In this document: positions 1-64,000 of the stretch, in pieces | How positions within the stretch are numbered: position 1 is the stretch's first letter | Layout: every line of letters starts with the position of its first letter | Source: Candidatus Micrarchaeota archaeon | Lineage (GTDB): Archaea; Micrarchaeota; Micrarchaeia; Micrarchaeales; Micrarchaeaceae | DNA: 64,000 nt | Assembly (NCBI GenBank): GCA_027345565.1 | Contig: DAHWIF010000005.1 | Location: 6,058 to 70,057 of the forward strand | Direction: 5' to 3' | Translations under genes and position numbers: made by a program | Notes under the pieces: generated by a model | What the model was told of the DNA's origin: nothing | What the model saw: only the letters and a program-made list of their open reading frames with translations | Databases searched by the model: none

Positions 1-18
1 AAACTATATAGAGCTTAT

Positions 19-1497
19 CTATGGAACGTCGGCGAGGGAGCCGAAGCTTGCCGAAGGCTCAACTCCGTTCGGCGGGTAGTCACGGGTGCGGAGCCACTGG
101 ATTTTTTGCGTTGCTGGAGAGTAAGCAGCAGCAAAAACGTATGAAGCTGAAGATATGAATGTAGAGGATCCAGAGACCACACTTGCATAATTCTGAAGCT
201 GTGCGACACCAGAATGTGTGAATACTGCGCTGTAAACGTTGTAGCCTGAATCCGATGCTGTGGGCAAAGTTCCGCTGGCTATCGTGGTTTGTGCCGAGCT
301 TGTTCCTGTTTGTATATATGCGCTTGTATAGCTTGAGCTATCTGCCTGGTAATATTGATAGCTGTTGTAGTATGGATATGTAGAGAATGAAGTGCTTGTG
401 CTGAAACCTATCATTGCTGCCTGTTCAGTGGTTACAGTTTCGTAAGCATCAAGTATTATTGGAGGCGTTGCAGTTATAGCTCCTGACGCTACACCGCCCC
501 AACCAGAGCTCGAGGTCAATGTTAAACCGTCATTTACGCTTCCATCATAACTGCCTGCAGAAGTCCAGCCAGTCGGCAAACTCGTCCCAGCAAAGTTCCA
601 GTAGTTGTTGAACACATTTGCTCCGTTGTCGTACTCTGCATAGGCGGGGCTGAGCTGCGGCGCCTCGCCGGCATGCACCCCATCGTAGTTCACGCTCATG
701 GGCAGGAAATACACCTGCAGGTTGATTGCGCTGTCCGCAGGTATGGATCTGTCAAGCTTGACAAAGAAAATGGTGTTCGAGCTTGTGTTGCTGCAGCCGC
801 TCTCGCACCAGCTGTACAGCTCCCTCGCCCCGTCATAGAACCTTATGTTGCCAAGATTGCCGCTCCCGTGCGCCGCGTAGCTGCTTGACTGGAATGAGAT
901 CGGCACCTGGAGCCCAGGCGCTGACTGAACTATCTGGTTGTTTGTTATCGTGAGAGGCAGGTAAACAGCGATGGTGTTAGCGCCTATCTGCAAGGAGGAT
1001 GCCTGGACCTGCATGTTGCCCTTGTAAGAGTAGTTGCTGCTCGCTGCGCAACTGTAGCTGTATAGCTGAGTGCCTTGCGGGCAGTAGTTGGCCGATATGT
1101 TGAACGATCCGGTATAAAGCGTTCCGGGAACTATCGCAGAGCTGAAGTCAGCAGTGCAGTATATGCTCTGTCCGGCAGTCGCCACGTTAGGCGTGCACTG
1201 CCCCGACGTGCTTGCGGCGGAGCCTATCAGCGCGTTGAACGAGCTCACGTTGACTATGCCGGGCTGAGTGTCCGTGGCTATAAGCATGAGCTGCGACGCA
1301 ACCGAATTGCTGCCCGTGTTGGAGGTATATGACACGAAGCTGCAGGTGAAGCCTCCGAAGAAGCTGCATTGCGCAGGCACCAATGACCTTCCGGCGTTCG
1401 CGAATATGATGACGAATGCGATGGCAACCGTTATTATTGTTATGGCTATCGAATACGTGAAAACGAACTCCATTGCGTTCTGCGCTTTCATTGCCAT
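19..1497 (-). CDS. Type IV pilin-like secreted protein (class III signal peptide) with C-terminal DUF2341/concanavalin-like domain
   Basis: ORF 19..1530. The preferred ATG at 1497 gives MAMKA|QNAMEF followed by a ~22-aa hydrophobic helix, matching the archaeal prepilin pattern (K-A|Q, Glu at +5). The C-terminal half has IRFYD..ELYSWCES..IFFVKL..LQVYF, which resembles DUF2341. The protein is S/T/N-rich with many N-x-S/T sequons. Confidence 0.6.
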   Translation of the reverse strand: MAMKAQNAMEFVFTYSIAITIITVAIAFVIIFANAGRSLVPAQCSFFGGFTCSFVSYTSNTGSNSVASQLMLIATDTQPGIVNVSSFNALIGSAASTSGQCTPNVATAGQSIYCTADFSSAIVPGTLYTGSFNISANYCPQGTQLYSYSCAASSNYSYKGNMQVQASSLQIGANTIAVYLPLTITNNQIVQSAPGLQVPISFQSSSYAAHGSGNLGNIRFYDGARELYSWCESGCSNTSSNTIFFVKLDRSIPADSAINLQVYFLPMSVNYDGVHAGEAPQLSPAYAEYDNGANVFNNYWNFAGTSLPTGWTSAGSYDGSVNDGLTLTSSSGWGGVASGAITATPPIILDAYETVTTEQAAMIGFSTSTSFSTYPYYNSYQYYQADSSSYTSAYIQTGTSSAQTTIASGTLPTASDSGYNVYSAVFTHSGVAQLQNYASVVSGSSTFISSASYVFAAAYSPATQKIQWLRTRDYPPNGVEPSASFGSLADVP

Positions 1498-1517
1498 GGT
1501 CTGACTGCTCAATGCAG

Positions 1518-1525
1518 ATTTAAAT
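1518..1525. promoter_or_regulatory. Palindromic TATA-like box ATTTAAAT shared by two divergent leaderless genes
   Basis: ATTTAAAT is its own reverse complement. It lies 21 nt from the ATG at 1497 (minus strand) and 23 nt from the ATG at 1548 (plus strand). Confidence 0.4.
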
Positions 1526-1547
1526 AACATGAAGAAAAAGCTCGTTC

Positions 1548-2339
1548 ATGGACGAAGCCCAGTACAGGGGCGTTATAGACTCGATAGGCGCAAGGAAGAG
1601 GCTTGGGCAGAACTTCCTCATAAAGAGGCATGTGGCCGTAGCAGAGGCCGACTACTGCCGAGGCAAGGACGTGATAGAGCTGGGGGCAGGCCTCGGCGTG
1701 CTGACAGAGGAGCTGTGCAGGGTCGCCAGGCGCGTCACCTCGGTAGAGGTGGATATGAGGCTATACCGCTTCCTGGTTTCAGGCCTGAAGTGCGGCAACT
1801 GCACGATACTCAACGATGATTTTTTTAGTATGAAAAAATACCCTCACGCGGACATGATGGCATCGAACGTACCGTACAGCCTTTCCAGCAGGACCCTGAT
1901 GTGGCTTGCTGGCAAGAGGATGCCTGCCGTGCTCTGCCTTCAGAGGGAATTCGCCGAGCGCATGGTCGCTGAGCCAGGCAGCGGCGGCTATTCCAGGCTC
2001 AGCGTATTCTGCTCCCTGCAGTTCGAGGTAGAGCTCGGCATGAGGGTGCCCGCGAATTCCTTCTACCCTGTGCCAAAGGTGGATTCAATGGTAGTTGTGA
2101 TGAAGCCGAAGAGGGCAATGGCGAACGCGAGCGAGCTGAATATCATATCGCTGATGATGGAGCACAAGAGCAAGAAGGTAAGGAACGCGATAGAGGATTC
2201 ATCCAGGTATCTTAAGCTATCGAAAGACAAGGCTAGGAGAATCGCAGACAGCCTGGAGCATAGCTCAGAGAGGGTCGAAAAGCTTTGGCCGGATGAGCTG
2301 GTAGCAGTAGCCAGAGAGCTTCTCAGCTCACTGGAATGA
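1548..2339 (+). CDS. rsmA: 16S rRNA (adenine-N6,N6)-dimethyltransferase KsgA/RsmA/Dim1
   Basis: Motifs LGQNFL, ELGAGLGVLT (SAM binding) and ASNVPYSLSS (NVPY) are present. The length of 263 aa is typical. Confidence 0.9.
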   Translation: MDEAQYRGVIDSIGARKRLGQNFLIKRHVAVAEADYCRGKDVIELGAGLGVLTEELCRVARRVTSVEVDMRLYRFLVSGLKCGNCTILNDDFFSMKKYPHADMMASNVPYSLSSRTLMWLAGKRMPAVLCLQREFAERMVAEPGSGGYSRLSVFCSLQFEVELGMRVPANSFYPVPKVDSMVVVMKPKRAMANASELNIISLMMEHKSKKVRNAIEDSSRYLKLSKDKARRIADSLEHSSERVEKLWPDELVAVARELLSSLE

Positions 2340-2996
2340 GTATGTCGGTTCAGCTATCTCCTTCATTATGAGCGCGCTCTTCAGCCCGTTCTTGAACTTC
2401 TCCTCTGCTATCATCGAACCCTGCCTGCCGAGAAGGTTCTTGTAGTGCATCGGCACTGTCGACTTCGCGTTTATCTCCCTGCCCGCGTCTATCGCCTCAT
2501 CTACGCTCATCACATAGGTCCCGCCTATGGGGAGCAGCGCCGCGTCAAGGCCTTTGAGATCCCTCATCTCCTTTATGAAATCCGTATCCCCAGCATGGTA
2601 GATCCTTGTCCCGTTTATATCGAGCACATAGCCGACCCAGTTGTTCGCCTTGGGGTGGTAGTTCAACCGCTCCTCGACTATGTTGTATGCTGGCACAGCT
2701 TCGATGCGTATGCCCTTGAAATCGTACCTGAAGCCCGGCTTCGATGTTATCACGTCCTTGTAGCCTTTCTCCTCCAGGCAGCCCTGCGAGGATATCATGA
2801 CAGTGTCCTTCTTCACCACCTTCTCTATGTCGTCCTTGTTGCAGTGGTCGAAATGCGCATGCGTTATCAGCAGCAGGTCCGCCTTCTCCTTTAGCTGGGT
2901 AGGCACCCTGAACGGGTCTATGAATATGTTAAGGCCATTTGCCTTTACGTAGAAGCAAGCGTGCCCCACCCAGAACAGTATGTCGCCAAGCTCCAT
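2328..2996 (-). CDS. Metallo-beta-lactamase-fold metal-dependent hydrolase (UPF0173-like)
   Basis: ITHAHFDHCN matches the HxHxDH zinc motif, and a later HAGD and a C-terminal MH are present. The protein is 222 aa. Confidence 0.8.
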   Translation of the reverse strand: MELGDILFWVGHACFYVKANGLNIFIDPFRVPTQLKEKADLLLITHAHFDHCNKDDIEKVVKKDTVMISSQGCLEEKGYKDVITSKPGFRYDFKGIRIEAVPAYNIVEERLNYHPKANNWVGYVLDINGTRIYHAGDTDFIKEMRDLKGLDAALLPIGGTYVMSVDEAIDAGREINAKSTVPMHYKNLLGRQGSMIAEEKFKNGLKSALIMKEIAEPTYSFQ

Positions 2997-3064
2997 CCAA
3001 TCCCCGAATCAGCTATTCGGAGGAAAAGTATTAAAATATAGTTCAGCGTTGTTTTGTCAGAGCA

Positions 3065-6000
3065 GTGGGTCGCATGGGCTACAATCTCCGCAGCACCGCC
3101 ATTCCGCTCTATGTGCTCTTGGTATCATTAGTATTCATCCCCGTCCTGCTGCCTGTGACATACACGGCTATTACGGGCTTGGGCGGCGGCGGCAAGTGCA
3201 CCGCCGGGGATTACAGCGAAATCTGCACAAACACGCTCACCTTCAACACCCCTTTCCCTGCGGGAGGCGGCGGCACTTTCGTGCCAAGCCAGGTGGCCAA
3301 CGGCATAGTCCCGCTGACAGGCAACGTCATCTCATATGACAACTCGTACAACCAGTGGCTGATAACCTGCCCGAACGCGCCAAACCCGCAGGACGAGCTC
3401 GAGTACATAATCTTCGAGGGCGCGGTCAGCCCCACTGAAGGGGGCATAGGCGGGAACGCCTGCCAGGCGCAGAGCTCCAACTTAATCACCACGGCTACCC
3501 TGTCGATGGACATAGGGTGGGGGGCGAACTCCCCGGCCAGCGCCAGCCTGTCATTCGGCATAGGTGGCGGCGGCTCGCTGAACGTGAACAACCTTGCCTA
3601 TTCAGGCGAGGCCTACAACTCTAGCAGGGGCATAGGCTCCGCCAACGTCTCAAGCGGATACAACTCCAAGTCTAACGTTTTCCAGGGGGTGCCACCGTCG
3701 TCGCAGGGCGGCATCTGGACCTGGAACGCGAGGGTGGCAGACTTCTCGCCGATATCCGGGCTGTCGGTGGTGCCAAGCCCGCTGAGCCTGAGCTATACCA
3801 CGCTGCCGCAGACTGACGCCAACGGCAAAGTCTTCACGTGCACTTACAGCTACACATTCACGGGCTCGGCGCAGATAACTGGCGTCAGCAACTCCAACGT
3901 AGTGGTCCCTGCAAGGAAGCTTCCTACGGACAACTACATCTCATTCAACAACCAGAGCTACAACGGCGTAATCACAAACAGCGAGCCGCCCGGGCTGCCG
4001 AGCGGCGTGACGGCCGATGCAGCTGCGATGTCCGATTGCTACCTGCCAAACTTCTGGGGAGGATGGCACATCTCCGGCACAAACGGGATATACGTCAGCA
4101 GCTCCAACAACCGATATACCAACCTTTGCATCTACCAGTACGCTGACACGCCATACTACGTCACCGGGTACCCGAGTGGTTCGAAGTCGGCGCAGCTGGC
4201 TTACGTGCCGTCTACACAGTCTACTTACGAGAGCGCATACCTGCTCCCGGTGCTCTACTACAACACCACCATACCATCGGCATACAGCGCGCTATCGTCA
4301 CAGCTCTCCTTCTACAACAGTTCGTACTACATATACAGCCAGCACAACCTCCAGTCGCCTGGCAACTACATAGAGCCTGTCACGCTCAACGGGAGCTCTG
4401 GCATATTCCTGAACGGCAACGGTATACTGTCCGACCTCTCTTCAAGCTCTTTCTGGGGAGGGAGCAACTACACGACAAGCACGAGCCCGCCAGGGCTCAA
4501 CCTGCAGTCGGATTATGTGCTGGCGCCCAGCCCAACAGGGCTCTCCGACGTGCAGCAGGTAAACGGCTACTACGCCGGCATGATAACAAACATCATGTAT
4601 ATGTCAGAATCCGCCAGCAACCTTTTCGTAGTTGCAAACGACATCGGCAGCTATTATCTGTATAGGATCCAGCTCATTCCGCAAGGGCAGCTGAATCTGA
4701 CCGCCAATCCGCCTAGCGGCATAGTTGGGGAATCCGAGAGCGCTCAGCAGTCGTACTGGAATGCAGTGGAGCAGCTGCAGTCATATCCTATGTATGTAGC
4801 TGATGTCACGCCGCTGCCTGTGACAACAAGCAGCGGGCCGAATACCCCCGGTAATGGTCCGCCGCTGGCGCTAGCATCTGACTACGCCGGCGATGCGTTC
4901 GTGGTGAGTGCGAACTACACCTGCAAGGATCCAGGATACTGCAGCAAGCTGGGCGGCCTTGGTTTCGTTCTGACGTACGTATCGGCTAACGGAATAACCA
5001 ACACGCAGTGGGTCACCAGCGCGCCCTCCAGCCTCGGCCCCGACATAGGCGGCTTGGGCTGCAGTTCAACTGACTCAGCCGCGCTTTGCTATCCTGTGCA
5101 GTACTGCTCCAGTAATGTCTGCCAGTTCCCGACCTCCTTGGCCGTCTCTCCGACAGGCCAATACCTCTACATATCGGATCCAAACATGCCGGATGTTTAC
5201 ATATACGGCATCTCATCCAATTCGGTGGGGGTGTCGGCCGATTACCTCTCCGCGATAAACCTCTCGTATTCGACCAGCCAGTACAACATGAGCATAGCGC
5301 AATACCTCCTTGACGGCGGCCCGTTCGGCTCCAACACCATATCCAACTGGGTGACGAACAACGGCGATACAAACTGCAAGCTCGGCCCAGCGCCGTACTA
5401 CAACTACTACAACGACACGCCTGTGCCTTTGGACAAATTCTCGGCTGGATCTGGATGCTTTGACGGCGCGATATACCATGTCCCGCTGGGCATAGCGGTA
5501 TCCGGCAGCACCCTCTACGTGCTTGACAACTGGCTTTTTGCCCCTCCGTTCCCAAGCAGCGTCCGCTCGGCGGCCTCGATCCTGATGCTGCGCGCGTTCT
5601 CGCTCAACGGCACCGAGATACCGATACACGCATCTACCGTGCAGGACATCGTGCCGAAGGCCAATGGCGCATCGCTCACCACGGGTTACATCGCAGACAA
5701 GCTGTACCCGCCATACGGATGGCCCATATCGGCAAACTTCACACTGTACACCGGCTCAGGTTTCAGTTACCTGAGTTATTGCGCCTACTACTGCAACAAC
5801 ACCCCAAGCGCAAGCGGCTCCCTGACGAACAATTTTGCATTCCCGTCAACCTCATATGAGTATGGAGGGTATCCGCCAGTGGGGCCTGCAGTGGCTGCCG
5901 ACAGCCCTGGCTTCTTCAACATTCATGCAGGTGTCTCAGGAAAACCTTACTTCAACCCGTCCCCGATATCCGTGCTCTCTGACTTTAACAACACACTGTA

Positions 6001-9000
6001 CCTGGATGGCTGGTCGCTATCAGTGCCGCAGGGGACGCAGTGCAAGGCGCCAGGCAGCGGCTCTCAATCGACTGGAATAGGCCAAAATTACTACTACGCG
6101 TGCGACCTCTACACAGAACTGTTGGCCATACACATGAACGTTGATAATTACACAAAGATGTCAAATGCATCTGTATCACCGCAGTACGGCTGCTACTATG
6201 TGATTGCATCGGGAGTTGCGTGCCCGAGTAGCAGTGCAGCCACGACCGGCTATCTGAACAACAACTACCTGGCCAACAACGGCATAGCCCAGCTCCCCTC
6301 CTCGTATATGTGCTACATAGGTGTGAACACGACAACCTGGTCAGAGCTTAATTCAGGGAAAGCGTATCCGGGCGGAGCGGCATACTCTTATGGAACCTTC
6401 CCCTACGGCTCTCCGTACGGCAGCCCGTGCTCGTTCGGAAGCGTGGCGAAAATAAGCACAGTGACTTTCCAGAGCGCTACGACCACGCAGATTGTAAACC
6501 TGAGCCTCCAGCGCCCTCCGTTCATAGGCATGCCGAATCCGTTCGCGTTCTCCGAGAGCCTGGGCAGCCCTGTCAACTATCTGGTCATACCCAGCCTCGC
6601 TAGCCAGTATGTCGGCTCTGCTGGAGACCCTCCCGACCCGCCCGGCCTCTCCGCCGGCGCGATAACGCCGCAGAACCCTGTTATAGAATCAGGCCAGAAC
6701 ATAGTACTTACCGCTAACCCATCGGGAGGCGTGCCCCCGTACAGCTACCAGTGGTACACATCTGGTGGCATAGGTACCTGCTCGCCGTCGGACTCCTTGG
6801 CGCCAGCGCAGGGCAACTCGCAGACTTACAATGCGGAGCCGACGAGCACCACAAACTACTGCTACATAGTTACAGACTCCGCCTCTCCTGCGGACACCGC
6901 CAGCTCGCCGACCGACACCGTGAAGGTGTTCGCTGCGTACAAAATCACACCAACCATATCTTTCTCGCCAAGCGCGTATGTGACATGGGGCGAGAACGTC
7001 GTAATAACCGGCACCTGCCCCAGCGGCGACAACTGCGCGATAATAGGGCCTGACGGCAGCCAGATCGCGAATGCGATATCCGTAGTCACAAATACGATAA
7101 ATACGAACTCCCTCACAGCAAGCCCGGGCGGCACCGCTACATTCACCTTCAACGCCAAGGACCTGAGCACTGGCATAGAGGGCAGCGGCTATAACCTTTA
7201 TGTAGGCAGCGCCCCGCCGCCTCAGGTGCCGACGCAGCAGCTCACCGCTACATACCTGCAGGGAAGGCTGAGCGGATACGTACTCATACCTTACACGTAC
7301 ACCGAGCAGTTCTCGTACAGCGACTCAGGCTCGCTGACAGGGTCGACCGGGCCTTCTGGAGACTGCACCACCAGCCTCTCGATAACCGGCGGCTTTGCAA
7401 CCCCGCAGACCTTCACCAGGGCGATTGTCGTGCAAGCGAGCAGCACGCTCAAGGAGCAGCTGCAGGGAGGTCCGCTGATAGCGCAGTACCAGAACAACCA
7501 GCAGTTCTATACCGCCAACCTGTCTGACCAGGCGCTTATCATGCCCCCTGTGATAGACCTAAGCCTCTTCACCGACAGGATCCTCGGCGAGATATTCATA
7601 AACCAGACGGTCGGACCAGAAGGCTTCTCCAGGCTGGCCCCGTATGGGTCTTCATGCACGTCCTGCAGCTTCACCCCGTATGTGCCTGCGCCGCTGGTCT
7701 TCAACGCAATACACCTGCTCAATTACTCCCAGGTGGTGTATGGGCAGTATTCACCAAAATATGGCTCATTCGGCGGCTACTCAGCCGAGTCCGCATCCGG
7801 ACCGCCGCTTAATCCGATAACCCAGCACAATGATGTGGCGACATCGCTTAACGCCAGCTGGCAGGTAGAATACAGCAGCAGCATGACGCTGAACGGCCCG
7901 GTCTATGCCGATGGCATAACGATAGACCCGGGCGTGGTCATAACCACAGACGGATACCCGATGGCGGCGCTCGACTACATAAATGCCGAGCCAGGCAGCA
8001 GCATAGTGGGCGGCTACGCCAACGACGGCGGTGCCTACGGCGCATCCGGCCAGAGCCTCCCGGCATCGTACGGCGGATCCGGCGGCGGCAGCAGCGGCAG
8101 CTCAGGCGGCAGCACCCTCGCCTCTGGCGGGGGCGTGAACGCGCCAGGCGCAAGCCCGGCCCTGCCTTCGCAGCCGAGCTCCGCGCTTGTCGCATCGCTA
8201 GGTTCAAGCATATCCGCATACCTTACTGGAGCTGGCGGCGCATCTGGCTCATACACGAGCGCAGGGGGCGACGGCTCCTTCGGCGTTTACCTGCAGGCTG
8301 ACAGCCTGGAGCTCTCAGGCGCAACTGTGAATGCCGTTGGGCAGGGAGGCGGCGCAGGATCCGGCGGAGGAGGAGGAGGAGTTATAGTGCTGGTGCACGG
8401 GGCGTCATTCACACAGCCTAACCACGAATACTACGGCGGCGGGCCTGGAGGCGGAGGCGGCGGCGCAGCAGGCGGATCAGGGAACGTCATGGTCTTCGAC
8501 GCGGTAACAGGAGGTGTACCTATACAGCTCGCGCAGCTCAACGCACTGCCGCTAATAGGGGCTGCCTGCAACAGCATAAACTGCAATAGCGTGCCGAACT
8601 ATTACTATAACCTGGGAGGTGCGAAGACGGACCAGCAGTGCACGTTCTCTAACATCTTCTGCGGAAACAGCATATTCGGCTATTCCGCGCAGATTGGCAC
8701 AGTAAGCGCGCTGCAGCTGTTCTCCGCCCTTGATGTGTATGTCAGCACCCTGATGCCGACGCTGGACCTGACGTACAATAATGGCTTAGAGGGTTACAAC
8801 AGGATAAACTACACGTTTGCCGATGAGTTCAACAACATCATAAACATGCCGTTGGACGCCGACCTCGCCAACATAACGACAATAAGCCTCAACGCGGCTA
8901 CAACCATAAACGCGCTGGACACCAACGAGACAACGGTAAGCATAACCGGCACCGCCGCATATTACCCGAGCATATTCTCGGCGACGCCGTCGCCAGTCCC

Positions 9001-9874
9001 CACAGGCAGCCCGATATACCTCTATTACGACACAAACATAAACTTCTACCAGCCCAGCGGCGAAGTTTTCACGAACCCCGATTCCTATTACATATACGCA
9101 GAGCAGTGCGCATTCGCGCCTACGCTCCCGTGCGAGTTCGCAGACCCTGTGCTTACGACAAACCCGCCTGCCGGGCAGGGCGCGCTGGGCCCAACGGAAG
9201 CCAATGTCATAAACTTCAACACCCAGTACAACTCCATAGGGGCGTGCTCGCCGCCCCCGAACAGCCTGCTGCTGCCTACCAGCACAAATACCGAGGAGTG
9301 CAACATCTATCCGAACAACCCGTTCGGGCTGCCCCAGACAGGCATGAGCGCCCAGAACAAGCTCGAGTACTGTGTACCGTACTTCCAGGACGGCAACGGG
9401 GTCCTCACATCGCAGCTCGGCCTGATGGCGATAGTCCCGACGACGAGCAACGGGCAGTTCAGCTACTCGTTCAACGTGTGCGGCACCGGAACCGGGCGCG
9501 TGACTGCTGGCTATTACGGTTACCCGCCAGGGCAGCCTAGCATATTCCTCCAGCAGCCGATCAGCCAGAGCGAGCTCTTGCCTACAAAAGCCTTCATATC
9601 CAACCCCGACTATTCGATAAGCAATGGCAATGTGATCGGAATGTACGTGCTGCAGAACTGCGGCGGCGGGACGCCGTGCGACATAGCCTCAAACGACCCG
9701 CTGGTCTACACAGACGAGTTCAACTATTCGATAAGCCCGAACCAGACTATCGTGTCGTTCCCGATAGGCAGCTACCTGCTCTCCTTCGGCGACACCGCTG
9801 CGCTTGTGGCGCTGCTCGCCATGCTCGGCATAGTCGGGTATGTCATTGCTAGGGGAATGATGCCACGGGCATAG
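3065..9874 (+). CDS. Giant (2269 aa) cell-surface protein with N-terminal hydrophobic segment, Ig/PKD-like module, glycine-rich module and C-terminal membrane anchor
   Basis: This is one uninterrupted 6.8-kb ORF (GTG at 3065, ATG at 3074). The N-terminus has IPLYVLLVSLVFIPVLLPV. The C-terminus has ALVALLAMLGIVGYVIARGMMPRA (TM helix plus basic tail). An Ig-like motif ANPSGGVPPYSYQWY is present, and NHL/YVTN-like strings occur (YLYISDPNMPDVYIYG, STLYVLDNW). Gly-rich segments are encoded at about 8035-8500. N-x-S/T sequons and Cys residues are numerous. Confidence 0.8.
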   Translation: MGRMGYNLRSTAIPLYVLLVSLVFIPVLLPVTYTAITGLGGGGKCTAGDYSEICTNTLTFNTPFPAGGGGTFVPSQVANGIVPLTGNVISYDNSYNQWLITCPNAPNPQDELEYIIFEGAVSPTEGGIGGNACQAQSSNLITTATLSMDIGWGANSPASASLSFGIGGGGSLNVNNLAYSGEAYNSSRGIGSANVSSGYNSKSNVFQGVPPSSQGGIWTWNARVADFSPISGLSVVPSPLSLSYTTLPQTDANGKVFTCTYSYTFTGSAQITGVSNSNVVVPARKLPTDNYISFNNQSYNGVITNSEPPGLPSGVTADAAAMSDCYLPNFWGGWHISGTNGIYVSSSNNRYTNLCIYQYADTPYYVTGYPSGSKSAQLAYVPSTQSTYESAYLLPVLYYNTTIPSAYSALSSQLSFYNSSYYIYSQHNLQSPGNYIEPVTLNGSSGIFLNGNGILSDLSSSSFWGGSNYTTSTSPPGLNLQSDYVLAPSPTGLSDVQQVNGYYAGMITNIMYMSESASNLFVVANDIGSYYLYRIQLIPQGQLNLTANPPSGIVGESESAQQSYWNAVEQLQSYPMYVADVTPLPVTTSSGPNTPGNGPPLALASDYAGDAFVVSANYTCKDPGYCSKLGGLGFVLTYVSANGITNTQWVTSAPSSLGPDIGGLGCSSTDSAALCYPVQYCSSNVCQFPTSLAVSPTGQYLYISDPNMPDVYIYGISSNSVGVSADYLSAINLSYSTSQYNMSIAQYLLDGGPFGSNTISNWVTNNGDTNCKLGPAPYYNYYNDTPVPLDKFSAGSGCFDGAIYHVPLGIAVSGSTLYVLDNWLFAPPFPSSVRSAASILMLRAFSLNGTEIPIHASTVQDIVPKANGASLTTGYIADKLYPPYGWPISANFTLYTGSGFSYLSYCAYYCNNTPSASGSLTNNFAFPSTSYEYGGYPPVGPAVAADSPGFFNIHAGVSGKPYFNPSPISVLSDFNNTLYLDGWSLSVPQGTQCKAPGSGSQSTGIGQNYYYACDLYTELLAIHMNVDNYTKMSNASVSPQYGCYYVIASGVACPSSSAATTGYLNNNYLANNGIAQLPSSYMCYIGVNTTTWSELNSGKAYPGGAAYSYGTFPYGSPYGSPCSFGSVAKISTVTFQSATTTQIVNLSLQRPPFIGMPNPFAFSESLGSPVNYLVIPSLASQYVGSAGDPPDPPGLSAGAITPQNPVIESGQNIVLTANPSGGVPPYSYQWYTSGGIGTCSPSDSLAPAQGNSQTYNAEPTSTTNYCYIVTDSASPADTASSPTDTVKVFAAYKITPTISFSPSAYVTWGENVVITGTCPSGDNCAIIGPDGSQIANAISVVTNTINTNSLTASPGGTATFTFNAKDLSTGIEGSGYNLYVGSAPPPQVPTQQLTATYLQGRLSGYVLIPYTYTEQFSYSDSGSLTGSTGPSGDCTTSLSITGGFATPQTFTRAIVVQASSTLKEQLQGGPLIAQYQNNQQFYTANLSDQALIMPPVIDLSLFTDRILGEIFINQTVGPEGFSRLAPYGSSCTSCSFTPYVPAPLVFNAIHLLNYSQVVYGQYSPKYGSFGGYSAESASGPPLNPITQHNDVATSLNASWQVEYSSSMTLNGPVYADGITIDPGVVITTDGYPMAALDYINAEPGSSIVGGYANDGGAYGASGQSLPASYGGSGGGSSGSSGGSTLASGGGVNAPGASPALPSQPSSALVASLGSSISAYLTGAGGASGSYTSAGGDGSFGVYLQADSLELSGATVNAVGQGGGAGSGGGGGGVIVLVHGASFTQPNHEYYGGGPGGGGGGAAGGSGNVMVFDAVTGGVPIQLAQLNALPLIGAACNSINCNSVPNYYYNLGGAKTDQQCTFSNIFCGNSIFGYSAQIGTVSALQLFSALDVYVSTLMPTLDLTYNNGLEGYNRINYTFADEFNNIINMPLDADLANITTISLNAATTINALDTNETTVSITGTAAYYPSIFSATPSPVPTGSPIYLYYDTNINFYQPSGEVFTNPDSYYIYAEQCAFAPTLPCEFADPVLTTNPPAGQGALGPTEANVINFNTQYNSIGACSPPPNSLLLPTSTNTEECNIYPNNPFGLPQTGMSAQNKLEYCVPYFQDGNGVLTSQLGLMAIVPTTSNGQFSYSFNVCGTGTGRVTAGYYGYPPGQPSIFLQQPISQSELLPTKAFISNPDYSISNGNVIGMYVLQNCGGGTPCDIASNDPLVYTDEFNYSISPNQTIVSFPIGSYLLSFGDTAALVALLAMLGIVGYVIARGMMPRA

Positions 9875-9941
9875 ACGTCAGTAAACGCACCGCGGGTTAG
9901 CTATTTATATCTTGGAAACCATATAGTATAAGGGCGATGGG

Positions 9942-10946
9942 ATGCTCCCGGTTGTGCTAAGCATAGGTGCGATATACGCCTTCATACCGATAGTCATAAT
10001 CATAATCCTTATAGCTGCTGCTGTCGGTCTCACAAGGGGCAGGGACCTTTTCGCCGTGTTCGGCATAGGTGCGCTCATGGGCATAAAGGGCGCGACAGCG
10101 ACCGGTGGGTCGGGCAGAGGGCTCAAAACAGGGCTGAATGTCCCGAAAGGCACCCTCAAAGCGGCGAAGTCCACAGGAGGCCTCGGCAAGGGCATTGGCA
10201 AGGGCGTATCTAAATCGGCTAAAAAGGGCCCTGAAGGTCCTGAAGCTGCGCATGTAGAAGCGCTAGCCGCTTCAGGGAGGGATGCGCAGCTTCGCGGCAT
10301 CAAACCGACAGCTGCACAGGCTGCGGCAATGGCTGCCATGGCCACGGTCGCCGGGACAGCAACCGGCATGGCGTACAGCGAGTCCAATAGAGTGAAGCTT
10401 GTCGAGTCGGAGCAGATCCGCGGCCCATCAAAGGCAGAGCTAAAGGCGGCATGGAGAGCCGGCAGCAGAGTCGGCGCCCCATTTAGGGCGGTAAGGCTAA
10501 TTACAGGAAGGAGAGTCGGCCCATCCAGAATGATAGCGCCAAGGATAGCAAGGAGGACAACCGCCGATAGGAAGATAGGAGAAATACAGAGCAAGTCTAC
10601 CGACAGGTACGGCGAGCCGCGCTTCCGCATAAGCATCCCTATAGTAGGCCTGGCGGCTGCCGGGGCGGCACGCCTCTATGACAGAATGCCTTCTAAGAGA
10701 GAAGCCGCGGCCCAACGCCGCGCCTACGAAGAAAGCCTTGGCGCGCATATGGAATCCGAAAAAAAACCGAAAAGCGACAGGGACAAAATGCTCGTGGAGG
10801 AGTTCATCAAGCAGATGCAGAGTTCGGGCCAAAAGATTCCAGGCAAGAACGCGCTGGCAATGATCACGCTTCACGGCAAGGTTTCAGAAGAGCGTATGAG
10901 GCATTTTGGCAAGCGTGGAACCCCGCCGCCGCCTCCCCCATCATAG
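9942..10946 (+). CDS. Hypothetical membrane-anchored basic protein (K/G-rich region, C-terminal poly-Pro)
   Basis: The protein has an N-terminal TM helix (IYAFIPIVIIIILIAAAVGL), then GLGKGIGKGVSKSAKKG, and ends GTPPPPPPS. A TATA-like TATTTATAT lies about 32 nt upstream. The competing minus-strand ORF 9905..10636 looks like an antisense shadow. Confidence 0.45.
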   Translation: MLPVVLSIGAIYAFIPIVIIIILIAAAVGLTRGRDLFAVFGIGALMGIKGATATGGSGRGLKTGLNVPKGTLKAAKSTGGLGKGIGKGVSKSAKKGPEGPEAAHVEALAASGRDAQLRGIKPTAAQAAAMAAMATVAGTATGMAYSESNRVKLVESEQIRGPSKAELKAAWRAGSRVGAPFRAVRLITGRRVGPSRMIAPRIARRTTADRKIGEIQSKSTDRYGEPRFRISIPIVGLAAAGAARLYDRMPSKREAAAQRRAYEESLGAHMESEKKPKSDRDKMLVEEFIKQMQSSGQKIPGKNALAMITLHGKVSEERMRHFGKRGTPPPPPPS

Positions 10947-10952
10947 CCGTGA

Positions 10953-11684
10953 CTAAAACCTCTTAACTATCTCATCGCCTATATTCTCCCCTGCGGTTAT
11001 GCTCGGCAGTATCACCCACGACGCGCCCGCCTTGTCGAGCTTGGCCATGTTCTCCTCGTCTATCACTCTCGACACGACCTTTATCTCAGGGTTTGCGTCC
11101 TTGGCAGTTATGGCTATGAGTGCATTCTTCACATCGTCATCATCGCATGCAATCACATAAGATGCCCTGTCGATGCCGGCGTTCTTGAATGAGTCCTCGC
11201 CGCGCATTGTGCCCACAACCACAAGCATATCCCTGCTGTAGAGCTTTGAAGCCTGTAGCTGGTTTTCTGCTAGCACCACGAATTTCATGCCCGCTTTTCG
11301 CATCTCCTCCGCGAGGGTCCTAGAGAAGCTGTTGTACGGCACTATTATCACATGGCCTTTCAATCGCTTTATCTTTGAAATGCTCAAGTACTCGCTTATG
11401 TTTATGCTCCTGAGCAGCTGGGTGAACCACGTAGCCAAGAAGACAGTGATGAGGGCGAAGACGAAGGCGTCAAGCAGGCTCGCCACAAGCACGAACGGCG
11501 TGTCTGCGAGTTTTGCGGGTATAAGGTCGTAGTAAACGTAAAGCGCAGCGAGCAGGTTCCACACCAGCGATACCCCTATCTTCACTCCTGCAGCAGCGGT
11601 CAGCACCACCGCGACAGTGAAGAGCAGCGCAGCAGTGGCGAGCAATATGTAGTTTGTATTCCTTCTCTTTATCAGCACCATCAT
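10953..11684 (-). CDS. Membrane protein with C-terminal TrkA-N/RCK (NAD-binding) domain, no K+ filter
   Basis: N-terminal TM helices are followed by GHVIIVPYNSFSRTLAEEMRKAGMKFVVLAENQ (a Rossmann-type TrkA-N start). No TVGYG-like selectivity filter is present. Confidence 0.7.
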   Translation of the reverse strand: MMVLIKRRNTNYILLATAALLFTVAVVLTAAAGVKIGVSLVWNLLAALYVYYDLIPAKLADTPFVLVASLLDAFVFALITVFLATWFTQLLRSINISEYLSISKIKRLKGHVIIVPYNSFSRTLAEEMRKAGMKFVVLAENQLQASKLYSRDMLVVVGTMRGEDSFKNAGIDRASYVIACDDDDVKNALIAITAKDANPEIKVVSRVIDEENMAKLDKAGASWVILPSITAGENIGDEIVKRF

Positions 11685-12454
11685 CTCACCTTTGACCTGA
11701 TGTAGCTGCCGAGCTCTATGCCAGCCAGCACTTCGGGTATGACCACCTGCTCTGCCCCAGCCCTCTGCATCTTTGTCATTATGTCCTCTTCGGACACCCT
11801 CGATACTATCCTGACATTACGGTTAAGGTGCCTTGCTGTCACTATGCCGAGCAGGTTAGCAGTGTCGTTCTTGGTTGCAAATACCACAGCGCGGGCGCGC
11901 CCTATCATTGCATTTACCAGCACATCCTCGTTTGTGAAGTCCCCGTTTATAGCTATATAGTTCCTGTCGTGCAGCATCTCGATTACGTCCTGGTTGCTGT
12001 CCACTACAAGGAATTTCACCTTGCGCTCCTTCAGCTCGTTGCAGACCCTTTCAGCCATCTTCGCATAGCCGCACACGATCACGTGGTCCTTGAGCCTCCT
12101 GGTCGCTATCGCATTAACCCTCGAAAGCAGCGCCGTGCCCGTTATTATCTCGATTATGGCAGCGAGGGCGAGACCAACTGCCACTATCTTTGCTATGCCG
12201 TCTATCACCGTTATCAGTACGATTTCGTCGAAAGCCGTGCTGAAGGCCGGTGCAAAGGCATTCAGGGCAGGGCCAACGTTTATCCCTATCGCATCGAACA
12301 GGGATGCTATTGTGTAGTATGCCGAGAGGTATATGCTGTGCGATATGCCGTAGATTATATAGAGGGTGGCAAGACCGAAGATCAGCGCGGCGATAGCAAG
12401 CCCCACGAGAGTTTTTCCGGCTATGCTTTTCCTTTCGATCTCTGGCACGTTCAC
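11681..12454 (-). CDS. Membrane protein with C-terminal TrkA-N/RCK domain, no K+ filter
   Basis: TM helices are followed by DHVIVCGYAKMAERVCNELKERKVKFLVVDSNQD. Its stop overlaps the start of the downstream paralog by 4 nt. Confidence 0.7.
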   Translation of the reverse strand: MNVPEIERKSIAGKTLVGLAIAALIFGLATLYIIYGISHSIYLSAYYTIASLFDAIGINVGPALNAFAPAFSTAFDEIVLITVIDGIAKIVAVGLALAAIIEIITGTALLSRVNAIATRRLKDHVIVCGYAKMAERVCNELKERKVKFLVVDSNQDVIEMLHDRNYIAINGDFTNEDVLVNAMIGRARAVVFATKNDTANLLGIVTARHLNRNVRIVSRVSEEDIMTKMQRAGAEQVVIPEVLAGIELGSYIRSKVR

Positions 12455-12462
12455 ATGCGCAC

Positions 12463-12888
12463 CTACTTCAGGAGCTCTCTTACTATCTCCTTGCTCGCGG
12501 TCTTCTGCGGCATCACGATGTAATCCGCACCAGCGTCAACGAGCTTCTCCCTGACGAAATCATCGTTGCTGCGCGTAGCTATGAATATCTTCTTGTTGAG
12601 GTCCCTCGCGGTCAGCACCGTGAAGAGGTTCTTTGCGTCGTTATCCATCACTATGGCTATCGCTTTCGCATTCGCTATCCCGGCGCTGCGGAGCGTCCTA
12701 GATGCCGTTGCATCGCCGTTTATGACCTTGTAGCCTAGCTCCTCAGCTCTCGCTGCCGTGCGGGGGTCGGACTCCACTATGACGAAGCCTATGTTGTGCT
12801 CCAGGAGTATCTCAACGACCTTGCGGCCCACCATGCCGAAGCCGCACACGATCACGTGGTCGCGCATCTCGAAACGTTTCTCAGCCAT
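12463..12888 (-). CDS. Soluble TrkA-N/RCK domain protein
   Basis: HVIVCGFGMVGRKVVEILLEHNIGFVIVESDP is a GxGxxG-type Rossmann motif. The protein is 141 aa and is the first gene of a three-gene minus-strand operon. Confidence 0.8.
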   Translation of the reverse strand: MAEKRFEMRDHVIVCGFGMVGRKVVEILLEHNIGFVIVESDPRTAARAEELGYKVINGDATASRTLRSAGIANAKAIAIVMDNDAKNLFTVLTARDLNKKIFIATRSNDDFVREKLVDAGADYIVMPQKTASKEIVRELLK

Positions 12889-12986
12889 AAAACCACAGCG
12901 CAGTCATCACTTAATATGCAAAACAAGCCTTTAAATTGCGATGTGTGGCTGCGTTTATGAATGTTTACTTAGCGGCTGTGGCTCAA

Positions 12987-13017
12987 GAAATCCCCGCCTT
13001 TCAAGGCGGCGGATGAA
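12987..13017 (+). repeat. Solo copy of the IS200/IS605-type left-end hairpin
   Basis: GAAATCCCCGCCTTTCAAGGCGGCGGATGAA (stem CCGCC/GGCGG) parallels the left end of the TnpB element at 16855-16887 (GAAATCCCACACCATTCATGGGTGGGATGAA), with the same GAAATCCC and GGATGAA flanks. Confidence 0.35.
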
Positions 13018-13184
13018 CTGAGCTATCGAATCATATGTGCAGTACATCGAATCGTATTATGCAGTAAGTGTACAAATATGAGCTGCAATTCCTGTTCATG
13101 GAGATCGCAAGGGCTATCTTGATTAAAGATAGTTAACTAAAAGTCCATACGAGCCAAAAACAATATCCAATATCCTATTAACTA

Positions 13185-13257
13185 TAGCTCCACCCAGATT
13201 CGAACTGGGGTTCCCAGGTCCAGAGCCTGGTGTCCTTGACCACTAGACGATGGAGCT
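13185..13257 (-). tRNA. tRNA-Gln (anticodon CUG)
   Basis: The reverse complement AGCTCCATCGTCTAGTGGTCAAGGACACCAGGCTCTGGACCTGGGAACCCCAGTTCGAATCTGGGTGGAGCTA folds as a cloverleaf. It has a 7-bp acceptor stem AGCUCCA/UGGAGCU, anticodon stem CCAGG/CCUGG, loop CUCUGGA and T-arm CCCAG-UUCGAAU-CUGGG. Confidence 0.9.
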
Positions 13258-13311
13258 GCGCAACTATATTGTTTGCTAACCTATTTTATAACTGTTGCCC
13301 AATTACTGCTG

Positions 13312-14004
13312 ATGATGCGCGAGAATACCTCATGGCATATAGAGGTCAGGGACATTATCATAGCAGACCTGGTGCTTATCATAGCTATGGCGCTCACCCT
13401 CTCCGGTGGCATATTCGGCGCCAGCAATTCGAAGTTCGCCGGCAACTTCCTGCTCCTCCTCCCGATCGCTGCGATAGGCGTGACGCTGAGTTTCGTCCTC
13501 CACGAGCTGATGCACAAGTTCGTAGCGCAGCACTACGGTGCGATAGCCGGCTTCCGCACTTCGTTCATGGGCCTCGGCATAACCCTTGCTACGGGCGCGT
13601 TCGGCTTCCTCCTCGGCATACCTGGGGCTACGATGATATACGCCCACAACTTCACTAGGAGGGAGAACGGGATAGTATCGCTCGCAGGCCCTCTCACGAA
13701 TTTTGTCGTGTTCGGAGCGTCGCTCGCACTCTTTTACATCCTTGCACCTCCAGCAGGCTCTTACCTGGGCGAGGCGCTCTACTTCACAATCTTCATAAGC
13801 ATACTCCTTGCCTTCTTCAACATGCTGCCTATATTCCCGCTTGATGGCAGCAAGGTGCTTGCGTGGAGCGCACCGGTCTACCTCGCCACCATAGGCACGA
13901 TATTCGTGCTCATGCTGATATTTACACCGATACCGCTCTCGACAATAATATTCATGCTGGTAATAGCCCTTTTCTTTTCGCTGTTTTACAGGCGCGCATT
14001 CTAG
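13312..14004 (+). CDS. Site-2 protease family (peptidase M50) intramembrane metalloprotease
   Basis: Motifs HELMHKF (HExxH) and NMLPIFPLDGSKV (NxxPxxxLDG) sit in a polytopic membrane protein. The ORF opens at TTG 13273, but ATG 13312 fits a TATA-like CTATTTTATAA at 13281-13291. Confidence 0.8.
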   Translation: MMRENTSWHIEVRDIIIADLVLIIAMALTLSGGIFGASNSKFAGNFLLLLPIAAIGVTLSFVLHELMHKFVAQHYGAIAGFRTSFMGLGITLATGAFGFLLGIPGATMIYAHNFTRRENGIVSLAGPLTNFVVFGASLALFYILAPPAGSYLGEALYFTIFISILLAFFNMLPIFPLDGSKVLAWSAPVYLATIGTIFVLMLIFTPIPLSTIIFMLVIALFFSLFYRRAF

Positions 14005-14051
14005 GCAAGGTATTAAAGGTTTAGCACAGCACTATACTAAAGGCGGTATTC

Positions 14052-15332
14052 ATGGCGGAGAACGCTGCACCATCGACGAAGACGACGATAGATTCCCTGG
14101 TAGAGCTTCTCAAGAAGAAGGGGAAGATGGACCTTGCTTCGGTGTCCGTAGCCCTCGGAGTTGACCAGGCGATAGTGGAGAACTGGGCGAAGGTGCTTGA
14201 GAAGGGCAACATAGTAAAGATCACTTATGAAGTAGGGAAGATGTTCCTCACCATACCGACGCTCTCCGCGGAGCAAGAGGCGACAGAGCGCTCAAAGATA
14301 GAGGCGGGGATTTCGGGGCTGACGGCGCAGAGCGAGTCGCAGATGCTTTCCCTCGACAAGCTCACAGAGGCGCTAGAATCGATAAAAGGGTCTGTTGCAA
14401 CCGCGGAGAAGGCCGAGACCAGCGAGATGCCGGAAATACGCCGCGCGATAGCCGATCTCAACACAATATACGCAACGGTTGAGCAGAGGAATAGGGGACT
14501 TGAGCAGATGGCGAAGAAAGCCGAGCAGATATATGATGAGATAAACAAGAAGGTCACCGAGCTCAGCACAAGGCTTGGCGGCATAAGCGGCGAAGGGAGC
14601 ACGAAGGGAGTCGACGATGCCAGGCAGGAGCTTGCATCCATATCGAAATCGATCGCAAGCGTAAACTCAGAGATATCCGCGGTTGGCAAGAGCAGTTCCG
14701 AATCTATGGACCAGATAAGAAGGAGCGTGATAGAGCAGTCCAAGGCGCTGGAGAGGCAGATAGAGCAGTCTAAGAAGGAGATGAATGCTAAGCTTAGTGA
14801 ATACGCAAAACAGGCGGATGCCATAGAGAGCCAGCTCAAGGACCGGGTCAGGGCCATAAGCTCCAGCGTGGACGAGCTGAACAGTTTCTCCAAGGAGCGG
14901 GAGAAGCAGCTGCGCAGGCTGCGCGATTCCAGGGTCGAATTCAACGATTATTATGTGAAGATGAGCGAGGAGCTCAAAGCACAGAGGGCGTCGGCCGATG
15001 CGATATCAAAAGAGGTGGGTGAGAAGGTTGCGAAGCTGAAGGCGGGTTTCGGCGAAGCCGCAGAGATCGATGACACTCTTAGCACGTTGAAGAGCCAGAT
15101 GGCTGGCCTGGAGAAGGAGATAGCAGACGCGCGCCAGGATGTAACTGACATAATAAACAAGCTGCGCGCCTTAAACGCGCTCTCATCAGCGCCCACCGGG
15201 CAGGAGATGGCTGCGCTGAGCACCCTGCAGAAACGGGCATCAGCTGCAAGGTCAAAGGTCTCCAACATAAATGATAAAGTGGAGAACGCCAGGTCGGCCG
15301 CGAGCAAGATAGCTGAAAAGAAAAAGAAGTAG
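14052..15332 (+). CDS. wHTH-like N-terminal domain plus long coiled-coil protein; first gene of the filament biogenesis operon
   Basis: The N-terminus is IDSLVELLKKKGKMDLASVSVALGVDQAIVENWAKVLEKGNIVKITY. It is followed by about 350 aa of E/K/A/S-rich heptad-like sequence. A TATA-like GTATTAAAGG lies about 30 nt upstream. Confidence 0.65.
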   Translation: MAENAAPSTKTTIDSLVELLKKKGKMDLASVSVALGVDQAIVENWAKVLEKGNIVKITYEVGKMFLTIPTLSAEQEATERSKIEAGISGLTAQSESQMLSLDKLTEALESIKGSVATAEKAETSEMPEIRRAIADLNTIYATVEQRNRGLEQMAKKAEQIYDEINKKVTELSTRLGGISGEGSTKGVDDARQELASISKSIASVNSEISAVGKSSSESMDQIRRSVIEQSKALERQIEQSKKEMNAKLSEYAKQADAIESQLKDRVRAISSSVDELNSFSKEREKQLRRLRDSRVEFNDYYVKMSEELKAQRASADAISKEVGEKVAKLKAGFGEAAEIDDTLSTLKSQMAGLEKEIADARQDVTDIINKLRALNALSSAPTGQEMAALSTLQKRASAARSKVSNINDKVENARSAASKIAEKKKK

Positions 15333-15342
15333 GTAGGTTTGA

Positions 15343-16842
15343 TTGGAGCAAAAAGACGCCGAAAAGGTTCTTGCCGAGTACAGCCTTAATGCGAACGGCA
15401 TGCCGATAAATGTAAGGATAGCACAGACTGCGGATTACGTACCGATATACAACATGAGCATACCAGGCCTGAGCGACCCTACCAAACTACTCCTCTTCTC
15501 ACTAAGGGGTGAGCTTGTCGCAATGGTGACGGTTGACACCACGCGCATACAGGACAGGAAATATCTAGAGGAGGTAAACAGAAAGTACATCGAGACAAGC
15601 AGCACACTGATAGACAAGTACCTGCCAGCCACCCCAACCGAAACAAAATCGCTACTGATCGCCTATATAATAAACATGATGCTGGGCCTCGGGGACCTCG
15701 AGGCCCCGCTGGCCGATGACAACCTTGAGGAGATAACGGTCAACGGCGCTGCGAACATGATATGGGTGTTCCACAAGCAGTTTGGTTGGTGCAAGACAAA
15801 CATGAAGCTGGCCAACGAGGAGATGATATACGACTACGCCGAGCAGATAGGAAGGCGGGTCGGCAGGGAGATAAACAACCTATCTCCGCTCATGGATGCA
15901 GTGCTGCCTGACGGATCTAGGATGAACGCCACGCTCTACCCAGTGTCGCAAGTCGGCAACACCATAACGATAAGGAAGTTCGCGAAGAATCCGTGGACGA
16001 TGCCAGCTATGATTAAGAACCAGACAGTGAGCTCAGAGATAGGCGCGGTGGTGTGGTTGTGCATACAGAACGAGATAAGCCTTCTGATATCAGGGGGTAC
16101 CGCGAGCGGCAAGACCAGCCTGCTCAACTCCTCAAGCATTTTCTTTCCGCCGAGCCACAGGGTTGTGTCTGTCGAGGAGACCAGAGAGCTCACCCTGCCG
16201 AGCTTCCTCCAATGGGTGCCCATGGTCACCAGGCAGCCTAATCCAGAAGGCAAGGGAGAGGTGACACTTTACGACCTTACAATAAACGCGCTTAGGCAGA
16301 GGCCGGATATAGTCGTCGTTGGGGAGATAAGGGTCAAGAAGGATGCTGAGACCCTCTTCGAAGCGATACACACTGGCCACGCGGTGTACGGCACTGTGCA
16401 CGCGGACAATGCGCAGGATACGATAGTGAGGCTGACAAACCCCCCGATAGAGGTCCCGAAGATAATGCTGAACGCGCTTGGCGCCGTCATGGTCGCATTC
16501 AGGCACAGGAATAAGGGCATAAGGCGCATACTCGAATACGGTGAAGTGCTTAGGAGCGGGGATGTCAACGTGCTGTACAAATGGAGCCCGAGGAGCGACA
16601 GTTTTCCGCAGATAGGGGACATGACGAGGCTTGCCGACACGCTGATGCTGTATTCGGGGTACACCGCGAAGGAGATAGACGACGACATTGTGGAGAAGAT
16701 GTCCATACTCGACTGGATGGTGAAGAATGATGTCGTGTCTGTGGACGACGCTGGATTCGTAGTCGCCAACTATTACAAGAACAAGGACAAGGTTTTGGGC
16801 ATAGTGAGGGATAATGCAGCATTTTCAAGGGATATATTTTAA
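15343..16842 (+). CDS. Type II/IV secretion-family ATPase (archaeal FlaI/PilB/EpdL/TadA-like)
   Basis: Walker A GGTASGKTSLLN, Walker B/Asp box RPDIVVVGEIRVKKDAE and His box HTGHAVYGTVHAD are present. The start is TTG, 10 nt after the upstream stop. Confidence 0.9.
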   Translation: MEQKDAEKVLAEYSLNANGMPINVRIAQTADYVPIYNMSIPGLSDPTKLLLFSLRGELVAMVTVDTTRIQDRKYLEEVNRKYIETSSTLIDKYLPATPTETKSLLIAYIINMMLGLGDLEAPLADDNLEEITVNGAANMIWVFHKQFGWCKTNMKLANEEMIYDYAEQIGRRVGREINNLSPLMDAVLPDGSRMNATLYPVSQVGNTITIRKFAKNPWTMPAMIKNQTVSSEIGAVVWLCIQNEISLLISGGTASGKTSLLNSSSIFFPPSHRVVSVEETRELTLPSFLQWVPMVTRQPNPEGKGEVTLYDLTINALRQRPDIVVVGEIRVKKDAETLFEAIHTGHAVYGTVHADNAQDTIVRLTNPPIEVPKIMLNALGAVMVAFRHRNKGIRRILEYGEVLRSGDVNVLYKWSPRSDSFPQIGDMTRLADTLMLYSGYTAKEIDDDIVEKMSILDWMVKNDVVSVDDAGFVVANYYKNKDKVLGIVRDNAAFSRDIF

Positions 16843-16849
16843 CAACGTG

Positions 16850-18095
16850 AGCGGGAAATCCCACACCATTCATGGGTGGGATGAAAGCGAACCGCAGATA
16901 AGCATATAAAGATAAATTGGGATAAAAACAGAGGAACAAAAGGGAATGTGATGAACAGGGCATACAAATTCAGGATATATCCGACAAAATCTCAAGAGAA
17001 CGAAATGGATACTCACAGGTGGATTTCAAAGAACCTATGGAACGAGATGCTTGCATTCTGCAAGGAGACATACGAGAAGACAGGAAAGTTCCCGAACAGG
17101 AACCAATTGCAGATAATGACGAAACAGAAGGGCATGTATTCGCAGTCTTCGCAGGATATATCTCATAGGTTGGTGAAATCATTATGGACGTTCATTCAGC
17201 TTCGGAAAAAGGGAAAGAAAGCCGGTTTCCCAAGGTTTAGGAACATCGATAGGTCAAAATCAATTTATTACCCTCAATCTGGATTCTGGTTGGGCAAGAA
17301 ACTGAAGGTAACTCCCTTCGGTGAGATAAAGATAATAAAACACAGGGAGGTTGAAGGGCAGATAAAAACTCTGTCATTGAAACGTGAATCTGCTGGACGA
17401 TGGTATGCTGTATTCACCTCAGAACTTCCTGATATAGAACTCAAGCCAAATGGAAAGGGAAAGGTAGGAATGGATTTGGGGCTGAAGACATTTGCTACAT
17501 TGTCAAATGGGATAAAGATAAACAATCCTCGTCATGTAAAGAAATACGAAAGGAAACTTGCGATATGGCAAAGAAGAATGTCAAAAAGGGAAAAAGGAAG
17601 CCATAATAGGTGGAAGCAGAAACAGAAGGTAGCAATGCTGTACGAGAAGGTTTCCAACGTAAGAAAGGATTTTCAACATAAACTATCAAATCAATTCGTA
17701 AATTCATATTCATTGATTGCATTGGAGAAACTACAGTCAAAGAATATGGCACAGCAAAGATACGGAAAGTGGATAAATGACGCTGGATGGAATTCATTTG
17801 CAAACATGCTGACATACAAGGCTGAAAGTGCTGGGTGTCAGGTCGTATTCGTGAGTCCAGAGAATACGTCAAAGACGTGCCATGTCTGTGGGAACATGCA
17901 GGACATGCCTCTCAACGAAAGGACATATAATTGCGAGAGGTGCATGTCGGTAACGGACAGGGACATAAATGCATCTATAAATATACTTACAAAAGCTACT
18001 CTGGGACACAGAGGAAGTAACGCTTGTGGAGATGGCAAAAATGTTGTCTAAGAAGCAAGAAGCCCACACCCTTCAGGGGCGGGAGTATGTCACTG
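16850..18095 (+). mobile_element. TnpB-only IS200/IS605-family (IS1341-like) element
   Basis: A tnpB ORF is flanked by two related subterminal hairpins in direct orientation. The left one is ATCCCACACCATTCATGGGTGGGAT at 16858-16882. The right one is CCCACACCCTTCAGGGGCGGG at 18063-18083. No tnpA is present. The region is visibly more AT-rich than its flanks, and the exact ends are not determinable by eye. Confidence 0.7.
16951..18051 (+). CDS. tnpB: TnpB/OrfB RNA-guided endonuclease (IS605 OrfB family)
   Basis: The N-terminus MNRAYKFRIYPTKSQENEM is classic for OrfB. The protein also has GMDLGLK (RuvC-I Asp), a zinc finger CHVCG..x..CERC, and DRDINASINIL (RuvC-III). Confidence 0.9.
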   Translation: MNRAYKFRIYPTKSQENEMDTHRWISKNLWNEMLAFCKETYEKTGKFPNRNQLQIMTKQKGMYSQSSQDISHRLVKSLWTFIQLRKKGKKAGFPRFRNIDRSKSIYYPQSGFWLGKKLKVTPFGEIKIIKHREVEGQIKTLSLKRESAGRWYAVFTSELPDIELKPNGKGKVGMDLGLKTFATLSNGIKINNPRHVKKYERKLAIWQRRMSKREKGSHNRWKQKQKVAMLYEKVSNVRKDFQHKLSNQFVNSYSLIALEKLQSKNMAQQRYGKWINDAGWNSFANMLTYKAESAGCQVVFVSPENTSKTCHVCGNMQDMPLNERTYNCERCMSVTDRDINASINILTKATLGHRGSNACGDGKNVV

Positions 18096-18122
18096 GTTGT
18101 CCTCGTTTATAACTGTGGTTAT

Positions 18123-18821
18123 ATGGCTGACCAAGCAGCAGAGAGCGCGTACACCAAGCTGCTGAAGCAGATAGAGCAGATTGAGGGTGCGGTCAGCGCT
18201 GTAGGGAGCGCAGCTATAGACATATCCGGCAGCTTCGCCAATGCACCAGGCAGGAAAGCACCGTCATATAGGGATATGCTTGTTAAGATAAATGAGATAG
18301 AGAAAAGTAAAGCAAGGGTGCCGAAGGCCGCTCCTGCTGTACAGGCAGCTGCTCCGCAAGCAGCGCAGCCAGTTGCCCCACAAGTGCAGGTGCAACAGGT
18401 GAAGCAGGAGGAGCTTGCACAGCTGCCAACAGAGCGGAAAGAGGGGACAAACGTATATGCGGGTAAGGAGCTTGCCGAGCTTGTAAGATCCCTGCCTGTA
18501 AAGATACCGAAAGTTGGCAAGCACAAATTGAAGAGAGAGAAGGATGCGAACCTTGTGCTGCCTAACCTTTCGCTGGTGGACCAGGTCGCTGAGCTGGAGC
18601 GCATACTCGATGCTATAAATGCCAAGGCGCTGCACGGTGACGAGCTAGATATGGTGGCCAGCGAGCTATACGGGCTCGTGGAGCGGGTCAATGCTGAGAA
18701 GAAGCAGCTAAAGAAGGGCAGGTCGTCAAATGCTGACGATTACCAGCTCCTGGAGCTTCGAGACCAGAGGATAGAGGCTGTGGCAGCCGCGCTAACGGAT
18801 GCAGAGAAAGCAGGTGAATGA
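18123..18821 (+). CDS. A/Q/P-rich, partly coiled-coil hypothetical protein in the filament operon
   Basis: The ORF opens at 18024 inside tnpB. The first ATG outside the IS element is at 18123 (MADQAAESAYTKLLKQ). Low-complexity AAPAVQAAAPQAAQPVAPQVQVQQVKQEE is present. Confidence 0.55.
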   Translation: MADQAAESAYTKLLKQIEQIEGAVSAVGSAAIDISGSFANAPGRKAPSYRDMLVKINEIEKSKARVPKAAPAVQAAAPQAAQPVAPQVQVQQVKQEELAQLPTERKEGTNVYAGKELAELVRSLPVKIPKVGKHKLKREKDANLVLPNLSLVDQVAELERILDAINAKALHGDELDMVASELYGLVERVNAEKKQLKKGRSSNADDYQLLELRDQRIEAVAAALTDAEKAGE

Positions 18822-19940
18822 TTGGGGCTTTTCAAGAAAAAAGAAATCAAAGTGATAAACGTTGAGGGCAGGAGGATAGAGCTCCAGCCTAAGCCGAAGA
18901 GAGGGCTGTCTGCGCTGTTCGGCGGAGGTGTCACGAAGCGGCAACCGAAGCCGCAGCAAATCGTTGGACCTGCTGCCCAGCCACAGAGTCCTGCTTCGCA
19001 GCCGCAACAGAGACCTGCCCCTCAGCCGGTGCAGCATGCGGAAAAGCCGGTGCAGCCGCAACAGGCGCAGCAGCAGGCGCAGAAAAAAACGCAGAGCCGC
19101 ACGCCGGCCGCGTGGCGGCACCACATAGAGAAGCTAGCGATAAAGAACAGGAAGATAGAGACTATGCTGCAGCAGAGGCGCATGGGTGTGAGCCTCTACG
19201 ATTTCATACAGCGCATGTTAATAGCCTCGATAATAGTTGCGGTCGTCATTGCGGCAACGATGCTGCTCGTCCTTGTGAGGGCTGGGGTGGTGCTGCCTGC
19301 AGCGCTAGTTCTCGCAGTACTGATAGGCTACGCGGTGAACAGGTTCGCGTTCAACTCTTTCCTGAGATATCCGCTCAGGAACGAGGAGATAGCGGCTAAG
19401 AACATAGAGCGCGACATACTGTTTGCAGCTAGGAACATGATAATATCGTTAAGGTCCGGCATGCCGCTCTACAATGCGATAGTCTCTGTAAGCTCCGGAT
19501 ATGGCGACGCCAGCAGGGAATTTGCGAAGGTGACCGAGAGGTCCAACCTCGGCATGTCGCTTGAGGAGGCTGTAGACCAGACGGTATCGGAGAGTAAGAG
19601 CCAGTCATTCAGGAGGATAATGCTTCAGGTATCCGCTAGCATAAAGGCCGGGGCGGATATAGTGTCGTCGCTGCAGAGCGTGACTGACCAGCTGTCAGAA
19701 GAGCGCATGATATCGCTCAGAAGGTACGGGCAGAGGCTGAACGCGATAGCGATGTTCTACATGCTCTTCGGCGTGATACTGCCTAGCATGGGTATAGCGA
19801 TAGCCACCATACTCACCACCTTCATATCCGTGTTCACTGTCAACGACGCGCTGCTCGAAGCCGCGATAGTCGGTATAGTCTTCCTGCAGTTGATATTCCT
19901 GCAATTGATAAGGTCATCGAGGCCTGTATTCGCACTGTGA
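18822..19940 (+). CDS. Single-domain T2SS-F family membrane protein (TadB/EpdJ-like platform protein)
   Basis: It has one T2SSF-like domain (ARNMIISLRSGMPLYNAIVSVSSGYGDASREFAKV..GMSLEEAVDQ) and flanking TM helices. The N-terminal ~110 aa are P/Q-rich. The start is TTG, preceded by the SD-like AGGTGA. Confidence 0.8.
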   Translation: MGLFKKKEIKVINVEGRRIELQPKPKRGLSALFGGGVTKRQPKPQQIVGPAAQPQSPASQPQQRPAPQPVQHAEKPVQPQQAQQQAQKKTQSRTPAAWRHHIEKLAIKNRKIETMLQQRRMGVSLYDFIQRMLIASIIVAVVIAATMLLVLVRAGVVLPAALVLAVLIGYAVNRFAFNSFLRYPLRNEEIAAKNIERDILFAARNMIISLRSGMPLYNAIVSVSSGYGDASREFAKVTERSNLGMSLEEAVDQTVSESKSQSFRRIMLQVSASIKAGADIVSSLQSVTDQLSEERMISLRRYGQRLNAIAMFYMLFGVILPSMGIAIATILTTFISVFTVNDALLEAAIVGIVFLQLIFLQLIRSSRPVFAL

Positions 19941-19944
19941 TGCC

Positions 19945-20940
19945 ATGGCTATAAATTTTGAGAGGCTTGTCTCGCGCGGCCTGGCCATAAGGGTCTCCAG
20001 AGAGATGGACCTTGCGGGAGTGAAAAGCAGCGTAAACCGCATACTAGGCATCGCAATAATCGGCGCGCTGGCAATACTCATAATTATCTCCTTCCTGCTC
20101 GCCATCTCGCACACCACCGCCGCGTCTCTCGCCTTCGTCATCGGCGCAGGCACTGCGGCGTTCTATATAGCCATCATATACGTATTTCTTGAGTATAGGA
20201 TAGACAAGAGGCGCATGGGCATGGAGAGCATGCTGCCCGACTACCTGCAGATCGCATCAGCGAACCTGAGGAGCGGACTCTCCCTGGACAGGGCGATGAT
20301 GATTGCGGCGAGGCCAGAGTTCACGTTCTTCTCAAACGACATAAAGGACATGTCAAGGAGGGTGTTCGGCGGCGAGACGCTTGCGAATGCCCTGAGTGGA
20401 GTCGCTGTGAAGTACCGATCAAGGCAGCTCAACCACACTGTCAAGATGATCACCGAGTCGCTGCGTTACGGCGGTGCAATGGCGGACCTGCTCGACCAGG
20501 TAAGCAAGGACATACGCGGCCAGCAGATGATCCAGAAGGAGGTGTCGAGCCAGCTCTTCATGTACAGCATATTCATAGCGTTTGCTGGCATAATAGCTGC
20601 GCCGGTGCTCTACGGGCTGACAGGGCAGATGATAAGCGTCACTGATACCGTATGGAAGGGCATACTCGCTGCCAACCCAGGCGGTCTTCCGACGATAGGC
20701 GTGTCGTTCCTTAAACCATCACCGCCGCAAATAAGCATAGCTACTTACAGGTACTTCTCAATCGCAGCCATAATCGTGATAACGGGTTTCGCAGGGCTGA
20801 TAATGTCTGCGATATCTACAGGATCGGCTATGCGGGGCATAAAGTATCTTCCTCTGTTCATACTCGGCGGCCTAGGAATATATCTGATCATAGCGAAGCT
20901 CATAGCAGGCCTTTTCGCAGGCATCACTCCCGCAGCATGA
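19945..20940 (+). CDS. Single-domain T2SS-F family membrane protein (TadC/EpdK-like platform protein)
   Basis: The T2SSF-like domain reads LPDYLQIASANLRSGLSLDRAMMIAA..GETLANALSGVAV..ITESLRYGGAMADLLDQV, with N- and C-terminal TM helices. Confidence 0.8.
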   Translation: MAINFERLVSRGLAIRVSREMDLAGVKSSVNRILGIAIIGALAILIIISFLLAISHTTAASLAFVIGAGTAAFYIAIIYVFLEYRIDKRRMGMESMLPDYLQIASANLRSGLSLDRAMMIAARPEFTFFSNDIKDMSRRVFGGETLANALSGVAVKYRSRQLNHTVKMITESLRYGGAMADLLDQVSKDIRGQQMIQKEVSSQLFMYSIFIAFAGIIAAPVLYGLTGQMISVTDTVWKGILAANPGGLPTIGVSFLKPSPPQISIATYRYFSIAAIIVITGFAGLIMSAISTGSAMRGIKYLPLFILGGLGIYLIIAKLIAGLFAGITPAA

Positions 20941-23562
20941 TCATGTCGGTACAATCGATGCGCCGCACACTCCGTTTATCATGCTTGCGACCGTGCATGA
21001 CCCGGAAGAATTGCTTATGTAGCCGTTGTTGTTTCCTATTACATCATGCGTCTGGTTAAGCATTCCCTGGTATGGCACCGAGAGCGGCCAGTATGATACT
21101 GGGGTCATGCCGCTCACGCTGTTGTTCAGGTAAAGGCTCTGCACCTGGCTAGCATTCATGGCATTCGCGTATATCTGTATGTCTGCGGCATCGCCAATGA
21201 GATTCTGGCCCGCGCTGTTGCCGTATCCTATCTGGACCCCTGTGTTCTGGTTTGATACCGAAAACGGGTCGCTCAGTACGTTAGCTCCGTCAACATATAT
21301 GGTTTCTGTGCCTCCGGATATGACTGCCGTCATGAAATACCATTCGTTCGTGCTAAGCGACGTCGATGATTTGAATTCCGTGGCGTTTATCCAGTCGTAA
21401 AAGCAGGGGTTTATGGAGCTGCCGCATGCGCCTACGCCCCATGCATCCTCCTTCGCCACCAGCCAGCCCAAAGTGCTCGGCGCGGCTGCATAGTCCACCC
21501 AGCCAGATATCGTGAGCGGCGATGGTAGCTGCAACGCCGCAACGTTAGGCACCTGCACGTATGCATCGTTTGTGAAAGCCATGGCGCTAGGCACGCTCCC
21601 GTTAGTGACACCTAGCGCTCCAGCCTCGCTCTGCGCGGTTCCGCCCCGTGCTGCAAGCACGCGCGGACCCAAATAAAGGTGGCTTAGCGTGATGTTGCCG
21701 CACTGGTTCAGGTTGGCGCAGTTGAGCACGCCTTTCACCACGCTTGCATTGTAAAGGTTTGGCATGTTGGGGAATACAGGATCGGAAATGTATCCTGCCA
21801 TTTTGGTATACATCATATTCTGCGCTGTGCCGTTGTTGTTCTCTCCTGAATAATCGTTCGCGTTGCCGTTGAGCGGCCACCACCCGGCTAGGCTTGCGTT
21901 GGAGAGCGGCGTGCCATCCAGGCCATTGATGTAGAGCCGGGACACCTGGGCTGGCGAGAGCGCAGTTGTATAGATTTGCACATTTGCTATGTTGCCGGAG
22001 AAATAGAGGCCCCACACCTGCTCATACCCTATGATGGTGTTGCCAAGTCCGGACAACGGGGAGGATGCCGAGCCTGAGCTGTATGTCGGCCCTGGGGATG
22101 CCACTCCATCCACATATATCTTGAAGTCGGAAGGCGACACAGAGGTGCCTGACGGCGCATAGAATGTTCCGACTATCAAGTGCCATTTGCCGTTGTTCAC
22201 CGCCCTATTTGCGTTCAGCAGCTGTATTACGTTGTTACTGTCCAGCAGCACCGCCGGGGTGCCTGCTGTTGAGCCGCTGCAATAGCTACCAGGGCTGCCG
22301 CATGAAGGGCCTACAGCGAGGGTTATGCTTTGACCGGCCCCGCTTCCCCTGTCACTGACAACTGCTCCCTGCGACGCGGTTGTCTTCACCCACGCTGCAA
22401 TCGTGTAGGCGGTGACAGAGTTCTGCACGTACGGGACGGACACATAGCTGCTTGCGCCGTTGAATTGTGCATATCTGGTGTTAATGGCGCCAAGGCTGAA
22501 CGAGCCCTGCCCTGATCCCACAGATCCTTGCTGTTGCGACTGCTGCAGGTATGAGGGAGCGCCAGATGCCTGATAATAGTAGCCGTTCTGGATGCCTGTC
22601 TTCACCCGGGCGAGGTTCAGCAGGGCCAGTGCAGAGCCGTCAAGCAGCACAGATGTGCCGTTGCCTATCACGTTAGGGGATATGAAATCAGATGGATATA
22701 CCAGGTAAGGGAAGAGCGGTGTCAGCGACCCCAATGAATTTGTGACCAAGCCGCCCATGCTGCATATGTTCGAAGAGAGTGAGCCGGCATCAGGGGTGAC
22801 AAGTATGTAGTTTGCATTCTGGAATCCTGACGGCACGTTGCTGCATGTCGGCGTGCCACCTATGTATACGGCGGTGCCGTATGCGAACATGAACGGGCTC
22901 CTGCTCCCAGACAGCGCGCTCGTATTCCCTATCATGGTCTGTGGCTGTGCCGCGCCAGTCACGTAAGATGTGACGCCTCTCTCCGCGCCAAGCAGGCTCC
23001 GTGTCCCGTTTATGCTTACGTTGGCTGTAGATGAGATGGGGTAGTTGATTATTCCGGTGCTGAGGTTCAGAGTCACAAGGTCTGTCAGCCTGGCGGTGAG
23101 GTTCAGCGGCGCTCCCTGGTAGACGCTGATTGACAGGTTGCTGATAGTGAAGCTGCCGCCCTGCAGCGACGCCAGTCCCTGCAGCGCAGAGGTGTAGTTG
23201 ACTAGCATGGCCCCTCCCATGTACGATAGCATATTAGTTCCGTATATCGTCCCGTTGTCCATCAGGCTTGCCAGAGCATATGCGGTGTTGTTTATGAAAT
23301 GGTACTTCCTCAATGATGGTGTGGATTCGTACACTGTAAGCGCGTTAAGCGAATTATTCAGGCTAGCCGCCAGGAAGCTGCCAGAACCGCTGCTTATGAA
23401 GCCCAGCAGCACAGAGGAGCTGAACGCAGCAGATGTGGCGGAAGTGAGATGGTCGTAGCTGATGCTTATATCCACATAACTTGAAAGCTCGCCAAGCATG
23501 AGTATGAATAGGACAAGCATTGCCAGCGTAAGCAGTACCCCCTTCTTGTTCTTCATCTCCAT
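20941..23562 (-). CDS. Prepilin-like N-terminus plus multi-LamG/concanavalin-like secreted protein (873 aa)
   Basis: The N-terminus is MEMKNKKG|VLLTLAMLVLFILML. LamG_3-type cores are present (QFNGASSYVSVP..AYTIAAWVKT) together with the linkers AGWWPLNGNANDYSGENNNG and SYWPLSVPYQG. It is the last gene of a four-gene minus-strand operon and overlaps the upstream gene by 10 nt. Confidence 0.8.
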   Translation of the reverse strand: MEMKNKKGVLLTLAMLVLFILMLGELSSYVDISISYDHLTSATSAAFSSSVLLGFISSGSGSFLAASLNNSLNALTVYESTPSLRKYHFINNTAYALASLMDNGTIYGTNMLSYMGGAMLVNYTSALQGLASLQGGSFTISNLSISVYQGAPLNLTARLTDLVTLNLSTGIINYPISSTANVSINGTRSLLGAERGVTSYVTGAAQPQTMIGNTSALSGSRSPFMFAYGTAVYIGGTPTCSNVPSGFQNANYILVTPDAGSLSSNICSMGGLVTNSLGSLTPLFPYLVYPSDFISPNVIGNGTSVLLDGSALALLNLARVKTGIQNGYYYQASGAPSYLQQSQQQGSVGSGQGSFSLGAINTRYAQFNGASSYVSVPYVQNSVTAYTIAAWVKTTASQGAVVSDRGSGAGQSITLAVGPSCGSPGSYCSGSTAGTPAVLLDSNNVIQLLNANRAVNNGKWHLIVGTFYAPSGTSVSPSDFKIYVDGVASPGPTYSSGSASSPLSGLGNTIIGYEQVWGLYFSGNIANVQIYTTALSPAQVSRLYINGLDGTPLSNASLAGWWPLNGNANDYSGENNNGTAQNMMYTKMAGYISDPVFPNMPNLYNASVVKGVLNCANLNQCGNITLSHLYLGPRVLAARGGTAQSEAGALGVTNGSVPSAMAFTNDAYVQVPNVAALQLPSPLTISGWVDYAAAPSTLGWLVAKEDAWGVGACGSSINPCFYDWINATEFKSSTSLSTNEWYFMTAVISGGTETIYVDGANVLSDPFSVSNQNTGVQIGYGNSAGQNLIGDAADIQIYANAMNASQVQSLYLNNSVSGMTPVSYWPLSVPYQGMLNQTHDVIGNNNGYISNSSGSCTVASMINGVCGASIVPT

Positions 23563-25727
23563 AATACCACGCTAACGTTGTATAGAGGCGCATTCGCGCT
23601 GGCGCTGATGCTCATCGGGAACGCCGCGGCGCTGACCTGATAAGCTGCGCTGAGTGACGGCGGAGTGAAGTTCACTCTTGCGTATGTAACGCCTGAAGGA
23701 TATCCGATGTTGCCGTTGCCGCTGTAGTCGTTGGTGTCGCCAAGCAGGGGCCACCACCCCGCTATGGTGGAGTTCACCGGCAGGCCGGCGATGCCCTCGT
23801 CGTAAAGCGCTGTTATGCCCTGCTGTTGGAGCGGCACGGCATATATCTGCAGGTCCGAGATCGTCCCGTTGAACGGCAGGCCGCTCCCGCTGGCGTCGTT
23901 GCCTATGCCGAGGTTGTTGTTGTCGAACGATATCATGTTTGTCGTATTGAAAGAGCCTATAAGCGAAGCATTTACATAGATGCTCGCCTTGTTCGTAACG
24001 GAGCTCCATACAGCAGTGATGTAGTACCATCTGTTGGCTGCGGGTTTGAACGACACCTCGTAGGAGCAGCCCCAGAAGTTGGAGGCCATGAAGAGGAGCC
24101 CGTAAGCAGTGCCGCAGCCGTTGGCGTTGCTGCCTATGTACTCCAACGCGTAGTCGTTAGTCTTGTTAACGATCGCCTGCGTGTCAGGATACGCATTGGA
24201 GTTGAAGCGCACCCATGCCGATATCGTTATGCCGGTGTTTGGCGAGTCGAGCGATGCGGAGCTCGGCACGCTGACATAGCTGTTTATGCCGTTGAACTGC
24301 GCCAGGTGAAGCGACGGCGCATACGTGCCGTTTATGTATACGCCGATGTTGGGGGTGCTGTACGAGCTGTTGAGTAGGCTTGTTGCACACCCCCCATAGC
24401 CATTCACGTACATGCTTGCTATCGCCTGCAGCACGCTGCCTCCAGGCACAGCTCTGCACGTGCCGAATACGTATACGGTATTGCCGGCAGATACGTATGC
24501 GTTGCCATTGGCGAGCGCCACATCCTGGAATAGAGCAGAGCTGGATTGCGGCAGCGTAGTGTCCCATACCGGGGAGCTGTTGTCCGATAGCTTATATGAC
24601 AGGAAATGGTCGTTCGCCGCCAGCATATAGAAGGCTCCAGCCGTGGATGACGGCGTGGAATTTGATAGCGTGCTCTCTATGTGGAATTGCTTCGTGGTGC
24701 AGCCGCAGCTGACGTTTATCTGCCATACGTTGGTCTGCATCGGGAAGTAGATGTTGCCGCCCTCAAGCGTTCCGCCGCCGAATGAGCTTACCCCGGGTAT
24801 GTTTATCGACCAGAGCTGGAGCCCGCTCATGCTGAGCCCGACTATCTGGTTTGCGCTGCCGATTACTATGAGATTGCCCGCTATCAACGGAGTGGTTGAT
24901 GTCGTTATGGACCACGTGTAGCTCCAGATCTGCTGCAATGCGCCTCCGACTACGGCAAAGCCCAGTACGTAGTTTTGGGATGCCGGAGCGCTGGTGCTGA
25001 CTATGAACTCGCCTGAGCCGTACGCTGGCACGGTTGCTATGTTGGGCAGCGATTTGTGGAAGAAGCTGCCGTTAATCGGGCTCATTAGCACTACGTTGGC
25101 TTGGGCGCCGAACGCGATATAGCCGCCGCCCAGGGACATCGGCGTCGACTGCGCAGAAGGCAGCTGTGTAGACTTCCAGCTGAGCGAGCCGTTCCTCTGC
25201 ACCGCGGAGACATAGCCTGTGGAGTTGCCGTATATTATCATGTTGTTGTAGATTATCGGGTAGAGTACATTACCGTAGACCGCCTTGCTCAGGATCGGGC
25301 TGCCTGTCGTGGCGTTTATCACATACAGGGTGTTGCCTGATGCAAATGCAGCCATGCCGTAGCCTACAGACACAGGAGAGCTTATCGGACCGCTTGCCGT
25401 GTGGGTGAAGAGGAGCTGCGGAAGCTGCGGCCCCACAGAGGACGATGCTGCGAGCGGGCCTCCGTTGCCGAACGACTGCCATGTGCTTGCGGAGCCTAGA
25501 GTCGCGTTCGCTGCGGCCATCGCATAGAGTGACCCCGCGTCGGCAGCCACCGTCAGCCCTGTCCCCATGAGGCTCTGTGCGACGCTGAACGCCTGCGAGG
25601 TCAGCGGCTGGAATACCGGTGTGCCTGCGAAGTGCACATACGCGAGTATGCCTATGGCCGCTCCTGCAACTATCAGCGAGAACGCCGCATCGATCGTGAA
25701 AACGAATCCCTTGACATTTTGTCCCAT
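23553..25727 (-). CDS. Prepilin-like N-terminus plus PQQ-like beta-propeller plus C-terminal LamG domain (724 aa)
   Basis: The start MGQNVKG|FVFTIDAAFSLIVAGAAIGILAY shares one nt with the upstream stop (TGATG). Repeats such as GNTLYVINATTGSPILS, GYVSAVQRNGSLSWKS, NQIVGLSMSGLQLWSI and GNTVYVFG are typical of PQQ/BamB-like propeller blades. The LamG region has AQFNGINSYVSVP and AGWWPLLGDTNDYSGNGNIG. Confidence 0.75.
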   Translation of the reverse strand: MGQNVKGFVFTIDAAFSLIVAGAAIGILAYVHFAGTPVFQPLTSQAFSVAQSLMGTGLTVAADAGSLYAMAAANATLGSASTWQSFGNGGPLAASSSVGPQLPQLLFTHTASGPISSPVSVGYGMAAFASGNTLYVINATTGSPILSKAVYGNVLYPIIYNNMIIYGNSTGYVSAVQRNGSLSWKSTQLPSAQSTPMSLGGGYIAFGAQANVVLMSPINGSFFHKSLPNIATVPAYGSGEFIVSTSAPASQNYVLGFAVVGGALQQIWSYTWSITTSTTPLIAGNLIVIGSANQIVGLSMSGLQLWSINIPGVSSFGGGTLEGGNIYFPMQTNVWQINVSCGCTTKQFHIESTLSNSTPSSTAGAFYMLAANDHFLSYKLSDNSSPVWDTTLPQSSSALFQDVALANGNAYVSAGNTVYVFGTCRAVPGGSVLQAIASMYVNGYGGCATSLLNSSYSTPNIGVYINGTYAPSLHLAQFNGINSYVSVPSSASLDSPNTGITISAWVRFNSNAYPDTQAIVNKTNDYALEYIGSNANGCGTAYGLLFMASNFWGCSYEVSFKPAANRWYYITAVWSSVTNKASIYVNASLIGSFNTTNMISFDNNNLGIGNDASGSGLPFNGTISDLQIYAVPLQQQGITALYDEGIAGLPVNSTIAGWWPLLGDTNDYSGNGNIGYPSGVTYARVNFTPPSLSAAYQVSAAAFPMSISASANAPLYNVSVVLWR

Positions 25728-26269
25728 CAGCTCACCGACGATACGCTGCCGCTCCACACCATCACCGTTATCTGCGCAGCCTCTCCGTTTATGAATGCAC
25801 TCTTCCTGCTTATGTAAGTCGTTACAGAGTTGCCTGTCAGCGGGCTCCTGCCCATCGTTATATTGAGCGTGCTGCTGTTTATGATTATATAGTAGTTGAA
25901 GCTCGTGCCTAGGTCCTGCCCTGCCATAGAGTAGTTGTAATCCACCATTGACATCAGCGCGTACATCTTCGCGGCCGAGAGGCTTGGAGACCCCTGTGAC
26001 TGTGCAAGCCCTATCCCTATATCGCCCCAGGTGCTTACTGACGATGTGTTGACCGCAGACTGCCAGTCCGCAGGACTTCCTGTAGACATTAGGTTCTGCG
26101 CCACGGCTTCCGACTGAAGCTGCATTATGTAGCTGGTCCCGCCTGTAGCAAGCGAAAGCTGGTTGCTTATGTCAAGCCATGCGATTGCCAATATCGTTAT
26201 CGCCGCCAGGAATATTATCATTGCGAAGAGCGCGTCAAAGCTCCAGAACTGTGCCCTAAAATTGTCCAA
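25727..26269 (-). CDS. Small pilin-like protein (180 aa, class III signal peptide)
   Basis: The TTG start gives MDNFRA|QFWSFDALFAMIIFLAAITILAIAW. An SD-like GGGTGAT lies 7 nt upstream. Its size and architecture fit a structural pilin. Confidence 0.7.
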   Translation of the reverse strand: MDNFRAQFWSFDALFAMIIFLAAITILAIAWLDISNQLSLATGGTSYIMQLQSEAVAQNLMSTGSPADWQSAVNTSSVSTWGDIGIGLAQSQGSPSLSAAKMYALMSMVDYNYSMAGQDLGTSFNYYIIINSSTLNITMGRSPLTGNSVTTYISRKSAFINGEAAQITVMVWSGSVSSVS

Positions 26270-26275
26270 TCATAA

Positions 26276-28972
26276 TCACCCTAGCGTTGTATCAAGGCCT
26301 ACGGCCCGCGGCATGCCCTGCAGGTAGAGCTGTTGTATCTGGTATTGTGAAAGCGATGTATTGTATATCTGCGCATCCGCAACCCCGGCAGTGCAGCTTC
26401 CGATAGACCAACTTGACTGCTGCAGGTTCTGCGTTGTTGATAAGGACAGCGTATTCGAGACTCCGTCCAGCGACACGGCGTACTTGCCGTTAGAATAGCC
26501 GAGCGTAACGAAGCTCCATCTGTTTAGGGGCACACTGAGCTGGCTGTATACCGGGGTTTGAACGCTGGTAGCCGTGCTGGCACCGAGATATCCGCTCTGA
26601 TTTATAATGAGATTGAATCCGTCACCATCTGCGCCCTGGCTCCCAATGGACGCCACGTAGCATAAAGAGACTGAATTGAAGCTGATCGGGTATACCCACG
26701 CAGCGACAGTCTTCGGTCCGGATCCGAGTATGGAGTTAGGTGCGTCTGGTATATCCACACCGGTTCCTTGGAAGGAGAACGCGGCAAGCTGCTGGCCCAC
26801 TTTAGCAGTGTTGTTGTAGCTTATTGAGTTGAATGCCACATCTATCGCATTTGATGATGCGTATGCATGGTTTGCATAGTTGTTCGCGTTGCCATTTAGC
26901 GGCCACCAGGCTTGGATGCCCTGGCCCTGCAGCGGTACAGAGGTCAGGCCTTGGGAATACATTGTTGCTACCTGGCCCGCAGTGAGCGACCCATTGTATA
27001 TCTGCACGTTGGCTATCGTCCCGTTGAAGACGTAATTTAGTCCGGAGTATTCCCCTATATACTCCTCGGATGAGCTTCCTGGAGCTATCGCTGTGCGGTA
27101 GCTTCCTGCGAGGGTGCCGTTCACATATATGTCAAGCACGTTGCCGTTATATGTGCCTGCAACGAAATACCATGTGTTGAGATTAGGCGTTGTCGGATCA
27201 CAGACCCTCAGTGTGTTTACCCCTATCTTAAACATATATGCAGTCGGGTTGCTCACCTGGTTATCACAGTTCGAATCGCTTTCAAGAAGCATGATGTGAT
27301 TATTGCTTACCGGGTTCCCGCTCTCTATGACTTCGTTCTTGTAGCTGTTCAGGTGCACCCATGCGGCTATGGTGAAGTAAGGGAGGCTGAGCCCTGCTGA
27401 TTGTATGAAGCTGGTTGCTCCGTTGAAATTTGCTGCGTTGAATGCGGTGTTCGATGTGACCGGCAGGTACACCGCCTTAGCCTGTCCGGTCCCTATCACA
27501 AGAGAGCCGACGTCCCCCTTGCCGCTGAAGTCAGGCACGCTCAATCCATCGTTTACGCTAAGCGGCCACCACCCCGCCAGGTCGTTTGCCGTGGTAAGGT
27601 TCCCATTGAATGGTTCCGCGTATATCGTAGCATTGCCCGAGAAACCGTTAGCCGTAAGCAGCGTGCTCTGCTGCCCGGTCGATGTGGTGTTGGCTGCCAC
27701 GCTGTTAGAACCGCCAAGCAGGTAGTTTGAGGTGAAGAAGCCCATCGGCACATGCGGAGCCGCCACGCCTCCAAGTGTTGATACGCTGGCCAGCGTGTCC
27801 ACCGAGTACTGATACGATATATCATTCGCCGCCCCGTTGTTGCCGTAGCCGCTGTAATCGTTCGCGTTGCCGTTGAGCGGCCACCATCCCACCAGGTTGC
27901 CAAGGCTAGCCGGAGGCGCGGCGGCCGGCCCCAGCGAGTATATCTGGCCGATCTGGTTTGCAGGCAGCGAGGCGTTGTAGATCTGCGCGTTTATCACATA
28001 TCCGTTAAGGTAAGTGGCGTTCGCGGGCGATCCTCCTATTATCACATTGGCAGACCCTGTTATGCTTACTCCTGGGCTGGATGTGGCTACCGACAATCCA
28101 TCGACGTACAGCTCCGCAATCCCAGAGCTCTTGTTATACGTTGCAGCTATATCGTACAGAGCGCCAGGGACTATCGAGTTCTGGCCGATTAGCTTAAACG
28201 CCCCTCCCCAGTTTATCAGGAATATCGGGGCGCCGCCGTTCGTTATTGAAAGCATGAATGGCTGCGCCGCAGCGCTAATCTCACCGATTACTGGGTTGTC
28301 GAGATAGGGCGTTGTTGAACCTGTATTCAGGCTTTTCAGCTCAACCCACGCATCGAGCGTTATGCTGTTGCCTATCGTGAGTACGCTGTTTGACTGGACG
28401 CTGATCAAGCTGTTTGCTCCGTTGAAATACGGTGCAGCAACGGAGCCTGGCTGCGAAAGCACAGGCGGCCCGGCTAGGCTCGCAGGCTGTGGGGATGGGA
28501 CATCGATGAATATGCTGCCGCCAGCATTCGCCACCTTGACATAGCCGGTATAGATAGGTATCCTGTATACGTTTATCCCGTTGCCGCTAGATACGAGCGT
28601 GCCGTTTATGTAGAGGTTGCGCGCGCTGCTCTGGGCTATTCCGGTTATGATTTCCTTCCCAACCGTCGTATTGGCTATTACTAGCCCTGTTGTTGATATC
28701 GATATGTTATAAGATACAAGGCCTATGCCAGCGCTTAGCGGCACGAATGCGGAATAGCCGCTGCCGGCCTGCAGCGCCTGGTTTATGTAGCTCGCTACGC
28801 TCTGGGATATGAGCTGCATTACAGATGCCTGTTGCGCAGCGAGCGCAACCGATCTCTCGTTCGCTATCAGGGCGAATACAACAATGAATACAATCAGCAC
28901 TATTGCATATATTATCATGAATTCTAGAGCTATCTGCGACCTCGCGCCAGCATGCCGCCACCGCCCCCCCAT
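26276..28972 (-). CDS. Prepilin-like N-terminus plus triple LamG/concanavalin-like array (898 aa)
   Basis: The ORF opens at 29056, but ATG 28972 gives MGGRWRHAGARS|QIALEFMIIYAIVLIVFIVVFALI (Q at +1, E at +5) and leaves a 92-nt divergent promoter region. There are three WWPL linkers: VGWWPLNGNANDYSGYGNNG, AGWWPLSVNDGLSVPDFSGKGDVG and QAWWPLNGNANNYANH. Confidence 0.8.
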   Translation of the reverse strand: MGGRWRHAGARSQIALEFMIIYAIVLIVFIVVFALIANERSVALAAQQASVMQLISQSVASYINQALQAGSGYSAFVPLSAGIGLVSYNISISTTGLVIANTTVGKEIITGIAQSSARNLYINGTLVSSGNGINVYRIPIYTGYVKVANAGGSIFIDVPSPQPASLAGPPVLSQPGSVAAPYFNGANSLISVQSNSVLTIGNSITLDAWVELKSLNTGSTTPYLDNPVIGEISAAAQPFMLSITNGGAPIFLINWGGAFKLIGQNSIVPGALYDIAATYNKSSGIAELYVDGLSVATSSPGVSITGSANVIIGGSPANATYLNGYVINAQIYNASLPANQIGQIYSLGPAAAPPASLGNLVGWWPLNGNANDYSGYGNNGAANDISYQYSVDTLASVSTLGGVAAPHVPMGFFTSNYLLGGSNSVAANTTSTGQQSTLLTANGFSGNATIYAEPFNGNLTTANDLAGWWPLSVNDGLSVPDFSGKGDVGSLVIGTGQAKAVYLPVTSNTAFNAANFNGATSFIQSAGLSLPYFTIAAWVHLNSYKNEVIESGNPVSNNHIMLLESDSNCDNQVSNPTAYMFKIGVNTLRVCDPTTPNLNTWYFVAGTYNGNVLDIYVNGTLAGSYRTAIAPGSSSEEYIGEYSGLNYVFNGTIANVQIYNGSLTAGQVATMYSQGLTSVPLQGQGIQAWWPLNGNANNYANHAYASSNAIDVAFNSISYNNTAKVGQQLAAFSFQGTGVDIPDAPNSILGSGPKTVAAWVYPISFNSVSLCYVASIGSQGADGDGFNLIINQSGYLGASTATSVQTPVYSQLSVPLNRWSFVTLGYSNGKYAVSLDGVSNTLSLSTTQNLQQSSWSIGSCTAGVADAQIYNTSLSQYQIQQLYLQGMPRAVGLDTTLG

Positions 28973-28997
28973 TGAACCTTCTACTAAATCAATGGCA

Positions 28998-29044
28998 AAT
29001 AATAAATAGTCTTGTTGGGACGCAGAAGGAATCAGAATAAATAG
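28998..29044. promoter_or_regulatory. Divergent promoter pair: two AATAAATAG TATA-like boxes
   Basis: AATAATAAATAG at 28998-29009 lies 26 nt from the minus-strand ATG at 28972. AATAAATAG at 29036-29044 lies 21 nt from the plus-strand ATG at 29065. Both arrangements imply leaderless transcripts. Confidence 0.4.
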
Positions 29045-29064
29045 TTTGGCTGCCATAAAGCATC

Positions 29065-31188
29065 ATGGAGATAGCCTCGTTAAAAGGGAAAATCCCCTCC
29101 GAAATCATAGAGTCGATGGATAAGCGCGGCATCGCTAGGCTCACCCCGCCGCAAGAGGCAGCGATAAAGGCGGGACTGCTAGAGTATGAGAACCTGGTTG
29201 TAGCTTCGCCGACCGCGAGCGGCAAGACCCTCATCGCAGAGATAGCGTGCATGAGATCGATACTCGCAAAAAGGCAGAAAGCGGTCTATGTAGCCCCTAT
29301 GCGCGCGCTGGTAACCGAGAAGTTCAACGAATTCCGCGAAGCATATCCGTACATAAAGGCCGCTATGTCTATAGGGGACCTCGATGCGAACGACCAATGG
29401 CTCGCTGATTACGAGATGCTATTTGTTTCTACAGAGAAGTTCGACAGCCTCATGCGCCACGGGATATCGTGGGCCAGCGGTGTCGGGTGCTTCGTCTTCG
29501 ACGAGGTGCACATGCTCGGGGACATGTCGAGGGGGCCGACGCTTGAGATACTCATAACGAAGCTGCGCCTGCAGTCCAGCGCGCAGATTATAGCGTTAAG
29601 CGCAACTGTCGGCAACGCAAAGGAGATAGCGAAGTGGCTAGATGCGAAAGCAATAGAGAGCGACTACAGGCCGGTAAAGCTCAACAAGGGGGTGATCTGC
29701 AACAACCGCGTATATTATGATAGCGAAGAAGCGGACGAGCCCAGAGAGAGCGCTCCTCTCAACGGCACGAGCAGGCTGCCTGAGCTGAGGCTGATCGAGG
29801 ATACGATACGGCAGGGCAAGCAGGCGCTCGTCTTCTACTCGACGAGGAGAAACGCGGAAGGGGGCGCGAAAAGGATAGCAGAATCGCTCTCTGGCATGCT
29901 CGTAAGGGGCGACTCTGCGGTGCTCGATTCGTTGAGCAGGAAGGTGCTTGGGGCGCTCGACAGGCCTACGGAGCAGTGCGTGAAGCTGTCGAAGCTGATA
30001 AAATCAGGGGTGGCATTCCACCATGCGGGCCTCCTCAACGTGCAGAGGAACGCGATCGAGGAGGCGTTCAGGTCCAATGCGATAAAGGTGATATGCGCTA
30101 CGACGACTCTTGCCTACGGGGTGAACCTGCCTGCGCACACGGTGCTGCTCAAGGACATCCACAGGTACGAGAACTCTTCGAGTGGGATGATGGGAGTGAA
30201 CGAGGTGACGCAGATATTCGGGCGCGCCGGCAGGCCAAAGTACGATACGGAGGGGCGAGCGCTAATCATAGCCGCCAACATGGAGCGGATGAAGGAACTT
30301 TACAGGGACTACATAATAGCCAAGCCAGAGCCAATAGACTCTGCGCTCGGGGTTGTCCCTGTGCTGAGGTCGCATGTGCTCTCCCTAATCGCTACCAACT
30401 TCATCAGCTCCAAGGAGTCGATGAACTCCTTCTTCAGCAAGACCTTCTACGGGCTCCAGTATAATAACATGGGCCATATGCACCGTGTTATAGATGAGGT
30501 GCTGCACGACCTCAAGAGGTGGGAGATGATAAAGAGCGACGGCAGGTCGTACGTTGCCACAAAGCTTGGCAGCAGGGTGAGCGAGCTCTATATAGACCCG
30601 CTCTCGGCGAAATGGATGGTAGACTCTATCAGCAACGTCTACGACAGCCTCGACGTCCTTTTCATGATATCGAATACGTTGGAGATGAGGCCCTACGTGC
30701 GTGTTACCGCGGACGCCGAAGGTCATTACGCCGCTTACCTCCAGACGCACAAAAGGCTGATGCTGAGGGAGTTTGACCCCATGGACTATGGGAATTATGA
30801 ACCAGAAGGTGCATTCAGCACAGCGCTGATGCTGAACGATTGGACCGAGGAGATGAAGGAGCCTGAGATAGTCGAGAAGTACTCGTCAACACCCGGGGCT
30901 CTTTACACGAAGATAACGAACGCGGACTGGCTGATATACTCTGCGATAGAGCTCTCAAAGATACTGAATGTGCCTTATAGAAAACTCATAGAGATGCGAG
31001 TCAGGCTGCGCTACGGCATAAAGGAGGAGCTGTTAGACCTTGTCAGGCTGCAGCAGGTAGGGCGCGTCAGGGCGAGGACCCTATACATGAACGGGATAAG
31101 GAGCGTGAGCGACGTGCGCAATAACAGGGTAAAGGTGGTAAGCCTGCTTGGCAAGGAAACTGCCGATAAAGTGCTCTCGCAGGTATAG
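29065..31188 (+). CDS. hel308: Ski2-like DNA helicase Hel308
   Basis: Helicase motifs present: SPTASGKTLIAE (I), FDEVH (II), LSATVGN (III), VAFHHAGL, ATTTLAYGVNLPA, and QIFGRAGRP (VI). The 707-aa product has the C-terminal winged-helix/ratchet length typical of Hel308. Confidence 0.9.
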   Translation: MEIASLKGKIPSEIIESMDKRGIARLTPPQEAAIKAGLLEYENLVVASPTASGKTLIAEIACMRSILAKRQKAVYVAPMRALVTEKFNEFREAYPYIKAAMSIGDLDANDQWLADYEMLFVSTEKFDSLMRHGISWASGVGCFVFDEVHMLGDMSRGPTLEILITKLRLQSSAQIIALSATVGNAKEIAKWLDAKAIESDYRPVKLNKGVICNNRVYYDSEEADEPRESAPLNGTSRLPELRLIEDTIRQGKQALVFYSTRRNAEGGAKRIAESLSGMLVRGDSAVLDSLSRKVLGALDRPTEQCVKLSKLIKSGVAFHHAGLLNVQRNAIEEAFRSNAIKVICATTTLAYGVNLPAHTVLLKDIHRYENSSSGMMGVNEVTQIFGRAGRPKYDTEGRALIIAANMERMKELYRDYIIAKPEPIDSALGVVPVLRSHVLSLIATNFISSKESMNSFFSKTFYGLQYNNMGHMHRVIDEVLHDLKRWEMIKSDGRSYVATKLGSRVSELYIDPLSAKWMVDSISNVYDSLDVLFMISNTLEMRPYVRVTADAEGHYAAYLQTHKRLMLREFDPMDYGNYEPEGAFSTALMLNDWTEEMKEPEIVEKYSSTPGALYTKITNADWLIYSAIELSKILNVPYRKLIEMRVRLRYGIKEELLDLVRLQQVGRVRARTLYMNGIRSVSDVRNNRVKVVSLLGKETADKVLSQV

Positions 31189-31223
31189 GCTTTAAACCTT
31201 TATCTGGTAATACTCCTGTTTCT

Positions 31224-31421
31224 ATGTACGTATCAGAGGGCACAGCAAGGCGCATGCTCAAGGAGGCGGGTGCTAAGAGGGTGAGCAAGGAGGCCTCCTC
31301 GGAGTTCCAGAAGAGGATAAACAGGTATGCGTACGATGTGGGCCAGAAGGCGGTGAAGCTCGCCAACCACGCAAAACGCAAGACCGTGACGGATTCAGAC
31401 ATAAAGCTCGCGGCATACTAG
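31224..31421 (+). CDS. Archaeal histone (HMf family)
   Basis: The 65-aa product has ARRMLKEAGAKRVSKEASSEF..AVKLANHAKRKTVTDSDIKLA, which matches the histone fold and the RKT loop. A TATA-like TTTAAAC lies about 27 nt upstream. Confidence 0.85.
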   Translation: MYVSEGTARRMLKEAGAKRVSKEASSEFQKRINRYAYDVGQKAVKLANHAKRKTVTDSDIKLAAY

Positions 31422-31720
31422 ACGGGCAATCCGAAGAACTTGAGTATTATGAGGGTGCCGACCGCCGGGAGCCCGAAGAGCGCTGTCGGTATCATCGTAG
31501 CCAGCTCTATCGGTATGTCTACGCCGAATATGTAGTATAGCGCAAGGAAGGCGACTATCCCCAATACGCTGTTTATTATTATCCCGAATATCACCTTGAG
31601 TATGAACTTCCCTACCTTGAAGATTATGAAAAGGACCAGGGCTATGAGCGCGGCTATCACTATCTCGCTGAATACCGTTCCGCCTATCCCGAATACCACT
31701 GAACCGGAATAGCTGCTCAT
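31418..31720 (-). CDS. Small integral membrane protein (BofA-like, 3 TM helices)
   Basis: The 100-aa protein is almost entirely hydrophobic helices (IVIAALIALVLFIIF, GIIINSVLGIVAFLALYYIF, LFGLPAVGTLIIL). The family call is tentative. Confidence 0.55.
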   Translation of the reverse strand: MSSYSGSVVFGIGGTVFSEIVIAALIALVLFIIFKVGKFILKVIFGIIINSVLGIVAFLALYYIFGVDIPIELATMIPTALFGLPAVGTLIILKFFGLPV

Positions 31721-31761
31721 TTAAGTAATAAAAATGGTTGCGTTTCCTCTATGCGAAAGGC

Positions 31762-31770
31762 ATATTAATT
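31762..31770 (+). promoter_or_regulatory. TATA-like box for the RNase P RNA gene
   Basis: ATATTAATT ends 23 nt upstream of the predicted RNA 5' end at 31793. Confidence 0.4.
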
Positions 31771-31792
31771 TTCGAGAAGCATATTGCCAATT

Positions 31793-32025
31793 GGTGGCGG
31801 GCGAGCAGCTTACCGAAAGGAGGAAGCTCCTCCCATACAGAGCACATCCTGCCTAAGGCAATATCCGGAACAGAAACGAGACCACTGCCGCGCACAAAGC
31901 GATGACACCACGAGCGCGCGGGTGTGGATGAAACGCGCCGGGGAAATGTGCAGATGAGTATGCAAGGCCTTGAGCCGCTCAGTCAAATGCTGCATAAAAC
32001 AGAAGGAGGGCTACGGCCCGCCACC
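31793..32025 (+). ncRNA. rnpB: RNase P RNA (compact, ~233 nt)
   Basis: P1 pairs GGUGGCGGGC (31793-31802) with GCCCGCCACC (32016-32025). P2 pairs GCAGC with GCUGC. A CR-I-like GGAGGAAGCUCCUCC is present. The 3' strand reads AUAAAACAGAAGGAGGGCUACGG (CR-V ACAGAA). P4 forms as AGC-U-CCUCC / GGAGG-GCU with a bulged U. Internal GGAACAGAAACGAGACCACUGCCG and GCAGAUGAGUAUGCAAGGCC resemble conserved S- and C-domain strings. Confidence 0.85.
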
Positions 32026-32213
32026 ATGTTCATGCTATCGCCTTCCCTTTCCTAAGACGCTCGCCGTGTATGTGAACGCTGCGTCCCATACCGGTCTCCC
32101 AAAGTGCCGGTGCATGCTCTGCCAGCACCTCGGCTACCGCGCCTAATCAAAACTCAAGGCATTTAAGCTCATCTGCATCTCGCCGTTCGTCCTATTGTAC
32201 CACACACTAGAAT

Positions 32214-32843
32214 TCAGCGCCTAAGCCTTCGTAACTTCCTTTCCTCTTCAACCTCCTTGTGGAACGCCTCTATGTGTTCAATATACTCATCGCGTATCTT
32301 TTCACTTTGCTTTTCAAAAAACTTTTTGACGTGCGCGCGCATCGCGTTGCGCACATCCTCCTTGATGCCCTCATTCCCCCCACGTATTTTCTCGTATATC
32401 TCCTTCTTTGATGCCTCCAGCTGGTCTGCCGCTGCGGCTTCATTCACGATGTACCTGGCCCATTGCCCGCTGAGCCCGGCCTCTTCAAGCCTCTTCACCA
32501 TCATGCCCTTTCTCTTTGGGGTAAATGGCGGCATCAGGTTTTGTGATATCTGGTTGATGACCTTGTCGTTGAGTTCATACGCAACCCAAGCCACTGGAGT
32601 CAGCCCTTTCTTGAACAGGTCATAATGGCCTGTGCGCGCAGAGTTCGTCCTTCCAACACCTTTTTTTGAGAACTCCAGCACAAAGAAGCCACACTCCTTG
32701 TAATCCTGCGCAGTTAGGTTTGCGAAGCCGAGCATCCCGAGCGGCACAAGCGAGCCGTTCCGCAGCAGAGCGTGCATTCTTGAATAGAACTGCTCGTCAA
32801 GCTGCCTCTCCTTAACCGAATTTGCGCGATCTAGGCTGTTCAT
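32214..32843 (-). CDS. Hypothetical protein with a highly charged C-terminal helix
   Basis: This is a 209-aa ORF with normal composition. No motif was recognised. The C-terminus is EAFHKEVEEERKLRRLRR. Confidence 0.55.
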   Translation of the reverse strand: MNSLDRANSVKERQLDEQFYSRMHALLRNGSLVPLGMLGFANLTAQDYKECGFFVLEFSKKGVGRTNSARTGHYDLFKKGLTPVAWVAYELNDKVINQISQNLMPPFTPKRKGMMVKRLEEAGLSGQWARYIVNEAAAADQLEASKKEIYEKIRGGNEGIKEDVRNAMRAHVKKFFEKQSEKIRDEYIEHIEAFHKEVEEERKLRRLRR

Positions 32844-32974
32844 CTTAATACATAATTATGCCATCTCCAAAATATTTAAGCATTGCTAAAGTATGCAAAA
32901 TATAGGTGTTTTTTCGCTAATTTGCAAAACGGTCCTGATGGGCTGCATCGGATGCGTGCTGCTCCAGATGGCTT

Positions 32975-33090
32975 TGGAGGGGGCGAGATTTGAACTCGCG
33001 GTCTCTAGATTTCCCGTCACTGCTTTCGCTCCGCACTCAAAATGCTGTGCATATGAGTCTAGCGCTCTAACCAGGCTGAGCTACCCCTCC
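32975..33090 (-). tRNA. tRNA-Met (CAU; could be tRNA-Ile2) with a 41-nt intron at position 37/38
   Basis: The reverse complement reads GGAGGGG-UA-GCUC-AGCCUGGUUA-GAGC-G-CUAGA-CUCAUA[41-nt intron]A-UCUAG-AGACC-GCGAG-UUCAAAU-CUCGC-CCCCUCC-A. The mature length is 75 nt. Confidence 0.9.
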
Positions 33091-33126
33091 TGAAGATAGA
33101 TTGAATAAAAGGGTTAAAAAGCGTGC

Positions 33127-35289
33127 CTATCTGTACATGTTCTCAGGCGCGTTCTTGAATTTCCTTATGCGCTCCGAGAGCTCCCTCGGTATCGCAGGCT
33201 TCACCTCCTGGAAGGCGAATGCGAAGTCATCCTTCGTCACGGCCGTCCTGCCTAGCCTTATAGCGTTCATGCCGGCCTCTCGGCAAACATTCTCTATCTC
33301 CGCACCGGTGTACCCTTCGGAGAGCTTCGCCAGGTCATCCAGCCGTATGTTCTTGTCGAGCGGCATGCGCTTCGTGTGCACCTCGAATATCGCCTTCCTG
33401 GTCTCATCATCCGGCATCGGTATCTCTATTATCTTGTCGAACCTCCCAGGCCTGAGCAGCGCAGGGTCTATCATGTCAGGCCTGTTCGTGGCGGCGAGCA
33501 CCACGACATTCTTCATCTCCGAGAGGCCGTCGAGCTCGGTGAGCAGAGTGTCGACTATCCTCTCCGTCACGAATGAGTCGCCGTTGCCGCCGTCCCTTGT
33601 CGGCGCAATCGCGTCTATTTCGTCTATGAATATTATGCACGGGGCAGCCTGCCTCGCCTTCCTAAAAATCTCCCTAGTTGCCTTTTCGGATTCGCCGACG
33701 AACTTGCTCAGCAGCTCAGGCCCCTTTATTGAGATGAAGTTGGATTCGCGCTCCGTCGCGACCGCCTTCGCCAGCATAGTCTTGCCCGTGCCAGGCGCGC
33801 CGACGAGCAGTATCCCCCTCACGGGCCTTATGCCCATCTTCTCGAACGCCTCAGGGTTCTTTATCGGCATCTCTATGGCCTCTTTGAGCTGCGTCTTTAC
33901 GAACGAGAGACCACCGACATCATCCCAGTGGATGTTAGGCCTCTCGACGAATACCTCACGGAGCGCGCTCGGCTGTATGTTCCTGTATGCGTCTATGAAA
34001 TCCTCCCTCGTAACGTGGAGGTTTACGAGCAGCTCGTTCGGTATCGATTTTTTGTCTATTATGGTCGGGAGTACCTTCCTCAGCGAGCACATCGCCGCCT
34101 CCCTAGCCAACGCGGTGAGGTCAGCGCCTGTGTATCCGTGGGTCAGGTCTGCCAGCTCGTCGAGGTTGACTCCCCTGAGCGGCATGTTCCTCGTGTGTAT
34201 CTGGAGTATCTCTTTCCTGGCGTTCCTGTCTGGCACGCCTATCTCTATCTCGCGGTCGAACCTGCCGGGCCTCCTGAGCGCCGGGTCTATCGCATTAGGC
34301 CTGTTAGTTGCTCCTATGACTATGACCTGGCCCCTCGATCCCATGCCGTCAAGCAGCGCGAGCAGCTGCGATACCATTCGCCTCTCCACTTCGTTGGTCG
34401 CCTCCTCTCTCTTCGGCGCTATCGCATCTATCTCATCCATAAATATTATCGTCGGAGCCTTCTCTTTAGCCTCGTTGAATATCTCGCGCAGCTTCTCCTC
34501 GCTCTCGCCCACAAACTTGCTGACCAGCTCAGGTCCGGATATATCTATGAAGTGCGCATCGGATTCATTCGCTACCGCCTTGGCAAGCAGCGTCTTGCCC
34601 GTGCCAGGCGCACCGTAGAGCAATACCCCGCGCGGCGGCTCTATGCCCAGCCTCTCGAACAGCTCCGGATACCTTATCGGGAGCTCCACCATCTCCCTTA
34701 TCTTCTGTATCTCCGTCTTCAGGCCGCCTATGTCCTCATAGTGCACGTCGCCGATCTTCACCATAGACTCTGATATCGGCTCTGTCCTGACGACCATGTC
34801 AGTATCTTTCGTCACCCTTACTACTCCATGAGGCGATACCTGCGCCACCACGAAATTGAATACGTAACCGAACATCGGTATCGGTACAACATCCCCCCTC
34901 ACTAGTGGCTTGTCTTCCAGCTTGTTCTTCGCATACTCTGCGAAATCCGGTGATATCGGAGTGCGCTGGTTCGGCGGCGGGGCCAGTATCACCTTCTCGG
35001 CGTTGTTGACATTCGCCTTCGCGGCGAAGACCCTGTCACCTATCCCTACACCAAGGTTCTGTCTTATCCAGCCGTCCACCCTTATGAAATCGAGGCCCTC
35101 GTCCTGCTGGTGCGCAGCCATAACTATGGCGGCTGTAGACCTGCGTTTGCCCTTTATCTCAAGCATGTCTCCCGGCGTGACATTGAGCAGCTTCCGTGCC
35201 TTGGAGTCTACCCTAGCAATACCCCTGCCATCATCAGTGACAAGCGCGCTCGCAACAGTCAGCTCAATTCCGTTTACCATGCGAATCAC
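33127..35289 (-). CDS. cdc48: CDC48/VCP-type AAA+ ATPase (two AAA domains)
   Basis: The N-domain has [25 protein letters not shown]. Two Walker A motifs are present ([15 protein letters not shown] and [15 protein letters not shown]), with IIFMDEIDA and IIFIDEIDA Walker B motifs. Confidence 0.95.
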
Positions 35290-35379
35290 CTAAGGAAAAG
35301 GTACTCCCACCTATAAAATAACACAGCAACTACTTTAATAGCTTATCTGTATGCTTCGGTGCGCTGGTGCGGAAAGCTA

Positions 35380-35502
35380 CTAATCTTCGCCTTCGTCCTC
35401 GTCCCCTTCGTCGTCGTCCTCCCAGTCTTCGTCCTCGTCCCCTTCGTCGTCGCCGCCCATGTCGTCGTCGTCAGCCAGCTTGTATCTCCATAGTTGATCC
35501 AT
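35380..35502 (-). CDS. Possible 40-aa ultra-acidic small protein
   Basis: The minus strand reads MDQLWRYKLADDDDMGGDDEGDEDEDWEDDDEGDEDEGED*. The ORF is too short for the ORF track. It lies 90 nt upstream of cdc48 on the same strand and contains a 26-nt internal direct repeat. It cannot be distinguished by eye from the mirror Arg/Pro-rich plus-strand ORF. Confidence 0.3.
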   Translation of the reverse strand: MDQLWRYKLADDDDMGGDDEGDEDEDWEDDDEGDEDEGED

Positions 35503-35880
35503 CAGATCACGTTAGGCGTTCTTGCACCGCCATTACGCTCTGTTATTGAGCACACTATATAAAAACCTTTCTGTTATGCGGGCTTTGGGACAAAACTAAT
35601 CGCATGTCTTCGCTTACAACCAAATGCGCCTTTCCACCAATATATCCTTTAGTATATCCTTTAGCGCGTGGGTCATTGTTGGCTTTTTCAATGCTCTGTT
35701 ATGCGATTATTGATGGGTTTGCGTTGATGTCGTCACATCCTCGTAAAAAAGCTAAGGTATAAATATTTAACCGAGAGATAACTAGAGAATCGGGCGTTTT
35801 TTGCAAAGGGAAAACCGCTCAGGAAAAAGGTGCGGATTTTAGGAATCCTAGCACGTGAATTGTTACACTCAAGTGATAAG

Positions 35881-37149
35881 ATGGCAGACAAACCACACAT
35901 GAATTTGATCTTCATAGGGCACGTAGACCACGGAAAGTCAACAACGGTCGGAAGGCTGCTCTATGCCACGGGCGTAATAACGGACAGGGACCTGGACAGG
36001 TACAAGGAAGCGACGGCGCAGTTTAACAGGCCTACGTTCGAGTTTGCGTTCGTGATGGACACGCTTAAGGAGGAGCGTGAGCGTGGGATTACGATTGACA
36101 TACAGCACAGGGATTTCCAGACGTCGAAATACTACTTCACGATAATAGACGCGCCAGGTCACCGCGACTTCGTCAAGAACATGATCACAGGCGCAAGCCA
36201 GGCCGACGCGGCTGTGCTGGTGGTGAGCGCGAAGGACGGCATACAGGCGCAGACAAGGGAGCACGCGCAGCTAATCTTCGTCCTAGGGGTCCAGCAGATA
36301 ATAGTCGGCATAAACAAGATGGACGAGGTCGGATACGACCAGAAGAAGTATGAAGAGGTTAAGAAGCAGGTCGGGGACATGCTCAAAACCATGGGCTTCA
36401 AGACGGATCAGATACCGTTCATACCATACTCGGCGCAGATGGGCGACAACGTGAAGGACAAGTCTGACAAGACAGCGTGGTACAACGGCCCGACGCTGCT
36501 TGCGGCACTCGATGCGCTGAAGATGCCGGATAAGCCGGTAGACAAGCCGCTCAGGCTGCCAATACAGGACGTTTTCAGCATCTCCGGTTTCGGCACAGTT
36601 CCTGTCGGCAGGGTCGAGAGCGGCGTGCTAAAGGCGGGAGACCAAATAGTGATAATGCCTGGCGGGGCCAAGACGGAGGTCAAGAGCATAGAGATGCACC
36701 ACCAGCAGCTCCAGAAGGCGGAGCCTGGCGACAACGTCGGCTTCAACGTCAAGGGACTGGAGAAGAAGGACATAAAGAGGGGCGACGTGGTCGGACCTGC
36801 CAGCAATCCGCCAACCGTAGCGGCTGAGTTCAAGGCGCAGGTCATAATACTGCACCACCAGAACGTCATAGCGAGGGGATACACTCCGGTCTTCCACATA
36901 CACACCGCACAGGTGGCATGCACATTCGAGGACATACTGGAGAGGAAGGACCCGAAGACAGGCCAGACCGTGGAGCAGAACCCGCAGACGATAAAGACCG
37001 GAGATCTCGCCATAGTCAAGATAAAGCCGACGAAGCCGATAGCGTGCGAGAAGTTCAGCGATTTCAAGCCCCTAGGCAGGTTCGCGATACGCGACATGGG
37101 CGAGACAATAGGCGCAGGGGTAATAATGGAGATAACCCCGAGAAAGTGA
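35881..37149 (+). CDS. tuf: Translation elongation factor aEF-1alpha
   Basis: The protein starts MADKPHMNLIFIGHVDHGKST and has DAPGHRDF and NKMD. The ORF track start at 35830 is an upstream extension; the ATG is at 35881. Confidence 0.95.
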   Translation: MADKPHMNLIFIGHVDHGKSTTVGRLLYATGVITDRDLDRYKEATAQFNRPTFEFAFVMDTLKEERERGITIDIQHRDFQTSKYYFTIIDAPGHRDFVKNMITGASQADAAVLVVSAKDGIQAQTREHAQLIFVLGVQQIIVGINKMDEVGYDQKKYEEVKKQVGDMLKTMGFKTDQIPFIPYSAQMGDNVKDKSDKTAWYNGPTLLAALDALKMPDKPVDKPLRLPIQDVFSISGFGTVPVGRVESGVLKAGDQIVIMPGGAKTEVKSIEMHHQQLQKAEPGDNVGFNVKGLEKKDIKRGDVVGPASNPPTVAAEFKAQVIILHHQNVIARGYTPVFHIHTAQVACTFEDILERKDPKTGQTVEQNPQTIKTGDLAIVKIKPTKPIACEKFSDFKPLGRFAIRDMGETIGAGVIMEITPRK

Positions 37150-37153
37150 ATCG

Positions 37154-37459
37154 ATGCAGACAGCAACCATCAAGCTCGTAAGCACAAAGGCCAAGGATGC
37201 CGATTCGATAGCGAACCAGATAAAGGAGATAACCAAGTCAATAAATATAAAATGCAAGGGCCCGATACCTCTTCCCACAAAGGTGGTATCGCAGACAACC
37301 AGGAAAGCGCCGTCGCACCAGGGGAGCCACACCTACGAAAGGTGGGAGATGCGCTTCCACAAGCGCCTAATTACCATAGAGAGCAGCGAGCAGGCGCTCA
37401 GGCAGATAATGAGGATAGTGGTGCCTGACACGGTGCAGATAGAGATGAGCCTGGGCTAA
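37154..37459 (+). CDS. rps10: 30S ribosomal protein S10 (uS10)
   Basis: The 101-aa product has IKLVSTKAKDADSIANQI..GPIPLPTK..RWEMRFHKRLI and follows tuf in the canonical order. Confidence 0.9.
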   Translation: MQTATIKLVSTKAKDADSIANQIKEITKSINIKCKGPIPLPTKVVSQTTRKAPSHQGSHTYERWEMRFHKRLITIESSEQALRQIMRIVVPDTVQIEMSLG

Positions 37460-37526
37460 TCTGCTGATTCAAGAAAGCCAGTTGGTTATAATATTTTACA
37501 ACTAAGTGGTATTCAACAATCATATC

Positions 37527-37558
37527 ACTAAAGTTATAATAAAATATAACTTCGGTTA
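37527..37558 (+). repeat. Direct repeat copy 1 upstream of AbiE-like module 1
   Basis: ACTAAAGTTATAATAAAATATAACTTCGGTTA. The first 21 nt are identical to copy 2. Confidence 0.6.
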
Positions 37559-37588
37559 TAAAATAGGAAGATTTATATATTTTTAGCT

Positions 37589-37620
37589 ACTAAAGTTATA
37601 ATAAAATATTACTTTGGTAA
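37589..37620 (+). repeat. Direct repeat copy 2, ending 4 nt before the ATG at 37625
   Basis: ACTAAAGTTATAATAAAATATTACTTTGGTAA, 62 nt after copy 1. GTTATAA(T)A cores also occur at about 37484 and about 37555. Confidence 0.6.
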
Positions 37621-37624
37621 TTCT

Positions 37625-38290
37625 ATGAATATTCCGTTGAGGAACAGGCTGCAGAAGAGGGCACAGAGGGACGTCGCCCTGCTGGAGGATGTTCTTGTCA
37701 GGATACTCTACGAGGCAGACAGCACCGCCGAAATACACGGAGGCACAGCCATCTGGCGGTGCTACGGCGGAAGAAGGTTCTCCAAGGACATCGACATATA
37801 CCTGGCGTCTCAGGAAAAGCTCCAGGAGCTCAAGGAGCGCATAAGGGTCGTGGCGGACAGGTACAACGCAAAAGTTGAGAAGCTCAAGGACACCGGCCAC
37901 CTCATCTACATCTCCTTCTTGTTGGACGACATCTACTCCGAAATAGACATAAATTACAAGGCGTATTACAGAGAGCCAGTGGTGAGACAGTACGAGAACC
38001 TAGATGGCTCCTTTTATGATGTGCTGACGCTGCCGCCGGAGGCCCTGATAGACGAGAAGATAAATGCGTACGCAGACCGGGAATCCATAACGGATCTATA
38101 TGACATAGGGATACTGCTGGATCATGCCGATGTTAAGGCCCTGAGACCCAAAATGAAGAAATTTGTTTCATCATTGAAAACGCCAGCTAGACTGAAAGAG
38201 GAGGAATCCAGGTTACAGGGTCTCATATACGAGGGGCCGATACCGTCGTTCAGGACGCTTGTTGACCGCATAAAGGGTAAGATTTCATGA
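37625..38290 (+). CDS. AbiEii/AbiGii-family nucleotidyltransferase (type IV TA toxin-like, DUF1814)
   Basis: IHGGTAIWRCYGGRRFSKDIDIY matches the GGTAL..Y...R.S.DlD NTase signature of AbiEii. The protein is 221 aa. Confidence 0.7.
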   Translation: MNIPLRNRLQKRAQRDVALLEDVLVRILYEADSTAEIHGGTAIWRCYGGRRFSKDIDIYLASQEKLQELKERIRVVADRYNAKVEKLKDTGHLIYISFLLDDIYSEIDINYKAYYREPVVRQYENLDGSFYDVLTLPPEALIDEKINAYADRESITDLYDIGILLDHADVKALRPKMKKFVSSLKTPARLKEEESRLQGLIYEGPIPSFRTLVDRIKGKIS

Positions 38291-38934
38291 CAAAATACAT
38301 AGGGCTTTTGCGAGAAAGGTTCAACAATTATGACTACCCGGTCTTCACGCTGACCGATGCGAGGGTCCTGCTCGGCAGGAGCAAGATAAGCGAGGGCTAC
38401 CTTAAGACGCTGATCAACCACCTGATGAAGAAAAACGAGATAAGGAGAATATCCAAGGGCGCATACACCTTCCATGATGACATCGCAGTTGTCGGCTTTG
38501 CATTCAGGCCGTTCTATTACGGATTGGAAGATGCGCTGTCCTATAGGAATCTCTGGACGCAGGCCACAAACCCCATAATCATTACAGGAAATCCGGTGAG
38601 GGAAGGCGTGAGGAAATTCGGAAACGCGAATTACATAGTAAAAAGGATTAAAACAGGCCTCTTCTTCGGGTTCGATTTCATTAAGCACTACGACATGTGG
38701 CTGCCAGTGTCAGATGCGGAAAAAACACTGATCGACCTAGTCTACTACAAGCACGGCGTAAGGGACGATGCAATGGGGCCTTTGCTAGAGTCTATAGACA
38801 AAGAGAAGCTTGATGGCTATCTAGAACATTACAGCCAAGGCTTCAGGAAAAGACTGCATTCTTATATTGGTAAATCCAGATCGGCGCCGGGGAAGGGCTG
38901 GTATGGGATGAATGTGCAGGGCGCTCGCGTGTGA
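38287..38934 (+). CDS. AbiEi-like wHTH transcriptional regulator/antitoxin
   Basis: The N-terminus FTLTDARVLLGRSKISEGYLKTLINHLMKKNEIRRISKGAYTF fits the AbiEi wHTH pattern (..L.k.G.i.ri.kG.Y). Its ATG overlaps the upstream stop (ATGA). Confidence 0.6.
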   Translation: MTKYIGLLRERFNNYDYPVFTLTDARVLLGRSKISEGYLKTLINHLMKKNEIRRISKGAYTFHDDIAVVGFAFRPFYYGLEDALSYRNLWTQATNPIIITGNPVREGVRKFGNANYIVKRIKTGLFFGFDFIKHYDMWLPVSDAEKTLIDLVYYKHGVRDDAMGPLLESIDKEKLDGYLEHYSQGFRKRLHSYIGKSRSAPGKGWYGMNVQGARV

Positions 38935-38938
38935 TGTC

Positions 38939-40693
38939 TCATCTCGCATTCTTCTTTATCTCCGATATCCGCTTTAGCAGGTCTGCCTCCTCAATGCTGA
39001 TGAGGTTCGCGAACTCCCCCTTCAGCAGCCGCTCGTCCTCATCTGTCACCCTTGTGTAAAGCACGTGCCCCTCCCTCACCTGTCGGCCAAAGGTGGGCTC
39101 GTCCATCGATATCGCGACGCTGTCGCCCGCCCTTGCAGATTCGAGCGGAGCCCTCTCCGTCTGTATCCCCTTTATCTTCCCTACGACCTCGCCCGTGTCG
39201 CTCATAAGCAGCCAGCCGACCTTTATCCTTCCAGCTGTGATATTCACGCCGAATATCGCCGGATGTGATACGCGGAAACAGCTGTTAGGCAGCACCTCAA
39301 CCCTGCCTGGGAAAACTATCCTGCTCTCTGCTTTGCTAAGGCTGCTCCTTTGCATCTCATCTATGAGGAGCTTGTAGTCGTCTATTAGCTTGTATATTAT
39401 ATTGCTGCTTATCACCTTCACCCCGCTATCGAATGAGGCCGCCTGCGCCTCCTGGTCGATCGTCACGTTGAAGGAGAGCACCACCTCATATGCGGGATTC
39501 ACGGATAGCTGTGAAAACGCGTCCACCACGTCCCTCCTGGTCACGCTGCCCAGCCCCTTCTTGCTTATCCTGAAGCCCATGCCCTCCATGAGCTTTGATA
39601 TCGCCTCGAGGCTGCCTATCGAATCGGCCTTTAGCACAACGCCGTTCTTGTCCGTCTGGAAGACGTCGCCGAGCTCCGCGCTTACCTCGCTCGCATAACC
39701 CTCATCTGAGACCTGTACGACCGGGGATCCGACCAAGGCCTCCTCGAGCCCGACCCCGCTTATCTTGATCCCCACGGCTGCTGATACTTCATCGACATAG
39801 TCGAACCTGCTCGCCCCTTCGTGTATCTCCTGCAGCGGCTTGGCCTTGAGCAGGGAGCGTATCTTTGCGGTTGCTATGCCGCCAGGGGTTGCGAACGCTA
39901 TCGTGTCGTTGGCCCTCAGCGAGCCGTCGTAGAGTATCACATCGATGGTTGTGCCAAGCCCCTTGACCTCCTTCTTCTCCAGTATGCTTCCCCTGCCAGG
40001 CCCCTTGACCTCTATGCTGAGCCTCATCTCGAGGTACTTCTGCGCCAGCCCGGTTGTGACCATGAGCAGCTCTGACACGCCCTCGCCTGTCTTCGCGCTC
40101 ATCGGCACTATCGCGAGCTCTTTCTGGAAGTTCCTCACACGGTCGTAGCGCTCCGCGTTGAAGCCGAGCTCGCTGAGCTTCCCTATGACCTGGAAGATTC
40201 TCTGCTCCAGTGCATCCTGCACGTGCTGGTTCTGCCCCTTCACGGCGTCAGCGAAGCTCTTCGACTTGCTGTCTATCCAACCGGTTATAAGGTCTATCTT
40301 GTTGGCTGCGACTATGAACGGGGTCTTGTACTCCTTGAGTATCTCTATAGCCTCGATCGTCTGCGGCTGGAAGCCCTGCGCTATGTCGATGACGAGTATG
40401 GCGAGGTCGGCGACGCTGCCGCCCCTCCTCCTAAGGTTCGTGAAAGCCTCATGGCCGGGCGTGTCTATGAAAAGAAGCCCTGGTATGGTTATATCGCCCA
40501 TGCCCTTGAGCATAGGCCCGCATATCTTTTCTATTACGCTTATCGGGACCTCGCTCGCGCCTATGTGCTGGGTTATGCCTCCGGCTTCCCTTGCGGCTAC
40601 GGTCGAGCTCCTTATCCGGTCAAGAAGCGCGGTTTTGCCGTGGTCTACGTGGCCCATTACCACTATTATAGGCTGCCTTATCATCGCCATCAC
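38939..40693 (-). CDS. infB: Translation initiation factor aIF5B (IF-2)
   Basis: G-domain motifs VVMGHVDHGKTALLDRIR, DTPGHEAF and ANKID are present. The length is 584 aa. Confidence 0.95.
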   Translation of the reverse strand: MMAMIRQPIIVVMGHVDHGKTALLDRIRSSTVAAREAGGITQHIGASEVPISVIEKICGPMLKGMGDITIPGLLFIDTPGHEAFTNLRRRGGSVADLAILVIDIAQGFQPQTIEAIEILKEYKTPFIVAANKIDLITGWIDSKSKSFADAVKGQNQHVQDALEQRIFQVIGKLSELGFNAERYDRVRNFQKELAIVPMSAKTGEGVSELLMVTTGLAQKYLEMRLSIEVKGPGRGSILEKKEVKGLGTTIDVILYDGSLRANDTIAFATPGGIATAKIRSLLKAKPLQEIHEGASRFDYVDEVSAAVGIKISGVGLEEALVGSPVVQVSDEGYASEVSAELGDVFQTDKNGVVLKADSIGSLEAISKLMEGMGFRISKKGLGSVTRRDVVDAFSQLSVNPAYEVVLSFNVTIDQEAQAASFDSGVKVISSNIIYKLIDDYKLLIDEMQRSSLSKAESRIVFPGRVEVLPNSCFRVSHPAIFGVNITAGRIKVGWLLMSDTGEVVGKIKGIQTERAPLESARAGDSVAISMDEPTFGRQVREGHVLYTRVTDEDERLLKGEFANLISIEEADLLKRISEIKKNAR

Positions 40694-40779
40694 AAAAAGA
40701 GTACAGTATTCTCTCTAGTCTAACATATAAAAAGTTAGCCCCATTTAAATATACCGAAGAATGGCCATGCAGAAACGTC

Positions 40780-41424
40780 TTAGCCTGGGGTTATAATGTC
40801 AGCGCTCCTCCACAGGTACAACGAGGCTATCGTGCCGTACGGTTTCCATCTCTCTGCAAGCTCGGAGAACTTGCTCCCTGTGGGGTAATCCTTAAGCCCG
40901 TATGCGCGCTTTATCGCTTTCTTTATCCCGAGGTCGTCGCGCGGCACGATGTCCGTCCTGCCCAGGCTGAAGATCAGGAACATCTCTGCCGTCCATCTTC
41001 CTATACCTCGTACCTCGTCCAGCTCCTCTATTATGTCCTCATCATCCATAATGTCGAACTTGTTGAGTTCGATCCTGCCATCTTTTATCCTTGTGCACAG
41101 GTCAACGAGGTATGAGTACTTCTGGGGCGATATCCCGGCTTCTCTCACCTTCTTCTCAGGCGTCGTAAGGAACCTGTTAGGGGAGGGCAACCTGTTATTA
41201 TACAGCGCCTTGAAGCGTCTTTCTATTGATTCACCAGCAGCTCCTGATATCTGTTGGTATATTATTGCACTCATCAGCGACTCGTATGAGTCGCCGCCCC
41301 AGTTCACCCTTATGCGTCCGATCCTCTTTATGAGCTTTGCTAGCACCTTGTCGCGCTTCGAGAGGTGCTTTATCGCTGTGCTCCGGGCACCCTTGTCGTA
41401 TATGGTTGGAATCTTTCCTTTCAT
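40780..41424 (-). CDS. HhH-GPD family DNA glycosylase (AlkA-like 3-methyladenine glycosylase II)
   Basis: The helix-hairpin-helix ELDEVRGIGRWTAEMFLIF is followed by the catalytic Asp context VPRDDLGIKKAI. Confidence 0.8.
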   Translation of the reverse strand: MKGKIPTIYDKGARSTAIKHLSKRDKVLAKLIKRIGRIRVNWGGDSYESLMSAIIYQQISGAAGESIERRFKALYNNRLPSPNRFLTTPEKKVREAGISPQKYSYLVDLCTRIKDGRIELNKFDIMDDEDIIEELDEVRGIGRWTAEMFLIFSLGRTDIVPRDDLGIKKAIKRAYGLKDYPTGSKFSELAERWKPYGTIASLYLWRSADIITPG

Positions 41425-41510
41425 GTATGCAAGTTTTCCGAAGGTTTATAAAAATTGTATGGTCAATGCCGTTATCCGTGTGAAGGAAGTTCTTGCAAAG
41501 CTATTTATTT

Positions 41511-42104
41511 ATGGGCATGCAAATCCAAGATGATAACGTGTCAGCCAGGTTTTTCATAATAGCGATTGCTGCTGCGCTGATTGTGGCCCTGCCTGTCTCT
41601 TATGCAGCATTGCCTCAGTTTCCAATTACCCCGTACAGCAACGTCACCCAGGTCGGCTACCATGTGTTGAATATATCGACATATGGTTACTTCACCGCTG
41701 TAATAGGCCAGCGGAGCTTCAACACGACCCAGAACTTCATATCGCCGAACGAGTCTGGTGTGACGATAAACAATGTCTCGTATGACCTTTATCCAGGGAA
41801 ACCGGTGTTAATATCCGGCACCAATGATAGCTACGTAATGCTTGTGCGAGTCAACTATATACCCAGGCAACATACCGTCAACGTCAATATATACAGCTTG
41901 CAACCCACTATCACAACCACCAGCTCTACAACATCCAGCACGAGCACTACCGCGCCAGCTATTTTGACTACGGTCCCCATCATTGCGCATACGACCTCCA
42001 TAAACCAAACGACCACCATAGCGGCGCAGCAGTCCGGAAGCCAGCTCGGAAACTTCATAGCGCGGCTAATCGCAGCCCTAAAGAGCCTCTTCTCCAAGCT
42101 TTAG
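41511..42104 (+). CDS. Hypothetical secreted or membrane-anchored protein with a Thr/Ser-rich linker
   Basis: A signal-like segment SARFFIIAIAAALIVALPVSYA and a TITTTSSTTSSTSTTAP linker are present. The start is uncertain: TTG 41493, ATG 41511 or GTG 41538. Confidence 0.5.
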   Translation: MGMQIQDDNVSARFFIIAIAAALIVALPVSYAALPQFPITPYSNVTQVGYHVLNISTYGYFTAVIGQRSFNTTQNFISPNESGVTINNVSYDLYPGKPVLISGTNDSYVMLVRVNYIPRQHTVNVNIYSLQPTITTTSSTTSSTSTTAPAILTTVPIIAHTTSINQTTTIAAQQSGSQLGNFIARLIAALKSLFSKL

Positions 42105-42989
42105 CCACTTCACTGTGCCGCACGCAAATATCCTCGGGGATTCCTTCCTCACCAAAAGGAACTTCTCGCCAGGCCGCATGGCGAGTTGCGCCGCCATGCT
42201 TATCTCGAAGTAGTCACCCTCCTTTGACATCTTGCATGCGCTTGACCTGAAGCCGCATACGAGCCAGAGCTCGCTGTAGCTAAGGTCCTTGTCCTTCACC
42301 AGTCCACTTATCGATATGTTGGCTTTGATCCGCTGCGTTCTCCTGATCTCCGCTCTGGATAGCAGATCTCCCTTGCTTATCTCGTCAGATTCGGCGCCCT
42401 TTATGGCTATGCCGACCCGAGTATTGGTTCCTGCTTCATTTATGTCCTGGTCCTGGCTCTGCAACGACCTGATCGTCACTCTCTTGCCGGAGCTGCAGAA
42501 AAGCTCATCATGTACCTTTACTACGCCACTCCTGACTACGCCAAGGAGCACGACGCCCACTCCTTTTACATCAAAGGAATGGTCCACCTCGACAATCGGG
42601 TCACCGGAGCTGTCAGCCTGCTGCGCGCCCAGATAGGAGAGCAACCGATCCTCTTCCACAACGGTGCTATGCAGCCCAGATTTCTGCATTATTGATGAAG
42701 CATCCTGGTCCGCAGTCAGTATCGCCTGTTTGCCGAGCAGCCCGCACCCGATAATGGATTCGCCGAAAAGCCTGTCTATGCTCTTGGTGCTGACTACGAT
42801 ATTGTCTGATATGGTCAGCACCTCGGCTACGGAGTTGAACTTCTTCTCCGCGTCGGTCGGGGTGAGTATCGCGAAAACGGATTCACCATCCTTCCTGTTG
42901 TAGAATGTTATGCCGTTTGACGAGCCTTTCTTGCCCAACCTGGCTGCGAGCTCCTGATCGTTCGGCACAGCCACAAGCACATGCTTCAT
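42078..42989 (-). CDS. EF-Tu/SelB-like protein with a degenerate G domain and EF-Tu domain 2
   Basis: VDHSFDVKGVGVVLLGVVRSGVVKVHDEL is typical of the EF-Tu domain-2 beta-barrel. The N-terminal domain lacks GxxxxGK(S/T). Confidence 0.55.
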   Translation of the reverse strand: MKHVLVAVPNDQELAARLGKKGSSNGITFYNRKDGESVFAILTPTDAEKKFNSVAEVLTISDNIVVSTKSIDRLFGESIIGCGLLGKQAILTADQDASSIMQKSGLHSTVVEEDRLLSYLGAQQADSSGDPIVEVDHSFDVKGVGVVLLGVVRSGVVKVHDELFCSSGKRVTIRSLQSQDQDINEAGTNTRVGIAIKGAESDEISKGDLLSRAEIRRTQRIKANISISGLVKDKDLSYSELWLVCGFRSSACKMSKEGDYFEISMAAQLAMRPGEKFLLVRKESPRIFACGTVKWLKLGEEAL

Positions 42990-42993
42990 GCTC

Positions 42994-43368
42994 TCACATT
43001 TCTACCTCAAAAAAGTTAAGCTTGCCCTTTGCGGGTATCGGCCTATCGAACCTTATAGGGTCTTTAATCATGAATCCGTATTTGGGATTGGCGTAATCGA
43101 TCGCAAGATGAAGCTCCCGGTCTTTCAGGAACGCCTCCCTGTCGTTGTATTTCTTGACGTCATATAGGAAAGCCCTGCCGATTATCGCGCCCCTCGCAAG
43201 CTTGTAAGGGTCCACGCCTGCTGCAATGCATGCTGCGATGTCGGGTTTCAGGCTTGCGTGCACAAGAAATTTCCCCCTGAACCTGGTGTTCCAGCTCCTC
43301 AGCTCTATCGTTTTCCTGCCTGAAATCAACAGGTCCGCGAACGGCTGCTTCATCGATAGGCACTTCAT
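42994..43368 (-). CDS. ASCH (PUA-like) domain protein
   Basis: MKQPFADLLISGRKTIELRSW..FLVHAS matches the N-terminal signature of ASCH domains. The protein is 124 aa. Confidence 0.7.
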   Translation of the reverse strand: MKCLSMKQPFADLLISGRKTIELRSWNTRFRGKFLVHASLKPDIAACIAAGVDPYKLARGAIIGRAFLYDVKKYNDREAFLKDRELHLAIDYANPKYGFMIKDPIRFDRPIPAKGKLNFFEVEM

Positions 43369-43376
43369 AGAAACAG

Positions 43377-43757
43377 TCAGCGCGATTTCATGCCGGGCAG
43401 CATCTCCATGCTCTGCTTTGCATCCAGCACCAGGGTTATACCCCTGTACTTCTTGACCATCTGGTTTATATGATCCTTGTAGAAGTGCATCGCATCCCTG
43501 TCGCCCTTCGCAGCCTCCCTCTTATACGTCTGGCAGAGGTCGCAGTTGTGCGCCCTCTTCTCCGAGCCGTCCCTCCTGTCGTATATCTTCAGTACCACCT
43601 TGTCAACACCATCCCTCACGCTAACACCTCCAGCAACAATAGAGTATAACGCAGTCAAGATATTTATGGGTTGCCCTTCATGCGTCTTTATAGGAAAAAC
43701 CAAATATGACGGTTGTCCATAAGGGCGCCCTGATTTCCGCATGCTCCCATGCCGCAA
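43377..43757 (-). CDS. Hypothetical protein
   Basis: This 126-aa ORF is co-oriented and tightly spaced with its neighbours. No motif was recognised, and the start is uncertain. Confidence 0.4.
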   Translation of the reverse strand: MRHGSMRKSGRPYGQPSYLVFPIKTHEGQPINILTALYSIVAGGVSVRDGVDKVVLKIYDRRDGSEKRAHNCDLCQTYKREAAKGDRDAMHFYKDHINQMVKKYRGITLVLDAKQSMEMLPGMKSR

Positions 43758-43766
43758 CCGACGATC

Positions 43767-44327
43767 CTATCTGCCGCTTGGCTGTATCGCCCTGATGCCT
43801 GGTTGTACCCTCTCCAATGCCGCGCCTGGCATGTTGAAATGCTCCATGATTCTGCTCTTTACATCGCTATCCGATATGCCAAGCACCATCCCCTTGATAA
43901 GCACTGCTACGAAGGCTTCATCGCTCGGAAGCGCCCTCTCGCGCACACGCCGAATCAGGAGGCTATAGGCAGGTTCGAGGCTGAGCCTCGGCAGCATAGC
44001 GAACTCCCTCTCAACTATGCCTGAGAAGTAAGAGACCTGCCTGGCCGTGCTCTCATCCCTGAGCTTCGTCAGCTCCTTGCCGAGCGATTCGAGCGCCTCC
44101 CCATACGTATAAATCCCGTTCATTGACGGTTCGTCCATCGCGCGTCTCACCAGGGATTCCAGGCGCGCGCGGTCTACATCCATGTTAGCCATGGATTCCA
44201 GCGTCATGTCCACCAACCTGAGAAGGCGGTCCACCCTGTAGTCAACAAAATCCTCGCTCCCCCTTGGCGCCCCGTTCCTGGTGGACCACGTCCATAGCTT
44301 TGAGCTATGCATGAAATTACACCGCAA
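43767..44327 (-). CDS. Hypothetical protein
   Basis: The ORF is 186 aa, and the likely start is MHSSKLWTW, slightly downstream. It appears helical and charged, with no motif recognised. Confidence 0.45.
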   Translation of the reverse strand: MRCNFMHSSKLWTWSTRNGAPRGSEDFVDYRVDRLLRLVDMTLESMANMDVDRARLESLVRRAMDEPSMNGIYTYGEALESLGKELTKLRDESTARQVSYFSGIVEREFAMLPRLSLEPAYSLLIRRVRERALPSDEAFVAVLIKGMVLGISDSDVKSRIMEHFNMPGAALERVQPGIRAIQPSGR

Positions 44328-44368
44328 ATGTGATATTTATAACCTTTCCAAGCTGCTTCTCATGGCAA

Positions 44369-44611
44369 TTAGCAGCATTCTGTGTATACGACATACATGG
44401 CGTTGCGTGTGTTTACAGCCATGACCAAATTGCGTGCTGTGGGGCTATGGGCTCTTGCGCGTTGTGCGATGCCTAGGAATGCATCGAGGAATACGCGGCC
44501 TTCCATCGTCACACTGCACGTGATCGGCCCGTGCTGCATTGCAACGGTCCTGAGCAGCTTCCCGTTCTCCGCTTCCTGCCATGCGTTTATGCCTCGCATG
44601 TCGTTGTCCAC
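44369..44611 (-). CDS. Hypothetical small protein (possibly the 3' half of a frameshifted gene)
   Basis: The 80-aa ORF has a GTG start and overlaps the upstream 84-aa ORF by 25 nt in another frame. Confidence 0.3.
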   Translation of the reverse strand: MDNDMRGINAWQEAENGKLLRTVAMQHGPITCSVTMEGRVFLDAFLGIAQRARAHSPTARNLVMAVNTRNAMYVVYTECC

Positions 44612-44841
44612 GCTGTCGACAGGTTGTACCTGTCCAGCCTGAGCATGCTCCTGTATTCGCTTGCGCTCGGTTGCATGAACATCAATCCGCTGGCGCGCTC
44701 GGTCGCCATGCGCAGCAGTTTTATGTCTTGCATGTCAAGGCTAAGAATTTTGACAGATTTGCTCTGCGCCCCTTCCGGCGCAACCTCCAGCATCATGCAG
44801 GTCATCAGTGCTTTGCGTCGCCCATCATCCGTCATAACCAA
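44587..44841 (-). CDS. Hypothetical small protein (possibly the 5' half of a frameshifted gene)
   Basis: This 84-aa ORF is on the same strand as, and overlaps, the 44369..44611 ORF. Confidence 0.3.
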   Translation of the reverse strand: MVMTDDGRRKALMTCMMLEVAPEGAQSKSVKILSLDMQDIKLLRMATERASGLMFMQPSASEYRSMLRLDRYNLSTAWTTTCEA

Positions 44842-44892
44842 GGCTTTTAAACCTATGCCGCACCTACGGTTCCTTTATAATCCAACGACGGC

Positions 44893-45969
44893 TCAGAATG
44901 GATTCCGCAGCCTGTACCTCGAGCCTCTCCACAATATTTCGCGCATTCTGGCGCCGACGACAAGATTAGTTATAAAGATGAAGTTGATGATGAGGCTTAT
45001 CGGAAGTAGCGCCAGGTATGGGCGCTTTGCACGGCTGTACATCTTGATGATGCCTATGGCAAACGGAAGAAGCAGTATCAGGTACCACAATGAGCGGAGC
45101 GAGAGGATTATCCCGGAGAGCAGCGTCAGCGCCTGCGCGAAGTAGAACAGAAGCCCATAGCGAAGTACCTTTCTGTTCCCGAGTATCGACAATGCGGTCT
45201 GCCTGTTGGACCACTCCCAGAACGCCTGAAAGTTGTCATCGGCATTCACGGTTATTGAATGGCTGTTGACATACGTGATCCCCAATCCCTTCTCCTTTGC
45301 GAAGTGTGCTACCGCAATATCATCAGACAGCGCTCTCTGGAAGAGCTTGAAGTCGCTGCTGTCGATAAGGCTTTTCCTGAATGCCATCGAGCCTCCCCAG
45401 ACGAACCTCGTGACCGTGGATTCCATCATGCCGTTGCCAACGAAGCCCCATGCCATCTTGACCTTCGACCAGAAGCCCCTTACCGGGTTGAAGTACGGAT
45501 AGGTGGTCGCGACGCCCACCTTCCTGTCCGACAGCGGCGCCACAAGCCGCGACACGTGGTCTCTAGCGCATTGCACATCAGAATCTATCACCACATAGAT
45601 GTCGAAGTCTCTGAACCTCCTCATTGCCGTTATAATCGCCGTTACCTTGCCGCTGCCGCCCTCGTGCCTCTTTGCAGCTACTATGCAGTTTATGCGTGCT
45701 CTCCTTATCGCTCCGATTGCCTGGTCATCAGCGCTGTCGACCACAGCGATTATCTGCATATTTCTGTAGTTCTGCCTCTTGACCGAGAGCAGGTTCTGCT
45801 CTAAGGTCACATCGCGCCCTTTGCACGGGATTATGACAAGCACTCTTCCTCTCGGGCCTTTCGTGTACCTCTCGCCGCTTCCGGCAAGAACCCCAATAAG
45901 GTTCAACAACATAAGCCCGAGCCATGCAAGCGAAATAAGAATAATCAGGATTGAAAAGAGGAGACCCAT
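44893..45969 (-). CDS. Membrane-bound family 2 glycosyltransferase
   Basis: The protein has VLVIIPCKGRDVTLEQNLLSVKRQNY, AVVDSADD (DxD-like) and GGSMAFRK, with N- and C-terminal TM helices. Confidence 0.8.
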   Translation of the reverse strand: MGLLFSILIILISLAWLGLMLLNLIGVLAGSGERYTKGPRGRVLVIIPCKGRDVTLEQNLLSVKRQNYRNMQIIAVVDSADDQAIGAIRRARINCIVAAKRHEGGSGKVTAIITAMRRFRDFDIYVVIDSDVQCARDHVSRLVAPLSDRKVGVATTYPYFNPVRGFWSKVKMAWGFVGNGMMESTVTRFVWGGSMAFRKSLIDSSDFKLFQRALSDDIAVAHFAKEKGLGITYVNSHSITVNADDNFQAFWEWSNRQTALSILGNRKVLRYGLLFYFAQALTLLSGIILSLRSLWYLILLLPFAIGIIKMYSRAKRPYLALLPISLIINFIFITNLVVGARMREILWRGSRYRLRNPF

Positions 45970-45977
45970 CCGAGCAC

Positions 45978-48500
45978 CTACCCGTTTACGGCAAGGAACC
46001 TTATGTTTGCATCTATCCTCTCGGCGGCCTTTTTCGCCTCTAGATCTATATCCTTCCTCAGATTGTGCTTCCTGCCGAAAAATTCCGCAATCCTCTCCCT
46101 AGAAGAAGGATCCTTGGCCGCACCGAACGGGCTCACGCACCTCACCAGCATGTGCGTGCTTGGCGAATATAACTGCATCAGCCTCTTCCAGTTCCGCATC
46201 GCCCAATCCCTGTATATATCATCAGCCACCGGGTTTGACCCTGCGACAGCCAATACCCTCCACGAATCCTGCAACCTTATCTGCTTTGAGAGCGCAACGC
46301 TTAAGGCCTTGCGCACAAGCCCCCTGTCTCCGAGCATGCCGATGCTCGCGACAGCCCTGGACTGATCCTGCGGCGTTGTGCCATTCTTGTAGATCTCGAT
46401 GAACCTTGAGAGCAGCCTTTCGCTCGGGTTGTTGAAAGCAACCGTAGCGTAAACTGCAGCCTTTATGTCATCGTCGATGCTCCTGCCTTTTGCAGAGGCA
46501 TCGAAAAGCGCTGAGGCTTTCGATACGGTATCCTGGTCTTTGAGCATGCCTAGTGCCGATATCGCGCTGCTGCGCAGTATAGCGTCTGTAGGGTCCTCTC
46601 CCTTCTGCCTCCTCCAACCCAGCCTGCCAAGTACGGATTTGTGGAAAGCCAGGCTTGCCTCCCTGGCGCGTCCCTCCCATTTCCTTCCTTTGGACATGGT
46701 TGCTATCCAGTTCAGGTGCCCAGAGACGCTAATGCATAGCGGATAATCCGAATCCATCAGGTAACTATCCACGAAATCGAGGTATGTGGAGACTTCGGAG
46801 CTGCCTGACCTAATGGCCGCAAACAGGTCGTTCTCTATTCCCCACCCCTCCAGCACGCCCAATTTCTTATCTTTGACCATCCTTCCCAGACTGTCGAGCA
46901 TAAAGCCCTCGTATGCTACACGGTAGAAGCCTGACTGTCCATAGTTGAGCTTTATCCATTTGCCCTTTATCGGTATCCTAGCCCTGGCATCCGAGAAGAG
47001 GAAGCTTCCTGGGCCGTCTTCAGTTATGTAACTTATCGGTATTATCCACGGCTTTTCGTGAATATTCCCAGATATAGTGAAGCGCTCCTGCGAGATGTCA
47101 GCGTATCCACCGTCTATCTTGATATGCACCACAGGATAACCTGGCCTCTCGAGCCAGCCGCTCATCATCTCCTTTATCGGCATGCGCTTGCCCTCTGCCA
47201 TCGCCTGCTTCTGTATTGCGTTCCAGAGATCGGCCCTGGTTGCATTCGAGTAGGAATGCTTTTTCAGGTAGTTGCGCAGGCCTCTTCTGAATGTCAATTC
47301 GCCCACATACTCCTTGAGCATCAGCAGCATGCTGCCTCCCTTTTCATAGCCTATGTCGTCGAACATCTTCTCTATTTCTGATACGGTAGCCACCTCCATG
47401 CTTATCGGATGCGTATTCCTCATGCCATCTGCGGACAGCGCTGTGCCTATTGTGTCGTACCTGTAGCCTAACATCGTCTTCCACTCCTTGAACTGCCTGT
47501 CGACCGCCAGTGAGGCCATAAGGGTGGCGAAGCTCTCGTTCAGCCACATATCATCCCACCATCCCATCGTAACAAGGTCGCCGAACCACTGGTGTGCGAA
47601 CTCGTGCGCTATCACATTTGCTATGTATTCCTTCGTTGCTATGCCGGCTTTCTTATCGTTGCAAAGGAGCGTACCTTCCCTGAATGTGACCGCCCCCCAG
47701 TTCTCCATGGCGCCCGCCGCGAAGTCCGGTATGGCTATCACGTCCATCTTCGGCATCTTGTACTTCACCATGAAATAGGACTGCAGGTCGGCTATGAACC
47801 TCTTGCTGTATTCCAGCGGGAGCTTTGTCAGAGCGCGCTTTCCAGGCACGGTTATGACGCTGACCCTCAGTTTATCCAAACTGCTTGATACGCGCTCGAA
47901 AGGCCCTACTCCGATGTAGAGCAGGTATGTCGACATTTTCGGCGTGGTGTGGAAGGTTACCAGCTTCTTGCCTGCGCCGATCTTCTTCGTGCTCTTGACC
48001 GGCATGTTCGATATCGCGTCCATGTGATTGTCTATCACAAGCGAGAGGTCGAACGTAGCTTTGTACTCCGGTTCGTCTATACACGGCAGCGCCGCTCTAG
48101 CGTTTGGCGCTTCGAACTGCGTTGTAAGGATATAGCCCTCCTTACCCTTGTATGTGTATTTGCTCCTGTAGAAACCGTAGAGCCTATCGTTGTGCTCTCC
48201 CCGGTACAATATCACTATCGATATTGGGCCGCGCACGGGCCTGCGCAGCCTTATCGTCATCACCTCGTTTTTTGCGTCAAGCCTGAATGACGCTTCATAA
48301 TCAAGTCCCCCAGACCTTACCTTTACGCTCCTTATCTTAAGCTCCTTGGCGTTCAGCTTTATGGTCCTTGTGCGCCTAACCGCATTGGCCGTTATCACTA
48401 CCTCTCCATCGAACCTGAAACTCTTCATGTTCGGAGTTATCCTTATCCTATAGTTGAAAGGGATTACGCCGACTCCTATTGTAGCATGCCTGCGTATCAT
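45978..48500 (-). CDS. M1-family aminopeptidase (aminopeptidase N / tricorn-interacting factor F3-like)
   Basis: GAMENWG, HEFAHQWFGD (HExxH) and WLNESFA are present. The length is 840 aa. Confidence 0.9.
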   Translation of the reverse strand: MIRRHATIGVGVIPFNYRIRITPNMKSFRFDGEVVITANAVRRTRTIKLNAKELKIRSVKVRSGGLDYEASFRLDAKNEVMTIRLRRPVRGPISIVILYRGEHNDRLYGFYRSKYTYKGKEGYILTTQFEAPNARAALPCIDEPEYKATFDLSLVIDNHMDAISNMPVKSTKKIGAGKKLVTFHTTPKMSTYLLYIGVGPFERVSSSLDKLRVSVITVPGKRALTKLPLEYSKRFIADLQSYFMVKYKMPKMDVIAIPDFAAGAMENWGAVTFREGTLLCNDKKAGIATKEYIANVIAHEFAHQWFGDLVTMGWWDDMWLNESFATLMASLAVDRQFKEWKTMLGYRYDTIGTALSADGMRNTHPISMEVATVSEIEKMFDDIGYEKGGSMLLMLKEYVGELTFRRGLRNYLKKHSYSNATRADLWNAIQKQAMAEGKRMPIKEMMSGWLERPGYPVVHIKIDGGYADISQERFTISGNIHEKPWIIPISYITEDGPGSFLFSDARARIPIKGKWIKLNYGQSGFYRVAYEGFMLDSLGRMVKDKKLGVLEGWGIENDLFAAIRSGSSEVSTYLDFVDSYLMDSDYPLCISVSGHLNWIATMSKGRKWEGRAREASLAFHKSVLGRLGWRRQKGEDPTDAILRSSAISALGMLKDQDTVSKASALFDASAKGRSIDDDIKAAVYATVAFNNPSERLLSRFIEIYKNGTTPQDQSRAVASIGMLGDRGLVRKALSVALSKQIRLQDSWRVLAVAGSNPVADDIYRDWAMRNWKRLMQLYSPSTHMLVRCVSPFGAAKDPSSRERIAEFFGRKHNLRKDIDLEAKKAAERIDANIRFLAVNG

Positions 48501-49108
48501 GACACCACCACGTTCTCAGATATCTGCCTGTAGGATTCTAAGAACTCCTCTTTTCCAATCGAGTACCTTAGCTCTTCAGCGTATCCACTGTAATGCGCCC
48601 TCATCTCCCTGTATGACTGCTCTCTCGAGAAGCCCACCGAGCCTAGCATGGCTATCGATCTCGAGTTGAAGCTGAGCACATCAGCGTTGACCGTTCTGGT
48701 ATCTCTGTCCATGAAAGTGAAAGTCGAGAGCAGTATCACCGCCTCTTTCGCATAGCCTCTGCCCCAGTGCTCCTTTCCGAGCCAGTAGCCTATGCTGCAG
48801 CTTTTCGCCTCTGCGTCGCGGCCGATGATGCCGGCAGCGCCTATCAGCCTGCCTGAACCTGCTAGATGTATGCCGAAGTGGCATCCTGTTCCATCGCTAG
48901 CTGCCTTTTTCGTGCTGCTTATGAACGCTCGCGCATCATCTAAGCCGTAAGGATACGGGAAAGCGCCCGCCGACGCTACATTGTACGCGATCTCGTAATC
49001 GTTCGCGTTCCTGGCTATGTCATCGGCGTCGTTTTCGGAAACGCTCTCAAGGTAGACCCTGAACTTGTCGTATAGTATTCTTATCGTCTCACCACACGCA
49101 CCACACAA
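48497..49108 (-). CDS. GNAT family N-acetyltransferase (RimJ/RimL-like)
   Basis: IGYWLGKEHWGRGYAKEAV matches the acetyl-CoA-binding motif A region. The gene overlaps the aminopeptidase start by 4 nt. Confidence 0.75.
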   Translation of the reverse strand: MCGACGETIRILYDKFRVYLESVSENDADDIARNANDYEIAYNVASAGAFPYPYGLDDARAFISSTKKAASDGTGCHFGIHLAGSGRLIGAAGIIGRDAEAKSCSIGYWLGKEHWGRGYAKEAVILLSTFTFMDRDTRTVNADVLSFNSRSIAMLGSVGFSREQSYREMRAHYSGYAEELRYSIGKEEFLESYRQISENVVVS

Positions 49109-49156
49109 TATATAGATTTTGCATCCAAATCTGTTTATAGCTTGTGCTGTGGTCAG

Positions 49157-50032
49157 ATGGGCGTACTTAACACAATGCCGCCTTACAATCTGTTCGGCCT
49201 AGAGGAGCAGGACTACAAGAAAGCAAAAGTAGTCGTTTTTCCGGTGCCGTACGACTCTACCTCCACATACAAGGTGGGCTCGAGGGAAGGGCCGCATGCA
49301 ATAATAGAGGCGAGCAGGCCGATGGAGCTGTACAGCGAGGAGCTCGGCAGGCGGATAAGCGACATAGGTATTTACACCATGGAGGAGATGGCGCCAGATT
49401 TCGATTCACCTAAGGGGATGGTAAATCGGATATCTAAGGAGGTATCGCTTGTGCTGGAGGACTCGAAAGTGCCGCTGCTTATAGGCGGGGAGCACACCAT
49501 AGCGATAGGAGCAGTGAAGGCTATCGCAGGCAGGTACAAGGACTTCAGCGTGCTGCACCTCGATGCTCACGCCGATTCCTACGACGAGTTCAACAACAGC
49601 AGGTACTGCCATGCTTGTGTGATGGCGCGCATAAGGGAGATGTGCAAGAGCTGCTACAGCGTAGGCGTCAGGAGCATAGACGAGAGGAGCGCGAAGAGGC
49701 GCAACGACATTCTCTACATGAAGGATGCGAGGAAGCTCACAGCAAGGCAGATCGCGGAAAAGATACTTAGGAATACAGGTAGAAGCCTGTACGTGACCAT
49801 AGACCTTGACGTGCTCGACCCGGCGGAGATGCCTAGCACCGGCACGCCTGAGCCCGGAGGCTTCAGCTACAGCACCCTGAAGGACGTACTGGAAATTGTC
49901 CTGAAGCGGAGGAAGCTCATCGGAATGGACGTCAGCGAGCTCTGCCCCATACCGAACATGGTGGCGCCCAACTACCTCGCGGCAAAGCTTATATACAATG
50001 CATTGGGATATGCATTCTCCAAGAGGGCATGA
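49157..50032 (+). CDS. speB: Agmatinase (arginase/ureohydrolase family)
   Basis: GGEHTIAIG, HLDAHADS and VTIDLDVLDPAEMPSTGTPEPGG carry the Mn-binding His/Asp motifs. The ATG at 49157 is preferred over the TTG at 49142. Confidence 0.85.
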   Translation: MGVLNTMPPYNLFGLEEQDYKKAKVVVFPVPYDSTSTYKVGSREGPHAIIEASRPMELYSEELGRRISDIGIYTMEEMAPDFDSPKGMVNRISKEVSLVLEDSKVPLLIGGEHTIAIGAVKAIAGRYKDFSVLHLDAHADSYDEFNNSRYCHACVMARIREMCKSCYSVGVRSIDERSAKRRNDILYMKDARKLTARQIAEKILRNTGRSLYVTIDLDVLDPAEMPSTGTPEPGGFSYSTLKDVLEIVLKRRKLIGMDVSELCPIPNMVAPNYLAAKLIYNALGYAFSKRA

Positions 50033-50041
50033 GGCGCGCGC

Positions 50042-50716
50042 ATGAGACCCAGGATAAGCGTTGTGCTTCCAACGAAAGAGGAGGAGGGCGCGTTCTCCAC
50101 GATAGCCAGCCTCAAGCGCATGTTCCCCTCTGGGCTGGAGATAATAGTAATTGACAAGAGCGGCAGGGAGTTCTTTGGCAGGATAAAAAAGACGGGCGTG
50201 AGGGTGTTCAGGCAGCGCAGCAACGGCGTCGAGAATGCGATGATAGAGGGGTTGAGGAAGTCGCGCGGCAGCGTGATAGCGAGCGTGGACGCGGACGGCA
50301 CGCACGAGCTGTCTGGGGTCGAGCGCGGGATGAGGCTGATAGAGGCCGGGCGAGCGGACCTCGTGCTAGGCAACCGGATGGGAGGCCTGGAGCAGGGCTC
50401 CATGAGCGGCTACCTGCGCTTCGGGAACGCCGTATTGTCGTGGATATTCAACCTGCTGTACGGGCAGAGCATCCATGACGTACTCACCGGCATGCTCATA
50501 ATGGACAGGAAGGCGCTGGATGCCGTTAAGGGAATAAACCCTGAAGGCAACCCGATCGCATTCTTCCAGGTGCAGATCGCCAAGCGGGGCTTCAGGCTCG
50601 GCGAGGTGCGCATAAAGTACAGCAAAAGGAGGTACGGCAAGTCCAGGCTCGCTAAGTCAAAGTTCCTCTACGGTATAAGCACCGCGCTGTATATGGTGAG
50701 GGAGAGGCTAATCTAG
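50042..50716 (+). CDS. Family 2 glycosyltransferase (dolichyl-phosphate sugar synthase-like)
   Basis: ISVVLPTKEEEG and SVDADGTHE (DxD) are present. The soluble 224-aa catalytic domain is typical of the Dpm1/AglD type. Confidence 0.8.
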   Translation: MRPRISVVLPTKEEEGAFSTIASLKRMFPSGLEIIVIDKSGREFFGRIKKTGVRVFRQRSNGVENAMIEGLRKSRGSVIASVDADGTHELSGVERGMRLIEAGRADLVLGNRMGGLEQGSMSGYLRFGNAVLSWIFNLLYGQSIHDVLTGMLIMDRKALDAVKGINPEGNPIAFFQVQIAKRGFRLGEVRIKYSKRRYGKSRLAKSKFLYGISTALYMVRERLI

Positions 50717-50785
50717 CCATCCCGTACAAAAGGTTTTTATACCTTAAGATACTTTTTATATTGAAATAGACAAAAAGTGTCGTAA

Positions 50786-51499
50786 ATGGAACAAAAAGTA
50801 TCCAGCTACCGAGAGCTTCCGGAGCTCTTCACGATGTCCAGCCTATCCGGCGCCCTCCATATCAACAGACGGAGACTGAGCCGTATGCTGGAATCGTGGG
50901 TGGAAGAGGGAGTTGTCGTCAGGCTCAGGAAGGGCACATACGCAAAGAGCGATGCGAACCAGTTCAGGATAGCAGCGGGGCTGTACAACGGCTATATTGG
51001 TTTCTCATCCGCACTGTACCTCTACGGGCTCAAAACGGAGCTGGAGCGCATCGTGTACGTGTGCGTCTCCACTAGGGAGAAAACGTGCTACTTCAAAGGC
51101 GTAAAACTCCAGCCTATCGAGATCCAGAAGCAGCTTTACGGCACAGAGCTGCATGACGGCACGCTCGTGTCTACGTACCCGAAAACTATATTCGATATGT
51201 TCCTGAAGCCCAAACATGCGAGCATGTTCGATGTCTACCGGGCCATTAATACACGACCTTTTGATAACCGGGAATGGATGGAGCTGATATACTATGCGAA
51301 AGATTCTAACCTGTCAACTATGCGAAGAATCGGGTTTGCCCTTGACGGAATAGCACCCGCGTGGTTCACCGCAGAGCTGCTCTCCTTGGCCAAAGGGAGC
51401 GGGAAATCTTTCTTCGGCTCCAAGAAGACAGCCAATTTCAATTCGAAATGGCGCATATACGACAACATAGGTGTAAGAAGGTGGGTAAATGCCATATGA
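50786..51499 (+). CDS. AbiEi-like wHTH regulator/antitoxin
   Basis: ELFTMSSLSGALHINRRRLSRMLESWVEEGVVVRLRKGTYAKS fits the AbiEi wHTH pattern. The gene overlaps the downstream NTase gene by 11 nt. Confidence 0.6.
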   Translation: MEQKVSSYRELPELFTMSSLSGALHINRRRLSRMLESWVEEGVVVRLRKGTYAKSDANQFRIAAGLYNGYIGFSSALYLYGLKTELERIVYVCVSTREKTCYFKGVKLQPIEIQKQLYGTELHDGTLVSTYPKTIFDMFLKPKHASMFDVYRAINTRPFDNREWMELIYYAKDSNLSTMRRIGFALDGIAPAWFTAELLSLAKGSGKSFFGSKKTANFNSKWRIYDNIGVRRWVNAI

Positions 51500-52205
51500 C
51501 TTGGCTGATGTCTCCCTCAAGACCGGCATAACGCAGGAGAAGTTGCAGAAGGAGGTAGCTGGCATGGTGGCGCTGCAGGAGTTGGCTGCCCTCTTTGCCA
51601 GCGAACGCCAGAAGGTGGCGCTTTACGGCGGGACCGCGCTTAATAAGATATACTTCGGTAAGGACCAGCGAATATCATATGACTTGGACATAGAGAGCTT
51701 CGCCTTCGAAAGAAGCATCTCGCTCATGCAGAGGGTGTGCGACAGCAAGGTATCCCACATAAAGGCGGCCAGGTTCGTCTACAAAGGCGTCGTGGTAGAC
51801 CTCACAAAGGCCAGGAGAATCGAGGAGCCTTCCTTAAGGAGGGTGGAGAGCTTATTGGGATTCTTCAATTATCCTATGGGATCGCTCCTTGTTCCGTCCT
51901 ACAGCTTGGAGCTGCTCCTTGCAAGGAAGACCACGGCGCTGCTTTCCAGACTAGTGCCAAAGGATGTCTACGACACGTGGATGGGGCTGAAGCTATTGAA
52001 GGGCGAGAAGCTGTACAGATCATACGTTCTTAAAATAGCAAAGGCGGAAAGGATGAACCTGCAATACCTCATAGGGCAGCTAAAGTACTTCTACAAGAGT
52101 GGTGATATGAGGTATGAGCCCGAGAGCATCGACGTGATCAGGACAGTCAACTTCAAGATAATGATCGGTGACGTAATATTAAGGCTTTACAAGATCTTTA
52201 TGTAG
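51489..52205 (+). CDS. AbiEii-family nucleotidyltransferase (type IV TA toxin-like)
   Basis: LYGGTALNKIYFGKDQRISYDLDIE matches the AbiEii/DUF1814 NTase signature. Confidence 0.7.
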   Translation: MPYDLADVSLKTGITQEKLQKEVAGMVALQELAALFASERQKVALYGGTALNKIYFGKDQRISYDLDIESFAFERSISLMQRVCDSKVSHIKAARFVYKGVVVDLTKARRIEEPSLRRVESLLGFFNYPMGSLLVPSYSLELLLARKTTALLSRLVPKDVYDTWMGLKLLKGEKLYRSYVLKIAKAERMNLQYLIGQLKYFYKSGDMRYEPESIDVIRTVNFKIMIGDVILRLYKIFM

Positions 52206-52212
52206 GGATTGT

Positions 52213-53340
52213 ATGAGAATCGCGTTCGTGTCGGATGTCGCTTTCCCGTGGCATGTCGGCGGGGTTGAGCAAACCGAGCGACTTGAGGCAGAGCACCTTG
52301 CAAAGGGCCACGAGGTGCACTTCTTCTCATTCAAGTGGAAGGGGATGAAGCGCGATTTCACGGACAAACGGATCCACTACCACTGCTCGCATTACCTCAC
52401 CGACAAGGAGTTCTACAGGCACAAGCGCAGGTCGATAAGGGAGGGCTTTTACTTCTCGATGGTAGCATGGCGCATATTCTCAAGCAGGTTCGACGTGGTT
52501 CAGGTGAACGCGTTCCCATACCTGCACCTGCCAGTAATGAAACTCTACTGCAGGATTACGGGCGCGAAGCTGATCATGGACGTAGCGGAATACTGGACAA
52601 GGGAAGAGTGGATGGGCTACCTTGGCAGGGCGCTTGGCGGCATAGTCTCGGATTACACGAACTGGATGCTCCGCGGAGCGGACGCCTACATAGCCAACCC
52701 GGGCAAGGCCTACGACGGGCTGGTGTCGATAGGGGTGCCGCGCTCGATCATAGAGCGGTTCACCCCGATACTTGATGACAAAGAGCTATCTACGGTAAGG
52801 GCAAAACAGAGGCGCGGCCTTGTTGTCTACCTTGGCAGGTTGATAAAGGAGAAAAGGTTCGACCTATGGCTGGAGGCCGTGAAGGAGGCCTCCAGCATCG
52901 AGAGCGGCATAAAGGGCATAATAATAGGGGATGGGCCGGAGCGCGCAGCGATACGCCATATGATCCCTGCGCTGGGGCTCAACGCCACAGTCCAGCTGCG
53001 CAGGTTCTACAACGAAAGGAGGGCCGCCCACCGTATACTCAAGAGCGCATCCGTATTCCTCAACATGTCTGAGAGGGAGGGGCTCAGTGCCACAGCCCTC
53101 GAGAGCATAGCGCTCGGTACACCCGTAGTGCTGCCGAGCTATTCGCCGATACCTGATGCTGTCAAGGGGATGTGTACCGTATGCGATAAGGATGATGTGC
53201 CGCGCACGCTTGCAAGGATAGCCAGAGGCAATAAAAGCTCATTCATAAGGAATGCCAAGAATCTTGATGGCTTCAAGGCGTCCTCTATACCATCATTCTA
53301 CAAGAGGCTTTTTGCAAGGCTTGATCTGAAGCCAGTATGA
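52213..53340 (+). CDS. Family 4 (GT-B fold) glycosyltransferase
   Basis: The N-terminus is MRIAFVSDVAFPWHVGGVEQ, and the C-terminal EX7E region is SEREGLSATALESIALGTPVV. Confidence 0.8.
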   Translation: MRIAFVSDVAFPWHVGGVEQTERLEAEHLAKGHEVHFFSFKWKGMKRDFTDKRIHYHCSHYLTDKEFYRHKRRSIREGFYFSMVAWRIFSSRFDVVQVNAFPYLHLPVMKLYCRITGAKLIMDVAEYWTREEWMGYLGRALGGIVSDYTNWMLRGADAYIANPGKAYDGLVSIGVPRSIIERFTPILDDKELSTVRAKQRRGLVVYLGRLIKEKRFDLWLEAVKEASSIESGIKGIIIGDGPERAAIRHMIPALGLNATVQLRRFYNERRAAHRILKSASVFLNMSEREGLSATALESIALGTPVVLPSYSPIPDAVKGMCTVCDKDDVPRTLARIARGNKSSFIRNAKNLDGFKASSIPSFYKRLFARLDLKPV

Positions 53341-53374
53341 TATGCGATGGAATGCAGAAAGCGCAGCACGCCCT

Positions 53375-53425
53375 CTTCCAAAACAGATAAAAAAATAAAA
53401 AGAAAGGGATAGCGCTAGCTATCCC
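53375..53425 (-). terminator. Hairpin plus T-run between convergent genes
   Basis: GGGATAGC-GCTA-GCTATCCC is an 8-bp stem with a tetraloop at 53406-53425. On the minus strand it is followed by TTTCTTTTTATTTTTTTATCTGTTTT. Confidence 0.4.
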
Positions 53426-53447
53426 AAGTTTCTGCACGCCTGAAGGC

Positions 53448-53840
53448 TTACGCCTTCTCGGTCATGCCTACAGCAGAGCCTATGATCGACAGTATGAAGC
53501 CAATCACGACCAGCCACATGAAGCTTGTTCCGGCTGTCATTAGGAGCAAAGCTATTGCCGCTGCCCATGTCAGTTTCGCTGCCGCACCTGCCGCCCTTCC
53601 TCCTCTGCCCGCCAGATTAGCGAAGCTAATCAGGAATACCGCTATCGAAGCCAGTATCGCTATCGGGTAGATGAAAGGCAGCCAAAGGCTCGCTACACCT
53701 GTATTCCACGCGCTCAACGCACTAGAGTACCCTATCGCTCCACTGTTTAGGAGCAAGGCAGCTGTCACCAGGAAGAATATTCCTCCTAGGAACTCTAGGC
53801 CGAAGGCCGCGTATGATGTTCCGCTTTTGCCTCTTGCCAT
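53448..53840 (-). CDS. Small polytopic membrane protein
   Basis: The ATG at 53840 gives MARGKSGTSYAAFGLEFLGGIFFLVTAALLL and about 4 TM helices. A TATA-like TTTAAAAAG lies upstream. The longer ORF starting at 53939 is probably an extension. Confidence 0.55.
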   Translation of the reverse strand: MARGKSGTSYAAFGLEFLGGIFFLVTAALLLNSGAIGYSSALSAWNTGVASLWLPFIYPIAILASIAVFLISFANLAGRGGRAAGAAAKLTWAAAIALLLMTAGTSFMWLVVIGFILSIIGSAVGMTEKA

Positions 53841-53974
53841 ACATTCACCTATATGAATCTCAAAGAGAAGCTTTTTAAATGTAACTGTTTGGGGTGCGAT
53901 GCGACGTAGTTCTTGCTGCCTTCCGCCAAAGCGCTGCACAGCCTAAAGTTATTTATTAGTTGCGTTCCATTATA

Positions 53975-54262
53975 TTGAATTGCCTTGCACACTGTAGTAG
54001 AGGACGCACTTCTTATCGTTTAGGTGAGCCCCTGGTAAAGTCCCCCCTGAGACTGGTAGCCAAGCACGAGATTGTTAGCGATAGCGAGGCTAGGAAGGTC
54101 TCAAAGAGGTTCAAGATAACGCTAGACAAGTTCCCTAAGATACTGAGTACAGACCCGCAGGCTGTCAAGATAGGCGCGAAGCCCGGCCAGCTTGTGGCCA
54201 TACACAGGAGCGACCCGACTGGCGACTACCTGTATTACAGATACGTCGTAGAGAGGATATGA
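53975..54262 (+). CDS. rpoH: RNA polymerase subunit H (Rpo5)
   Basis: VAKHEIVSDSEARKVSKRFKITLDKFPKILSTDPQAVKIGAKPGQLVAIHRSDPTGDYLYYRYVV is present. The start is unresolved: only TTG codons at 53960 and 53975 are in frame upstream of the conserved core. A TATA-like TTATTTATTA lies at about 53950. Confidence 0.8.
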   Translation: MNCLAHCSRGRTSYRLGEPLVKSPLRLVAKHEIVSDSEARKVSKRFKITLDKFPKILSTDPQAVKIGAKPGQLVAIHRSDPTGDYLYYRYVVERI

Positions 54263-55740
54263 GCATGCCGGACAACCACGACCTGCTTGAATCATACCTT
54301 AGCAACACCTCGATAGTGCAGCAGCAGATAGACAGCTACAACCGTTTCGTTAATGTAGGACTGCAGAAGATAGTGGAGAGCCAGTCCAACATAGAGCCAG
54401 AGGTATCGGACTTCGCAATAAAGCTGAACAGCGTGCGCCTCGGTTCGCCCGTCGTGATAGAGTCGGACAGCTCGTCAAAGAGGATACTGCCAAATGAGGC
54501 GCTTGCCAGAAACCTCACGTACAGCGCCCCGATATACCTGACATACACCCCGGTAATAAGCGGGATAGAGAAGAAGATAAACACGTCGGAGGTGTTCATA
54601 GGCGAGCTTCCAGTAATGGTGAAGAGCGACATATGCTACACAAAGGGCATGTCGAAGGAGCAGTTGCTCGCCGAGGGGGAGGATCCTGACGATCCAGGAG
54701 GCTATTTCATAATAAAAGGGAGCGAGCGCGTCCTAGTGGGCATAGAGGACCTTGCGCCAAACAGGATAATCTGCACCAAGGAGAAGAAGGGCGTGGTGAG
54801 CAAGGTCTTCTCAACCACCCTGAATTTCAGGGCGAGGTGCAGCATAACGAGGGACGATTATGGGATATACAAGGTGCTCTTCCCGACCGTCTCGAAGGGC
54901 ATAGACCTGATACTCGTGCTGAAGGCGCTTGGCATGCAGCCAAGCGAGATGCTCAAGGAAGTAGACGACGTCAAGGAGATAGCGAACGACATGCTGCTGA
55001 ATACAGACCTCAGCAAGGCCAAGGAGATAAGCCAGGATGATTGCGTGATGGAGCTGGGCAGGATGTCCGCGCCCAACCAGGCGAGGCCTTACCAGCAGAA
55101 GAGGGCCGAGATGCAGCTCGATACATATATACTGCCGCATATAGGGTCGAAGCCGAAGCACAGGAAGGAGAAGGCCGAATACCTCGTCAGGATGGCCAAG
55201 CGCGCATCGATGGTCGCGTACGGCTACGCCAGGTCAGACGACAAGGACCACTACGCGAACAAGAGGATAAAGCTCGCTGGCGACCTGATGGAGGAGCTGC
55301 TCAGCAACGCCTTCAAGTTCTTCGTTAAGGACATAAAGTACCATGTCGAGAAGACGACAGCCAGGGGCAGGAAGCTCAACGTCAGGACGAACATCAACCC
55401 CGACGCACTCACAGACAAGATACTCTACGCGATGGGCACGGGCTCATGGCCCGCCGGCCAGACCGGAGTGTCGCAGGTGCTGGACAGGACGAACTATCTG
55501 AGCGCGCTAGCGCACCTCAGGCGAGTGAAATCGCCGCTCACCAAGAAGCACCCGCACTTCAAGGCCAGGGACGTGCACGGCACCTATCTCGGGAAGATAT
55601 GCCCGAGCGAGACGCCGGAGGGAACGGAAGTTGGCCTCACGAAAAACCTGGCTATAATGTCGAAGGTGACCGTAGGGGCCGACCAGGCAATGCTTGAAGA
55701 GAAGATAAAGGAGCTGAAGCTCCTGGAGAAGGAACAATAG
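54259..55740 (+). CDS. rpoB2: RNA polymerase subunit B'' (N-terminal part of split Rpo2)
   Basis: QQQIDSYNRFV, GYFIIKGSERV and HPHFKARDVHGTYLGKICPSETPEG are present. The ATG overlaps the rpoH stop (ATGA). Confidence 0.95.
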   Translation: MSMPDNHDLLESYLSNTSIVQQQIDSYNRFVNVGLQKIVESQSNIEPEVSDFAIKLNSVRLGSPVVIESDSSSKRILPNEALARNLTYSAPIYLTYTPVISGIEKKINTSEVFIGELPVMVKSDICYTKGMSKEQLLAEGEDPDDPGGYFIIKGSERVLVGIEDLAPNRIICTKEKKGVVSKVFSTTLNFRARCSITRDDYGIYKVLFPTVSKGIDLILVLKALGMQPSEMLKEVDDVKEIANDMLLNTDLSKAKEISQDDCVMELGRMSAPNQARPYQQKRAEMQLDTYILPHIGSKPKHRKEKAEYLVRMAKRASMVAYGYARSDDKDHYANKRIKLAGDLMEELLSNAFKFFVKDIKYHVEKTTARGRKLNVRTNINPDALTDKILYAMGTGSWPAGQTGVSQVLDRTNYLSALAHLRRVKSPLTKKHPHFKARDVHGTYLGKICPSETPEGTEVGLTKNLAIMSKVTVGADQAMLEEKIKELKLLEKEQ

Positions 55741-55748
55741 ATGATTTG

Positions 55749-57581
55749 ATGGCGAAGAGCGCAGGAACGGAATGCTATGTCTATCTCGACGGCAGGATAA
55801 TAGGCTCCGTAAAGGACGGTTCAGCGTTCGCCAAGGAGATACGCAAGAACAGGCGGGCGGGCCTGATATCTGGGGAAGTGAACGTCGCATACATAAGGAA
55901 GCTCAACGAGGTGCACATAAACGCGGACAGGGGGCGTGCAAGAAAGCCATATATAATAGTGGAGCACGGCAAGAGCAAGTTCACTGACGAACTGAAGCAG
56001 AAGCTCGCCAGCAAGGAGATAGACTTCAACTACATGATAAGAAGGGGCGTGATCGAGTATCTCGACGCGGAAGAGGAGGAGAATGTGCTCGCCGCGCTTG
56101 ATGAGAGCGAGATAACGCCCAAGACGACTCATCTGGAGATAGACCCGGCCTCGATATTCGGGTTGACAGTGAATTCGAGCGTGTTCATGGAGTTCAACAG
56201 CGTAGGGCGGCATTCTATAGCGCTCAACTTCAGCAAGCAGAGCCAGGGGCTTTATGCGATAAACTTCAACAACAGGTACGACCCGAGGGCGTTCCTGCTC
56301 TACTACCCGCAAATCCCGATAGTGAACAGCATCACGTACAGGACGCTGGGCCTCAGCAAGCACCCGAGCGGCCAGAACTTTGTCGTGGCGCTCTCCACGT
56401 ATTACGGCTACAACATGAAGGATGCTGTGGTCCTTAACAAATCGGCTGTCGACAGGGGGCTTGGCAGGAGCATATTCTACAGGACATACGGCGACGAGGA
56501 GAGGCGCTACCCCGGAGGCCAGCAGGACCACCTCAAGATACCTCCGGCAACGACCGACGGGTATCTCGGCGAGCACGCGTATGCTAAGCTTAGCGACGAC
56601 GGCATAGTCGAGGTAGGCACGCAGGTCGACGAGGGAGATGTGCTGATAGGCAAGGTCTCGCCGCCCAGGTTCCTTGAGGAGCAGACGAGCTTCGGGGTCG
56701 GCGAGGAGAAGAGCCGCGACAACTCCGTATCGCTGAGGGCGGGCGAGGAGGGCGTGGTCGACGACGTGATGCTAAGCGAGACCACAGGCGCGACGAAGAT
56801 AGTGAAGGTACGCATACGCAGCGTCAAGATCCCGGAAGTGGGCGACAAGTTCGCATCGCGGCAGGCGCAGAAAGGGGTCGTAGCCCTCATACTCAACCAG
56901 GAGGACATGCCTTTCAGCAAGGACGGCATAGTGCCCGACCTCCTGCTGAATCCGCACAGCCTGCCGGGCAGGATGACGATGGGGCACATGCTGGAGATGC
57001 TCGGAGCAAAAGCGGGGTCTCTTCAGGGTACGTATATCGACGGCACACCCTTCTCCAAGAAGGGAATAGAGAGGATAGAGGAGTACGGCCAGGTGCTCGA
57101 AAGGTACGGCTTCGACAGGTTCGGGGACGAGGAGCTCTACGATGGCAGGAGCGGGAGGAAATTCAACGCGAAGGTGTTCACCGGAGTCGTATACTACAAC
57201 AAGCTGCTCCATATGGTGAGCCTTAAGCTTCAGGTGAGGAGCAGGGGCCCTGTTCAGATACTCACCCACCAGCCAACTGAGGGAAAACCAAGGCGCGGGG
57301 GCCTCAAGTTCGGTGAGATGGAGCGTGACGCCCTCGTCGGCCACGGCGCCAGCCTTTCGCTGAAGGAGCGCATGCTTGATCAGAGCGACAAGGCGGAGAT
57401 ATGGATCTGCAAGAACGACGGCGATGTGGGCTACTACGACTACATAAAGAATGTCCCTGTCTGCCAGCTCTGCAGGGGGAACAACCTAGAACGGGTTGAG
57501 ATAAGCTATGCGTTCAAGCTCCTGCTTGACGAGATAAAATCGATGCACATACTGCCGAGGATGCTGCTAAAGAGTGAATGA
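55749..57581 (+). CDS. rpoB1: RNA polymerase subunit B' (C-terminal part of split Rpo2)
   Basis: GDKFASRQAQKGV, LLNPHSLPGRMTMGH and GGLKFGEMERDALVGHGAS are present, with a C-terminal zinc ribbon C..C..C..C. Confidence 0.95.
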   Translation: MAKSAGTECYVYLDGRIIGSVKDGSAFAKEIRKNRRAGLISGEVNVAYIRKLNEVHINADRGRARKPYIIVEHGKSKFTDELKQKLASKEIDFNYMIRRGVIEYLDAEEEENVLAALDESEITPKTTHLEIDPASIFGLTVNSSVFMEFNSVGRHSIALNFSKQSQGLYAINFNNRYDPRAFLLYYPQIPIVNSITYRTLGLSKHPSGQNFVVALSTYYGYNMKDAVVLNKSAVDRGLGRSIFYRTYGDEERRYPGGQQDHLKIPPATTDGYLGEHAYAKLSDDGIVEVGTQVDEGDVLIGKVSPPRFLEEQTSFGVGEEKSRDNSVSLRAGEEGVVDDVMLSETTGATKIVKVRIRSVKIPEVGDKFASRQAQKGVVALILNQEDMPFSKDGIVPDLLLNPHSLPGRMTMGHMLEMLGAKAGSLQGTYIDGTPFSKKGIERIEEYGQVLERYGFDRFGDEELYDGRSGRKFNAKVFTGVVYYNKLLHMVSLKLQVRSRGPVQILTHQPTEGKPRRGGLKFGEMERDALVGHGASLSLKERMLDQSDKAEIWICKNDGDVGYYDYIKNVPVCQLCRGNNLERVEISYAFKLLLDEIKSMHILPRMLLKSE

Positions 57582-60500
57582 GATGCAAGCGGAAAGCATA
57601 GATGGAGTGAAGTTCACAACGCTCTCGCCAGAGCTGATAAAGCACATGAGCGTGGCAAAGCTCATAGTCTCCGACACGTACAACGAGGACGGCTACCCGA
57701 TCGACGGCGGTGTGGTGGACCAGCGCCTCGGGGTGATAGACCCGGGATTGAAATGCAAGACCTGCGGCGGCAGGGCGAAGTCGTGCCCAGGCCACTTCGG
57801 CCACATAGAGCTCGTAAGGCCGGTGATACACCCAGAGTTCGCTAAGACGATATACCTCCTGCTGCAGAGCACCTGCGAGAAGTGCCACAGGATACTGATG
57901 TCGGAGAGCCAGATAGCCGAGATAAGGCCGGCGATAGAGGAATTCGTGAAGGGGGAGGCTGGCGAAGACACGGAGGTCGAGGCGCCGATAATGAAGGAGC
58001 CGGAGAAGAAGACAGGGCCGATAATGAAGAGGCTGAAGAGCGTCAAGAAGTGCCCGCACTGCGAGGCGCCGCAGAGGAAGATAAAGCTTGAAAGGCCGAC
58101 CTTCTTCTACGTGGAGGGCAACCGCATACGGCCCGACGAGATACGCGACTGGCTCTCAAAGATAAGCAACGATGACCTCTCACTGATGGGCATAGACCCG
58201 ATAGCCACAAGGCCGGAATGGCTGGTGATAACGGCGCTGCTGGTCCCTCCGGTGAATATGAGGCCGTCGATCACCCTCGAATCCGGCGAGAGGAGCGAGG
58301 ACGACCTGACTCACAAGCTGGTCGACATAATGCGCATAAACCAGAGGCTGAGCCAGGACATAGACGCTGGAGCCCCCCAGATAATAATAGACGACCTATG
58401 GGAGCTCCTCCAGTACCAGGTCACCACATATTTCAACAACGAGACGCCTGGCATACCTGTCGCAAGGCACAGGTCAACGAGGCCTCTCAAGACCTTGGCG
58501 CAGAGGCTGAAGGGCAAGGAGGGCCGCCTCAGGTATAATCTCTCTGGCAAGAGGGTGAATTTCTCAGCGAGGACGGTCATATGCTCTGATGCAAGGCTGA
58601 CTGTCAACCAGGTCGGGGTGCCAAGGAGGATAGCCGAGAACCTGACCGTACCGATATACACTACACAGTGGAACATAGAGCTAGTCAGGGACTACCTCAA
58701 GAGGACGGAATATCCGATGGTGCTCAACATCATATCGAAGGACGGAGTAAGGAAGCGCGTCACCGAAGCGAACAGGGAGGAGCTGATCAAGTCGTTAGCT
58801 CCGGGTTTCGTCCTTGAGCGCCAGCTCATAGACGGCGACCTCGCGCTCTTCAACAGGCAGCCCACCCTGCACAGGCTCTCGGTCATGGCGCACGTGGTGA
58901 AGGTGCTGCCGGGGAAGACGCTGAGGCTTAACACGTCGGCAGCCGTTCCGTACAACGCCGACTTCGACGGCGACGAGATGAACCTCCACGTCCAGCAGTC
59001 GATAGAGGCGCAGGCCGAGGCGAGGTACCTCATGCAGCCGAAGGACCTGATACTCTCGCCACGGGATGGCAGGCCGGTTATGTTCACCGAAGAGGACCAG
59101 ATAGCCGGTCTATACCTGCTTACAAGAGACGGCGCTTACTTCACCAAGGAAGAAGCGTCGATAATGCTGTCATCCGTGATGGTCTATGAGATGCCGAAGA
59201 GGGAGAAGAACGGCCTATACAGCGGCAAGGCGATACTCTCGATGATACTGCCGAAGGGCCTGGACTACACCGCCACGTCCAACCTCGGTGAGAAGACGGT
59301 GATAAAGGACGGCGAGCTCGTCACGGGGACGATAAGCGAGAACATAATAGGCATCGGCGGGCCCCTTATCGCCGAGATATTCGAGAAGTACGGCTCTGAT
59401 GCGGCGGCTAAGTTCCTCCACGAAGTATCGAACATAGCGGTGAGGTCGGCATACATGTCGGGCTTGACGATCAGCATACGCGACTACTACGAGACAGAGC
59501 AGATAAGGAAGGAGAAGGCGCGCATAATAAAGGAGGCGGACGATAAGGCCGCCGCGCTCATCGAGAGCTACAGGCAGGGCAAGCTCGAGGTGCTGCCTGG
59601 CTATACGAGAAGGGAAACCCTCGAGCTAGAGCTGAGGGTACAGCTCGACATAGCGAGGGATATAGCCGCAAAGTTCCTCATGAAGACGCTGACCCCGGAG
59701 AACAACGCGTACCTGATGGCGATGATAAAGGCGAAGGGCAATATAGTGTTCTTCGTCATGATCAGCATGCTGCTCGGCCAGCAGGCGGTGAGGGGCCGCA
59801 GGCCTTCAAGAGGCTACAACGGCCGAATACTCACGTATTTCAAGAGAAACGACAAGAGGCCAGAGGCGAGAGGCTTCATAAGGTCGTGCTTCATAGAGGG
59901 GCTGTCGCCGTCCGAGCTCTACATGCACGCGATGGGCGCGAGGGACTCGGCGATGACCAAGTCTCTCATAACGGCCGTGAGCGGCTACATGCAGCGCAGG
60001 CTGATAAACGCGCTGCAGGACCTCTACGTTGCCGATGACGGCAGCGTTAAGGACGCGAGCGGGGCGCTGATAGAGACGATATACGGAGGCGACGGCATAG
60101 ACCCGACGATGCAGATGCTCGCCGCAAGAAAAGGTGACCTGATGGCAGGGAACATGAAGGTAGCGTGCGGAGAGGCGGTAGGGGTGGTGGCTGCGCAGTC
60201 GATAGGCGAGCCGGGGACCCAGATGGTCCTTAGGTCATTCCACTCCGCAGGGATTGCGTCGGTCATAACCACGACCGGGCTGCCGAGGATAATAGAGATC
60301 GTGGATGCGAGGAAGAAGCCGAAGTTCCCGATGATGGAGATACGCCTCACCAAGCCTGTGGCGAAGAGCTATGAGAAGGCGAAAGAGGTATGGAAGAAAA
60401 TAGAGGAGGTCAAGGTCTCTGGGGTAATAGACGGCTTCGAGGAGAACCTCAAGTCCGGCACGATGGTGCTGCACCTCAGCAAGGAGAAGACCGCGCAGCA

Positions 60501-61170
60501 CGACATAACCGGAAGGACGATAGCAAGCAGGCTCTCGAAGCTGGAGGGAGTGAGCGCAGACCAGGACGGCAGTGACGTAAAGGTAAAGGTGAAGGACAAG
60601 GACACGAAGAGCATACGCACCAGGTTCGTCAAGGTGCTCAACTCGGCGATAGCCGGCGTGCCAGGCATACAGAAGGTTGTGATGCAGACCGATGACAACA
60701 ACGAGTTCTATCTCACAACATCGGGGAGCAACATAGAGGGGGTGCTCGGCGTGGAGGGCATCGAGAAGGATGAGGTTTACAGCAACGACATATTCGAGGG
60801 GCTCAGAGTATACGGGATAGAGGCCGCCAGGAACCTCATAGCGAACGAGCTGCAGAAGACGATCAACGAGGAGGGAATAACGGTAGGTTTCAGGCACCTG
60901 GGCCTGGTGGCTGACGCGATGACGCATACCGGAGTAATAAAGAGCGTGGGCAGGCACGGGATAGCCGGAGAGAAGGAGTCGGTATTCGCCAGGGCGGCTT
61001 ACGAGGAGACGGTGAAGCACTTCACCAACGCCAGCGTCTTCGGCGAGACCGATGCGCTCACGGGCGTCGCCGAGAACATACTGATAGGCAAGCAGGTAGG
61101 CGTCGGCACGGGCAGGGTGCACCTAGCGATAAAGAAGGAAGAGCTTAAGAAGATTAAGAGGAAGGATTAG
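57574..61170 (+). CDS. rpoA: RNA polymerase largest subunit, with A' and A'' parts fused in one 1198-aa ORF
   Basis: A' hallmarks: CKTCGG..CPGHFGH, NRQPTLHRLS, and the YNADFDGDEMNLH active site. A'' hallmarks in the same frame: GEAVGVVAAQSIGEPGTQMVLRSFHSAG (trigger loop, from about nt 60169) and GVAENILIGKQVGVGTG. No stop or restart occurs between them. Confidence 0.9.
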   Translation: MNEMQAESIDGVKFTTLSPELIKHMSVAKLIVSDTYNEDGYPIDGGVVDQRLGVIDPGLKCKTCGGRAKSCPGHFGHIELVRPVIHPEFAKTIYLLLQSTCEKCHRILMSESQIAEIRPAIEEFVKGEAGEDTEVEAPIMKEPEKKTGPIMKRLKSVKKCPHCEAPQRKIKLERPTFFYVEGNRIRPDEIRDWLSKISNDDLSLMGIDPIATRPEWLVITALLVPPVNMRPSITLESGERSEDDLTHKLVDIMRINQRLSQDIDAGAPQIIIDDLWELLQYQVTTYFNNETPGIPVARHRSTRPLKTLAQRLKGKEGRLRYNLSGKRVNFSARTVICSDARLTVNQVGVPRRIAENLTVPIYTTQWNIELVRDYLKRTEYPMVLNIISKDGVRKRVTEANREELIKSLAPGFVLERQLIDGDLALFNRQPTLHRLSVMAHVVKVLPGKTLRLNTSAAVPYNADFDGDEMNLHVQQSIEAQAEARYLMQPKDLILSPRDGRPVMFTEEDQIAGLYLLTRDGAYFTKEEASIMLSSVMVYEMPKREKNGLYSGKAILSMILPKGLDYTATSNLGEKTVIKDGELVTGTISENIIGIGGPLIAEIFEKYGSDAAAKFLHEVSNIAVRSAYMSGLTISIRDYYETEQIRKEKARIIKEADDKAAALIESYRQGKLEVLPGYTRRETLELELRVQLDIARDIAAKFLMKTLTPENNAYLMAMIKAKGNIVFFVMISMLLGQQAVRGRRPSRGYNGRILTYFKRNDKRPEARGFIRSCFIEGLSPSELYMHAMGARDSAMTKSLITAVSGYMQRRLINALQDLYVADDGSVKDASGALIETIYGGDGIDPTMQMLAARKGDLMAGNMKVACGEAVGVVAAQSIGEPGTQMVLRSFHSAGIASVITTTGLPRIIEIVDARKKPKFPMMEIRLTKPVAKSYEKAKEVWKKIEEVKVSGVIDGFEENLKSGTMVLHLSKEKTAQHDITGRTIASRLSKLEGVSADQDGSDVKVKVKDKDTKSIRTRFVKVLNSAIAGVPGIQKVVMQTDDNNEFYLTTSGSNIEGVLGVEGIEKDEVYSNDIFEGLRVYGIEAARNLIANELQKTINEEGITVGFRHLGLVADAMTHTGVIKSVGRHGIAGEKESVFARAAYEETVKHFTNASVFGETDALTGVAENILIGKQVGVGTGRVHLAIKKEELKKIKRKD

Positions 61171-61404
61171 GTGGATAGATTGCAGAACGAGAGGCCTTTC
61201 GACCTGCTCAACAGGGTGATAGGCAAGACGGTGCTTGTGCGGCTCAAGGGCAGCCTTAGCATACGCGGCAGGATCACGTCCTTCGATGCGCATATGAACA
61301 TTGTGCTTGAGGAAGCGGAGGAGCTGGACGGCGGAGAGACGAAGGCGAAGCTCGGCACCATACTGCTCAGAGGGGGCAACATAATTTTCGTCTCGCCAGC
61401 ATAG
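61171..61404 (+). CDS. Sm-like archaeal protein (LSm/SmAP)
   Basis: Sm1 is VLVRLKGSLSIRGRITSFDAHMNIVLEEAEE and Sm2 is ILLRGGNIIFVSP. The GTG start lies immediately after the rpoA stop. Confidence 0.85.
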   Translation: MDRLQNERPFDLLNRVIGKTVLVRLKGSLSIRGRITSFDAHMNIVLEEAEELDGGETKAKLGTILLRGGNIIFVSPA

Positions 61405-61440
61405 AATAAATACCTTTAGGATAGAGCCATTGGGGGTCTG

Positions 61441-61629
61441 ATGGATACATCAAGAGCAGCGACGCCGCAAGGCGTGCATGTGGGGCAGGACCTGCAGCGC
61501 ATGGGGGACCGGAAAGCGCAGGAAATAAAACAGTGCGAGGGCTGCGGCAGGGTGCTGCTGCATTCGGACGCTGAAACGAGGTACTGCAGCAGATGCGAGA
61601 TGAAATACATAAGGAAGCAATACGACTGA
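61441..61629 (+). CDS. Small zinc-ribbon protein (CxxC-x17-CxxC)
   Basis: The 62-aa product has CEGCGRVLLHSDAETRYCSRCE. It is not recognisable as L37e, which usually follows LSm in archaea. Confidence 0.45.
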   Translation: MDTSRAATPQGVHVGQDLQRMGDRKAQEIKQCEGCGRVLLHSDAETRYCSRCEMKYIRKQYD

Positions 61630-61645
61630 GACCAGTACAGCAAGC

Positions 61646-61655
61646 AATAAATAAT
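61646..61655 (+). promoter_or_regulatory. TATA-like box for tRNA-Ala
   Basis: AATAAATAAT ends 22 nt upstream of the tRNA 5' end. Confidence 0.4.
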
Positions 61656-61676
61656 GCCGATACAAAACATCCATGC

Positions 61677-61748
61677 GGGCTTGTAGCGCAACGGTAGCGC
61701 ACCTGCATGGCATGCAGGGGGTTGCGGGTTCAAATCCCGCCAAGTCCA
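61677..61748 (+). tRNA. tRNA-Ala (anticodon GGC)
   Basis: The sequence reads GGGCUUG-UA-GCGC-AACGGUA-GCGC-A-CCUGC-AUGGCAU-GCAGG-GGGUU-GCGGG-UUCAAAU-CCCGC-CAAGUCC-A. It carries the G3:U70 alanine identity pair. Confidence 0.9.
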
Positions 61749-61760
61749 TATTGTGGTCCA

Positions 61761-62255
61761 ATGAAAATGTTATCCGGAAAGGAGAAGGATGAAGCCATGG
61801 AGCGCCTTACTGCAGCAGCGGACATAGCCACCGGCTCCACCTGTTTCAGGGCGAAAGCCGGATCCGTCATAGTCAAGGATGCCACCATAATCGGGAAGGG
61901 GGTCAACTCGCCTCCAGACGGTGAGGTGCTGGACCATTGCAGGAAGGATGACCTGCCGGCGAATTTCAAATCAGACAAGACATGCTGCGTGCACGCAGAA
62001 TGGAGAGCGATAATAGAGGCGCTAAAGACCAATCCAGAGAAGATTAAGGGGGCAAGGCTCTATTTCGTGCGGCTTGACAAGGAAAACAGGATGCAACCGG
62101 CTGAGCGCCCCTACTGTACGATATGCAGCAAGCTTGCCTTGGAAACCGGCATAGCCGAGCTTGCTTACTTCAGCGGAGAAAGCGTTGTCGTTTATGAAGC
62201 CAAGGAGCACAACGACCTCTCCTTCGCGTTTAGGGCACCGCAGAATGGCAAATAG
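61761..62255 (+). CDS. dCMP/cytidine deaminase family zinc enzyme
   Basis: CVHAEWRAI (HAE) and PYCTICSKL (PCxxC) are present. The ATG at 61761 lies 12 nt after the tRNA; the ORF track start at 61707 lies inside the tRNA. Confidence 0.8.
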   Translation: MKMLSGKEKDEAMERLTAAADIATGSTCFRAKAGSVIVKDATIIGKGVNSPPDGEVLDHCRKDDLPANFKSDKTCCVHAEWRAIIEALKTNPEKIKGARLYFVRLDKENRMQPAERPYCTICSKLALETGIAELAYFSGESVVVYEAKEHNDLSFAFRAPQNGK

Positions 62256-62478
62256 CCGTTGATACATCAGCAAATCTTACACCGTATATGCGCCAAGTCC
62301 ATTCTTCGATGACAAAATTAGTTTTGTTGAGAGTAAAAATCCCGCCAGGATCCTCAGCGGGTAAGTCCAGATCAGGTTTTGTACCGTAGGTGCTAATGCA
62401 CTGTTCACTGGTTCTGGGGCGCTGCTATTTTTGATATTTAGCCAAAATAGCTATAATGCTTAACTAAACTGTACTAAC

Positions 62479-62832
62479 ATGAAAATCAATGTCAAATTCA
62501 AAGAAGATAGATTCAGTGAGAGACGTGGAGGAGCTTCAAAGGCGCTGGATATATTATGTAATAGGTGCGGTAATCTAGTGCTAATTTATCAAAAAGATGG
62601 CCCAGGGCCTTTGCTTAGATGCTATGTAGACCGAATCTTATACCCAAAGAACTATCTCCCTAAAAACATAAAATACGTAAGACATATACCAAAGCTTACG
62701 TGCAACGATTGTAGCGCTCTGATAGGAATGCCGATGAGATATAGACGCCATGGAGAGAATAGACTAGCCCTCAACATGATTAAAGGCTCATTTAAAAAGA
62801 GAATAAGCATGCAAGTCAAGTTAATAAAGTGA
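62479..62832 (+). CDS. Hypothetical basic CxxC..CxxC protein in an AT-rich islet
   Basis: The 117-aa product has CNRCG and CNDCS pairs. Its local composition is clearly more AT-rich than the surrounding genes. Confidence 0.45.
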   Translation: MKINVKFKEDRFSERRGGASKALDILCNRCGNLVLIYQKDGPGPLLRCYVDRILYPKNYLPKNIKYVRHIPKLTCNDCSALIGMPMRYRRHGENRLALNMIKGSFKKRISMQVKLIK

Positions 62833-63076
62833 ATATAGTATGACCTTTATCACACTGCTTAGATAACAATATATATCTGGATCGACACTGCACGTGCGTG
62901 GGCATCTTTTGAAATTTTTAAGAGGGCGTCCCTACTTCCCTGAAGTGCAGGCAGCGAATGCAATAATAATATTACCTGGACTCCCGCGGTTCAAGCCTCT
63001 GACTCCTTTTTGAGAACTTTCTTTGTGTAGTTTATTTTTTTGCATTAAAGGCATTTAAGTCCCGTTGTACTCTGTT

Positions 63077-64000
63077 TTATGAATGACGATGTGTTACCCT
63101 TTGCCTGTGTCGATTCTTCCTGTTGTAGTATGTCACTATTGCCACAACGATGATTATCGCGATCATTATCACGATAGCCGCGTATAGCGCAGCGTTGGAT
63201 GGAGTAGGAGTAACAGGTGGACTTACCACGGTCGTAGGTGCGACGGTAGTCGCCACAGTCAGTGCGGTTGTGGTAGGAACTGTTGTAACCTGGGACTCCA
63301 TTATTGCGACGATCGGGTCTGGCGGCACAGTGAATGTTATGGTGCATGCTATTGTATTTACGGTGAATGGGGTTATCTTACTCCACGTCCCGTTAATGTA
63401 TATGTATGGAGCAATTCTTCCTGAAGGCAGCGAGCAGTTGTACGGCAATGTAATCGTGCGCGTCTTGTTAGATGAGGTTATGTTGTATGATGTCCCTACT
63501 ATCGTATAGTTCTTCGGAGGTGTTGGTGGGCTTGACACGGCCGTTCCTGGCACTGTCGTGGTTACCGGGACGATTGTGGTCGTTGCAGGGCTTACCGTCG
63601 TGGTTGTTATCGTCGTAGTAGCAACAGGCAATCCGCCTCCTGCTCCGCCGCCACCACTGCCACTTCCGTGCGATGTTATTGTGATTAGAGTAGAGTTGAA
63701 CACATAGCCAGCGTTGTCTGTCGCATTCGCCCTGAACAGGAATGTCGATATCGCGGCCGGAGAAACTATTATGGTGTTCGTAGCGCCTGAGTTGGCTACG
63801 ATTACGTTGCCCATTAGACGCGGCGTTGATGTGGTGACGTTGTACAGCTTAACGGTTGTCGGGCCGCTGCCGTTGAGCACCTCTATGGTGAACTTCACAG
63901 ATGATCCATATACAGGTGTAGTGGTGTTAGGAGTTATTATGACAGTCGGAATCGCATTCGCTACCAGGGTGTTCGTGAGCGTGTTTGACACTGTTGTGGA
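63077..64000 (-). CDS. Surface protein with Thr-rich linkers and a C-terminal TM anchor (5'-partial; ORF open to the window edge)
   Basis: The C-terminus AALYAAIVIMIAIIIVVAIVTYYNRKNRHRQR is a TM helix plus basic tail. Linkers TTTITTTTVSPATTTIVPVTTT and a GSGSGGGGAGGG stretch are present. No stop codon occurs between 63991 and 64000 in this frame. Confidence 0.6.
   Translation of the reverse strand, partial: STTVSNTLTNTLVANAIPTVIITPNTTTPVYGSSVKFTIEVLNGSGPTTVKLYNVTTSTPRLMGNVIVANSGATNTIIVSPAAISTFLFRANATDNAGYVFNSTLITITSHGSGSGGGGAGGGLPVATTTITTTTVSPATTTIVPVTTTVPGTAVSSPPTPPKNYTIVGTSYNITSSNKTRTITLPYNCSLPSGRIAPYIYINGTWSKITPFTVNTIACTITFTVPPDPIVAIMESQVTTVPTTTALTVATTVAPTTVVSPPVTPTPSNAALYAAIVIMIAIIIVVAIVTYYNRKNRHRQRVTHRHS

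Follow-up and report, generated by a model that had tools for sequence, protein, structure and literature searches.

Organisation of the locus

The window analysed here, a stretch of DNA of 64,000 nucleotides, comes from a Micrarchaeota archaeon, one of the tiny symbiotic archaea of the DPANN. All of the 80 best related loci were likewise from Micrarchaeota, and a first-pass annotation that had guessed at a DPANN-type organism was therefore right. Within the window, two operons converge, with machinery genes on the plus strand and the substrate genes P1–P4 on the minus strand:

A, 14052..15332, plus strand: 426-aa cytoplasmic coiled-coil protein that opens the machinery operon
B, 15343..16842, plus strand: 499-aa T2SSE ATPase of the FlaI/GspE2/CpaF superfamily
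TnpB-only IS200/IS605-type insertion element, 16848..18085, plus strand: in the spacer between B and D
D, 18123..18821, plus strand: 232-aa soluble accessory protein, between the ATPase and platform genes
E, 18822..19940, plus strand: platform protein 1, single T2SSF domain, TadB/TadC-like
F, 19945..20940, plus strand: platform protein 2, single T2SSF domain
P4, 20941..23562, minus strand: 873 aa, class III-type signal, two LamG_3 domains; closes the substrate operon
P3, 23553..25727, minus strand: 724 aa, class III-type signal, PQQ_2 and C-terminal LamG_3
P2, 25727..26269, minus strand: 180-aa pilin-like protein without a recognised domain
P1, 26276..28972, minus strand: 898 aa, class III-type signal, at least three LamG_3 domains; opens the substrate operon

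The stop codon of F directly abuts that of P4 (0 nt gap), and the substrate operon is close-packed, with gene overlaps of 1 nt and 10 nt. Every gene claimed in the first-pass annotation was present at the coordinates it gave, and the start methionine it had chosen for P1 (898 aa) was backed by orthologues; its plus-strand list held for the genes it named and missed the conserved gene D and the TnpB element. Neither an A24 prepilin peptidase nor a small major pilin was found within the 64-kb window.

Machinery proteins

Pfam searches bore out the T2SSE, T2SSF, LamG_3 and PQQ assignments made previously. Protein B matched PF00437 (T2SSE; E 2e-33), and its translation shows the motifs GGTASGKT, VVVGEIR and HTGHAVYGTVHA. 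Its nearest solved relatives were A. fulgidus GspE (2OAP, 235 bits), FlaI (200 bits) and CpaF (170 bits), and it scored under the NCBIfam cutoffs for both FlaI (262 vs 550) and BasE (125 vs 1000). Proteins E and F each matched PF00482 in a single stretch (E 2e-15 and E 2.5e-15, respectively), with E also bearing a Q/P-rich cytoplasmic N-terminal extension. F had 330 homologues, the best 120 of the 330 sharing 59–92% identity with it, and those carrying organism names were Micrarchaeota or 'Marsarchaeota' MAGs. These matches support the earlier reading of the machinery as a type IV filament system with an Epd/Tad-like layout, in which the platform is split between two one-domain T2SSF genes.

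For protein A, Pfam and NCBIfam returned coiled-coil-type matches alone, all below cutoffs, and for protein D nothing. An A orthologue occurred in nearly all of 80 related loci (phmmer, E <= 1e-5), always 5' of the ATPase, with 78 aligning across at least 60% of the query at a median identity of 27–30%. The coiled coil in the proposed 'wHTH coiled-coil' protein is clear; the N-terminus of the window protein matched no HTH family, and a single orthologue gave sub-threshold wHTH matches (HTH_65, E 3.6e-4), so the N-terminal ~70 aa may form a wHTH. A D-type ORF was present in most of the 80 loci (phmmer), invariably sited between ATPase and platform genes, with 50 aligning across at least 60% of the query; its start (MADQAAES...) was fixed by alignment with the closest relative of the window locus (L005).

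The TnpB element is not part of the filament system. Its ORF (16948–18051) carries OrfB_IS605 (E 4e-28), Cas12f1-like_TNB and HTH_OrfB_IS605 domains (Pfam), and hairpin motifs marking the element ends (16860–16876 and 18063–18079) occur nowhere else in the window; GC content across 16–18 kb is 46%. No other related locus contained a full-length TnpB gene, and L005 retains a ~290-bp remnant of a deleted element at the same site. The distance from B to E is 1979 nt in the window, compared with about 510–790 nt typically. Insertion within the machinery operon could lower expression of D, E and F in this genome.

Substrate proteins with class III-type N-termini

The four minus-strand proteins of 898, 180, 724 and 873 aa had been described as beginning with prepilin-like signal peptides, and class III-type N-termini are indeed conserved across the phylum in all four families. 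In P1–P4, [KR][GA] is retained ahead of Q-x3-E, Q-x4-D or F-x-F-T-x-D (59–94 distinct orthologues each); leader lengths vary, K/R at −2 is near-invariant, −1 is mostly G/A, and an acidic residue is conserved at +5 or +6 within the hydrophobic helix. In P1 (MGGRWRHAGARS/QIALEF..., the slash marking the predicted cut), Q-x3-E-[FY] was found in 60/62 orthologues, and the sole Pfam match to the isolated N-terminus was Class_IIIsignal (PF04021), sub-threshold (E 0.016) and in the correct register. The Q-x4-D of P2 (MDNFRA/QFWSFD...) was kept in 94/94 orthologues, with K/R at −2 in 91/94 and A/G at −1 in 83/94. For P3 (MGQNVKG/FVFTIDA...), 71 of 72 orthologues had the motif, with K/R at −2 in 71/71 and G/A at −1 in 68/71, and in P4 (MEMKNKKG/VLLTL...) [KR]G preceded the hydrophobic helix in 59/65 distinct orthologue N-termini.

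Beyond these N-termini, LamG domains in three of the four substrates and a PQQ-like propeller in one were confirmed by Pfam. P1 has three LamG_3 stretches (E 9e-48) behind an N-terminal module of ~215 aa, and P4 two (E 1e-31) behind an N-terminal region of ~360 aa, with P4 orthologues ranging from 412 to 1547 aa. P3 combines PQQ_2 (E 2e-9) with LamG_3 (E 2e-20), and its propeller is of the eight-bladed BamB/PQQ type (AF2 pLDDT 80–93, residues 104–422; Foldseek E 1e-15). P2 shares homology with the first 83 aa of P3 (hhalign probability 95%, E 3e-8). P2 itself was modelled (AF2, pLDDT 78.8) as a 58-residue N-terminal helix with a four-stranded sheet; Foldseek gave no significant match and no similar solved pilin, the best hit being ribosomal protein uS3 (E 8e-3). 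The P2 family comprises 595 representatives, among them Gugararchaeum and a Diapherotrites MAG. P1–P4 carry 1.7–2.4 N-glycosylation sequons per 100 aa and 5–8% charged residues (2.4 and 6.6% in P4), compared with 0–1.0 sequons and 15–32% charged residues in the cytoplasmic and membrane components, a composition that argues for P1–P4 residing at the cell surface. LamG domains alone are no proof of carbohydrate binding.

On a rival reading, P1–P4 would be ordinary Sec-inserted, uncleaved, type II-anchored surface glycoproteins (S-layer-associated or adhesins) that neighbour the machinery only through co-regulation, with the pilus using pilins encoded elsewhere. Cleavage of P1–P4 is a prediction, and 10–20% of P1 and P2 orthologues have Leu at −1, which to our knowledge is not a prepilin-peptidase-compatible residue; the lack of a solved pilin resembling the P2 model and the breaking of machinery–P linkage in a few genomes point the same way, and some large clade-1-associated proteins are named 'predicted S-layer protein' (Makarova supplement, PMC4858521). 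We nevertheless consider this arrangement unlikely: a plain signal anchor is not expected to retain an invariant acidic +5/+6 residue together with near-invariant K/R then G/A across four families, and P2, at 180 aa, has a predicted helix-plus-sheet pilin topology, no other domain and the tightest linkage to the machinery. The equivalent Mia14 protein, described below, moreover belongs to a FlaFind-positive, clade-1-specific arCOG.

Conservation and divergence of the module

The proposal that the two convergent operons form one functional neighbourhood was upheld by their co-occurrence. Among species-level Micrarchaeota loci with enough flank, anchored on platform gene F, 48/52 kept the nine-gene module, three or more P-type genes running convergently to F, and in metagenome loci anchored on P2, F/E/B adjoined P4 in 13/15. 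With this recurrence in 48/52 loci, the arrangement is far beyond chance. Genes flanking the module differ among genomes: L001 shares the flanks of the window, and in L003 the module lies between an ABC transporter and V-ATPase genes. The machinery operon lacked adjacent P genes in three species (L015, L070 and L080), the P operon lacked adjacent machinery in L126 and L127, and in L141 P2 alone was adjacent.

Median identity was highest in B (66%, 78 species), followed by F (59–62%), E (50%) and P2 (43%), the best-conserved substrate, which serves as a marker of the system, and fell to 31–35% in P1, P3 and P4. LamG arrays diverge faster than N-modules (30% vs 43% in P1), and substrate proteins range from 375 to 1547 aa among relatives. 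The adhesin modules thus diverge faster than the machinery, a pattern that is adhesin-like.

Comparison with known systems

The cluster is real and phylum-wide in Micrarchaeota, and was catalogued in 2017. The type IV pilus (T4P) locus MIA14_0170–0177 of Ca. Mancarchaeum acidiphilum Mia14, from the same phylum, encodes an ATPase (MIA14_0170), two TadC proteins (0172 and 0173) and a secreted T4P component (0176), and was put by Golyshina et al. (2017) in the Methanococci/Thermococci group (clade 1, Epd, 'System 1'), with LamG-like proteins linked to the T4P loci and key T4P components common to many Micrarchaeota (PMC5498576). Its order of annotated genes matches that of the window (ATPase 0170, unlisted 0171, TadC 0172, TadC 0173, two unlisted genes, 0176), from which the window copy differs in its TnpB insertion; we infer orthology of the two loci from gene order and annotation only, and the putative clade-1 assignment of the window ATPase draws on the literature for this inferred orthologue. 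The annotation of MIA14_0176 matches arCOG03821 or arCOG07613, both clade-1-specific and FlaFind-positive (PMC4858521 supplement). The Mia14 study did not describe the LamG proteins as bearing class III signals, and reported neither conservation statistics nor an experiment on the locus (PMC5498576).

Another rival reading treats the apparatus as a conduit through which DNA, metabolites or cytoplasm would pass between cell and host, in place of adhesin display. Type IV filament (TFF) machines mediate DNA uptake in other organisms. For the Mia14 T4P, Golyshina et al. speculated on DNA or metabolite exchange and reported host-derived genomic islands (PMC5498576). Such a role appears highly unlikely for the window locus, in which Pfam and NCBIfam revealed no nuclease, DNA-binding pilin module, translocase or channel component, and every identifiable substrate domain is of a binding or adhesion type.

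Clade 1 comprises an ATPase, two TadC proteins and a pair of large adhesins of the DUF2341 (concanavalin-like) type; these adhesins have been proposed to occupy the tip of the pilus, and the genes for the small major pilins lie at other sites (PMC4858521). System 1 has been reported in DPANN (PMC4858521; Sivabalasarma & Albers 2026 bioRxiv 10.64898/2026.04.22.720090). Like the Epd system of Methanococcus maripaludis, the window has one ATPase, two separate platform genes, several class-III-signal proteins, at least two large concanavalin-fold adhesin-like proteins and no major pilin in the locus, as is usual in this clade. The epd locus has 11 genes, membrane accessory proteins included; unlike it, the window locus includes neither an EppA peptidase nor a FleN/MinD ATPase. 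Its adhesin domains match LamG_3 (PF13385) and not DUF2341, A and D have no identifiable clade-1 counterpart, and its substrates form a fixed four-gene convergent operon, unlike clade 1/Epd.

Bacterial Tad/Flp systems, considered descendants of an Epd-like archaeal system (Sivabalasarma & Albers 2026 bioRxiv 10.64898/2026.04.22.720090), share the CpaF-like ATPase and the platform split between two one-domain T2SSF proteins (TadB, TadC). In contrast, the window lacks a Flp-type ~50-aa pilin, TadV, the secretin RcpA, TadZ and TadD–G, belongs to an archaeon with an S-layer and encodes very large substrates.

The substrates themselves resemble modular type IV pilins. Among bacterial modular pilins, architectures with PF13385 rank with the commonest (Raynaud et al. 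2021, PMC8179133), and the Streptococcus sanguinis modular pilin PilC, which has a concanavalin-like lectin module, binds host glycans and is modelled at the tip (PMC9934059). PilC, PilB (with a vWA module) and P1–P4 all have a class III signal, a pilin-type N-module and a grafted binding module, and stabilisation of PilC by the small minor pilin PilA recalls the small P2 beside the large P1, P3 and P4. The bacterial proteins have the N-methylation motif IPR012902 and, in most cases, just one extra module, whereas the window substrates have two to four modules per protein and reach 898 aa (1547 aa in relatives), with no sequence homology detected in the pilin module. Four co-encoded pilin-like proteins and a beta-propeller adhesin also recall the T2SS GspHIJK proteins and the T4aP minor-pilin/PilY1 complex, proposed to prime assembly and end at the tip (PMC7541494; PMC8179133). 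However, P3 joins a generic eight-bladed BamB/PQQ propeller to a class III N-terminus and PilY1 is not a pilin; PilY1 was absent among the top 50 Foldseek matches to this propeller, Pfam gave no Neisseria_PilC match, and no homology of the substrates to GspH–K was detected.

The earlier suggestion of a novel apparatus without a counterpart thus fails, because the Mia14 locus was catalogued with its LamG linkage in 2017 (PMC5498576), clade-1 concanavalin-like adhesins have been described and LamG modular pilins are common in bacteria.

In the Sulfolobus bindosome (BasEF), large class-III-signal proteins that carry ligand-binding domains and are neither classical pilins nor filament subunits are handled by a TFF ATPase and its platform, and functionalised TFF machines for substrate scavenging have been argued to be widespread (Sivabalasarma & Albers 2026). 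By analogy with the handling of sugar-binding proteins by Bas, the LamG proteins could form an envelope-embedded structure capturing carbohydrates or nutrients and no host-attachment fibre, to which the lectin-type LamG fold and the locus without a major pilin would both be suited. This reading seems improbable to us: the ATPase falls far under the BasE cutoff, the platform is split, and the substrates are LamG and propeller proteins, with the ABC-transporter substrate-binding domains of the bindosome absent from P1–P4 (Pfam). Nor is any transporter consistently linked (that of L003 is missing in the window and L001), and LamG arrays that diverge quickly and vary in size are more readily explained by recognition of a partner than by uptake of a common nutrient.

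Proposed function

We favour, at a probability of roughly 0.6, an interpretation of the locus as the Micrarchaeota version of the archaeal clade-1/'System 1' (Epd-like) filament system, which would present lectins on a tip complex or short fibre and so attach the cell to its host. Beyond the gene content, domain content, phylum-wide linkage and N-terminal motif conservation observed here, we infer cleavage, filament assembly, tip location and ligand as follows. A hexameric T2SSE ATPase (B) would act on a platform of the single-domain T2SSF proteins E and F, assisted by the lineage-specific cytoplasmic accessory proteins A (coiled coil) and D, while the convergent operon would provide four membrane-anchored prepilin-like substrates (P1, P2, P3 and P4). 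Cutting just behind the conserved [KR][GA] would fall to a prepilin peptidase of the FlaK/PibD type, its gene lying elsewhere, after which the machine would draw the N-terminal helices out of the membrane to form a bundle, either a tip/priming complex or a short fibre; a small major pilin, if any, would be encoded outside the locus. The resulting structure would hold the LamG lectin-like arrays and the beta-propeller off the cell surface, where their ligands may be glycans or proteins of the host cell or of other surfaces. The lectin-bearing pilin-like subunits thereby probably stick the cell to its host, which in cultured cases is a member of the Thermoplasmatales.

Gene content of the locus

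The convergent arrangement of filament machinery and giant lectin-domain genes at 14052-28972 described in the first-pass annotation was borne out by the ORF list, translations and Pfam, as were its T2SSE, T2SSF, LamG_3 and PQQ domains; gene D and a TnpB gene were absent from that annotation.

Features of the locus (window coordinates, strand, product)
14052-15332, plus: A, 426 aa, coiled coil, without a transmembrane segment
15343-16842, plus: B, T2SSE ATPase (Pfam E 2e-33)
about 16848-18085, plus: TnpB-only IS200/IS605-type element, ~1.24 kb, in the B-D spacer
16948-18051, plus: TnpB gene (OrfB_IS605 E 4e-28)
18123-18821, plus: D, conserved protein of 232 aa, between the ATPase and platform genes
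18822-19940, plus: E, platform protein with a single T2SSF domain
19945-20940, plus: F, platform protein with a single T2SSF domain
20941-23562, minus: P4, 873 aa, two LamG_3 stretches
23553-25727, minus: P3, 724 aa, PQQ_2 and LamG_3
25727-26269, minus: P2, 180 aa, without a Pfam domain
26276-28972, minus: P1, 898 aa, three LamG_3 stretches

ATPase B matches PF00437 at 115.9 bits (cutoff 24.9) and its translation shows the Walker A motif GGTASGKT, the Walker B/Asp box VVVGEIR and the His box HTGHAVYGTVHA; its nearest solved relatives are A. fulgidus GspE 2OAP (235 bits), FlaI (200) and CpaF (170). E and F each match PF00482 at 57 bits (cutoff 25.2) with one domain apiece, and two separate platform genes adjoining one ATPase are kept in all 80 related loci sampled. 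The locus has both the T2SSE/VirB11-like ATPase and the T2SSF platform by which the type IV filament (TFF) superfamily is recognised. Protein A, previously described as a wHTH coiled-coil protein, keeps the coiled coil, whereas the wHTH is possible at best, since no HTH family matched the N-terminus of the window protein and one orthologue matches wHTH models below threshold.

The minus-strand genes, which encode the prepilin-like substrates, are tightly packed and operon-like (overlaps of 1 nt between P2 and P3 and of 10 nt between P3 and P4), and F and P4 end in directly abutting stop codons, 0 nt apart (window 20938-20943). About half of the related loci likewise have an F-P4 gap of ≤30 nt or overlapping stops. 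Where the stops abut or nearly do so, there is no room for intergenic terminators between both operons. The products of the two operons differ in composition: per 100 aa, P1-P4 contain 1.7-2.4 N-glycosylation sequons and A-F, the cytoplasmic and membrane components, 0-1.0, and charged residues (K+R+D+E) make up 5-8% of the former and 15-32% of the latter. The composition of P1-P4 fits exposed glycoproteins of an acidophile, and their low charge, typical of acidophile surface proteins, suggests an acidic habitat.

A TnpB element within the machinery operon

The TnpB-only element lies in operon orientation and is the cause of a dip in GC content to 46% in the B-D spacer. Its ends are marked by a near-perfect hairpin (16858-16882) and a related motif (18063-18079), which occurs nowhere else in the window. 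No full-length TnpB gene was found in the other related loci; the closest relative, locus L005 (~86% nucleotide identity), retains a ~290-bp remnant at that site, its ends the same but its interior deleted (L005 7880-8200), placing the insertion before the split between the window genome and L005. With no full-length copy in other loci, and a remnant in L005 only, TnpB was ruled out as a component of the system. D, E and F are intact in both genomes, and the element may alter their expression in this lineage.

Conservation, linkage and divergence

Homologues of F are 59-92% identical among the best 120 of 330 matches, and those bearing an organism name are Micrarchaeota MAGs, some of them mislabelled Marsarchaeota, so that the tentative placement in the DPANN made at first pass was right. 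An F alignment was used to scan a single genome of each species, which yielded a sample of the best 80 loci; apart from a handful of MAGs that are mislabelled or unclassified (Marsarchaeota, one 'Acidiferrales bacterium' and one unclassified archaeon), all are labelled Micrarchaeota. ORFs were called per locus and matched to the window proteins with phmmer. The gene order A-B-D-E-F, with P4-P3-P2-P1 convergent to it, is repeated in almost every locus, and among the 52 loci with 8.5 kb or more of sequence downstream of F, 48 have three or more P-type genes on the opposite strand. Three inserted genes displace the P genes in locus L063, and L015, L070 and L080 have a machinery operon without adjacent P genes. 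In a reverse scan of metagenome contigs with a P2 alignment, F/E/B adjoin P4 in 13/15 loci having at least 6.5 kb downstream of P2; contigs L126 and L127 carry a P operon but no machinery, and L141 has machinery with P2 only. Co-occurrence of the LamG genes with the machinery, on which the original interpretation had been staked, holds across relatives with a few real exceptions. Flanking genes differ between genomes, being the same as the window's in L001 (TrkA/M50 and Hel308) but in L003 comprising an ABC transporter and PadR on the upstream side and V-ATPase genes on the downstream side, which indicates that the nine genes travel as a module.

Within the module, machinery and substrates have diverged to different degrees, as have the parts of P1.

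Median identity to orthologues
B: 66%
F: 59-62%
E: 50%
P2: 43%
P1, P3, P4: 31-35%
P1 N-module versus P1 LamG array: 43% versus 30%

Substrate orthologues span 375-1547 aa in length. A conserved carrier with fast-evolving binding modules is what adhesins tracking a partner look like, and the divergence seen here would be consistent with that role. The P2 family is large, with 595 cluster representatives at E ≤ 1e-3 in an exhaustive profile search, mostly of 155-200 aa; Ca. Gugararchaeum and a Ca. Diapherotrites MAG are among its named members, and all six sequences that we read keep a [KR][GAS]Q-xxSxD N-terminus. Judged by these matches, the family reaches beyond Micrarchaeota into other DPANN lineages. 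Some members are ~380 aa long and have an extra C-terminal domain.

Prepilin-type N-termini on the lectin-domain proteins

In class III signal peptides the leader is short and variable and ends on G/A, position -2 is basic, and the helix carries an acidic residue near +5 (PMC9934059). Motifs were counted on distinct orthologue N-termini containing the hydrophobic helix, 59-94 per family.

N-terminal motifs among orthologues of P1-P4
P1: Q-x3-E-[FYW] in 60/62; K/R at -2 in 50/60; -1 A/G/S in 46/60, Leu in 12, Ile in 2
P2: Q-x4-D in 94/94; K/R at -2 in 91/94; -1 A/G in 83/94, Leu in 10
P3: [FVIL]-x-F-[TS]-x-D in 71/72; K/R at -2 in 71/71; -1 G/A in 68/71
P4: [KR]-G before the helix in 59/65; K/R at -2 in 59/59; -1 G by motif definition

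Leaders vary from 2 to >20 residues, and the sequence past the putative cut is nearly invariant. By motif, the N-termini of P1-P4 are of class III signal type with cleavage predicted, and the prepilin-like character ascribed to all four at first pass is kept across each family. Pfam searches with the isolated N-termini returned Class_IIIsignal (PF04021) only for P1, as its sole match and in the right register (E 0.016), and for one P1 orthologue, both below the gathering threshold. P1, P3 and P4, each with a class-III-type N-terminus followed by LamG_3 (and a PQQ propeller in P3), would qualify as modular pilins sensu Raynaud et al. 2021, although as archaeal sequences they lack the IPR012902 motif of the bacterial proteins. 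PF13385 modular pilins are among the commonest bacterial architectures, CPR bacteria included (PMC8179133).

An alternative is that P1-P4 are ordinary anchored surface proteins, merely co-located with the machinery. Leu at -1, which 10-20% of the orthologues of P1 and P2 have, is a caveat for the prepilin reading, and would sit comfortably with such proteins, but a plain signal anchor is not expected to keep a pattern of this kind, and conserved prepilin-type N-termini on the LamG proteins themselves argue that these are modular pilins rather than mere neighbours. We consider this alternative unlikely.

AlphaFold2 models P2 (pLDDT 78.8, 26-sequence alignment) with a 58-residue N-terminal helix (3-60), short helices and a four-stranded sheet at 125-173, a predicted secondary-structure topology resembling the pilin 'lollipop'. 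Foldseek of the model against the PDB gave no significant match and no solved pilin (best E 8e-3, to uS3), and structural proof of P2 as a pilin was therefore dropped, its topology alone being pilin-like. The P3 model (pLDDT 69.8) comprises an N-terminal helix, an eight-bladed propeller at 104-422 (pLDDT 80-93) and a LamG domain, the propeller resembling BamB and other PQQ-type propellers (Foldseek, E 1e-15). A PilY1-like identity for P3, with the IPR008707 propeller, was ruled out: Pfam Neisseria_PilC did not match, and PilY1 is absent from the top 50 Foldseek matches, which consist of BamB, designed 8- to 10-bladed propellers, tetrathionate hydrolase, Fbw7 and YxaL. By profile comparison, the N-module of P3 (its first 83 residues) and P2 are homologous (hhalign probability 95%, E 3e-8). 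Profile comparison found weak similarity between the P1 and P2 N-modules (probability 34%) and no match of the P4 N-module to those of P1, P2 or P3, and a common homology of all four was dropped in favour of P2-P3 as the sole supported pair.

Comparison with known filament systems

Golyshina et al. 2017 listed a corresponding locus in Ca. Mancarchaeum acidiphilum Mia14 (B, [D], E, F, [P4, P3], P2, [P1]) and assigned it to the Methanococci/Methanothermobacteria/Thermococci group, which is clade 1 of Makarova, the Epd group. Two arCOGs with the annotation of MIA14_0176 (arCOG03821 and arCOG07613) are clade-1-specific and FlaFind-positive (Makarova supplement). Clade 1 loci encode an ATPase, two TadC proteins, two large DUF2341 (concanavalin-like) adhesins proposed to lie at the pilus tip and several minor pilins, with ~70-aa major pilins as stand-alone genes (Makarova). 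In a 2026 census this group is named System 1, has two platform genes as its defining feature and occurs in methanogens, Thermococcales and DPANN; the census also records adhesin-like proteins in many archaeal TFF loci. The window locus resembles clade 1/Epd in having two separate TadC-like platform genes by one ATPase, and its membership rests on this layout and on the Golyshina 2017 and arCOG literature for the Mia14 locus of the same order. Its three large proteins have concanavalin-superfamily domains, which match LamG_3 (PF13385) rather than DUF2341; no window protein matched DUF2341 in Pfam at E ≤ 0.01. Neither EppA nor the FleN/MinD ATPase, often present in clade 1 loci but not universal, was found in the window locus or in the Pfam-annotated gene calls of the related loci L001-L004.

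Other systems fit poorly. An archaellum was ruled out by a score of 262 bits for NCBIfam FlaI against a cutoff of 550 and by a platform that is split rather than fused; Pfam found no Arl accessory genes (ArlF/G/H) or archaellins in the locus. With the bacterial Tad/Flp pilus the locus shares only the split platform and a CpaF-like ATPase, and this assignment was ruled out on missing components, no Flp pilin, TadV, RcpA secretin or TadZ being detected in the locus (Pfam, NCBIfam). The bindosome (Bas) was ruled out likewise, BasE scoring 125 bits against a cutoff of 1000 and P1-P4 having no SBP domains; a bindosome-like assembly for nutrient capture is improbable in our view.

The candidate novel apparatus of the first-pass annotation is not new as a kind of machine: this locus type was catalogued in Micrarchaeota in 2017 and has been placed in a known class of archaeal type IV filaments with large lectin-fold adhesins. 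The observation underlying the proposal was confirmed, and adhesion is a reasonable function for it. To the 2017 catalogue our analysis adds phylum-wide linkage statistics, prepilin-type N-termini on the LamG proteins, the homology of the P2 and P3 N-modules and the P2 family in other DPANN lineages.

Prepilin peptidase and major pilin

No A24 prepilin peptidase (FlaK/PibD/EppA) turned up when 43 of the window's 50 non-overlapping ORFs of ≥90 aa were searched with Pfam; the remaining seven comprise genes for RNA polymerase subunits and an S10-like protein, together with small ORFs. The product of 13273-14004, an M50 peptidase, was ruled out for this role as a site-2-type metalloprotease, not A24. 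In Mia14 a single FlaK-like peptidase gene, MIA14_0570, lies far from the type IV pilus locus (Golyshina et al. 2017). A motif scan of ORFs of at least 45 aa, imperfect in that its charge filter left out P1 and P4, gave no credible small ORF with a class III signal, and hence no small major pilin, in the 64-kb window. By analogy, major-pilin genes are expected outside the locus, MIA14_0118 in Mia14 being an example. A more speculative alternative is that P1-P4 form the entire extracellular structure, a major-pilin-free adhesive stub consisting of modular pilins, three giant and one small, that would be the archaeal counterpart of the bacterial four-minor-pilin tip/priming complex (GspHIJK, FimU-PilVWX), co-opted as a host-docking organelle in Micrarchaeota and the DPANN sharing P2; we think this doubtful.

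Other features of the window

Several further features were recorded outside the locus.

Features elsewhere in the window (coordinates, strand, description)
19-1530, minus: 503-aa protein with a class-III-like N-terminus (MAMKA/QNAMEFVF..., slash at the putative cut), without a Pfam domain
3065-9874, plus: giant 2269-aa Cys-rich (42 Cys) secreted protein, without a Pfam match
9942-10946, plus: 334-aa membrane protein
31793-32025, plus: short (233-nt) match to the archaeal RNase P RNA model of 288 positions, 86.1 against a gathering threshold of 84
32975-33090, minus: 116-nt tRNA, found by Rfam and missed by ARAGORN
37625-38934, plus: AbiEii (nucleotidyltransferase toxin) gene by a partner that is AbiEi-like below threshold
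50786-52205, plus: AbiEii gene by a partner without a Pfam match

The C-terminal domain of the 503-aa protein recurs in overlong P4 variants (L011 and L016; 1532-1547 aa), and L063 encodes a similar 501-aa protein between F and P4. Homologues of the 2269-aa and 334-aa proteins number 9 and 10, respectively, in the ORFs of related loci, and in L001 the two are found immediately upstream of the pilus locus and its TrkA flank. The length of the tRNA could hold an intron.

Proposed mechanism and significance

We favour, at a probability of about 60%, an ATPase-driven assembly of P1-P4 into a lectin-bearing tip complex or short fibre for host or surface attachment. ATPase B would act on a platform of E and F, assisted by A and D as cytoplasmic partners specific to the lineage, and the machine would pull peptidase-processed P1-P4 out of the membrane, so that their N-terminal helices could assemble into a tip/priming complex or short fibre displaying the LamG arrays and propeller for attachment; a major pilin, if used, would be encoded elsewhere. 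The base of this proposal is the composition of the locus, its linkage, its motif conservation and its divergence pattern, from which we infer cleavage, polymerisation, tip location and ligand. A precedent for lectin display is S. sanguinis PilC, a protein with a lectin module of concanavalin-like type that binds glycans of the host as part of a tip complex containing a small minor pilin (PMC9934059). That the same nine genes instead build a transfer conduit strikes us as very improbable.

The module is near-universal among the sampled loci, and its conserved machinery and fast-evolving lectin-type surface modules make it a candidate attachment device. Micrarchaeota are obligate symbionts that attach to Thermoplasmatales hosts. 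The nine-gene module is the most obvious genomic candidate for such a device, and as two co-cultures exist (Mia14 with Cuniculiplasma, and Ca. Micrarchaeum harzensis), the hypothesis that it mediates attachment is testable.

Follow-up and report, generated by a model that had tools for sequence, protein, structure and literature searches.

Archaeal type IV filaments of system 1 are represented by the Epd pili of Methanococcus maripaludis and also occur in Thermococcales, Methanobacteriales and some DPANN. Their hallmark is a T2SSE ATPase together with two single-domain T2SSF genes (PMC4858521; preprint 10.64898/2026.04.22.720090). The ATPase is of the arCOG01819 type and the platform is split in two genes. 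Several class III signal-peptide proteins, with Q+1/E+5 signals, are encoded in one co-transcribed cluster, and large adhesin-like proteins carry LamG-related (DUF2341) or galactose-binding modules. The major pilin is often encoded elsewhere. EppA and FleN/MinD are "often" present in these loci, without being obligatory (PMC4858521).

The locus described here lies in a 64-kb stretch of Ca. Micrarchaeota DNA, called the window below. As in system 1, it encodes an arCOG01819-type ATPase, a platform split in two genes and a cluster of proteins with class III-type signals (P1 to P4), with Q+1/E+5 in P1. P1, P3 and P4 are likewise large, adhesin-like and equipped with LamG modules, and no shaft pilin is encoded in this locus either. 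Unlike system 1 loci, it is split into two convergent operons. Neither EppA nor FleN/MinD nor a pilin of about 70 residues is encoded in the locus or elsewhere in the window: scanning the window ORFs revealed no prepilin peptidase gene, no FleN/MinD gene and no 35-130 aa candidate for a small major pilin of the arCOG06620 type. On the basis of its gene content, the locus fits the archaeal system 1 / clade 1 (Epd-like) type IV filaments.

The locus is orthologous to MIA14_0170-0177 of Ca. Mancarchaeum acidiphilum Mia14 (Golyshina 2017, PMC5498576) and to Micr_00441-00449 of Ca. Micrarchaeum harzensis A_DKE (Krause 2022, PMC8975820, Suppl. Data S5). As here, both loci contain a coiled-coil protein, a CpaF-family ATPase, a small protein, two TadC and four convergent genes including LamG, with M50 peptidase and TrkA genes upstream. 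Because of this orthology and of the fit to system 1, the locus belongs to an already known class. In the sections of PMC5498576 considered here, the Mia14 locus is placed in the T4P group of Methanococci/Thermococci, and LamG genes are said to be "linked" to this locus. The T4P gene lists in the corresponding sections of PMC5498576 and PMC8975820 comprise only the ATPase, two TadC and one "secreted component" (MIA14_0176), the LamG genes being termed "linked" or hypothetical. These sections contain no description of gene coupling, of variable cassettes or of class III N-termini in each of the four products.

Sets of four co-expressed pilin-like proteins, as in P1-P4, are also known in bacteria, with P. 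aeruginosa FimU-PilVWX, acting with PilY1, and T2SS GspH-I-J-K. In such minor-pilin complexes one member lacks the acidic residue at +5; here this is P4. They are also tied to a large beta-propeller adhesin, and PilY1 is cited in this respect by Makarova 2016 (PMC4858521). Unlike in PilY1 systems, the propeller is fused here to the pilin N-terminus of P3 and is of the 8-bladed BamB/PQQ type. In Streptococcus sanguinis, PilC carries a lectin-type module. The sections of PMC8179133 and PMC9934059 considered here describe S. sanguinis PilA, PilB and PilC as "modular pilins" that, like P1, P3 and P4, join an N-terminal pilin module to a large functional one, and the minor-pilin complex as mediating glycan binding; the resemblance to P1-P4 would be functional and architectural only. 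The S. sanguinis system belongs to the bacterial T4P, its machinery comes from an unrelated lineage, and its pilins are much smaller, bear one added module each and have no sequence relationship to P1-P4. In archaea, the sugar-binding proteins of the Sulfolobus bindosome carry class III signals. In the bindosome (Bas), as predicted for our locus, large binding proteins of non-filament type with such signals are handled by a T4P-like ATPase and platform. The substrates differ, being ABC-transporter solute-binding proteins in the bindosome, classified as subsystem 4I (preprint 10.64898/2026.04.22.720090), and lectin and propeller proteins here.

Organization of the locus

The first operon encodes P1 to P4.

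28995-29006, reverse strand: TATA-like box TATTTATTATTT, of putative promoter function, ending about 22-24 nt before the P1 ATG at 28972
26276-28972, reverse strand: P1, 898-aa modular pilin-like protein with three LamG (Laminin_G_3) domains
25727-26269, reverse strand: P2, 180-aa pilin-sized protein, TTG start, [KR][AG]/QFWSFD N-terminus (slashes mark predicted cleavage sites)
23553-25727, reverse strand: P3, 724-aa modular pilin-like protein, ATG at 25727, beta-propeller and C-terminal LamG
20941-23562, reverse strand: P4, 873-aa modular pilin-like protein, ATG at 23562, two LamG domains

The four ORFs, their starts and their junctions are as given in a preliminary description of this DNA, which included neither the flanking machinery, nor the LamG and beta-propeller modules, nor the DPANN origin, nor the hypervariable cassettes. 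A longer P1 ORF starting at 29056 was judged unlikely, because the relative L002 has a stop 5 codons upstream of the equivalent MGG; P1 was therefore started at 28972. TTG is the sole possible start of P2, since an in-frame TGA directly precedes it. The P1/P2 gap is 6 nt, with GGGTGAT upstream of the TTG. P2 and P3 share one base in TGATG (25725-25729), and P3 and P4 overlap by 10 nt. A second ATG of P4 at 23556 would, if used, give a 4-nt ATGA overlap with P3. The tightness of these junctions is kept across the phylum: in 66 loci, the median distances from the upstream stop to the hydrophobic helix of the next gene are 27.5, 22.5 and 18 nt.

The TATA-like box that the preliminary description placed ahead of the first gene is indeed present. 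It is the only strong motif of this type ahead of the operon, and the motif and its spacing recur at many Micrarchaeota loci. An mRNA with no leader, or almost none, would agree with this spacing. No run of five or more T is found on the sense strand of the operon. Such runs are normally absent from the sense strand of all genes in the window, so their absence shows only the lack of an internal oligo-T terminator and was not retained as a special feature of the operon.

The second operon encodes the machinery.

14052-15332, forward strand: CC, 426-aa coiled-coil cytoplasmic protein at the head of the operon, with only weak coiled-coil-type matches
15343-16842, forward strand: type IV filament assembly ATPase (T2SSE/VirB11 superfamily; Pfam PF00437, E=2e-33)
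16948-18051, forward strand: TnpB (IS200/IS605-type OrfB) insertion (Pfam OrfB_IS605, Cas12f1-like_TNB, HTH)
18123-18821, forward strand: U, soluble and conserved, about 232 aa, its start chosen by aligning it to the closest relative, L008
18822-19940, forward strand: platform half 1, single T2SSF domain, TadC-like (Pfam PF00482, E=2.1e-15; synteny)
19945-20940, forward strand: platform half 2, single T2SSF domain, TadC-like (Pfam PF00482, E=2.5e-15; conserved position)

The ATPase is 63% identical over 495 aa to A_DKE Micr_00442, annotated arCOG01819 (CpaF family), and was assigned to arCOG01819 by this orthology; its matches to NCBIfam FlaI/TadA-like models are below cut-off. U has no Pfam or NCBIfam match and always lies between the ATPase and platform genes in the surveyed loci. 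The stop of platform half 2 abuts that of P4 with a 0-nt gap (TGATCA). The TnpB insertion interrupts the machinery operon, separating the ATPase gene from U. It is missing from L008 and, judging from this comparison, is foreign to the ancestral locus. Because of this split, the system might be impaired in this genome.

N-termini, gene order and near-zero junctions are kept in about 66-80 Micrarchaeota genomes. In the surveyed loci the order P1 to P4 followed, on the other strand, by platform half 2, platform half 1, U, the ATPase and CC is near-universal, even where flanking genes differ. In the published A_DKE data (Krause 2022, PMC8975820), the mRNAs of the P1-P4 orthologues are nearly equal (TPM 0.92, 0.69, 0.70 and 0.74) at modest to low levels, and the CC orthologue Micr_00441 has the highest mRNA level of the locus. 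The conserved order and junctions, the adjoining ATPase and split platform and the near-equal A_DKE mRNAs support the earlier proposal that P1-P4 are co-produced subunits of one assembly.

Prepilin-type N-termini

All four products start with a short basic leader that ends in K/R at -2 and a small residue at -1; a hydrophobic stretch longer than 20 residues comes next. The predicted cleavage junctions in the window are RS/Q (P1), RA/Q (P2), KG/F (P3) and KG/V (P4). The leader of P1, MGGRWRHAGARS, would be followed by the mature N-terminus QIALEF (Q+1, E+5). This resembles the signals of the EppA-processed DUF361 pilins of M. maripaludis, which have Q+1 and E+5 (PMC3875500). P3 starts with K-G/FVFTIDAAF and P4 with MEMKNKK-G/VLLTL, without an acidic residue at +5/+6. 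We searched the 253 window ORFs of at least 60 aa with a loose class III pattern ([KR][GAS], then 22 hydrophobic residues containing no more than one charge, within 30 aa of the start). Eight ORFs satisfied it, of which four are the adjacent P1-P4. The 22-residue windows of P1-P4 have mean Kyte-Doolittle hydropathies of 1.9-2.7 and at most one charge.

These features, reported earlier from the window alone, are kept as class III-type signals across about 70-80 genomes. Depending on the family, K/R occupies -2 in 94-100% and G/A/S occupies -1 in 76-100% of the sequences, and Q is invariant at +1 of P1 and P2. Leader length varies from 3 to 20 aa, with a hydrophobic stretch of 22-25 residues. 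The P1 N-terminus is conserved in 70 genomes. For P4, 71 of 74 genomes have K/R at -2 and 73 have G/A at -1. In one subclade, position -1 of P1 and P2 is Leu, Met or Phe, which is not a documented prepilin peptidase site; P1 of the present genome has Ser. P1 scores 15.3 bits against PF04021 (Class_IIIsignal), below the 23.7-bit Pfam cut-off, and in 20 of 56 P1 orthologues PF04021 ranks first among the families, at sub-threshold level (best E=0.0018). The N-termini of P2-P4 do not match pilin or class III profiles. Related genomes do encode a peptidase, Micr_00634 (arCOG02300, EppA/PulO-type) away from the locus in A_DKE and, according to the sections of PMC5498576 considered here, MIA14_0570 in Mia14. 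From these sequence features we infer that the leaders of P1-P4 are cleaved.

P2 and the modular proteins P1, P3 and P4

The P2 family comprises 34 clusters with 117 genome matches and, from these searches, appears confined to Micrarchaeota. Residues Q7, F8, W9, S10 and D12 are invariant. The AlphaFold2 model (pLDDT 82) predicts a helix from residue 6 to 60 and an alpha/beta head with a 4-stranded sheet. The modeled P2 is a pilin-like "lollipop", with a 55-residue N-terminal helix and an alpha/beta head. P2 has no Pfam, NCBIfam or PDB-fold match: searching PDB folds with the model gave only insignificant ribosomal uS3-like matches (TM about 0.25) and no solved pilin. The N-terminal 76 or so columns of P3 are homologous to P2 (hhalign 94%, E=1.8e-7).

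LamG is detected in P1 in three stretches (Pfam PF13385, E=7e-48) and in P4 in two (PF13385, E=1e-31). P3 matches Pfam PQQ_2 and Laminin_G_3 and contains an 8-bladed PQQ/BamB-like beta-propeller at about aa 104-422, which matches BamB in Foldseek (E=1e-15). The P3 model (pLDDT 70) has an N-terminal helix from residue 12 to 33. Homology of P3 with PilY1 was rejected: the propeller is of the generic 8-bladed BamB/PQQ type and PilY1 is outside the top 50 fold matches. By sequence, P1, P3 and P4 are predicted to be modular adhesin-like pilins combining an N-terminal pilin-type segment with globular modules of known fold. No sequence relatives of the four pilin families were detected in the Pfam and NCBIfam profile libraries, and phmmer found no match of P1 to PDB sequences. 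Weak matches to the NCBIfam "TafC family fimbrial protein" (17-40 bits for a 410-bit cut-off) fall inside LamG regions and were discarded. LamG domains also mediate protein-protein contacts.

P1-P4 contain 1.7-2.4 N-x-S/T sequons per 100 aa and very few charged residues, which suggests an extracellular character. The Micrarchaeota S-layer protein contains S_layer_N (PF05123) and is the most abundant protein in the cell. We rejected an S-layer identity of P1-P4, which do not match PF05123 and have orthologues with low TPM.

Hypervariable LamG cassettes in P1 and P4

Comparison with L008 delimits a hypervariable region in each of two proteins.

26909-27412, reverse strand: P1 cassette, about aa 518-690, with FNG (aa 516) and WWPL (aa 689) as boundaries
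21973-22443, reverse strand: P4 cassette, about aa 366-535, beginning at FNG (aa 367)

The P1 cassette is 14-26% identical to its L008 counterpart, versus 76-96% in the flanks; the values for P4 are 16-26% versus 78-92%. In L008 itself, the P1 and P4 slots hold copies 75% identical to each other. Hypervariable LamG cores are seen again in several pairs of closely related genomes. Within the loci fetched from 80 representative genomes and from additional fragments, the best match of the P1 cassette is 41% identical and the P4 cassette has only three weak matches. A metagenome scan with the P1 cassette found no close relative, only 30-32% ones, and therefore not the same cassette in a different backbone. 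P1 and P4 share, without a mismatch, the 29 nt that encode the boundary motif WWPLNGNANDYSG. A DGR-type mechanism was rejected, since the differences are spread throughout (14-26% identity) rather than limited to adenine-templated positions.

Localized variable cores in proteins that are elsewhere 80-96% identical suggest adhesin-like behaviour. From the comparisons, the P1 and P4 cassettes are probably exchangeable and probably set binding specificity. We tentatively propose, as a possibility that we hold with less than even confidence, that P1 and P4 each have a dedicated slot where recombination at the conserved FNG.../WWPLNGNANDYSG module boundaries would exchange the LamG lectin core as a whole. 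The observation of these hypervariable cassettes appears to be new.

Proposed assembly

We consider it likely that P1-P4 form the pilin operon of a system 1 / clade 1 (Epd-like) filament conserved throughout Ca. Micrarchaeota (DPANN). A single promoter upstream of P1 would drive a polycistronic mRNA of about 8 kb, probably leaderless or nearly so, and the short or overlapping junctions would couple translation and yield similar amounts of the four proteins. Each product would enter the membrane via its N-terminal hydrophobic helix, and its short basic leader would be cut off after [KR][G/A/S] by a prepilin peptidase of the EppA/FlaK type, whose gene would lie in another part of the genome. The ATPase and the two half-size platform proteins would then lift the subunits from the membrane into a helical bundle held by the N-terminal helices. 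P2 would be the small core pilin, and P1, P3 and P4 would expose their beta-propeller and lectin-type LamG modules outside the S-layer. Most probably, the four subunits would form a minor-pilin or tip complex on a shaft of P2 or of a stand-alone pilin. Its likely role would be to bind surface glycans of the Thermoplasmatales host. Assembly, location on the filament and ligand are all inferred in this proposal. Points that weigh against it are the lack of a prepilin peptidase gene and of a small major-pilin gene in the window, the missing profile matches of P2-P4 and the sub-threshold one of P1, the P2 model without a significant match to a solved pilin, the unusual -1 residues, the TnpB insertion, the modest A_DKE transcript levels together with a culture paper silent on pili, and the ability of LamG domains to mediate protein-protein contacts as well.

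P2 could instead be the major pilin forming the shaft, decorated or tipped by small amounts of P1, P3 and P4, so that no external pilin gene would be needed. No other product has the size of a pilin. P2 occurs in every locus, has the most conserved N-terminus of the four and is modeled with a long alpha-1 helix and a compact head; the window contains no other pilin gene. We nevertheless regard this reading as possible rather than probable. P2 is a second cistron, started here by TTG and translationally coupled to the 898-aa P1, and its A_DKE mRNA (0.69 TPM) does not exceed those of P1, P3 and P4. The gene for the major pilin usually lies outside the locus in Epd-type systems (PMC4858521). Stand-alone pilin genes do exist in A_DKE (Micr_00375, Micr_00425) and Mia14 (MIA14_0118). 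A 68-aa Flp/PilA-like gene is present in A_DKE, but it adjoins the other T4P locus there.

Less probable still is a bindosome- or pseudopilus-like display device, in which the machinery would use the class III signals to pull the LamG proteins out of the membrane, and a short stalk, and not a long pilus, would cross the pseudoperiplasm and present the lectin modules at the S-layer surface. A pseudoperiplasm 20-25 nm wide, the lack of a shaft pilin in the locus and the equal stoichiometry implied by coupling and flat TPM values would agree with it. Functional-domain proteins of 720-900 aa make up three of the four substrates, a similarity to the Sulfolobus bindosome, and the sections of the A_DKE culture paper considered here do not mention pili (PMC8975820). 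However, the ATPase is not a BasE equivalog, scoring 125 bits for a 1000-bit cut-off of the BasE model, and M. maripaludis forms real pili with its related system 1 (PMC4858521; preprint 10.64898/2026.04.22.720090). Moreover, pili-like connections between ARMAN cells and Thermoplasmatales were seen by EM, as cited in the sections of PMC5498576 considered here.

Finally, although LamG proteins are generally expanded in Micrarchaeota genomes (PMC5498576, sections considered here), P2-P4 lack a pilin-profile match and -1 is not always G/A, it is very improbable that P1-P4 are ordinary Sec-dependent secreted or N-terminally anchored surface lectins placed near pilus machinery without functional meaning, given 22-25 hydrophobic residues beginning directly after [KR][G/A/S] with no AxA-type c-region, invariant positions clustered around the putative cleavage site, convergence with the ATPase and platform genes in nearly every surveyed genome, and an S-layer protein from a different family.

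Implications for Micrarchaeota

Host recognition and attachment by DPANN nano-archaea are largely unexplained, and Micrarchaeota have no genetic system. The filament operon proposed here identifies a near-universal Micrarchaeota type IV filament locus with four co-expressed substrates as a candidate attachment apparatus, and P1-P4 are good candidates for its host-gripping parts. It refines the published annotation, in which most of these genes are hypothetical or LamG in Mia14 and A_DKE and not pilus subunits. Since archaeal system 1 pili with adhesin-like class III proteins were already known, what is gained is this assignment and the finding of the cassettes, rather than a new mechanism. Testable candidates are supplied, namely the predicted cleavage sites of P1-P4, the peptidase orthologous to Micr_00634 and the two hypervariable LamG cassettes. 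If true, slot exchange would let Micrarchaeota alter or widen their recognition of host surfaces by swapping cassettes, in functional analogy to antigenic variation of pilins or to module swapping in phage receptor-binding proteins, and host range would be predictable from sequence.

Four genes with prepilin-type N-termini

The minus-strand operon encodes four pilin-like products, P1 to P4.

26276-28972, minus strand: P1, 898 aa, ATG start at 28972
25727-26269, minus strand: P2, 180 aa, TTG start
23553-25727, minus strand: P3, 724 aa, ATG start at 25727
20941-23562, minus strand: P4, 873 aa

Re-reading the sequence returned all gene junctions exactly as in the preliminary description. Between the TGA of P1 and the TTG of P2 lies TTATGA, and GGGTGAT sits just 5' of the TTG. 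Because an in-frame TGA sits directly before this TTG, it is the sole P2 start that preserves the conserved N-terminus. P2 and P3 share one base in TGATG. P3 and P4 overlap by 10 nt (ATGGAGATGA), or by 4 nt (ATGA) if P4 starts at its second ATG.

The N-termini are MGGRWRHAGARS/QIALEF for P1, MDNFRA/QFWSFDALF for P2, MGQNVKG/FVFTIDAAF for P3 and MEMKNKKG/VLLTLAML for P4 (slash, predicted cleavage point), each continuing into 22-25 hydrophobic residues. Of the 253 window ORFs of at least 60 aa, only 8 matched a loose class III pattern, P1-P4 being four of these. Three of the others look like membrane or giant-surface-protein ORFs, and the last, of 82 aa, is probably spurious.

The N-termini of P1, P3 and P4 were surveyed in a fetched set of 87 loci (80 genome representatives, the rest fragments). 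The P1 family has K or R at -2 in 66 of 70 sequences, A, G or S at -1 in 53 and L or F in the other 17, Q at +1 in all 70 and E at +5 nearly always. P3 homologs carry K/R at -2 and G/A at -1 without exception (77/77), followed by F/I-x-F-T-x-D-A. In P4, K/R is found at -2 in 71/74 and G/A at -1 in 73/74, before I, V or Q and a leucine-rich helix. In the P2 alignment, leader length varies from 3 to 20 aa and [KR][AG]-QFWSFD is invariant or almost so. These conserved features are those of class III (prepilin-type) signal peptides in archaea, with cleavage itself a prediction.

P1 shares its Q+1/E+5 pair with the DUF361 pilins that EppA processes in Methanococcus maripaludis (PMC3875500). Among Pfam families, PF04021 ranks first for P1 N-termini, yet scores fall under its curated threshold. 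In the window, the -1 residue of P1 is Ser; one subclade (L054, L059, L061, L062, L066, L078, L084 and other relative loci) has Leu, Met or Phe there. In this subclade, P1 and P2 start with M-[KR]-L-Q, giving a 3-residue leader, and an extra small ORF lies directly 5' of P1.

Operon organization and expression

The order P1, P2, P3, P4 is found in essentially all loci long enough to display it. Packing was measured in 66 non-redundant loci from the upstream stop to the start of the next hydrophobic helix, a span comprising any gap between the genes, the start codon and the leader. The medians are 27.5, 22.5 and 18 nt at the P1/P2, P2/P3 and P3/P4 junctions. Such small values indicate that tight packing is ancestral and not specific to the window genome.

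The TATA-like box reported before the first gene is indeed present (TATTTATTATTT, 29006-28995), ending about 22-24 nt before the P1 ATG, with a second A/T-rich patch about 10-20 nt 5' of the ATG. The arrangement recurs in many relatives. In archaea, the TATA box usually has its centre near -26/-27, which would place the P1 transcription start at the ATG or within a few nt of it. A leaderless P1-P4 mRNA is therefore plausible.

No run of five or more T occurs on the sense strand from P1 to P4, as in almost all window genes, which means only that the operon has no internal oligo-T terminator. The P4 stop abuts that of the convergent platform gene F2 with 0 nt between them (TGATCA, 20938-20943), as in the relative locus L002. 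No oligo-T terminator lies nearby 3' of either gene, and the first T5+ run on the P4 strand comes 1.85 kb further on, at 19089.

In the transcriptomes of Candidatus Micrarchaeum harzensis A_DKE (Krause 2022, PMC8975820, Suppl. Data S5), Micr_00449, Micr_00448, Micr_00447 and Micr_00446 have TPM values of 0.92, 0.69, 0.70 and 0.74. Their orthology to P1-P4 was checked by sequence and gene sizes. The narrow TPM range and the packing in 66 loci support the suggested co-production.

A convergent machinery, probably of system 1 type

The operon converges with plus-strand machinery genes pointing toward P4.

14052-15332, plus strand: CC, 426-aa coiled-coil protein
15343-16842, plus strand: E, T2SSE/VirB11-family ATPase
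16948-18051 (flanks 16898-18123), plus strand: TnpB-only IS200/IS605-type element, between E and U
18123-18821, plus strand: U, conserved soluble protein
18822-19940, plus strand: F1, one T2SSF domain
19945-20940, plus strand: F2, one T2SSF domain, adjacent to F1

An arCOG01819 ATPase with a split platform protein defines clade 1, or "system 1", of archaeal type IV filaments (Epd-pilus type). E is 63% identical to its A_DKE orthologue, which is annotated as arCOG01819. The whole arrangement, P1 to P4 facing F2, F1, U, E and CC, is kept from close relatives down to those whose P2 is only 37% identical, including loci with different outer flanks. The TnpB insertion splits the machinery operon: L008, the closest relative of the window locus, has 294 bp there versus 1225 bp in the window. 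TnpB copies are also seen within the same locus of another Micrarchaeota genome (L070).

TrkA-N domain membrane proteins and an M50 (site-2 protease-like) peptidase are encoded just 5' of the machinery (10953-14004). The same neighbours precede the A_DKE locus (Micr_00440 and upstream genes), so synteny reaches beyond the pilus genes. Further upstream, a giant orphan protein encoded by a 2269-aa ORF (3065-9874, plus strand) matches no Pfam family at E<=1e-3. It carries a hydrophobic segment at its N-terminus and is possibly another surface protein. Two AbiEii-family nucleotidyltransferase toxin genes lie on the plus strand. After the first (37625-38934) comes an ORF whose match to AbiEi-like antitoxins is weak. 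The second (50786-52205), preceded by an ORF without Pfam match, sits within a glycosyltransferase cluster (44893-45969, 50042-50716, 52213-53340).

Among the ORFs scanned in the 64-kb window, neither an A24/FlaK/EppA peptidase nor a FleN/MinD gene was seen, and a search for additional pilin-like ORFs as short as 35 aa gave none. Elsewhere in its genome, A_DKE has a single arCOG02300 EppA/PulO-type peptidase (Micr_00634) and stand-alone pilins (Micr_00375, 159 aa; Micr_00425, 68 aa). Candidatus Mancarchaeum acidiphilum Mia14 (PMC5498576) also has one FlaK-like peptidase and one stand-alone pilin.

Architecture of P1-P4

P1 has three LamG (Laminin_G_3) domains, P4 has two, and P3 combines a PQQ-type beta-propeller with one LamG. 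These LamG modules are paralogues, about 30% identical. The AF2 model of P3 (pLDDT 70) has an N-terminal helix, an 8-bladed propeller matching BamB in Foldseek (E=1e-15) and a jelly-roll domain. P2 (pLDDT 82) is modeled with a helix at residues 6-60 and, after it, a small alpha/beta head that contains a four-stranded sheet. The predicted outline is pilin-like, and comparison with the PDB gave no significant fold match. P2 and P3 are homologous over their N-terminal ca 76 positions (hhalign 94%).

All four proteins have few charged residues and 1.7-2.4 N-glycosylation sequons per 100 aa, a composition that fits surface exposure in an acidophile. We also considered P1-P4 as the Micrarchaeota S-layer protein and rejected this, the S-layer protein being a different gene with a PF05123 domain.

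Hypervariable LamG segments

Two segments fail to align at the DNA level between the window and L008, in loci otherwise 85-89% identical in nucleotides.

Protein identity between the window and L008 (P1 and P4 per 50 aa)
P1, most of the protein: 76-96%
P1, about aa 518-690: 14-26%
P4, most of the protein: 78-92%
P4, about aa 366-535: 16-26%
P2, P3, ATPase and platform genes: uniform, 89-96% overall

Both variable segments correspond to a single LamG core and begin at an F-N-G strand (P1 aa 516, P4 aa 367); that of P1 stops precisely at the following W-W-P-L motif (aa 689). Apart from these boundary motifs, the operon has no repeats at the nucleotide level. Among them, a 29-nt stretch encoding WWPLNGNAND is identical at 21854-21882 (P4) and 27858-27886 (P1), within LamG domains whose proteins share only about 30% identity. 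Such a match points to homogenisation or to a role as a recombination boundary.

Identity collapses locally in other close pairs, in P1 for L023/L027 and in P4 for L031/L035 and L033/L049. In L008, the P1-slot and P4-slot modules are 75% identical to one another and resemble the C-terminal LamG of window P4 (69% and 54%). No close relative of the window cassettes turned up among the fetched loci (best 41% for the P1 cassette; 3 weak matches for the P4 cassette) or, for the P1 cassette, in a metagenome scan. The sharp boundaries at domain edges, the L008 cassette common to two genes and the unrelated cassettes in a near-identical backbone argue for whole-module replacement by recombination and not gradual divergence. 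We propose only tentatively that P1 and P4 carry exchangeable hypervariable cassettes.

Distribution

P2 has no match in Pfam or NCBIfam. It forms 34 clusters in the protein collection and has 117 matches among species-representative genomes. Nearly all are labelled Candidatus Micrarchaeota/Micrarchaeia, including the cultured A_DKE, with a few Marsarchaeota and one Methanothrix MAG contig. The window DNA therefore belongs to a DPANN archaeon of the Micrarchaeota phylum; nearby archaeal histone and Hel308 genes are consistent with this origin. The Methanothrix sp. MAG contig (L033, JAVYSI010000038.1) carries a Micrarchaeota-type P1-P4 operon, probably through a binning error rather than transfer.

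Discussion

The kind of system is already known, and orthologous loci are published and partly annotated. Golyshina et al. (PMC5498576) placed Mia14 MIA14_0170-0177 in the system 1/Epd-pilus group and remarked on LamG genes linked to T4P loci; their table has only the ATPase, two TadC genes and one "secreted component". No mention of pili was found in the A_DKE paper (PMC8975820). In the literature searched, we found no statement of class III-type N-termini and a conserved, tightly coupled operon for all four genes, nor of exchangeable hypervariable LamG cassettes in P1 and P4.

P1-P4 are probably transcribed together, coupled in translation and handled as pilin-like substrates by a type IV filament machine of system 1 type, a reading that extends to their predicted processing and adhesion roles. 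Within it, the chances are about even that they form a minor-pilin or tip complex rather than a shaft built from these genes. This arrangement is favoured by the four subunits and the P4 N-terminus without an acidic residue at +5/+6, as well as by the apparently equal stoichiometry of P1-P4 and a locus without a highly expressed small pilin. That P2 is instead the major pilin is possible, if doubtful. A short, bindosome-like display structure for the lectin-type modules seems less likely still. Both are sub-variants of the filament-substrate reading, not exclusive alternatives. Finally, P1-P4 as Sec-type surface lectins unrelated to the machinery is very improbable, given prepilin-type N-termini on all four and a locus arrangement kept with the machinery genes.

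As substrates of such a machine, P1-P4 would have their leaders processed by an EppA/FlaK-type peptidase. P2 would be the small core subunit, and P1, P3 and P4 would act as modular pilins displaying lectin-type and propeller modules in adhesion. The target would most plausibly be the glycan-rich surface of wall-less Thermoplasmatales hosts.

Follow-up and report, generated by a model that had tools for sequence, protein, structure and literature searches.

PilY1/PilC proteins of bacterial type IVa pili are large, non-major components that contain a propeller, are encoded with minor pilins, show modular variability, and are presumed to be tip-exposed adhesins. PilY1 is not itself a pilin; the variable modules are at its N-terminus, and the conserved carrier is its C-terminal propeller (IPR008707), through which it docks on minor pilins (Raynaud et al. 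2021, PMC8179133). In bacterial modular pilins, a pilin-type N-terminus itself bears bulky modules, which include ConA/LamG-superfamily lectins. Streptococcus sanguinis PilB joins a pilin to a vWA module, its PilC joins a pilin to a concanavalin-like lectin, and CofB/TcpB and GspK are further examples. The modules are highly variable, the proteins are encoded with other minor pilins, and their predicted site is the filament tip (PMC8179133, PMC9934059).

In archaeal pilus loci, large class III signal proteins of the LamG superfamily have been proposed as PilY-like tip adhesins, as have large DUF2341 proteins of the clade 1 (Epd-type) pili of Methanococci and Thermococci. The genes of clade 1 major pilins typically stand alone, at other sites in the genome (Makarova et al. 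2016, PMC4858521). In the cultured micrarchaeon Mia14, type IV pilus loci are accompanied by LamG proteins, and one FlaK-like peptidase has been reported (PMC5498576). The paper on the Micrarchaeum harzensis co-culture mentions neither pili nor LamG domains nor propellers. In bindosomes, large functional proteins with a prepilin-type N-terminus, in this case substrate-binding proteins, have a dedicated PilB/PilC-like pair for their surface assembly (PMC4371748).

Here we describe P3, a 724-residue protein of a Micrarchaeota archaeon from a mine-drainage metagenome. An earlier note had described P3 as a prepilin-like N-terminus fused to a PQQ/BamB-type propeller and a LamG domain. Pfam, AlphaFold2, and invariant N-terminal residues confirm that this three-part architecture is real. 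We consider it more likely than not that P3 belongs to a pilus-like system conserved across Micrarchaeota and is a modular subunit of the type IV pilin-like (class III signal peptide) kind.

RESULTS

P3 belongs to a conserved four-gene cassette beside a pilus assembly machine

The window, the 64-kb stretch of DNA analyzed here, encodes P3 on its minus strand (Table 1). The reading frame ends at 23553 and can start at ATG 25727 (724 aa) or at GTG 25757 (10 aa more). The ATG shares 1 nt with the stop codon of the upstream gene (TGATG), and the likely start of P873, ATG 23556, overlaps the P3 stop as ATGA. Four translationally coupled prepilin-like genes follow one another in the order P926-P180-P3-P873, with P3 in third place; an internal Met at 28972 is the likely start of P926. 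In each of the four minus-strand proteins, a hydrophobic helix comes directly after [KR][GAS]↓.

TABLE 1 Features of P3 and of the surrounding locus, with positions in the window (↓, predicted cleavage)
Feature	Position	Strand	Description and basis
P3	23553..25727	-	724-aa modular prepilin-like protein; ORF, neighbor overlaps, full-length homologue family
P3 leader peptide MGQNVKG	25707..25727	-	Predicted prepilin-peptidase cut after G7; [KR]-G↓F invariant in alignment
P3 hydrophobic alpha-1 and subsequent helical region (residues 8-111)	25395..25706	-	Homologous to N-terminal part of P180
P3 eight-bladed PQQ_2/BamB-like propeller (residues about 101-425)	24453..25427	-	Pfam, AlphaFold2, Foldseek; variable passenger module
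P3 two-helix conserved linker (residues 426-470)	24318..24452	-	TCRA..LQAIA.MY..G.GGCA..LLNSSY
P3 LamG/concanavalin-like jelly-roll (residues about 471-652)	23772..24317	-	Pfam Laminin_G_3; sequence most variable in P3
P3 C-terminal beta segment (residues 653-724) and stop codon	23553..23771	-	WWPL.GD.NDYSG ... YNVSVVxWR
P180	25727..26269	-	180-aa pilin-like protein; N-terminus [KR][AG]↓QFWSFD..FA
P926	26276..29056	-	Prepilin-like, three Laminin_G_3 domains (Pfam); N-terminus [KR][AGS]↓QIALEF
P873	20941..23562	-	Prepilin-like, two LamG domains; N-terminus KKG↓VLLTL
TadC/T2SSF-type platform genes (two)	18822-19940, 19945-20940	+	Pfam T2SSF, E about 2e-15 each
Soluble protein of about 240 aa	18084..18821	+	Between ATPase and platform genes; syntenic in about 50 loci
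TnpB-type insertion	16864..18062	+	ORF 16948-18051; interrupts locus, foreign to system
FlaI/TadA/VirB11-family secretion ATPase	15343..16842	+	NCBIfam; conserved in related loci
Coiled-coil protein at locus end	14052..15332	+	Coiled-coil-type NCBIfam matches only; in all complete loci

The order P926-P180-P3-P873 next to TadC-TadC-unknown-ATPase-coiled-coil was found at 64 loci, each in a different species-level genome and almost all from Micrarchaeota. Both platform genes are kept in all complete loci, and every one of the 64 loci that extends far enough has the arrangement of ATPase plus two T2SSF genes, so that P3 adjoins the gene set expected for type IV pilin-like proteins. The ATPase scores 262 bits with the NCBIfam FlaI model and 170 bits with TadA, each under the equivalog cut-off. 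A Pfam search with the soluble protein of about 240 aa gave no match. The TnpB-type insertion is missing from all 64 related loci, and one DNA contig joins 16863 directly to 18063. The earlier note had placed the propeller in or on the fiber without adaptor minor pilins. Across the 64 genomes, three other prepilin-like proteins are conserved together with P3 and coupled to it in translation, so P3 does not dispense with other pilins.

Clustering at 50% identity puts the proteins with full-length matches to P3 into at least about 75 groups, and where the source names family members at all, they are called "hypothetical protein." Rerunning the word-indexed protein search with a profile of the family alignment neither enlarged the family nor produced informative names. 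Twenty homologues with 30 to 89% overall identity were aligned for the analyses below. The composition of P3 is of the extracellular type: charged residues make up 5% of the protein (the cytoplasmic and membrane proteins encoded nearby in the locus have 15 to 32%), N-glycosylation sequons number 17 (10.8 expected from composition), and there are six Cys residues. Sequence of the P3 locus was absent from three metatranscriptomes of the study that supplied the metagenome.

The locus resembles the clade 1 (Epd-type) systems in having one ATPase, two TadC-like genes, no major pilin gene in the locus, and several class III signal proteins, some very large and with LamG-superfamily domains. The gene order is that of MIA14_0170-0177 in Mia14 (ATPase, x, TadC, TadC, x, x, small secreted component, x; PMC5498576). 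This match suggests that the ATPase belongs to clade 1, to which the Mia14 locus was assigned by its authors. P926 has Q at +1 and E at +5, a motif seen in 59 species, and its site is of the type of the Methanococcus maripaludis pilins EpdA and EpdE (RAQI, KGQI). Q+1/E+5 is the signature of EppA-type substrates in the Methanococcus Epd pilus, which likewise uses one ATPase and two TadC-like proteins; P180 has Q+1. One ATPase, two T2SSF genes, and precursors of the Q+1/E+5 type together correspond to the Epd gene set (compare EpdA-E and EpdJ/K/L; PMC4371748). Unlike the proteins in the clade 1 papers, those described here carry Laminin_G_3 rather than DUF2341 domains, and a propeller-bearing subunit is not mentioned there (PMC4858521, PMC5498576, PMC4371748).

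P180 was modeled by AlphaFold2 (pLDDT 85) as a pilin-like "lollipop" with a 58-residue N-terminal helix and a four-stranded sheet. In a Foldseek search against the PDB, solved pilins gave no significant match to this model, and the best matches were weak ones to uS3-like ribosomal proteins (best E value of 8e-3, none at or below 1e-3). Scanning the 64-kb window for ORFs and transmembrane helices, with Pfam searches of selected ORFs, recognized neither a prepilin peptidase nor a small major pilin; its ORFs with multiple transmembrane helices encode an M50 protease, a glycosyltransferase, and a 163-aa unknown protein.

Sugar-binding proteins of Sulfolobus that are assembled by BasEF behave in a bindosome-like manner. 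The class III signals, ATPase, and platform proteins described here could likewise serve only to position P3 and its partners in the envelope as a short, non-filamentous complex, in which case P3 would not sit at a pilus tip. The lack of a major pilin gene in the locus or the window fits such a complex, as does a weak match of the ATPase to BasE (125 bits). Three of the four subunits are 4 to 5 times the size of an ordinary pilin, and bindosome subunits have been described in the same way (PMC4371748). However, little can be concluded from a locus that lacks a major pilin gene, since clade 1 systems typically encode this protein at another genomic site (PMC4858521). P180 also has the size and topology of an ordinary pilin, and the propeller and LamG domains of P3 are adhesin or lectin types rather than substrate-binding proteins with an associated ABC transporter, of which none is linked to the locus. 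We regard a bindosome-like complex as unlikely, although it is the most probable of the alternatives to a modular pilin.

The N-terminus of P3 is of the class III type

P3 begins with a short basic leader followed by ~25 hydrophobic residues (MGQNVKG↓FVFTIDAAFSLIVAGAAIGILAYV). This start, MGQNVKG↓FVFTIDAAF..., is of the class III (prepilin) type, in which a charged leader ending in [KR/DE][GA(S)] directly precedes a hydrophobic helix of ~20 residues. Residues K6, G7, F8, F10, T11, D13, A14, F16, and L18 are invariant in the 20 homologues, and the motif recurs across about 60 species. The site is similar to archaeal processing sites that have been determined by experiment, among them KGIS and KGQV (PMC4371748), which suggests that a prepilin peptidase cleaves P3 after Gly7.

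Comparison of the P180 and P3 family profiles by hhalign gave a probability of 84% (E value of 7.5e-6) over ~100 columns. With alignments of about 60 sequences, the two N-termini matched over 49 columns with a probability of 95.5% (E value of 1.5e-8). These profile matches indicate that residues 1 to ~50-100 of P3 are homologous to the start of P180. A split pilin domain, with homology also between the C-termini of P3 (…YNVSVVLWR) and P180 (…ITVMVWS), was considered and rejected because hhalign of the C-terminal subalignments gave a probability below 2%.

The hydrophobic segment of P3 could in principle be an uncleaved signal anchor unrelated to pilins, with its pilus neighbors incidental. Pfam and NCBIfam pilin or class III models gave no match to the P3 N-terminus. 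When the isolated N-terminal 70 residues of five class III-like proteins were searched with Pfam, the expected family appeared only in P926 (Class_IIIsignal, E value of 0.02) and below threshold. The AlphaFold2 model places helices at residues 12 to 33 and 44 to 78 at low confidence, with low pLDDT across residues 1 to 42. A simple anchor, however, would not need invariant residues around the predicted cut site and along the helix. The N-terminal homology to P180, the overlapping reading frames, and a synteny with pilus machinery that is strict across 64 species further argue against this alternative, and we consider it very improbable.

The modules of P3: a replaceable propeller and a variable LamG domain on conserved segments

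Residues 110 to 221 of P3 match Pfam PQQ_2 with an E value of 1.9e-9 and 37.9 bits (gathering cut-off of 27.6), which bears out the PQQ-type repeats proposed in the earlier note. Both PQQ_2 and Laminin_G_3 were matched in 18 of 20 family members. Eight blade-like strings lie at a spacing of ~40 residues (near residues 122, 161, 201, 239, 284, 323, 363, and 407). In the AlphaFold2 model, which was built with the 20-sequence alignment, residues 104 to 422 form 32 strands arranged as eight four-stranded blades (pLDDT of 85 to 92). Foldseek against the PDB matched this model to eight-bladed BamB (TM scores of 0.71 to 0.78 on the target) and to the designed eight-bladed propellers Tako8 and Cake8 (0.83 to 0.85), with E values of about 1e-15. 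A repeat profile above the gathering score and an eight-bladed fold place the domain in the PQQ_2/BamB-like eight-bladed class. Unlike BamB, the propeller of P3 forms one internal module within a pilin-like protein of the cell surface. Archaea are not known to carry out outer membrane biogenesis, so P3 has no role in that process.

The module at the P3 position was compared across 59 orthologues. It is a propeller in 44 of them, a second LamG domain in 11, and nothing in the remaining 4. Fifteen of the 59 orthologues thus keep the core of the protein but have another module or none in place of the propeller, which makes the propeller a swappable passenger.

The LamG domain matches Pfam Laminin_G_3 over residues 480 to 638 (E value of 1.9e-20; profile positions 2 to 150 of 151), and a PDB sequence-profile search matched lectin-like jelly-roll domains (E value of about 1e-7). 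Its interior has the lowest mean pairwise identity of the P3 regions (29%). Weak matches to the NCBIfam model TafC, from haloarchaeal Tat-fimbriae, were also obtained; they reflect shared LamG-like sequence (E values of 2e-3 to 2e-10) and fall far under the cut-off.

Two conserved parts of P3 were absent from the earlier note. The helical linker (residues 426 to 470) has the highest mean pairwise identity of the P3 regions (55%), persists in orthologues without the propeller, and contains helices at residues 432 to 455 in the model. The C-terminal segment of ~70 aa has 50% mean identity and ends in the invariant YNVSVVxW(R/K); W658, P660, L661, G663, N666, G670, V718, V720, V721, and W723 are invariant. 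Its first 30 residues recur behind every LamG domain of P873 and P926, and the remainder is specific to P3.

A catalytic propeller or LamG domain (dehydrogenase, tetrathionate-hydrolase-like, or glycoside hydrolase), with an N-terminus that merely targets the enzyme to the surface, was also weighed. PQQ_2 repeats do occur in enzymes, and Foldseek also finds an acidophile tetrathionate hydrolase (6l8a, E value of about 5e-14), but the best matches are noncatalytic BamB and the designed propellers. Acidic residues are rare in the 325-residue propeller (4 Asp and 3 Glu), and the residues that do not vary in it are chiefly Gly, Asn, Trp, and Tyr of the structural blade type. Moreover, the locus is unchanged in the orthologues that lost the propeller or replaced it with LamG. 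Together, these observations make an enzymatic role highly unlikely.

P3 resembles PilY1 only loosely

The earlier note had proposed that PilY1 carries a propeller of the same kind as P3. This did not hold. A Pfam search of 20 family members at E values up to 1 found only PQQ_2 and Beta-prop_ACSF4 and no PilY1/PilC signal (PF05567/IPR008707). PilY1 structures were likewise missing from the best 60 of 69 matches in the PDB sequence-profile search (E values up to 1) and from the top 50 Foldseek matches against the PDB. A Ca-binding loop, which the note had also raised, was not supported either: no DxDxD, DxDxNG, or EF-like pattern is present in the propeller, in line with its few acidic residues. 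Although P3 and PilY1 both have a propeller and both lie in type IV pilus loci, a PilY1 C-terminal domain that moved into an archaeon is scarcely credible as the origin of the P3 propeller, given these negative searches, the eight BamB-type blades without a Ca site motif, and the opposite domain order and carrier/passenger roles (PMC8179133).

P3 is like PilY1/PilC in being large and non-major, in its propeller and modular variability, in being encoded with minor pilins, and in its presumed tip-exposed adhesive role. The carrier and passenger are inverted, however. In PilY1, the propeller is the conserved carrier of a protein that is not a pilin, whereas P3 has its own pilin-type N-terminus as carrier and conserves this N-terminus, the linker, the LamG domain, and the C-terminus around a replaceable BamB/PQQ-type propeller. 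A propeller that is dispensable in 15 of 59 orthologues is not the docking domain of a non-pilin. The analogy therefore holds only loosely: the part that stands is a surface-displayed adhesin in a type IV pilus-like locus, and the parts that fall are the kinship of the propellers and the carrier role.

DISCUSSION

P3 is best described as an archaeal "modular pilin" that is probably an adhesin. At the level of architecture it corresponds to modular pilins in the sense of Raynaud et al. (2021), in that a pilin-type N-terminus bears bulky modules that include a ConA/LamG-superfamily domain. It differs from the bacterial proteins in being archaeal, in lacking the N-methylation motif IPR012902 that defined the bacterial set (PMC8179133), and in combining a propeller with LamG in 724 aa. 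The conserved C-terminal strands may contribute to a globular "pilin module" of its own. P3 is a variant of a known design, as LamG proteins at Micrarchaeota pilus loci and PilY-like archaeal adhesins have already been proposed (PMC5498576, PMC4858521).

In the mechanism that we propose for such a modular pilin, a prepilin peptidase would cut P3 after Gly7, and the adjacent ATPase and two TadC-like platform proteins would extract its alpha-1 helix from the membrane. This helix would pack against the alpha-1 helices of P926, P180, and P873, and the resulting small multi-subunit complex might cap or initiate a filament, with the gene for the major pilin at another site in the genome. The N-terminus, linker, base of the LamG domain, and C-terminus would anchor P3 within the complex, with the eight-bladed propeller and hypervariable LamG loops facing outward as ligand-binding modules. 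Likely ligands would be glycans or surface proteins of a host cell or of the biofilm matrix. A surface-displayed adhesin is the most reasonable reading of P3, which makes a good candidate for a protein that attaches the cell to its host.

Micrarchaeota live as symbionts in cell contact with wall-less Thermoplasmatales. A more tentative and on balance doubtful idea is that the four cotranslated proteins are the archaeal counterpart of the bacterial four-minor-pilin tip/priming complex. Three of them would now be giant modular pilins, and their exchangeable propeller/LamG cassettes would set the Thermoplasmatales host, or the host surface glycan, to which the ultrasmall symbiont can attach. If this were true, exchanges of the module in P3 (propeller, LamG, or none) would go along with host switches.

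DPANN archaea, including Micrarchaeota, need physical contact with a host cell. The results presented here define a four-gene pilin-like cassette beside a pilus assembly machine in 64 species-level genomes, almost all from Micrarchaeota, and one position of the cassette, P3, carries a putative interchangeable binding module. P3 also shows that it is wrong, however tempting, to equate every propeller linked to pilus genes with PilY1, and it extends to archaea the modular pilin idea, which has so far been surveyed only in bacteria. For the two co-cultures that exist, of Mancarchaeum with Cuniculiplasma and of Micrarchaeum harzensis with Scheffleriplasma, the cassette provides concrete candidates for the contact between symbiont and host.

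Domain architecture of P3

The reading frame of P3, on the minus strand, ends at 23553 and can begin at a GTG at 25757 or an ATG at 25727. The ATG overlaps the TGA stop of the preceding gene by a single base (…AGC TGATGG…), and P3 itself stops within an ATGA that includes the next gene's second Met codon; with these overlaps, the 724-amino-acid protein is the sensible gene model. The family was previously unannotated, and its named members carry only the label "hypothetical protein."

Pfam matches PQQ_2 at residues 110 to 221 (E = 1.9e-9; 37.9 bits versus a cutoff of 27.6) and Laminin_G_3 at residues 480 to 638 (E = 1.9e-20), and 18 of 20 homologues match both. Eight blade-like strings recur with a period of ~40 residues. 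An AlphaFold2 model based on an alignment of 20 sequences (mean pLDDT of 69.8) begins with a helix at residues 12 to 33 and more helices up to residue 78, all at low confidence, followed by 32 beta-strands that form eight four-stranded blades (residues 104 to 422, pLDDT of 85 to 92) and two helices (432 to 455). A jelly-roll region comes next, with the LamG part at low confidence and the stretch 512 to 558 poorly predicted, and the model ends in strands reaching residue 723. Foldseek matched the model to the designed eight-blade proteins Tako8 and Cake8 (TM of 0.83 to 0.85) and to BamB (e.g., 8orr; TM of 0.76 on the target, rmsd of 3.1), with E values of ~1e-15. Sequence profile searches of the PDB matched residues ~100 to 420 to PQQ-type designer propellers and BamB and residues 477 to 647 to lectin-like jelly-roll domains. 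Since AlphaFold2, Foldseek, and the PDB profile all give a propeller, the one proposed in the earlier note stands, as an eight-bladed fold of the BamB/PQQ kind, and the C-terminal LamG domain proposed with it is borne out by Pfam and the jelly-roll matches.

Prepilin-type N-termini

K6, G7, F8, F10, T11, D13, A14, F16, L18, and A21 are invariant in a P3 family alignment whose overall identity goes down to 30%, and the motif over ~60 species-level genomes is [KR]G|F[IV]FT[LIV]DAxF[AS]L[IV]. Judged from sequence, the motif follows the pattern of archaeal class III (prepilin) signals, namely, a leader that is short and basic, Gly or Ala at −1, and then a hydrophobic helix; experimentally characterized archaeal sites include KGIS, KAIS, and KGQV (PMC4371748). 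No curated pilin profile in Pfam or NCBIfam matches the P3 N-terminus, so the case for class III membership is made by the motif and its conservation, by genomic context, and by homology to P180, a prepilin-like neighbor. Over the first ~50 to 100 residues, the P3 and P180 families align in profile-profile comparison (Prob 84%, E = 7.5e-6 with database alignments; Prob 95.5%, E = 1.5e-8 with ~60-sequence alignments from related loci). The P180 model (pLDDT of 85) has an N-terminal helix of 58 residues and then a four-stranded sheet, a predicted arrangement that corresponds to the classic pilin topology. Foldseek found no significant match between this model and a solved structure, and hence links it to no solved pilin. 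Neither such conservation nor the P180 homology would be expected of a plain signal anchor.

Class III-type N-termini are found on all four codirectional proteins: besides P3, they read [KR][AGS]|QIALEF in P926 (Q at +1, E at +5), [KR][AG]|QFWSFD in P180, and [KR]G|[IV]LLTL in P873. P926 also has a subthreshold Pfam match to Class_IIIsignal (E = 0.02). E at +5 occurs only in P926 and D at +6 in P3 and P180, and P873 lacks an acidic residue early in the sequence. In bacterial tip complexes, E5 is absent from the top subunit; by analogy, we speculate that the placement of E and D might mirror assembly order.

Charged residues make up 5% of P3, compared with 15 to 32% in the coiled-coil protein, the ATPase, and the platform proteins encoded at this locus. 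There are six cysteines in P3 and 17 N-glycosylation sequons, where its composition predicts 10.8 sequons; P926, P180, and P873 resemble it in composition. The DNA comes from a mine-drainage metagenome, and such a composition fits acid-exposed proteins outside the cell.

A conserved pilus locus

Scanning one genome per species yielded 64 related loci, whose six-frame ORFs were searched with the window proteins. By their metagenome-assembled genome records, nearly all are Micrarchaeota, with three labeled Marsarchaeota and one "bacterium." The order is invariant: a Ski2/Hel308-type helicase gene is followed by those for P926, P180, P3, and P873 on one strand, and convergent to these are genes for two TadC-like proteins, a ~240-amino-acid protein, a FlaI/TadA-type ATPase, and a coiled-coil protein. 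Co-occurrence of P3 with three prepilin-like proteins, the ATPase, and the platform is thus obligate, and reading frames overlap among the prepilin-like genes.

Features of the P3 locus and its surroundings (positions in the window, except for L017, a related locus of another micrarchaeon)
Feature	Position	Strand	Remark
503-aa protein	19-1530	-	Outside the pilus locus
2269-aa protein	3065-9874	+	~4 kb upstream of the pilus locus
M50 (site-2 protease type) membrane metalloprotease	13273-14004	+	Directly upstream of the pilus locus
Conserved soluble coiled-coil protein, 426 aa	14052-15332	+	In related loci extending far enough
FlaI/TadA-type ATPase	15343-16842	+	
TnpB element, IS200/605-type	16864-18062 (ORF 16948-18051)	+	Between pilus ATPase and next conserved gene
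Conserved soluble ~240-aa protein, Ala/Gln/Lys-rich	18084-18821	+	Between ATPase and platform genes; in related loci extending far enough
Two TadC/T2SSF platform genes	18822-20940	+	
P873	20941-23562	-	Prepilin-like
P3	23553-25727	-	Propeller and LamG
P180	25727-26269	-	Prepilin-like
P926	26276-29056	-	Prepilin-like
L017 tandem LamG proteins, 285-297 aa	2894-3787; 3846-4703	+	Just upstream of the conserved cassette

The sole break of this order in the window is a TnpB insertion, which was found in none of the 64 related loci. In a DNA contig from the source run, position 16863 is followed immediately by 18063, with about half the depth of the flanks, indicating an insertion polymorphism within the population. 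The element may uncouple transcription of the ATPase gene from that of the downstream platform genes. The coiled-coil and ~240-amino-acid proteins may be system-specific cytoplasmic assembly factors. No prepilin peptidase or major pilin gene was recognized in the 64-kb window by a scan for ORFs and transmembrane helices with Pfam applied to selected ORFs; the M50 protein, the sole membrane protease near the locus, is of a different type from prepilin peptidases. Three metatranscriptomes of the same study contained no transcripts of the P3 locus.

Conserved core and exchangeable module

P3 was split into six regional subprofiles, which were run against every ORF of the 64 loci. All 59 complete proteins at the P3 position retain the N-terminus, the helical linker, one LamG domain, and a 70-residue C-terminus. 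A propeller accompanies the LamG domain in 44 of them, a second LamG domain takes the propeller's place in 11 (573 to 612 amino acids), and 4 have neither (377 to 401 amino acids). Mean pairwise identity is 52% for the N-terminus, 55% for the linker, 50% for the C-terminus, 39% for the propeller, and 29% for the LamG interior. The module types are partly clade specific and require at least four switches on a rough neighbor-joining ATPase tree without support values.

When 1.84 billion representatives were searched exhaustively with a profile, the best 150 matches included ~75 that were full length and in a single stretch, and length variants of about 910 to 935 and 590 to 620 amino acids were also among the matches listed, so the P3 family is both sizeable and modular. 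In P873, P926, and P3, matches to the C-terminal subprofile place the motif W(W/Y)PL.G(N/D).NDYSG after each LamG domain. The P873 orthologues have from one to at least three LamG domains and span 412 to 1547 amino acids; the subunits flanking P3 are thus modular as well.

Other pilin-like and surface proteins

The tandem proteins of L017 begin with KSQSAMEYLMTYGWAILI… followed by one LamG domain; their sequences point to small modular LamG pilins and show a pilin-plus-LamG design recurring in Micrarchaeota. The 503-amino-acid protein of the window starts MAMKA|QNAMEFVFTYSIAITIITVAIAFV, resembling an EppA/DUF361-type class III signal. No Pfam domain was recognized in this protein, another candidate for a pilin-like component of the cell surface. 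The 2269-amino-acid protein, rich in Ser, Thr, Gly, Asn, and Tyr, has an N-terminal signal-like helix, a C-terminal transmembrane anchor, and a weak Ig_3 match as its sole Pfam match, and may be a giant protein of the cell surface or S-layer.

Discussion

The earlier note read P3 as a possible archaeal analogue of the PilY1 tip adhesin, displayed without adaptor pilins. Its prepilin-type N-terminus, propeller, and LamG domain are upheld, and the analogy and the adaptor-free display are not. We found no PilY1/PilC family or structure for P3 in Pfam, the best 60 of 69 PDB profile matches, or the best 50 Foldseek matches, and no calcium site when the propeller was searched for an acidic loop. A weightier difference lies in the division of roles. 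In PilC/PilY1 proteins, a C-terminal propeller is the common carrier that docks on the minor-pilin complex, and the N-terminal modules vary (Raynaud et al., PMC8179133). In contrast, the P3 propeller has eight BamB-type blades and is one variable passenger on a pilin-like carrier. P3 is therefore no PilY1 analogue in that specific sense. Nor does direct fusion dispense with adaptor pilins, because P926, P180, and P873 accompany P3 in all 64 loci.

With a pilin-like N-terminus as the carrier and the propeller as the passenger, the closest concept is the modular pilin. Examples from Streptococcus sanguinis are PilB, a pilin with a vWA domain, and PilC, a pilin with a concanavalin-like lectin (PMC8179133; PMC9934059). 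Modular pilins are widespread in bacteria by a survey that used the bacterial signature only (PMC8179133). P3 thus belongs with proteins of two types already described, the modular pilins and, from type IV pilus loci in archaea, the large class III proteins of LamG type. DUF2341 is a member of the LamG/concanavalin superfamily. In a clade of Methanococci/Thermococci-type pili, large class III DUF2341 proteins have been proposed to be PilY-like and at the pilus tip (Makarova et al., PMC4858521). The Epd pilus of Methanococcus maripaludis, assembled with a single ATPase and two TadC-like proteins, contains pilins processed by EppA whose signature is Q at +1 with E at +5 (RAQI, KGQI; PMC4371748); P926 shares the signature and the P3 locus the gene set. 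In the cultured micrarchaeon Mia14, the locus MIA14_0170 to MIA14_0177, assigned to a Methanococci/Thermococci-type system, encodes an ATPase (0170), TadC proteins (0172 and 0173), and a secreted pilus component (0176), and LamG proteins of Mia14 were linked to pilus loci (Golyshina et al., PMC5498576). Compared by gene order alone, the P3 locus agrees with it position by position.

We propose that the genome's prepilin peptidase would cleave P3 after G7 and that the ATPase and platform would extract and assemble it. The alpha-1 helices would join P926, P180, P3, and P873 into a four-subunit complex that caps or primes a filament, the major pilin of which would come from a gene outside the locus, and the propeller and variable LamG loops would face outward to bind host or matrix ligands. 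The main rival to this filament-associated complex, a bindosome-like, nonfilamentous surface assembly of the same proteins, has a small but real chance of being correct. A simple membrane anchor is unlikely given the N-terminal conservation, as are an enzyme and, for want of a family or structural match, a true PilY1 homologue. Across the phylum, P3 offers a concrete candidate for a host-attachment protein of Micrarchaeota.
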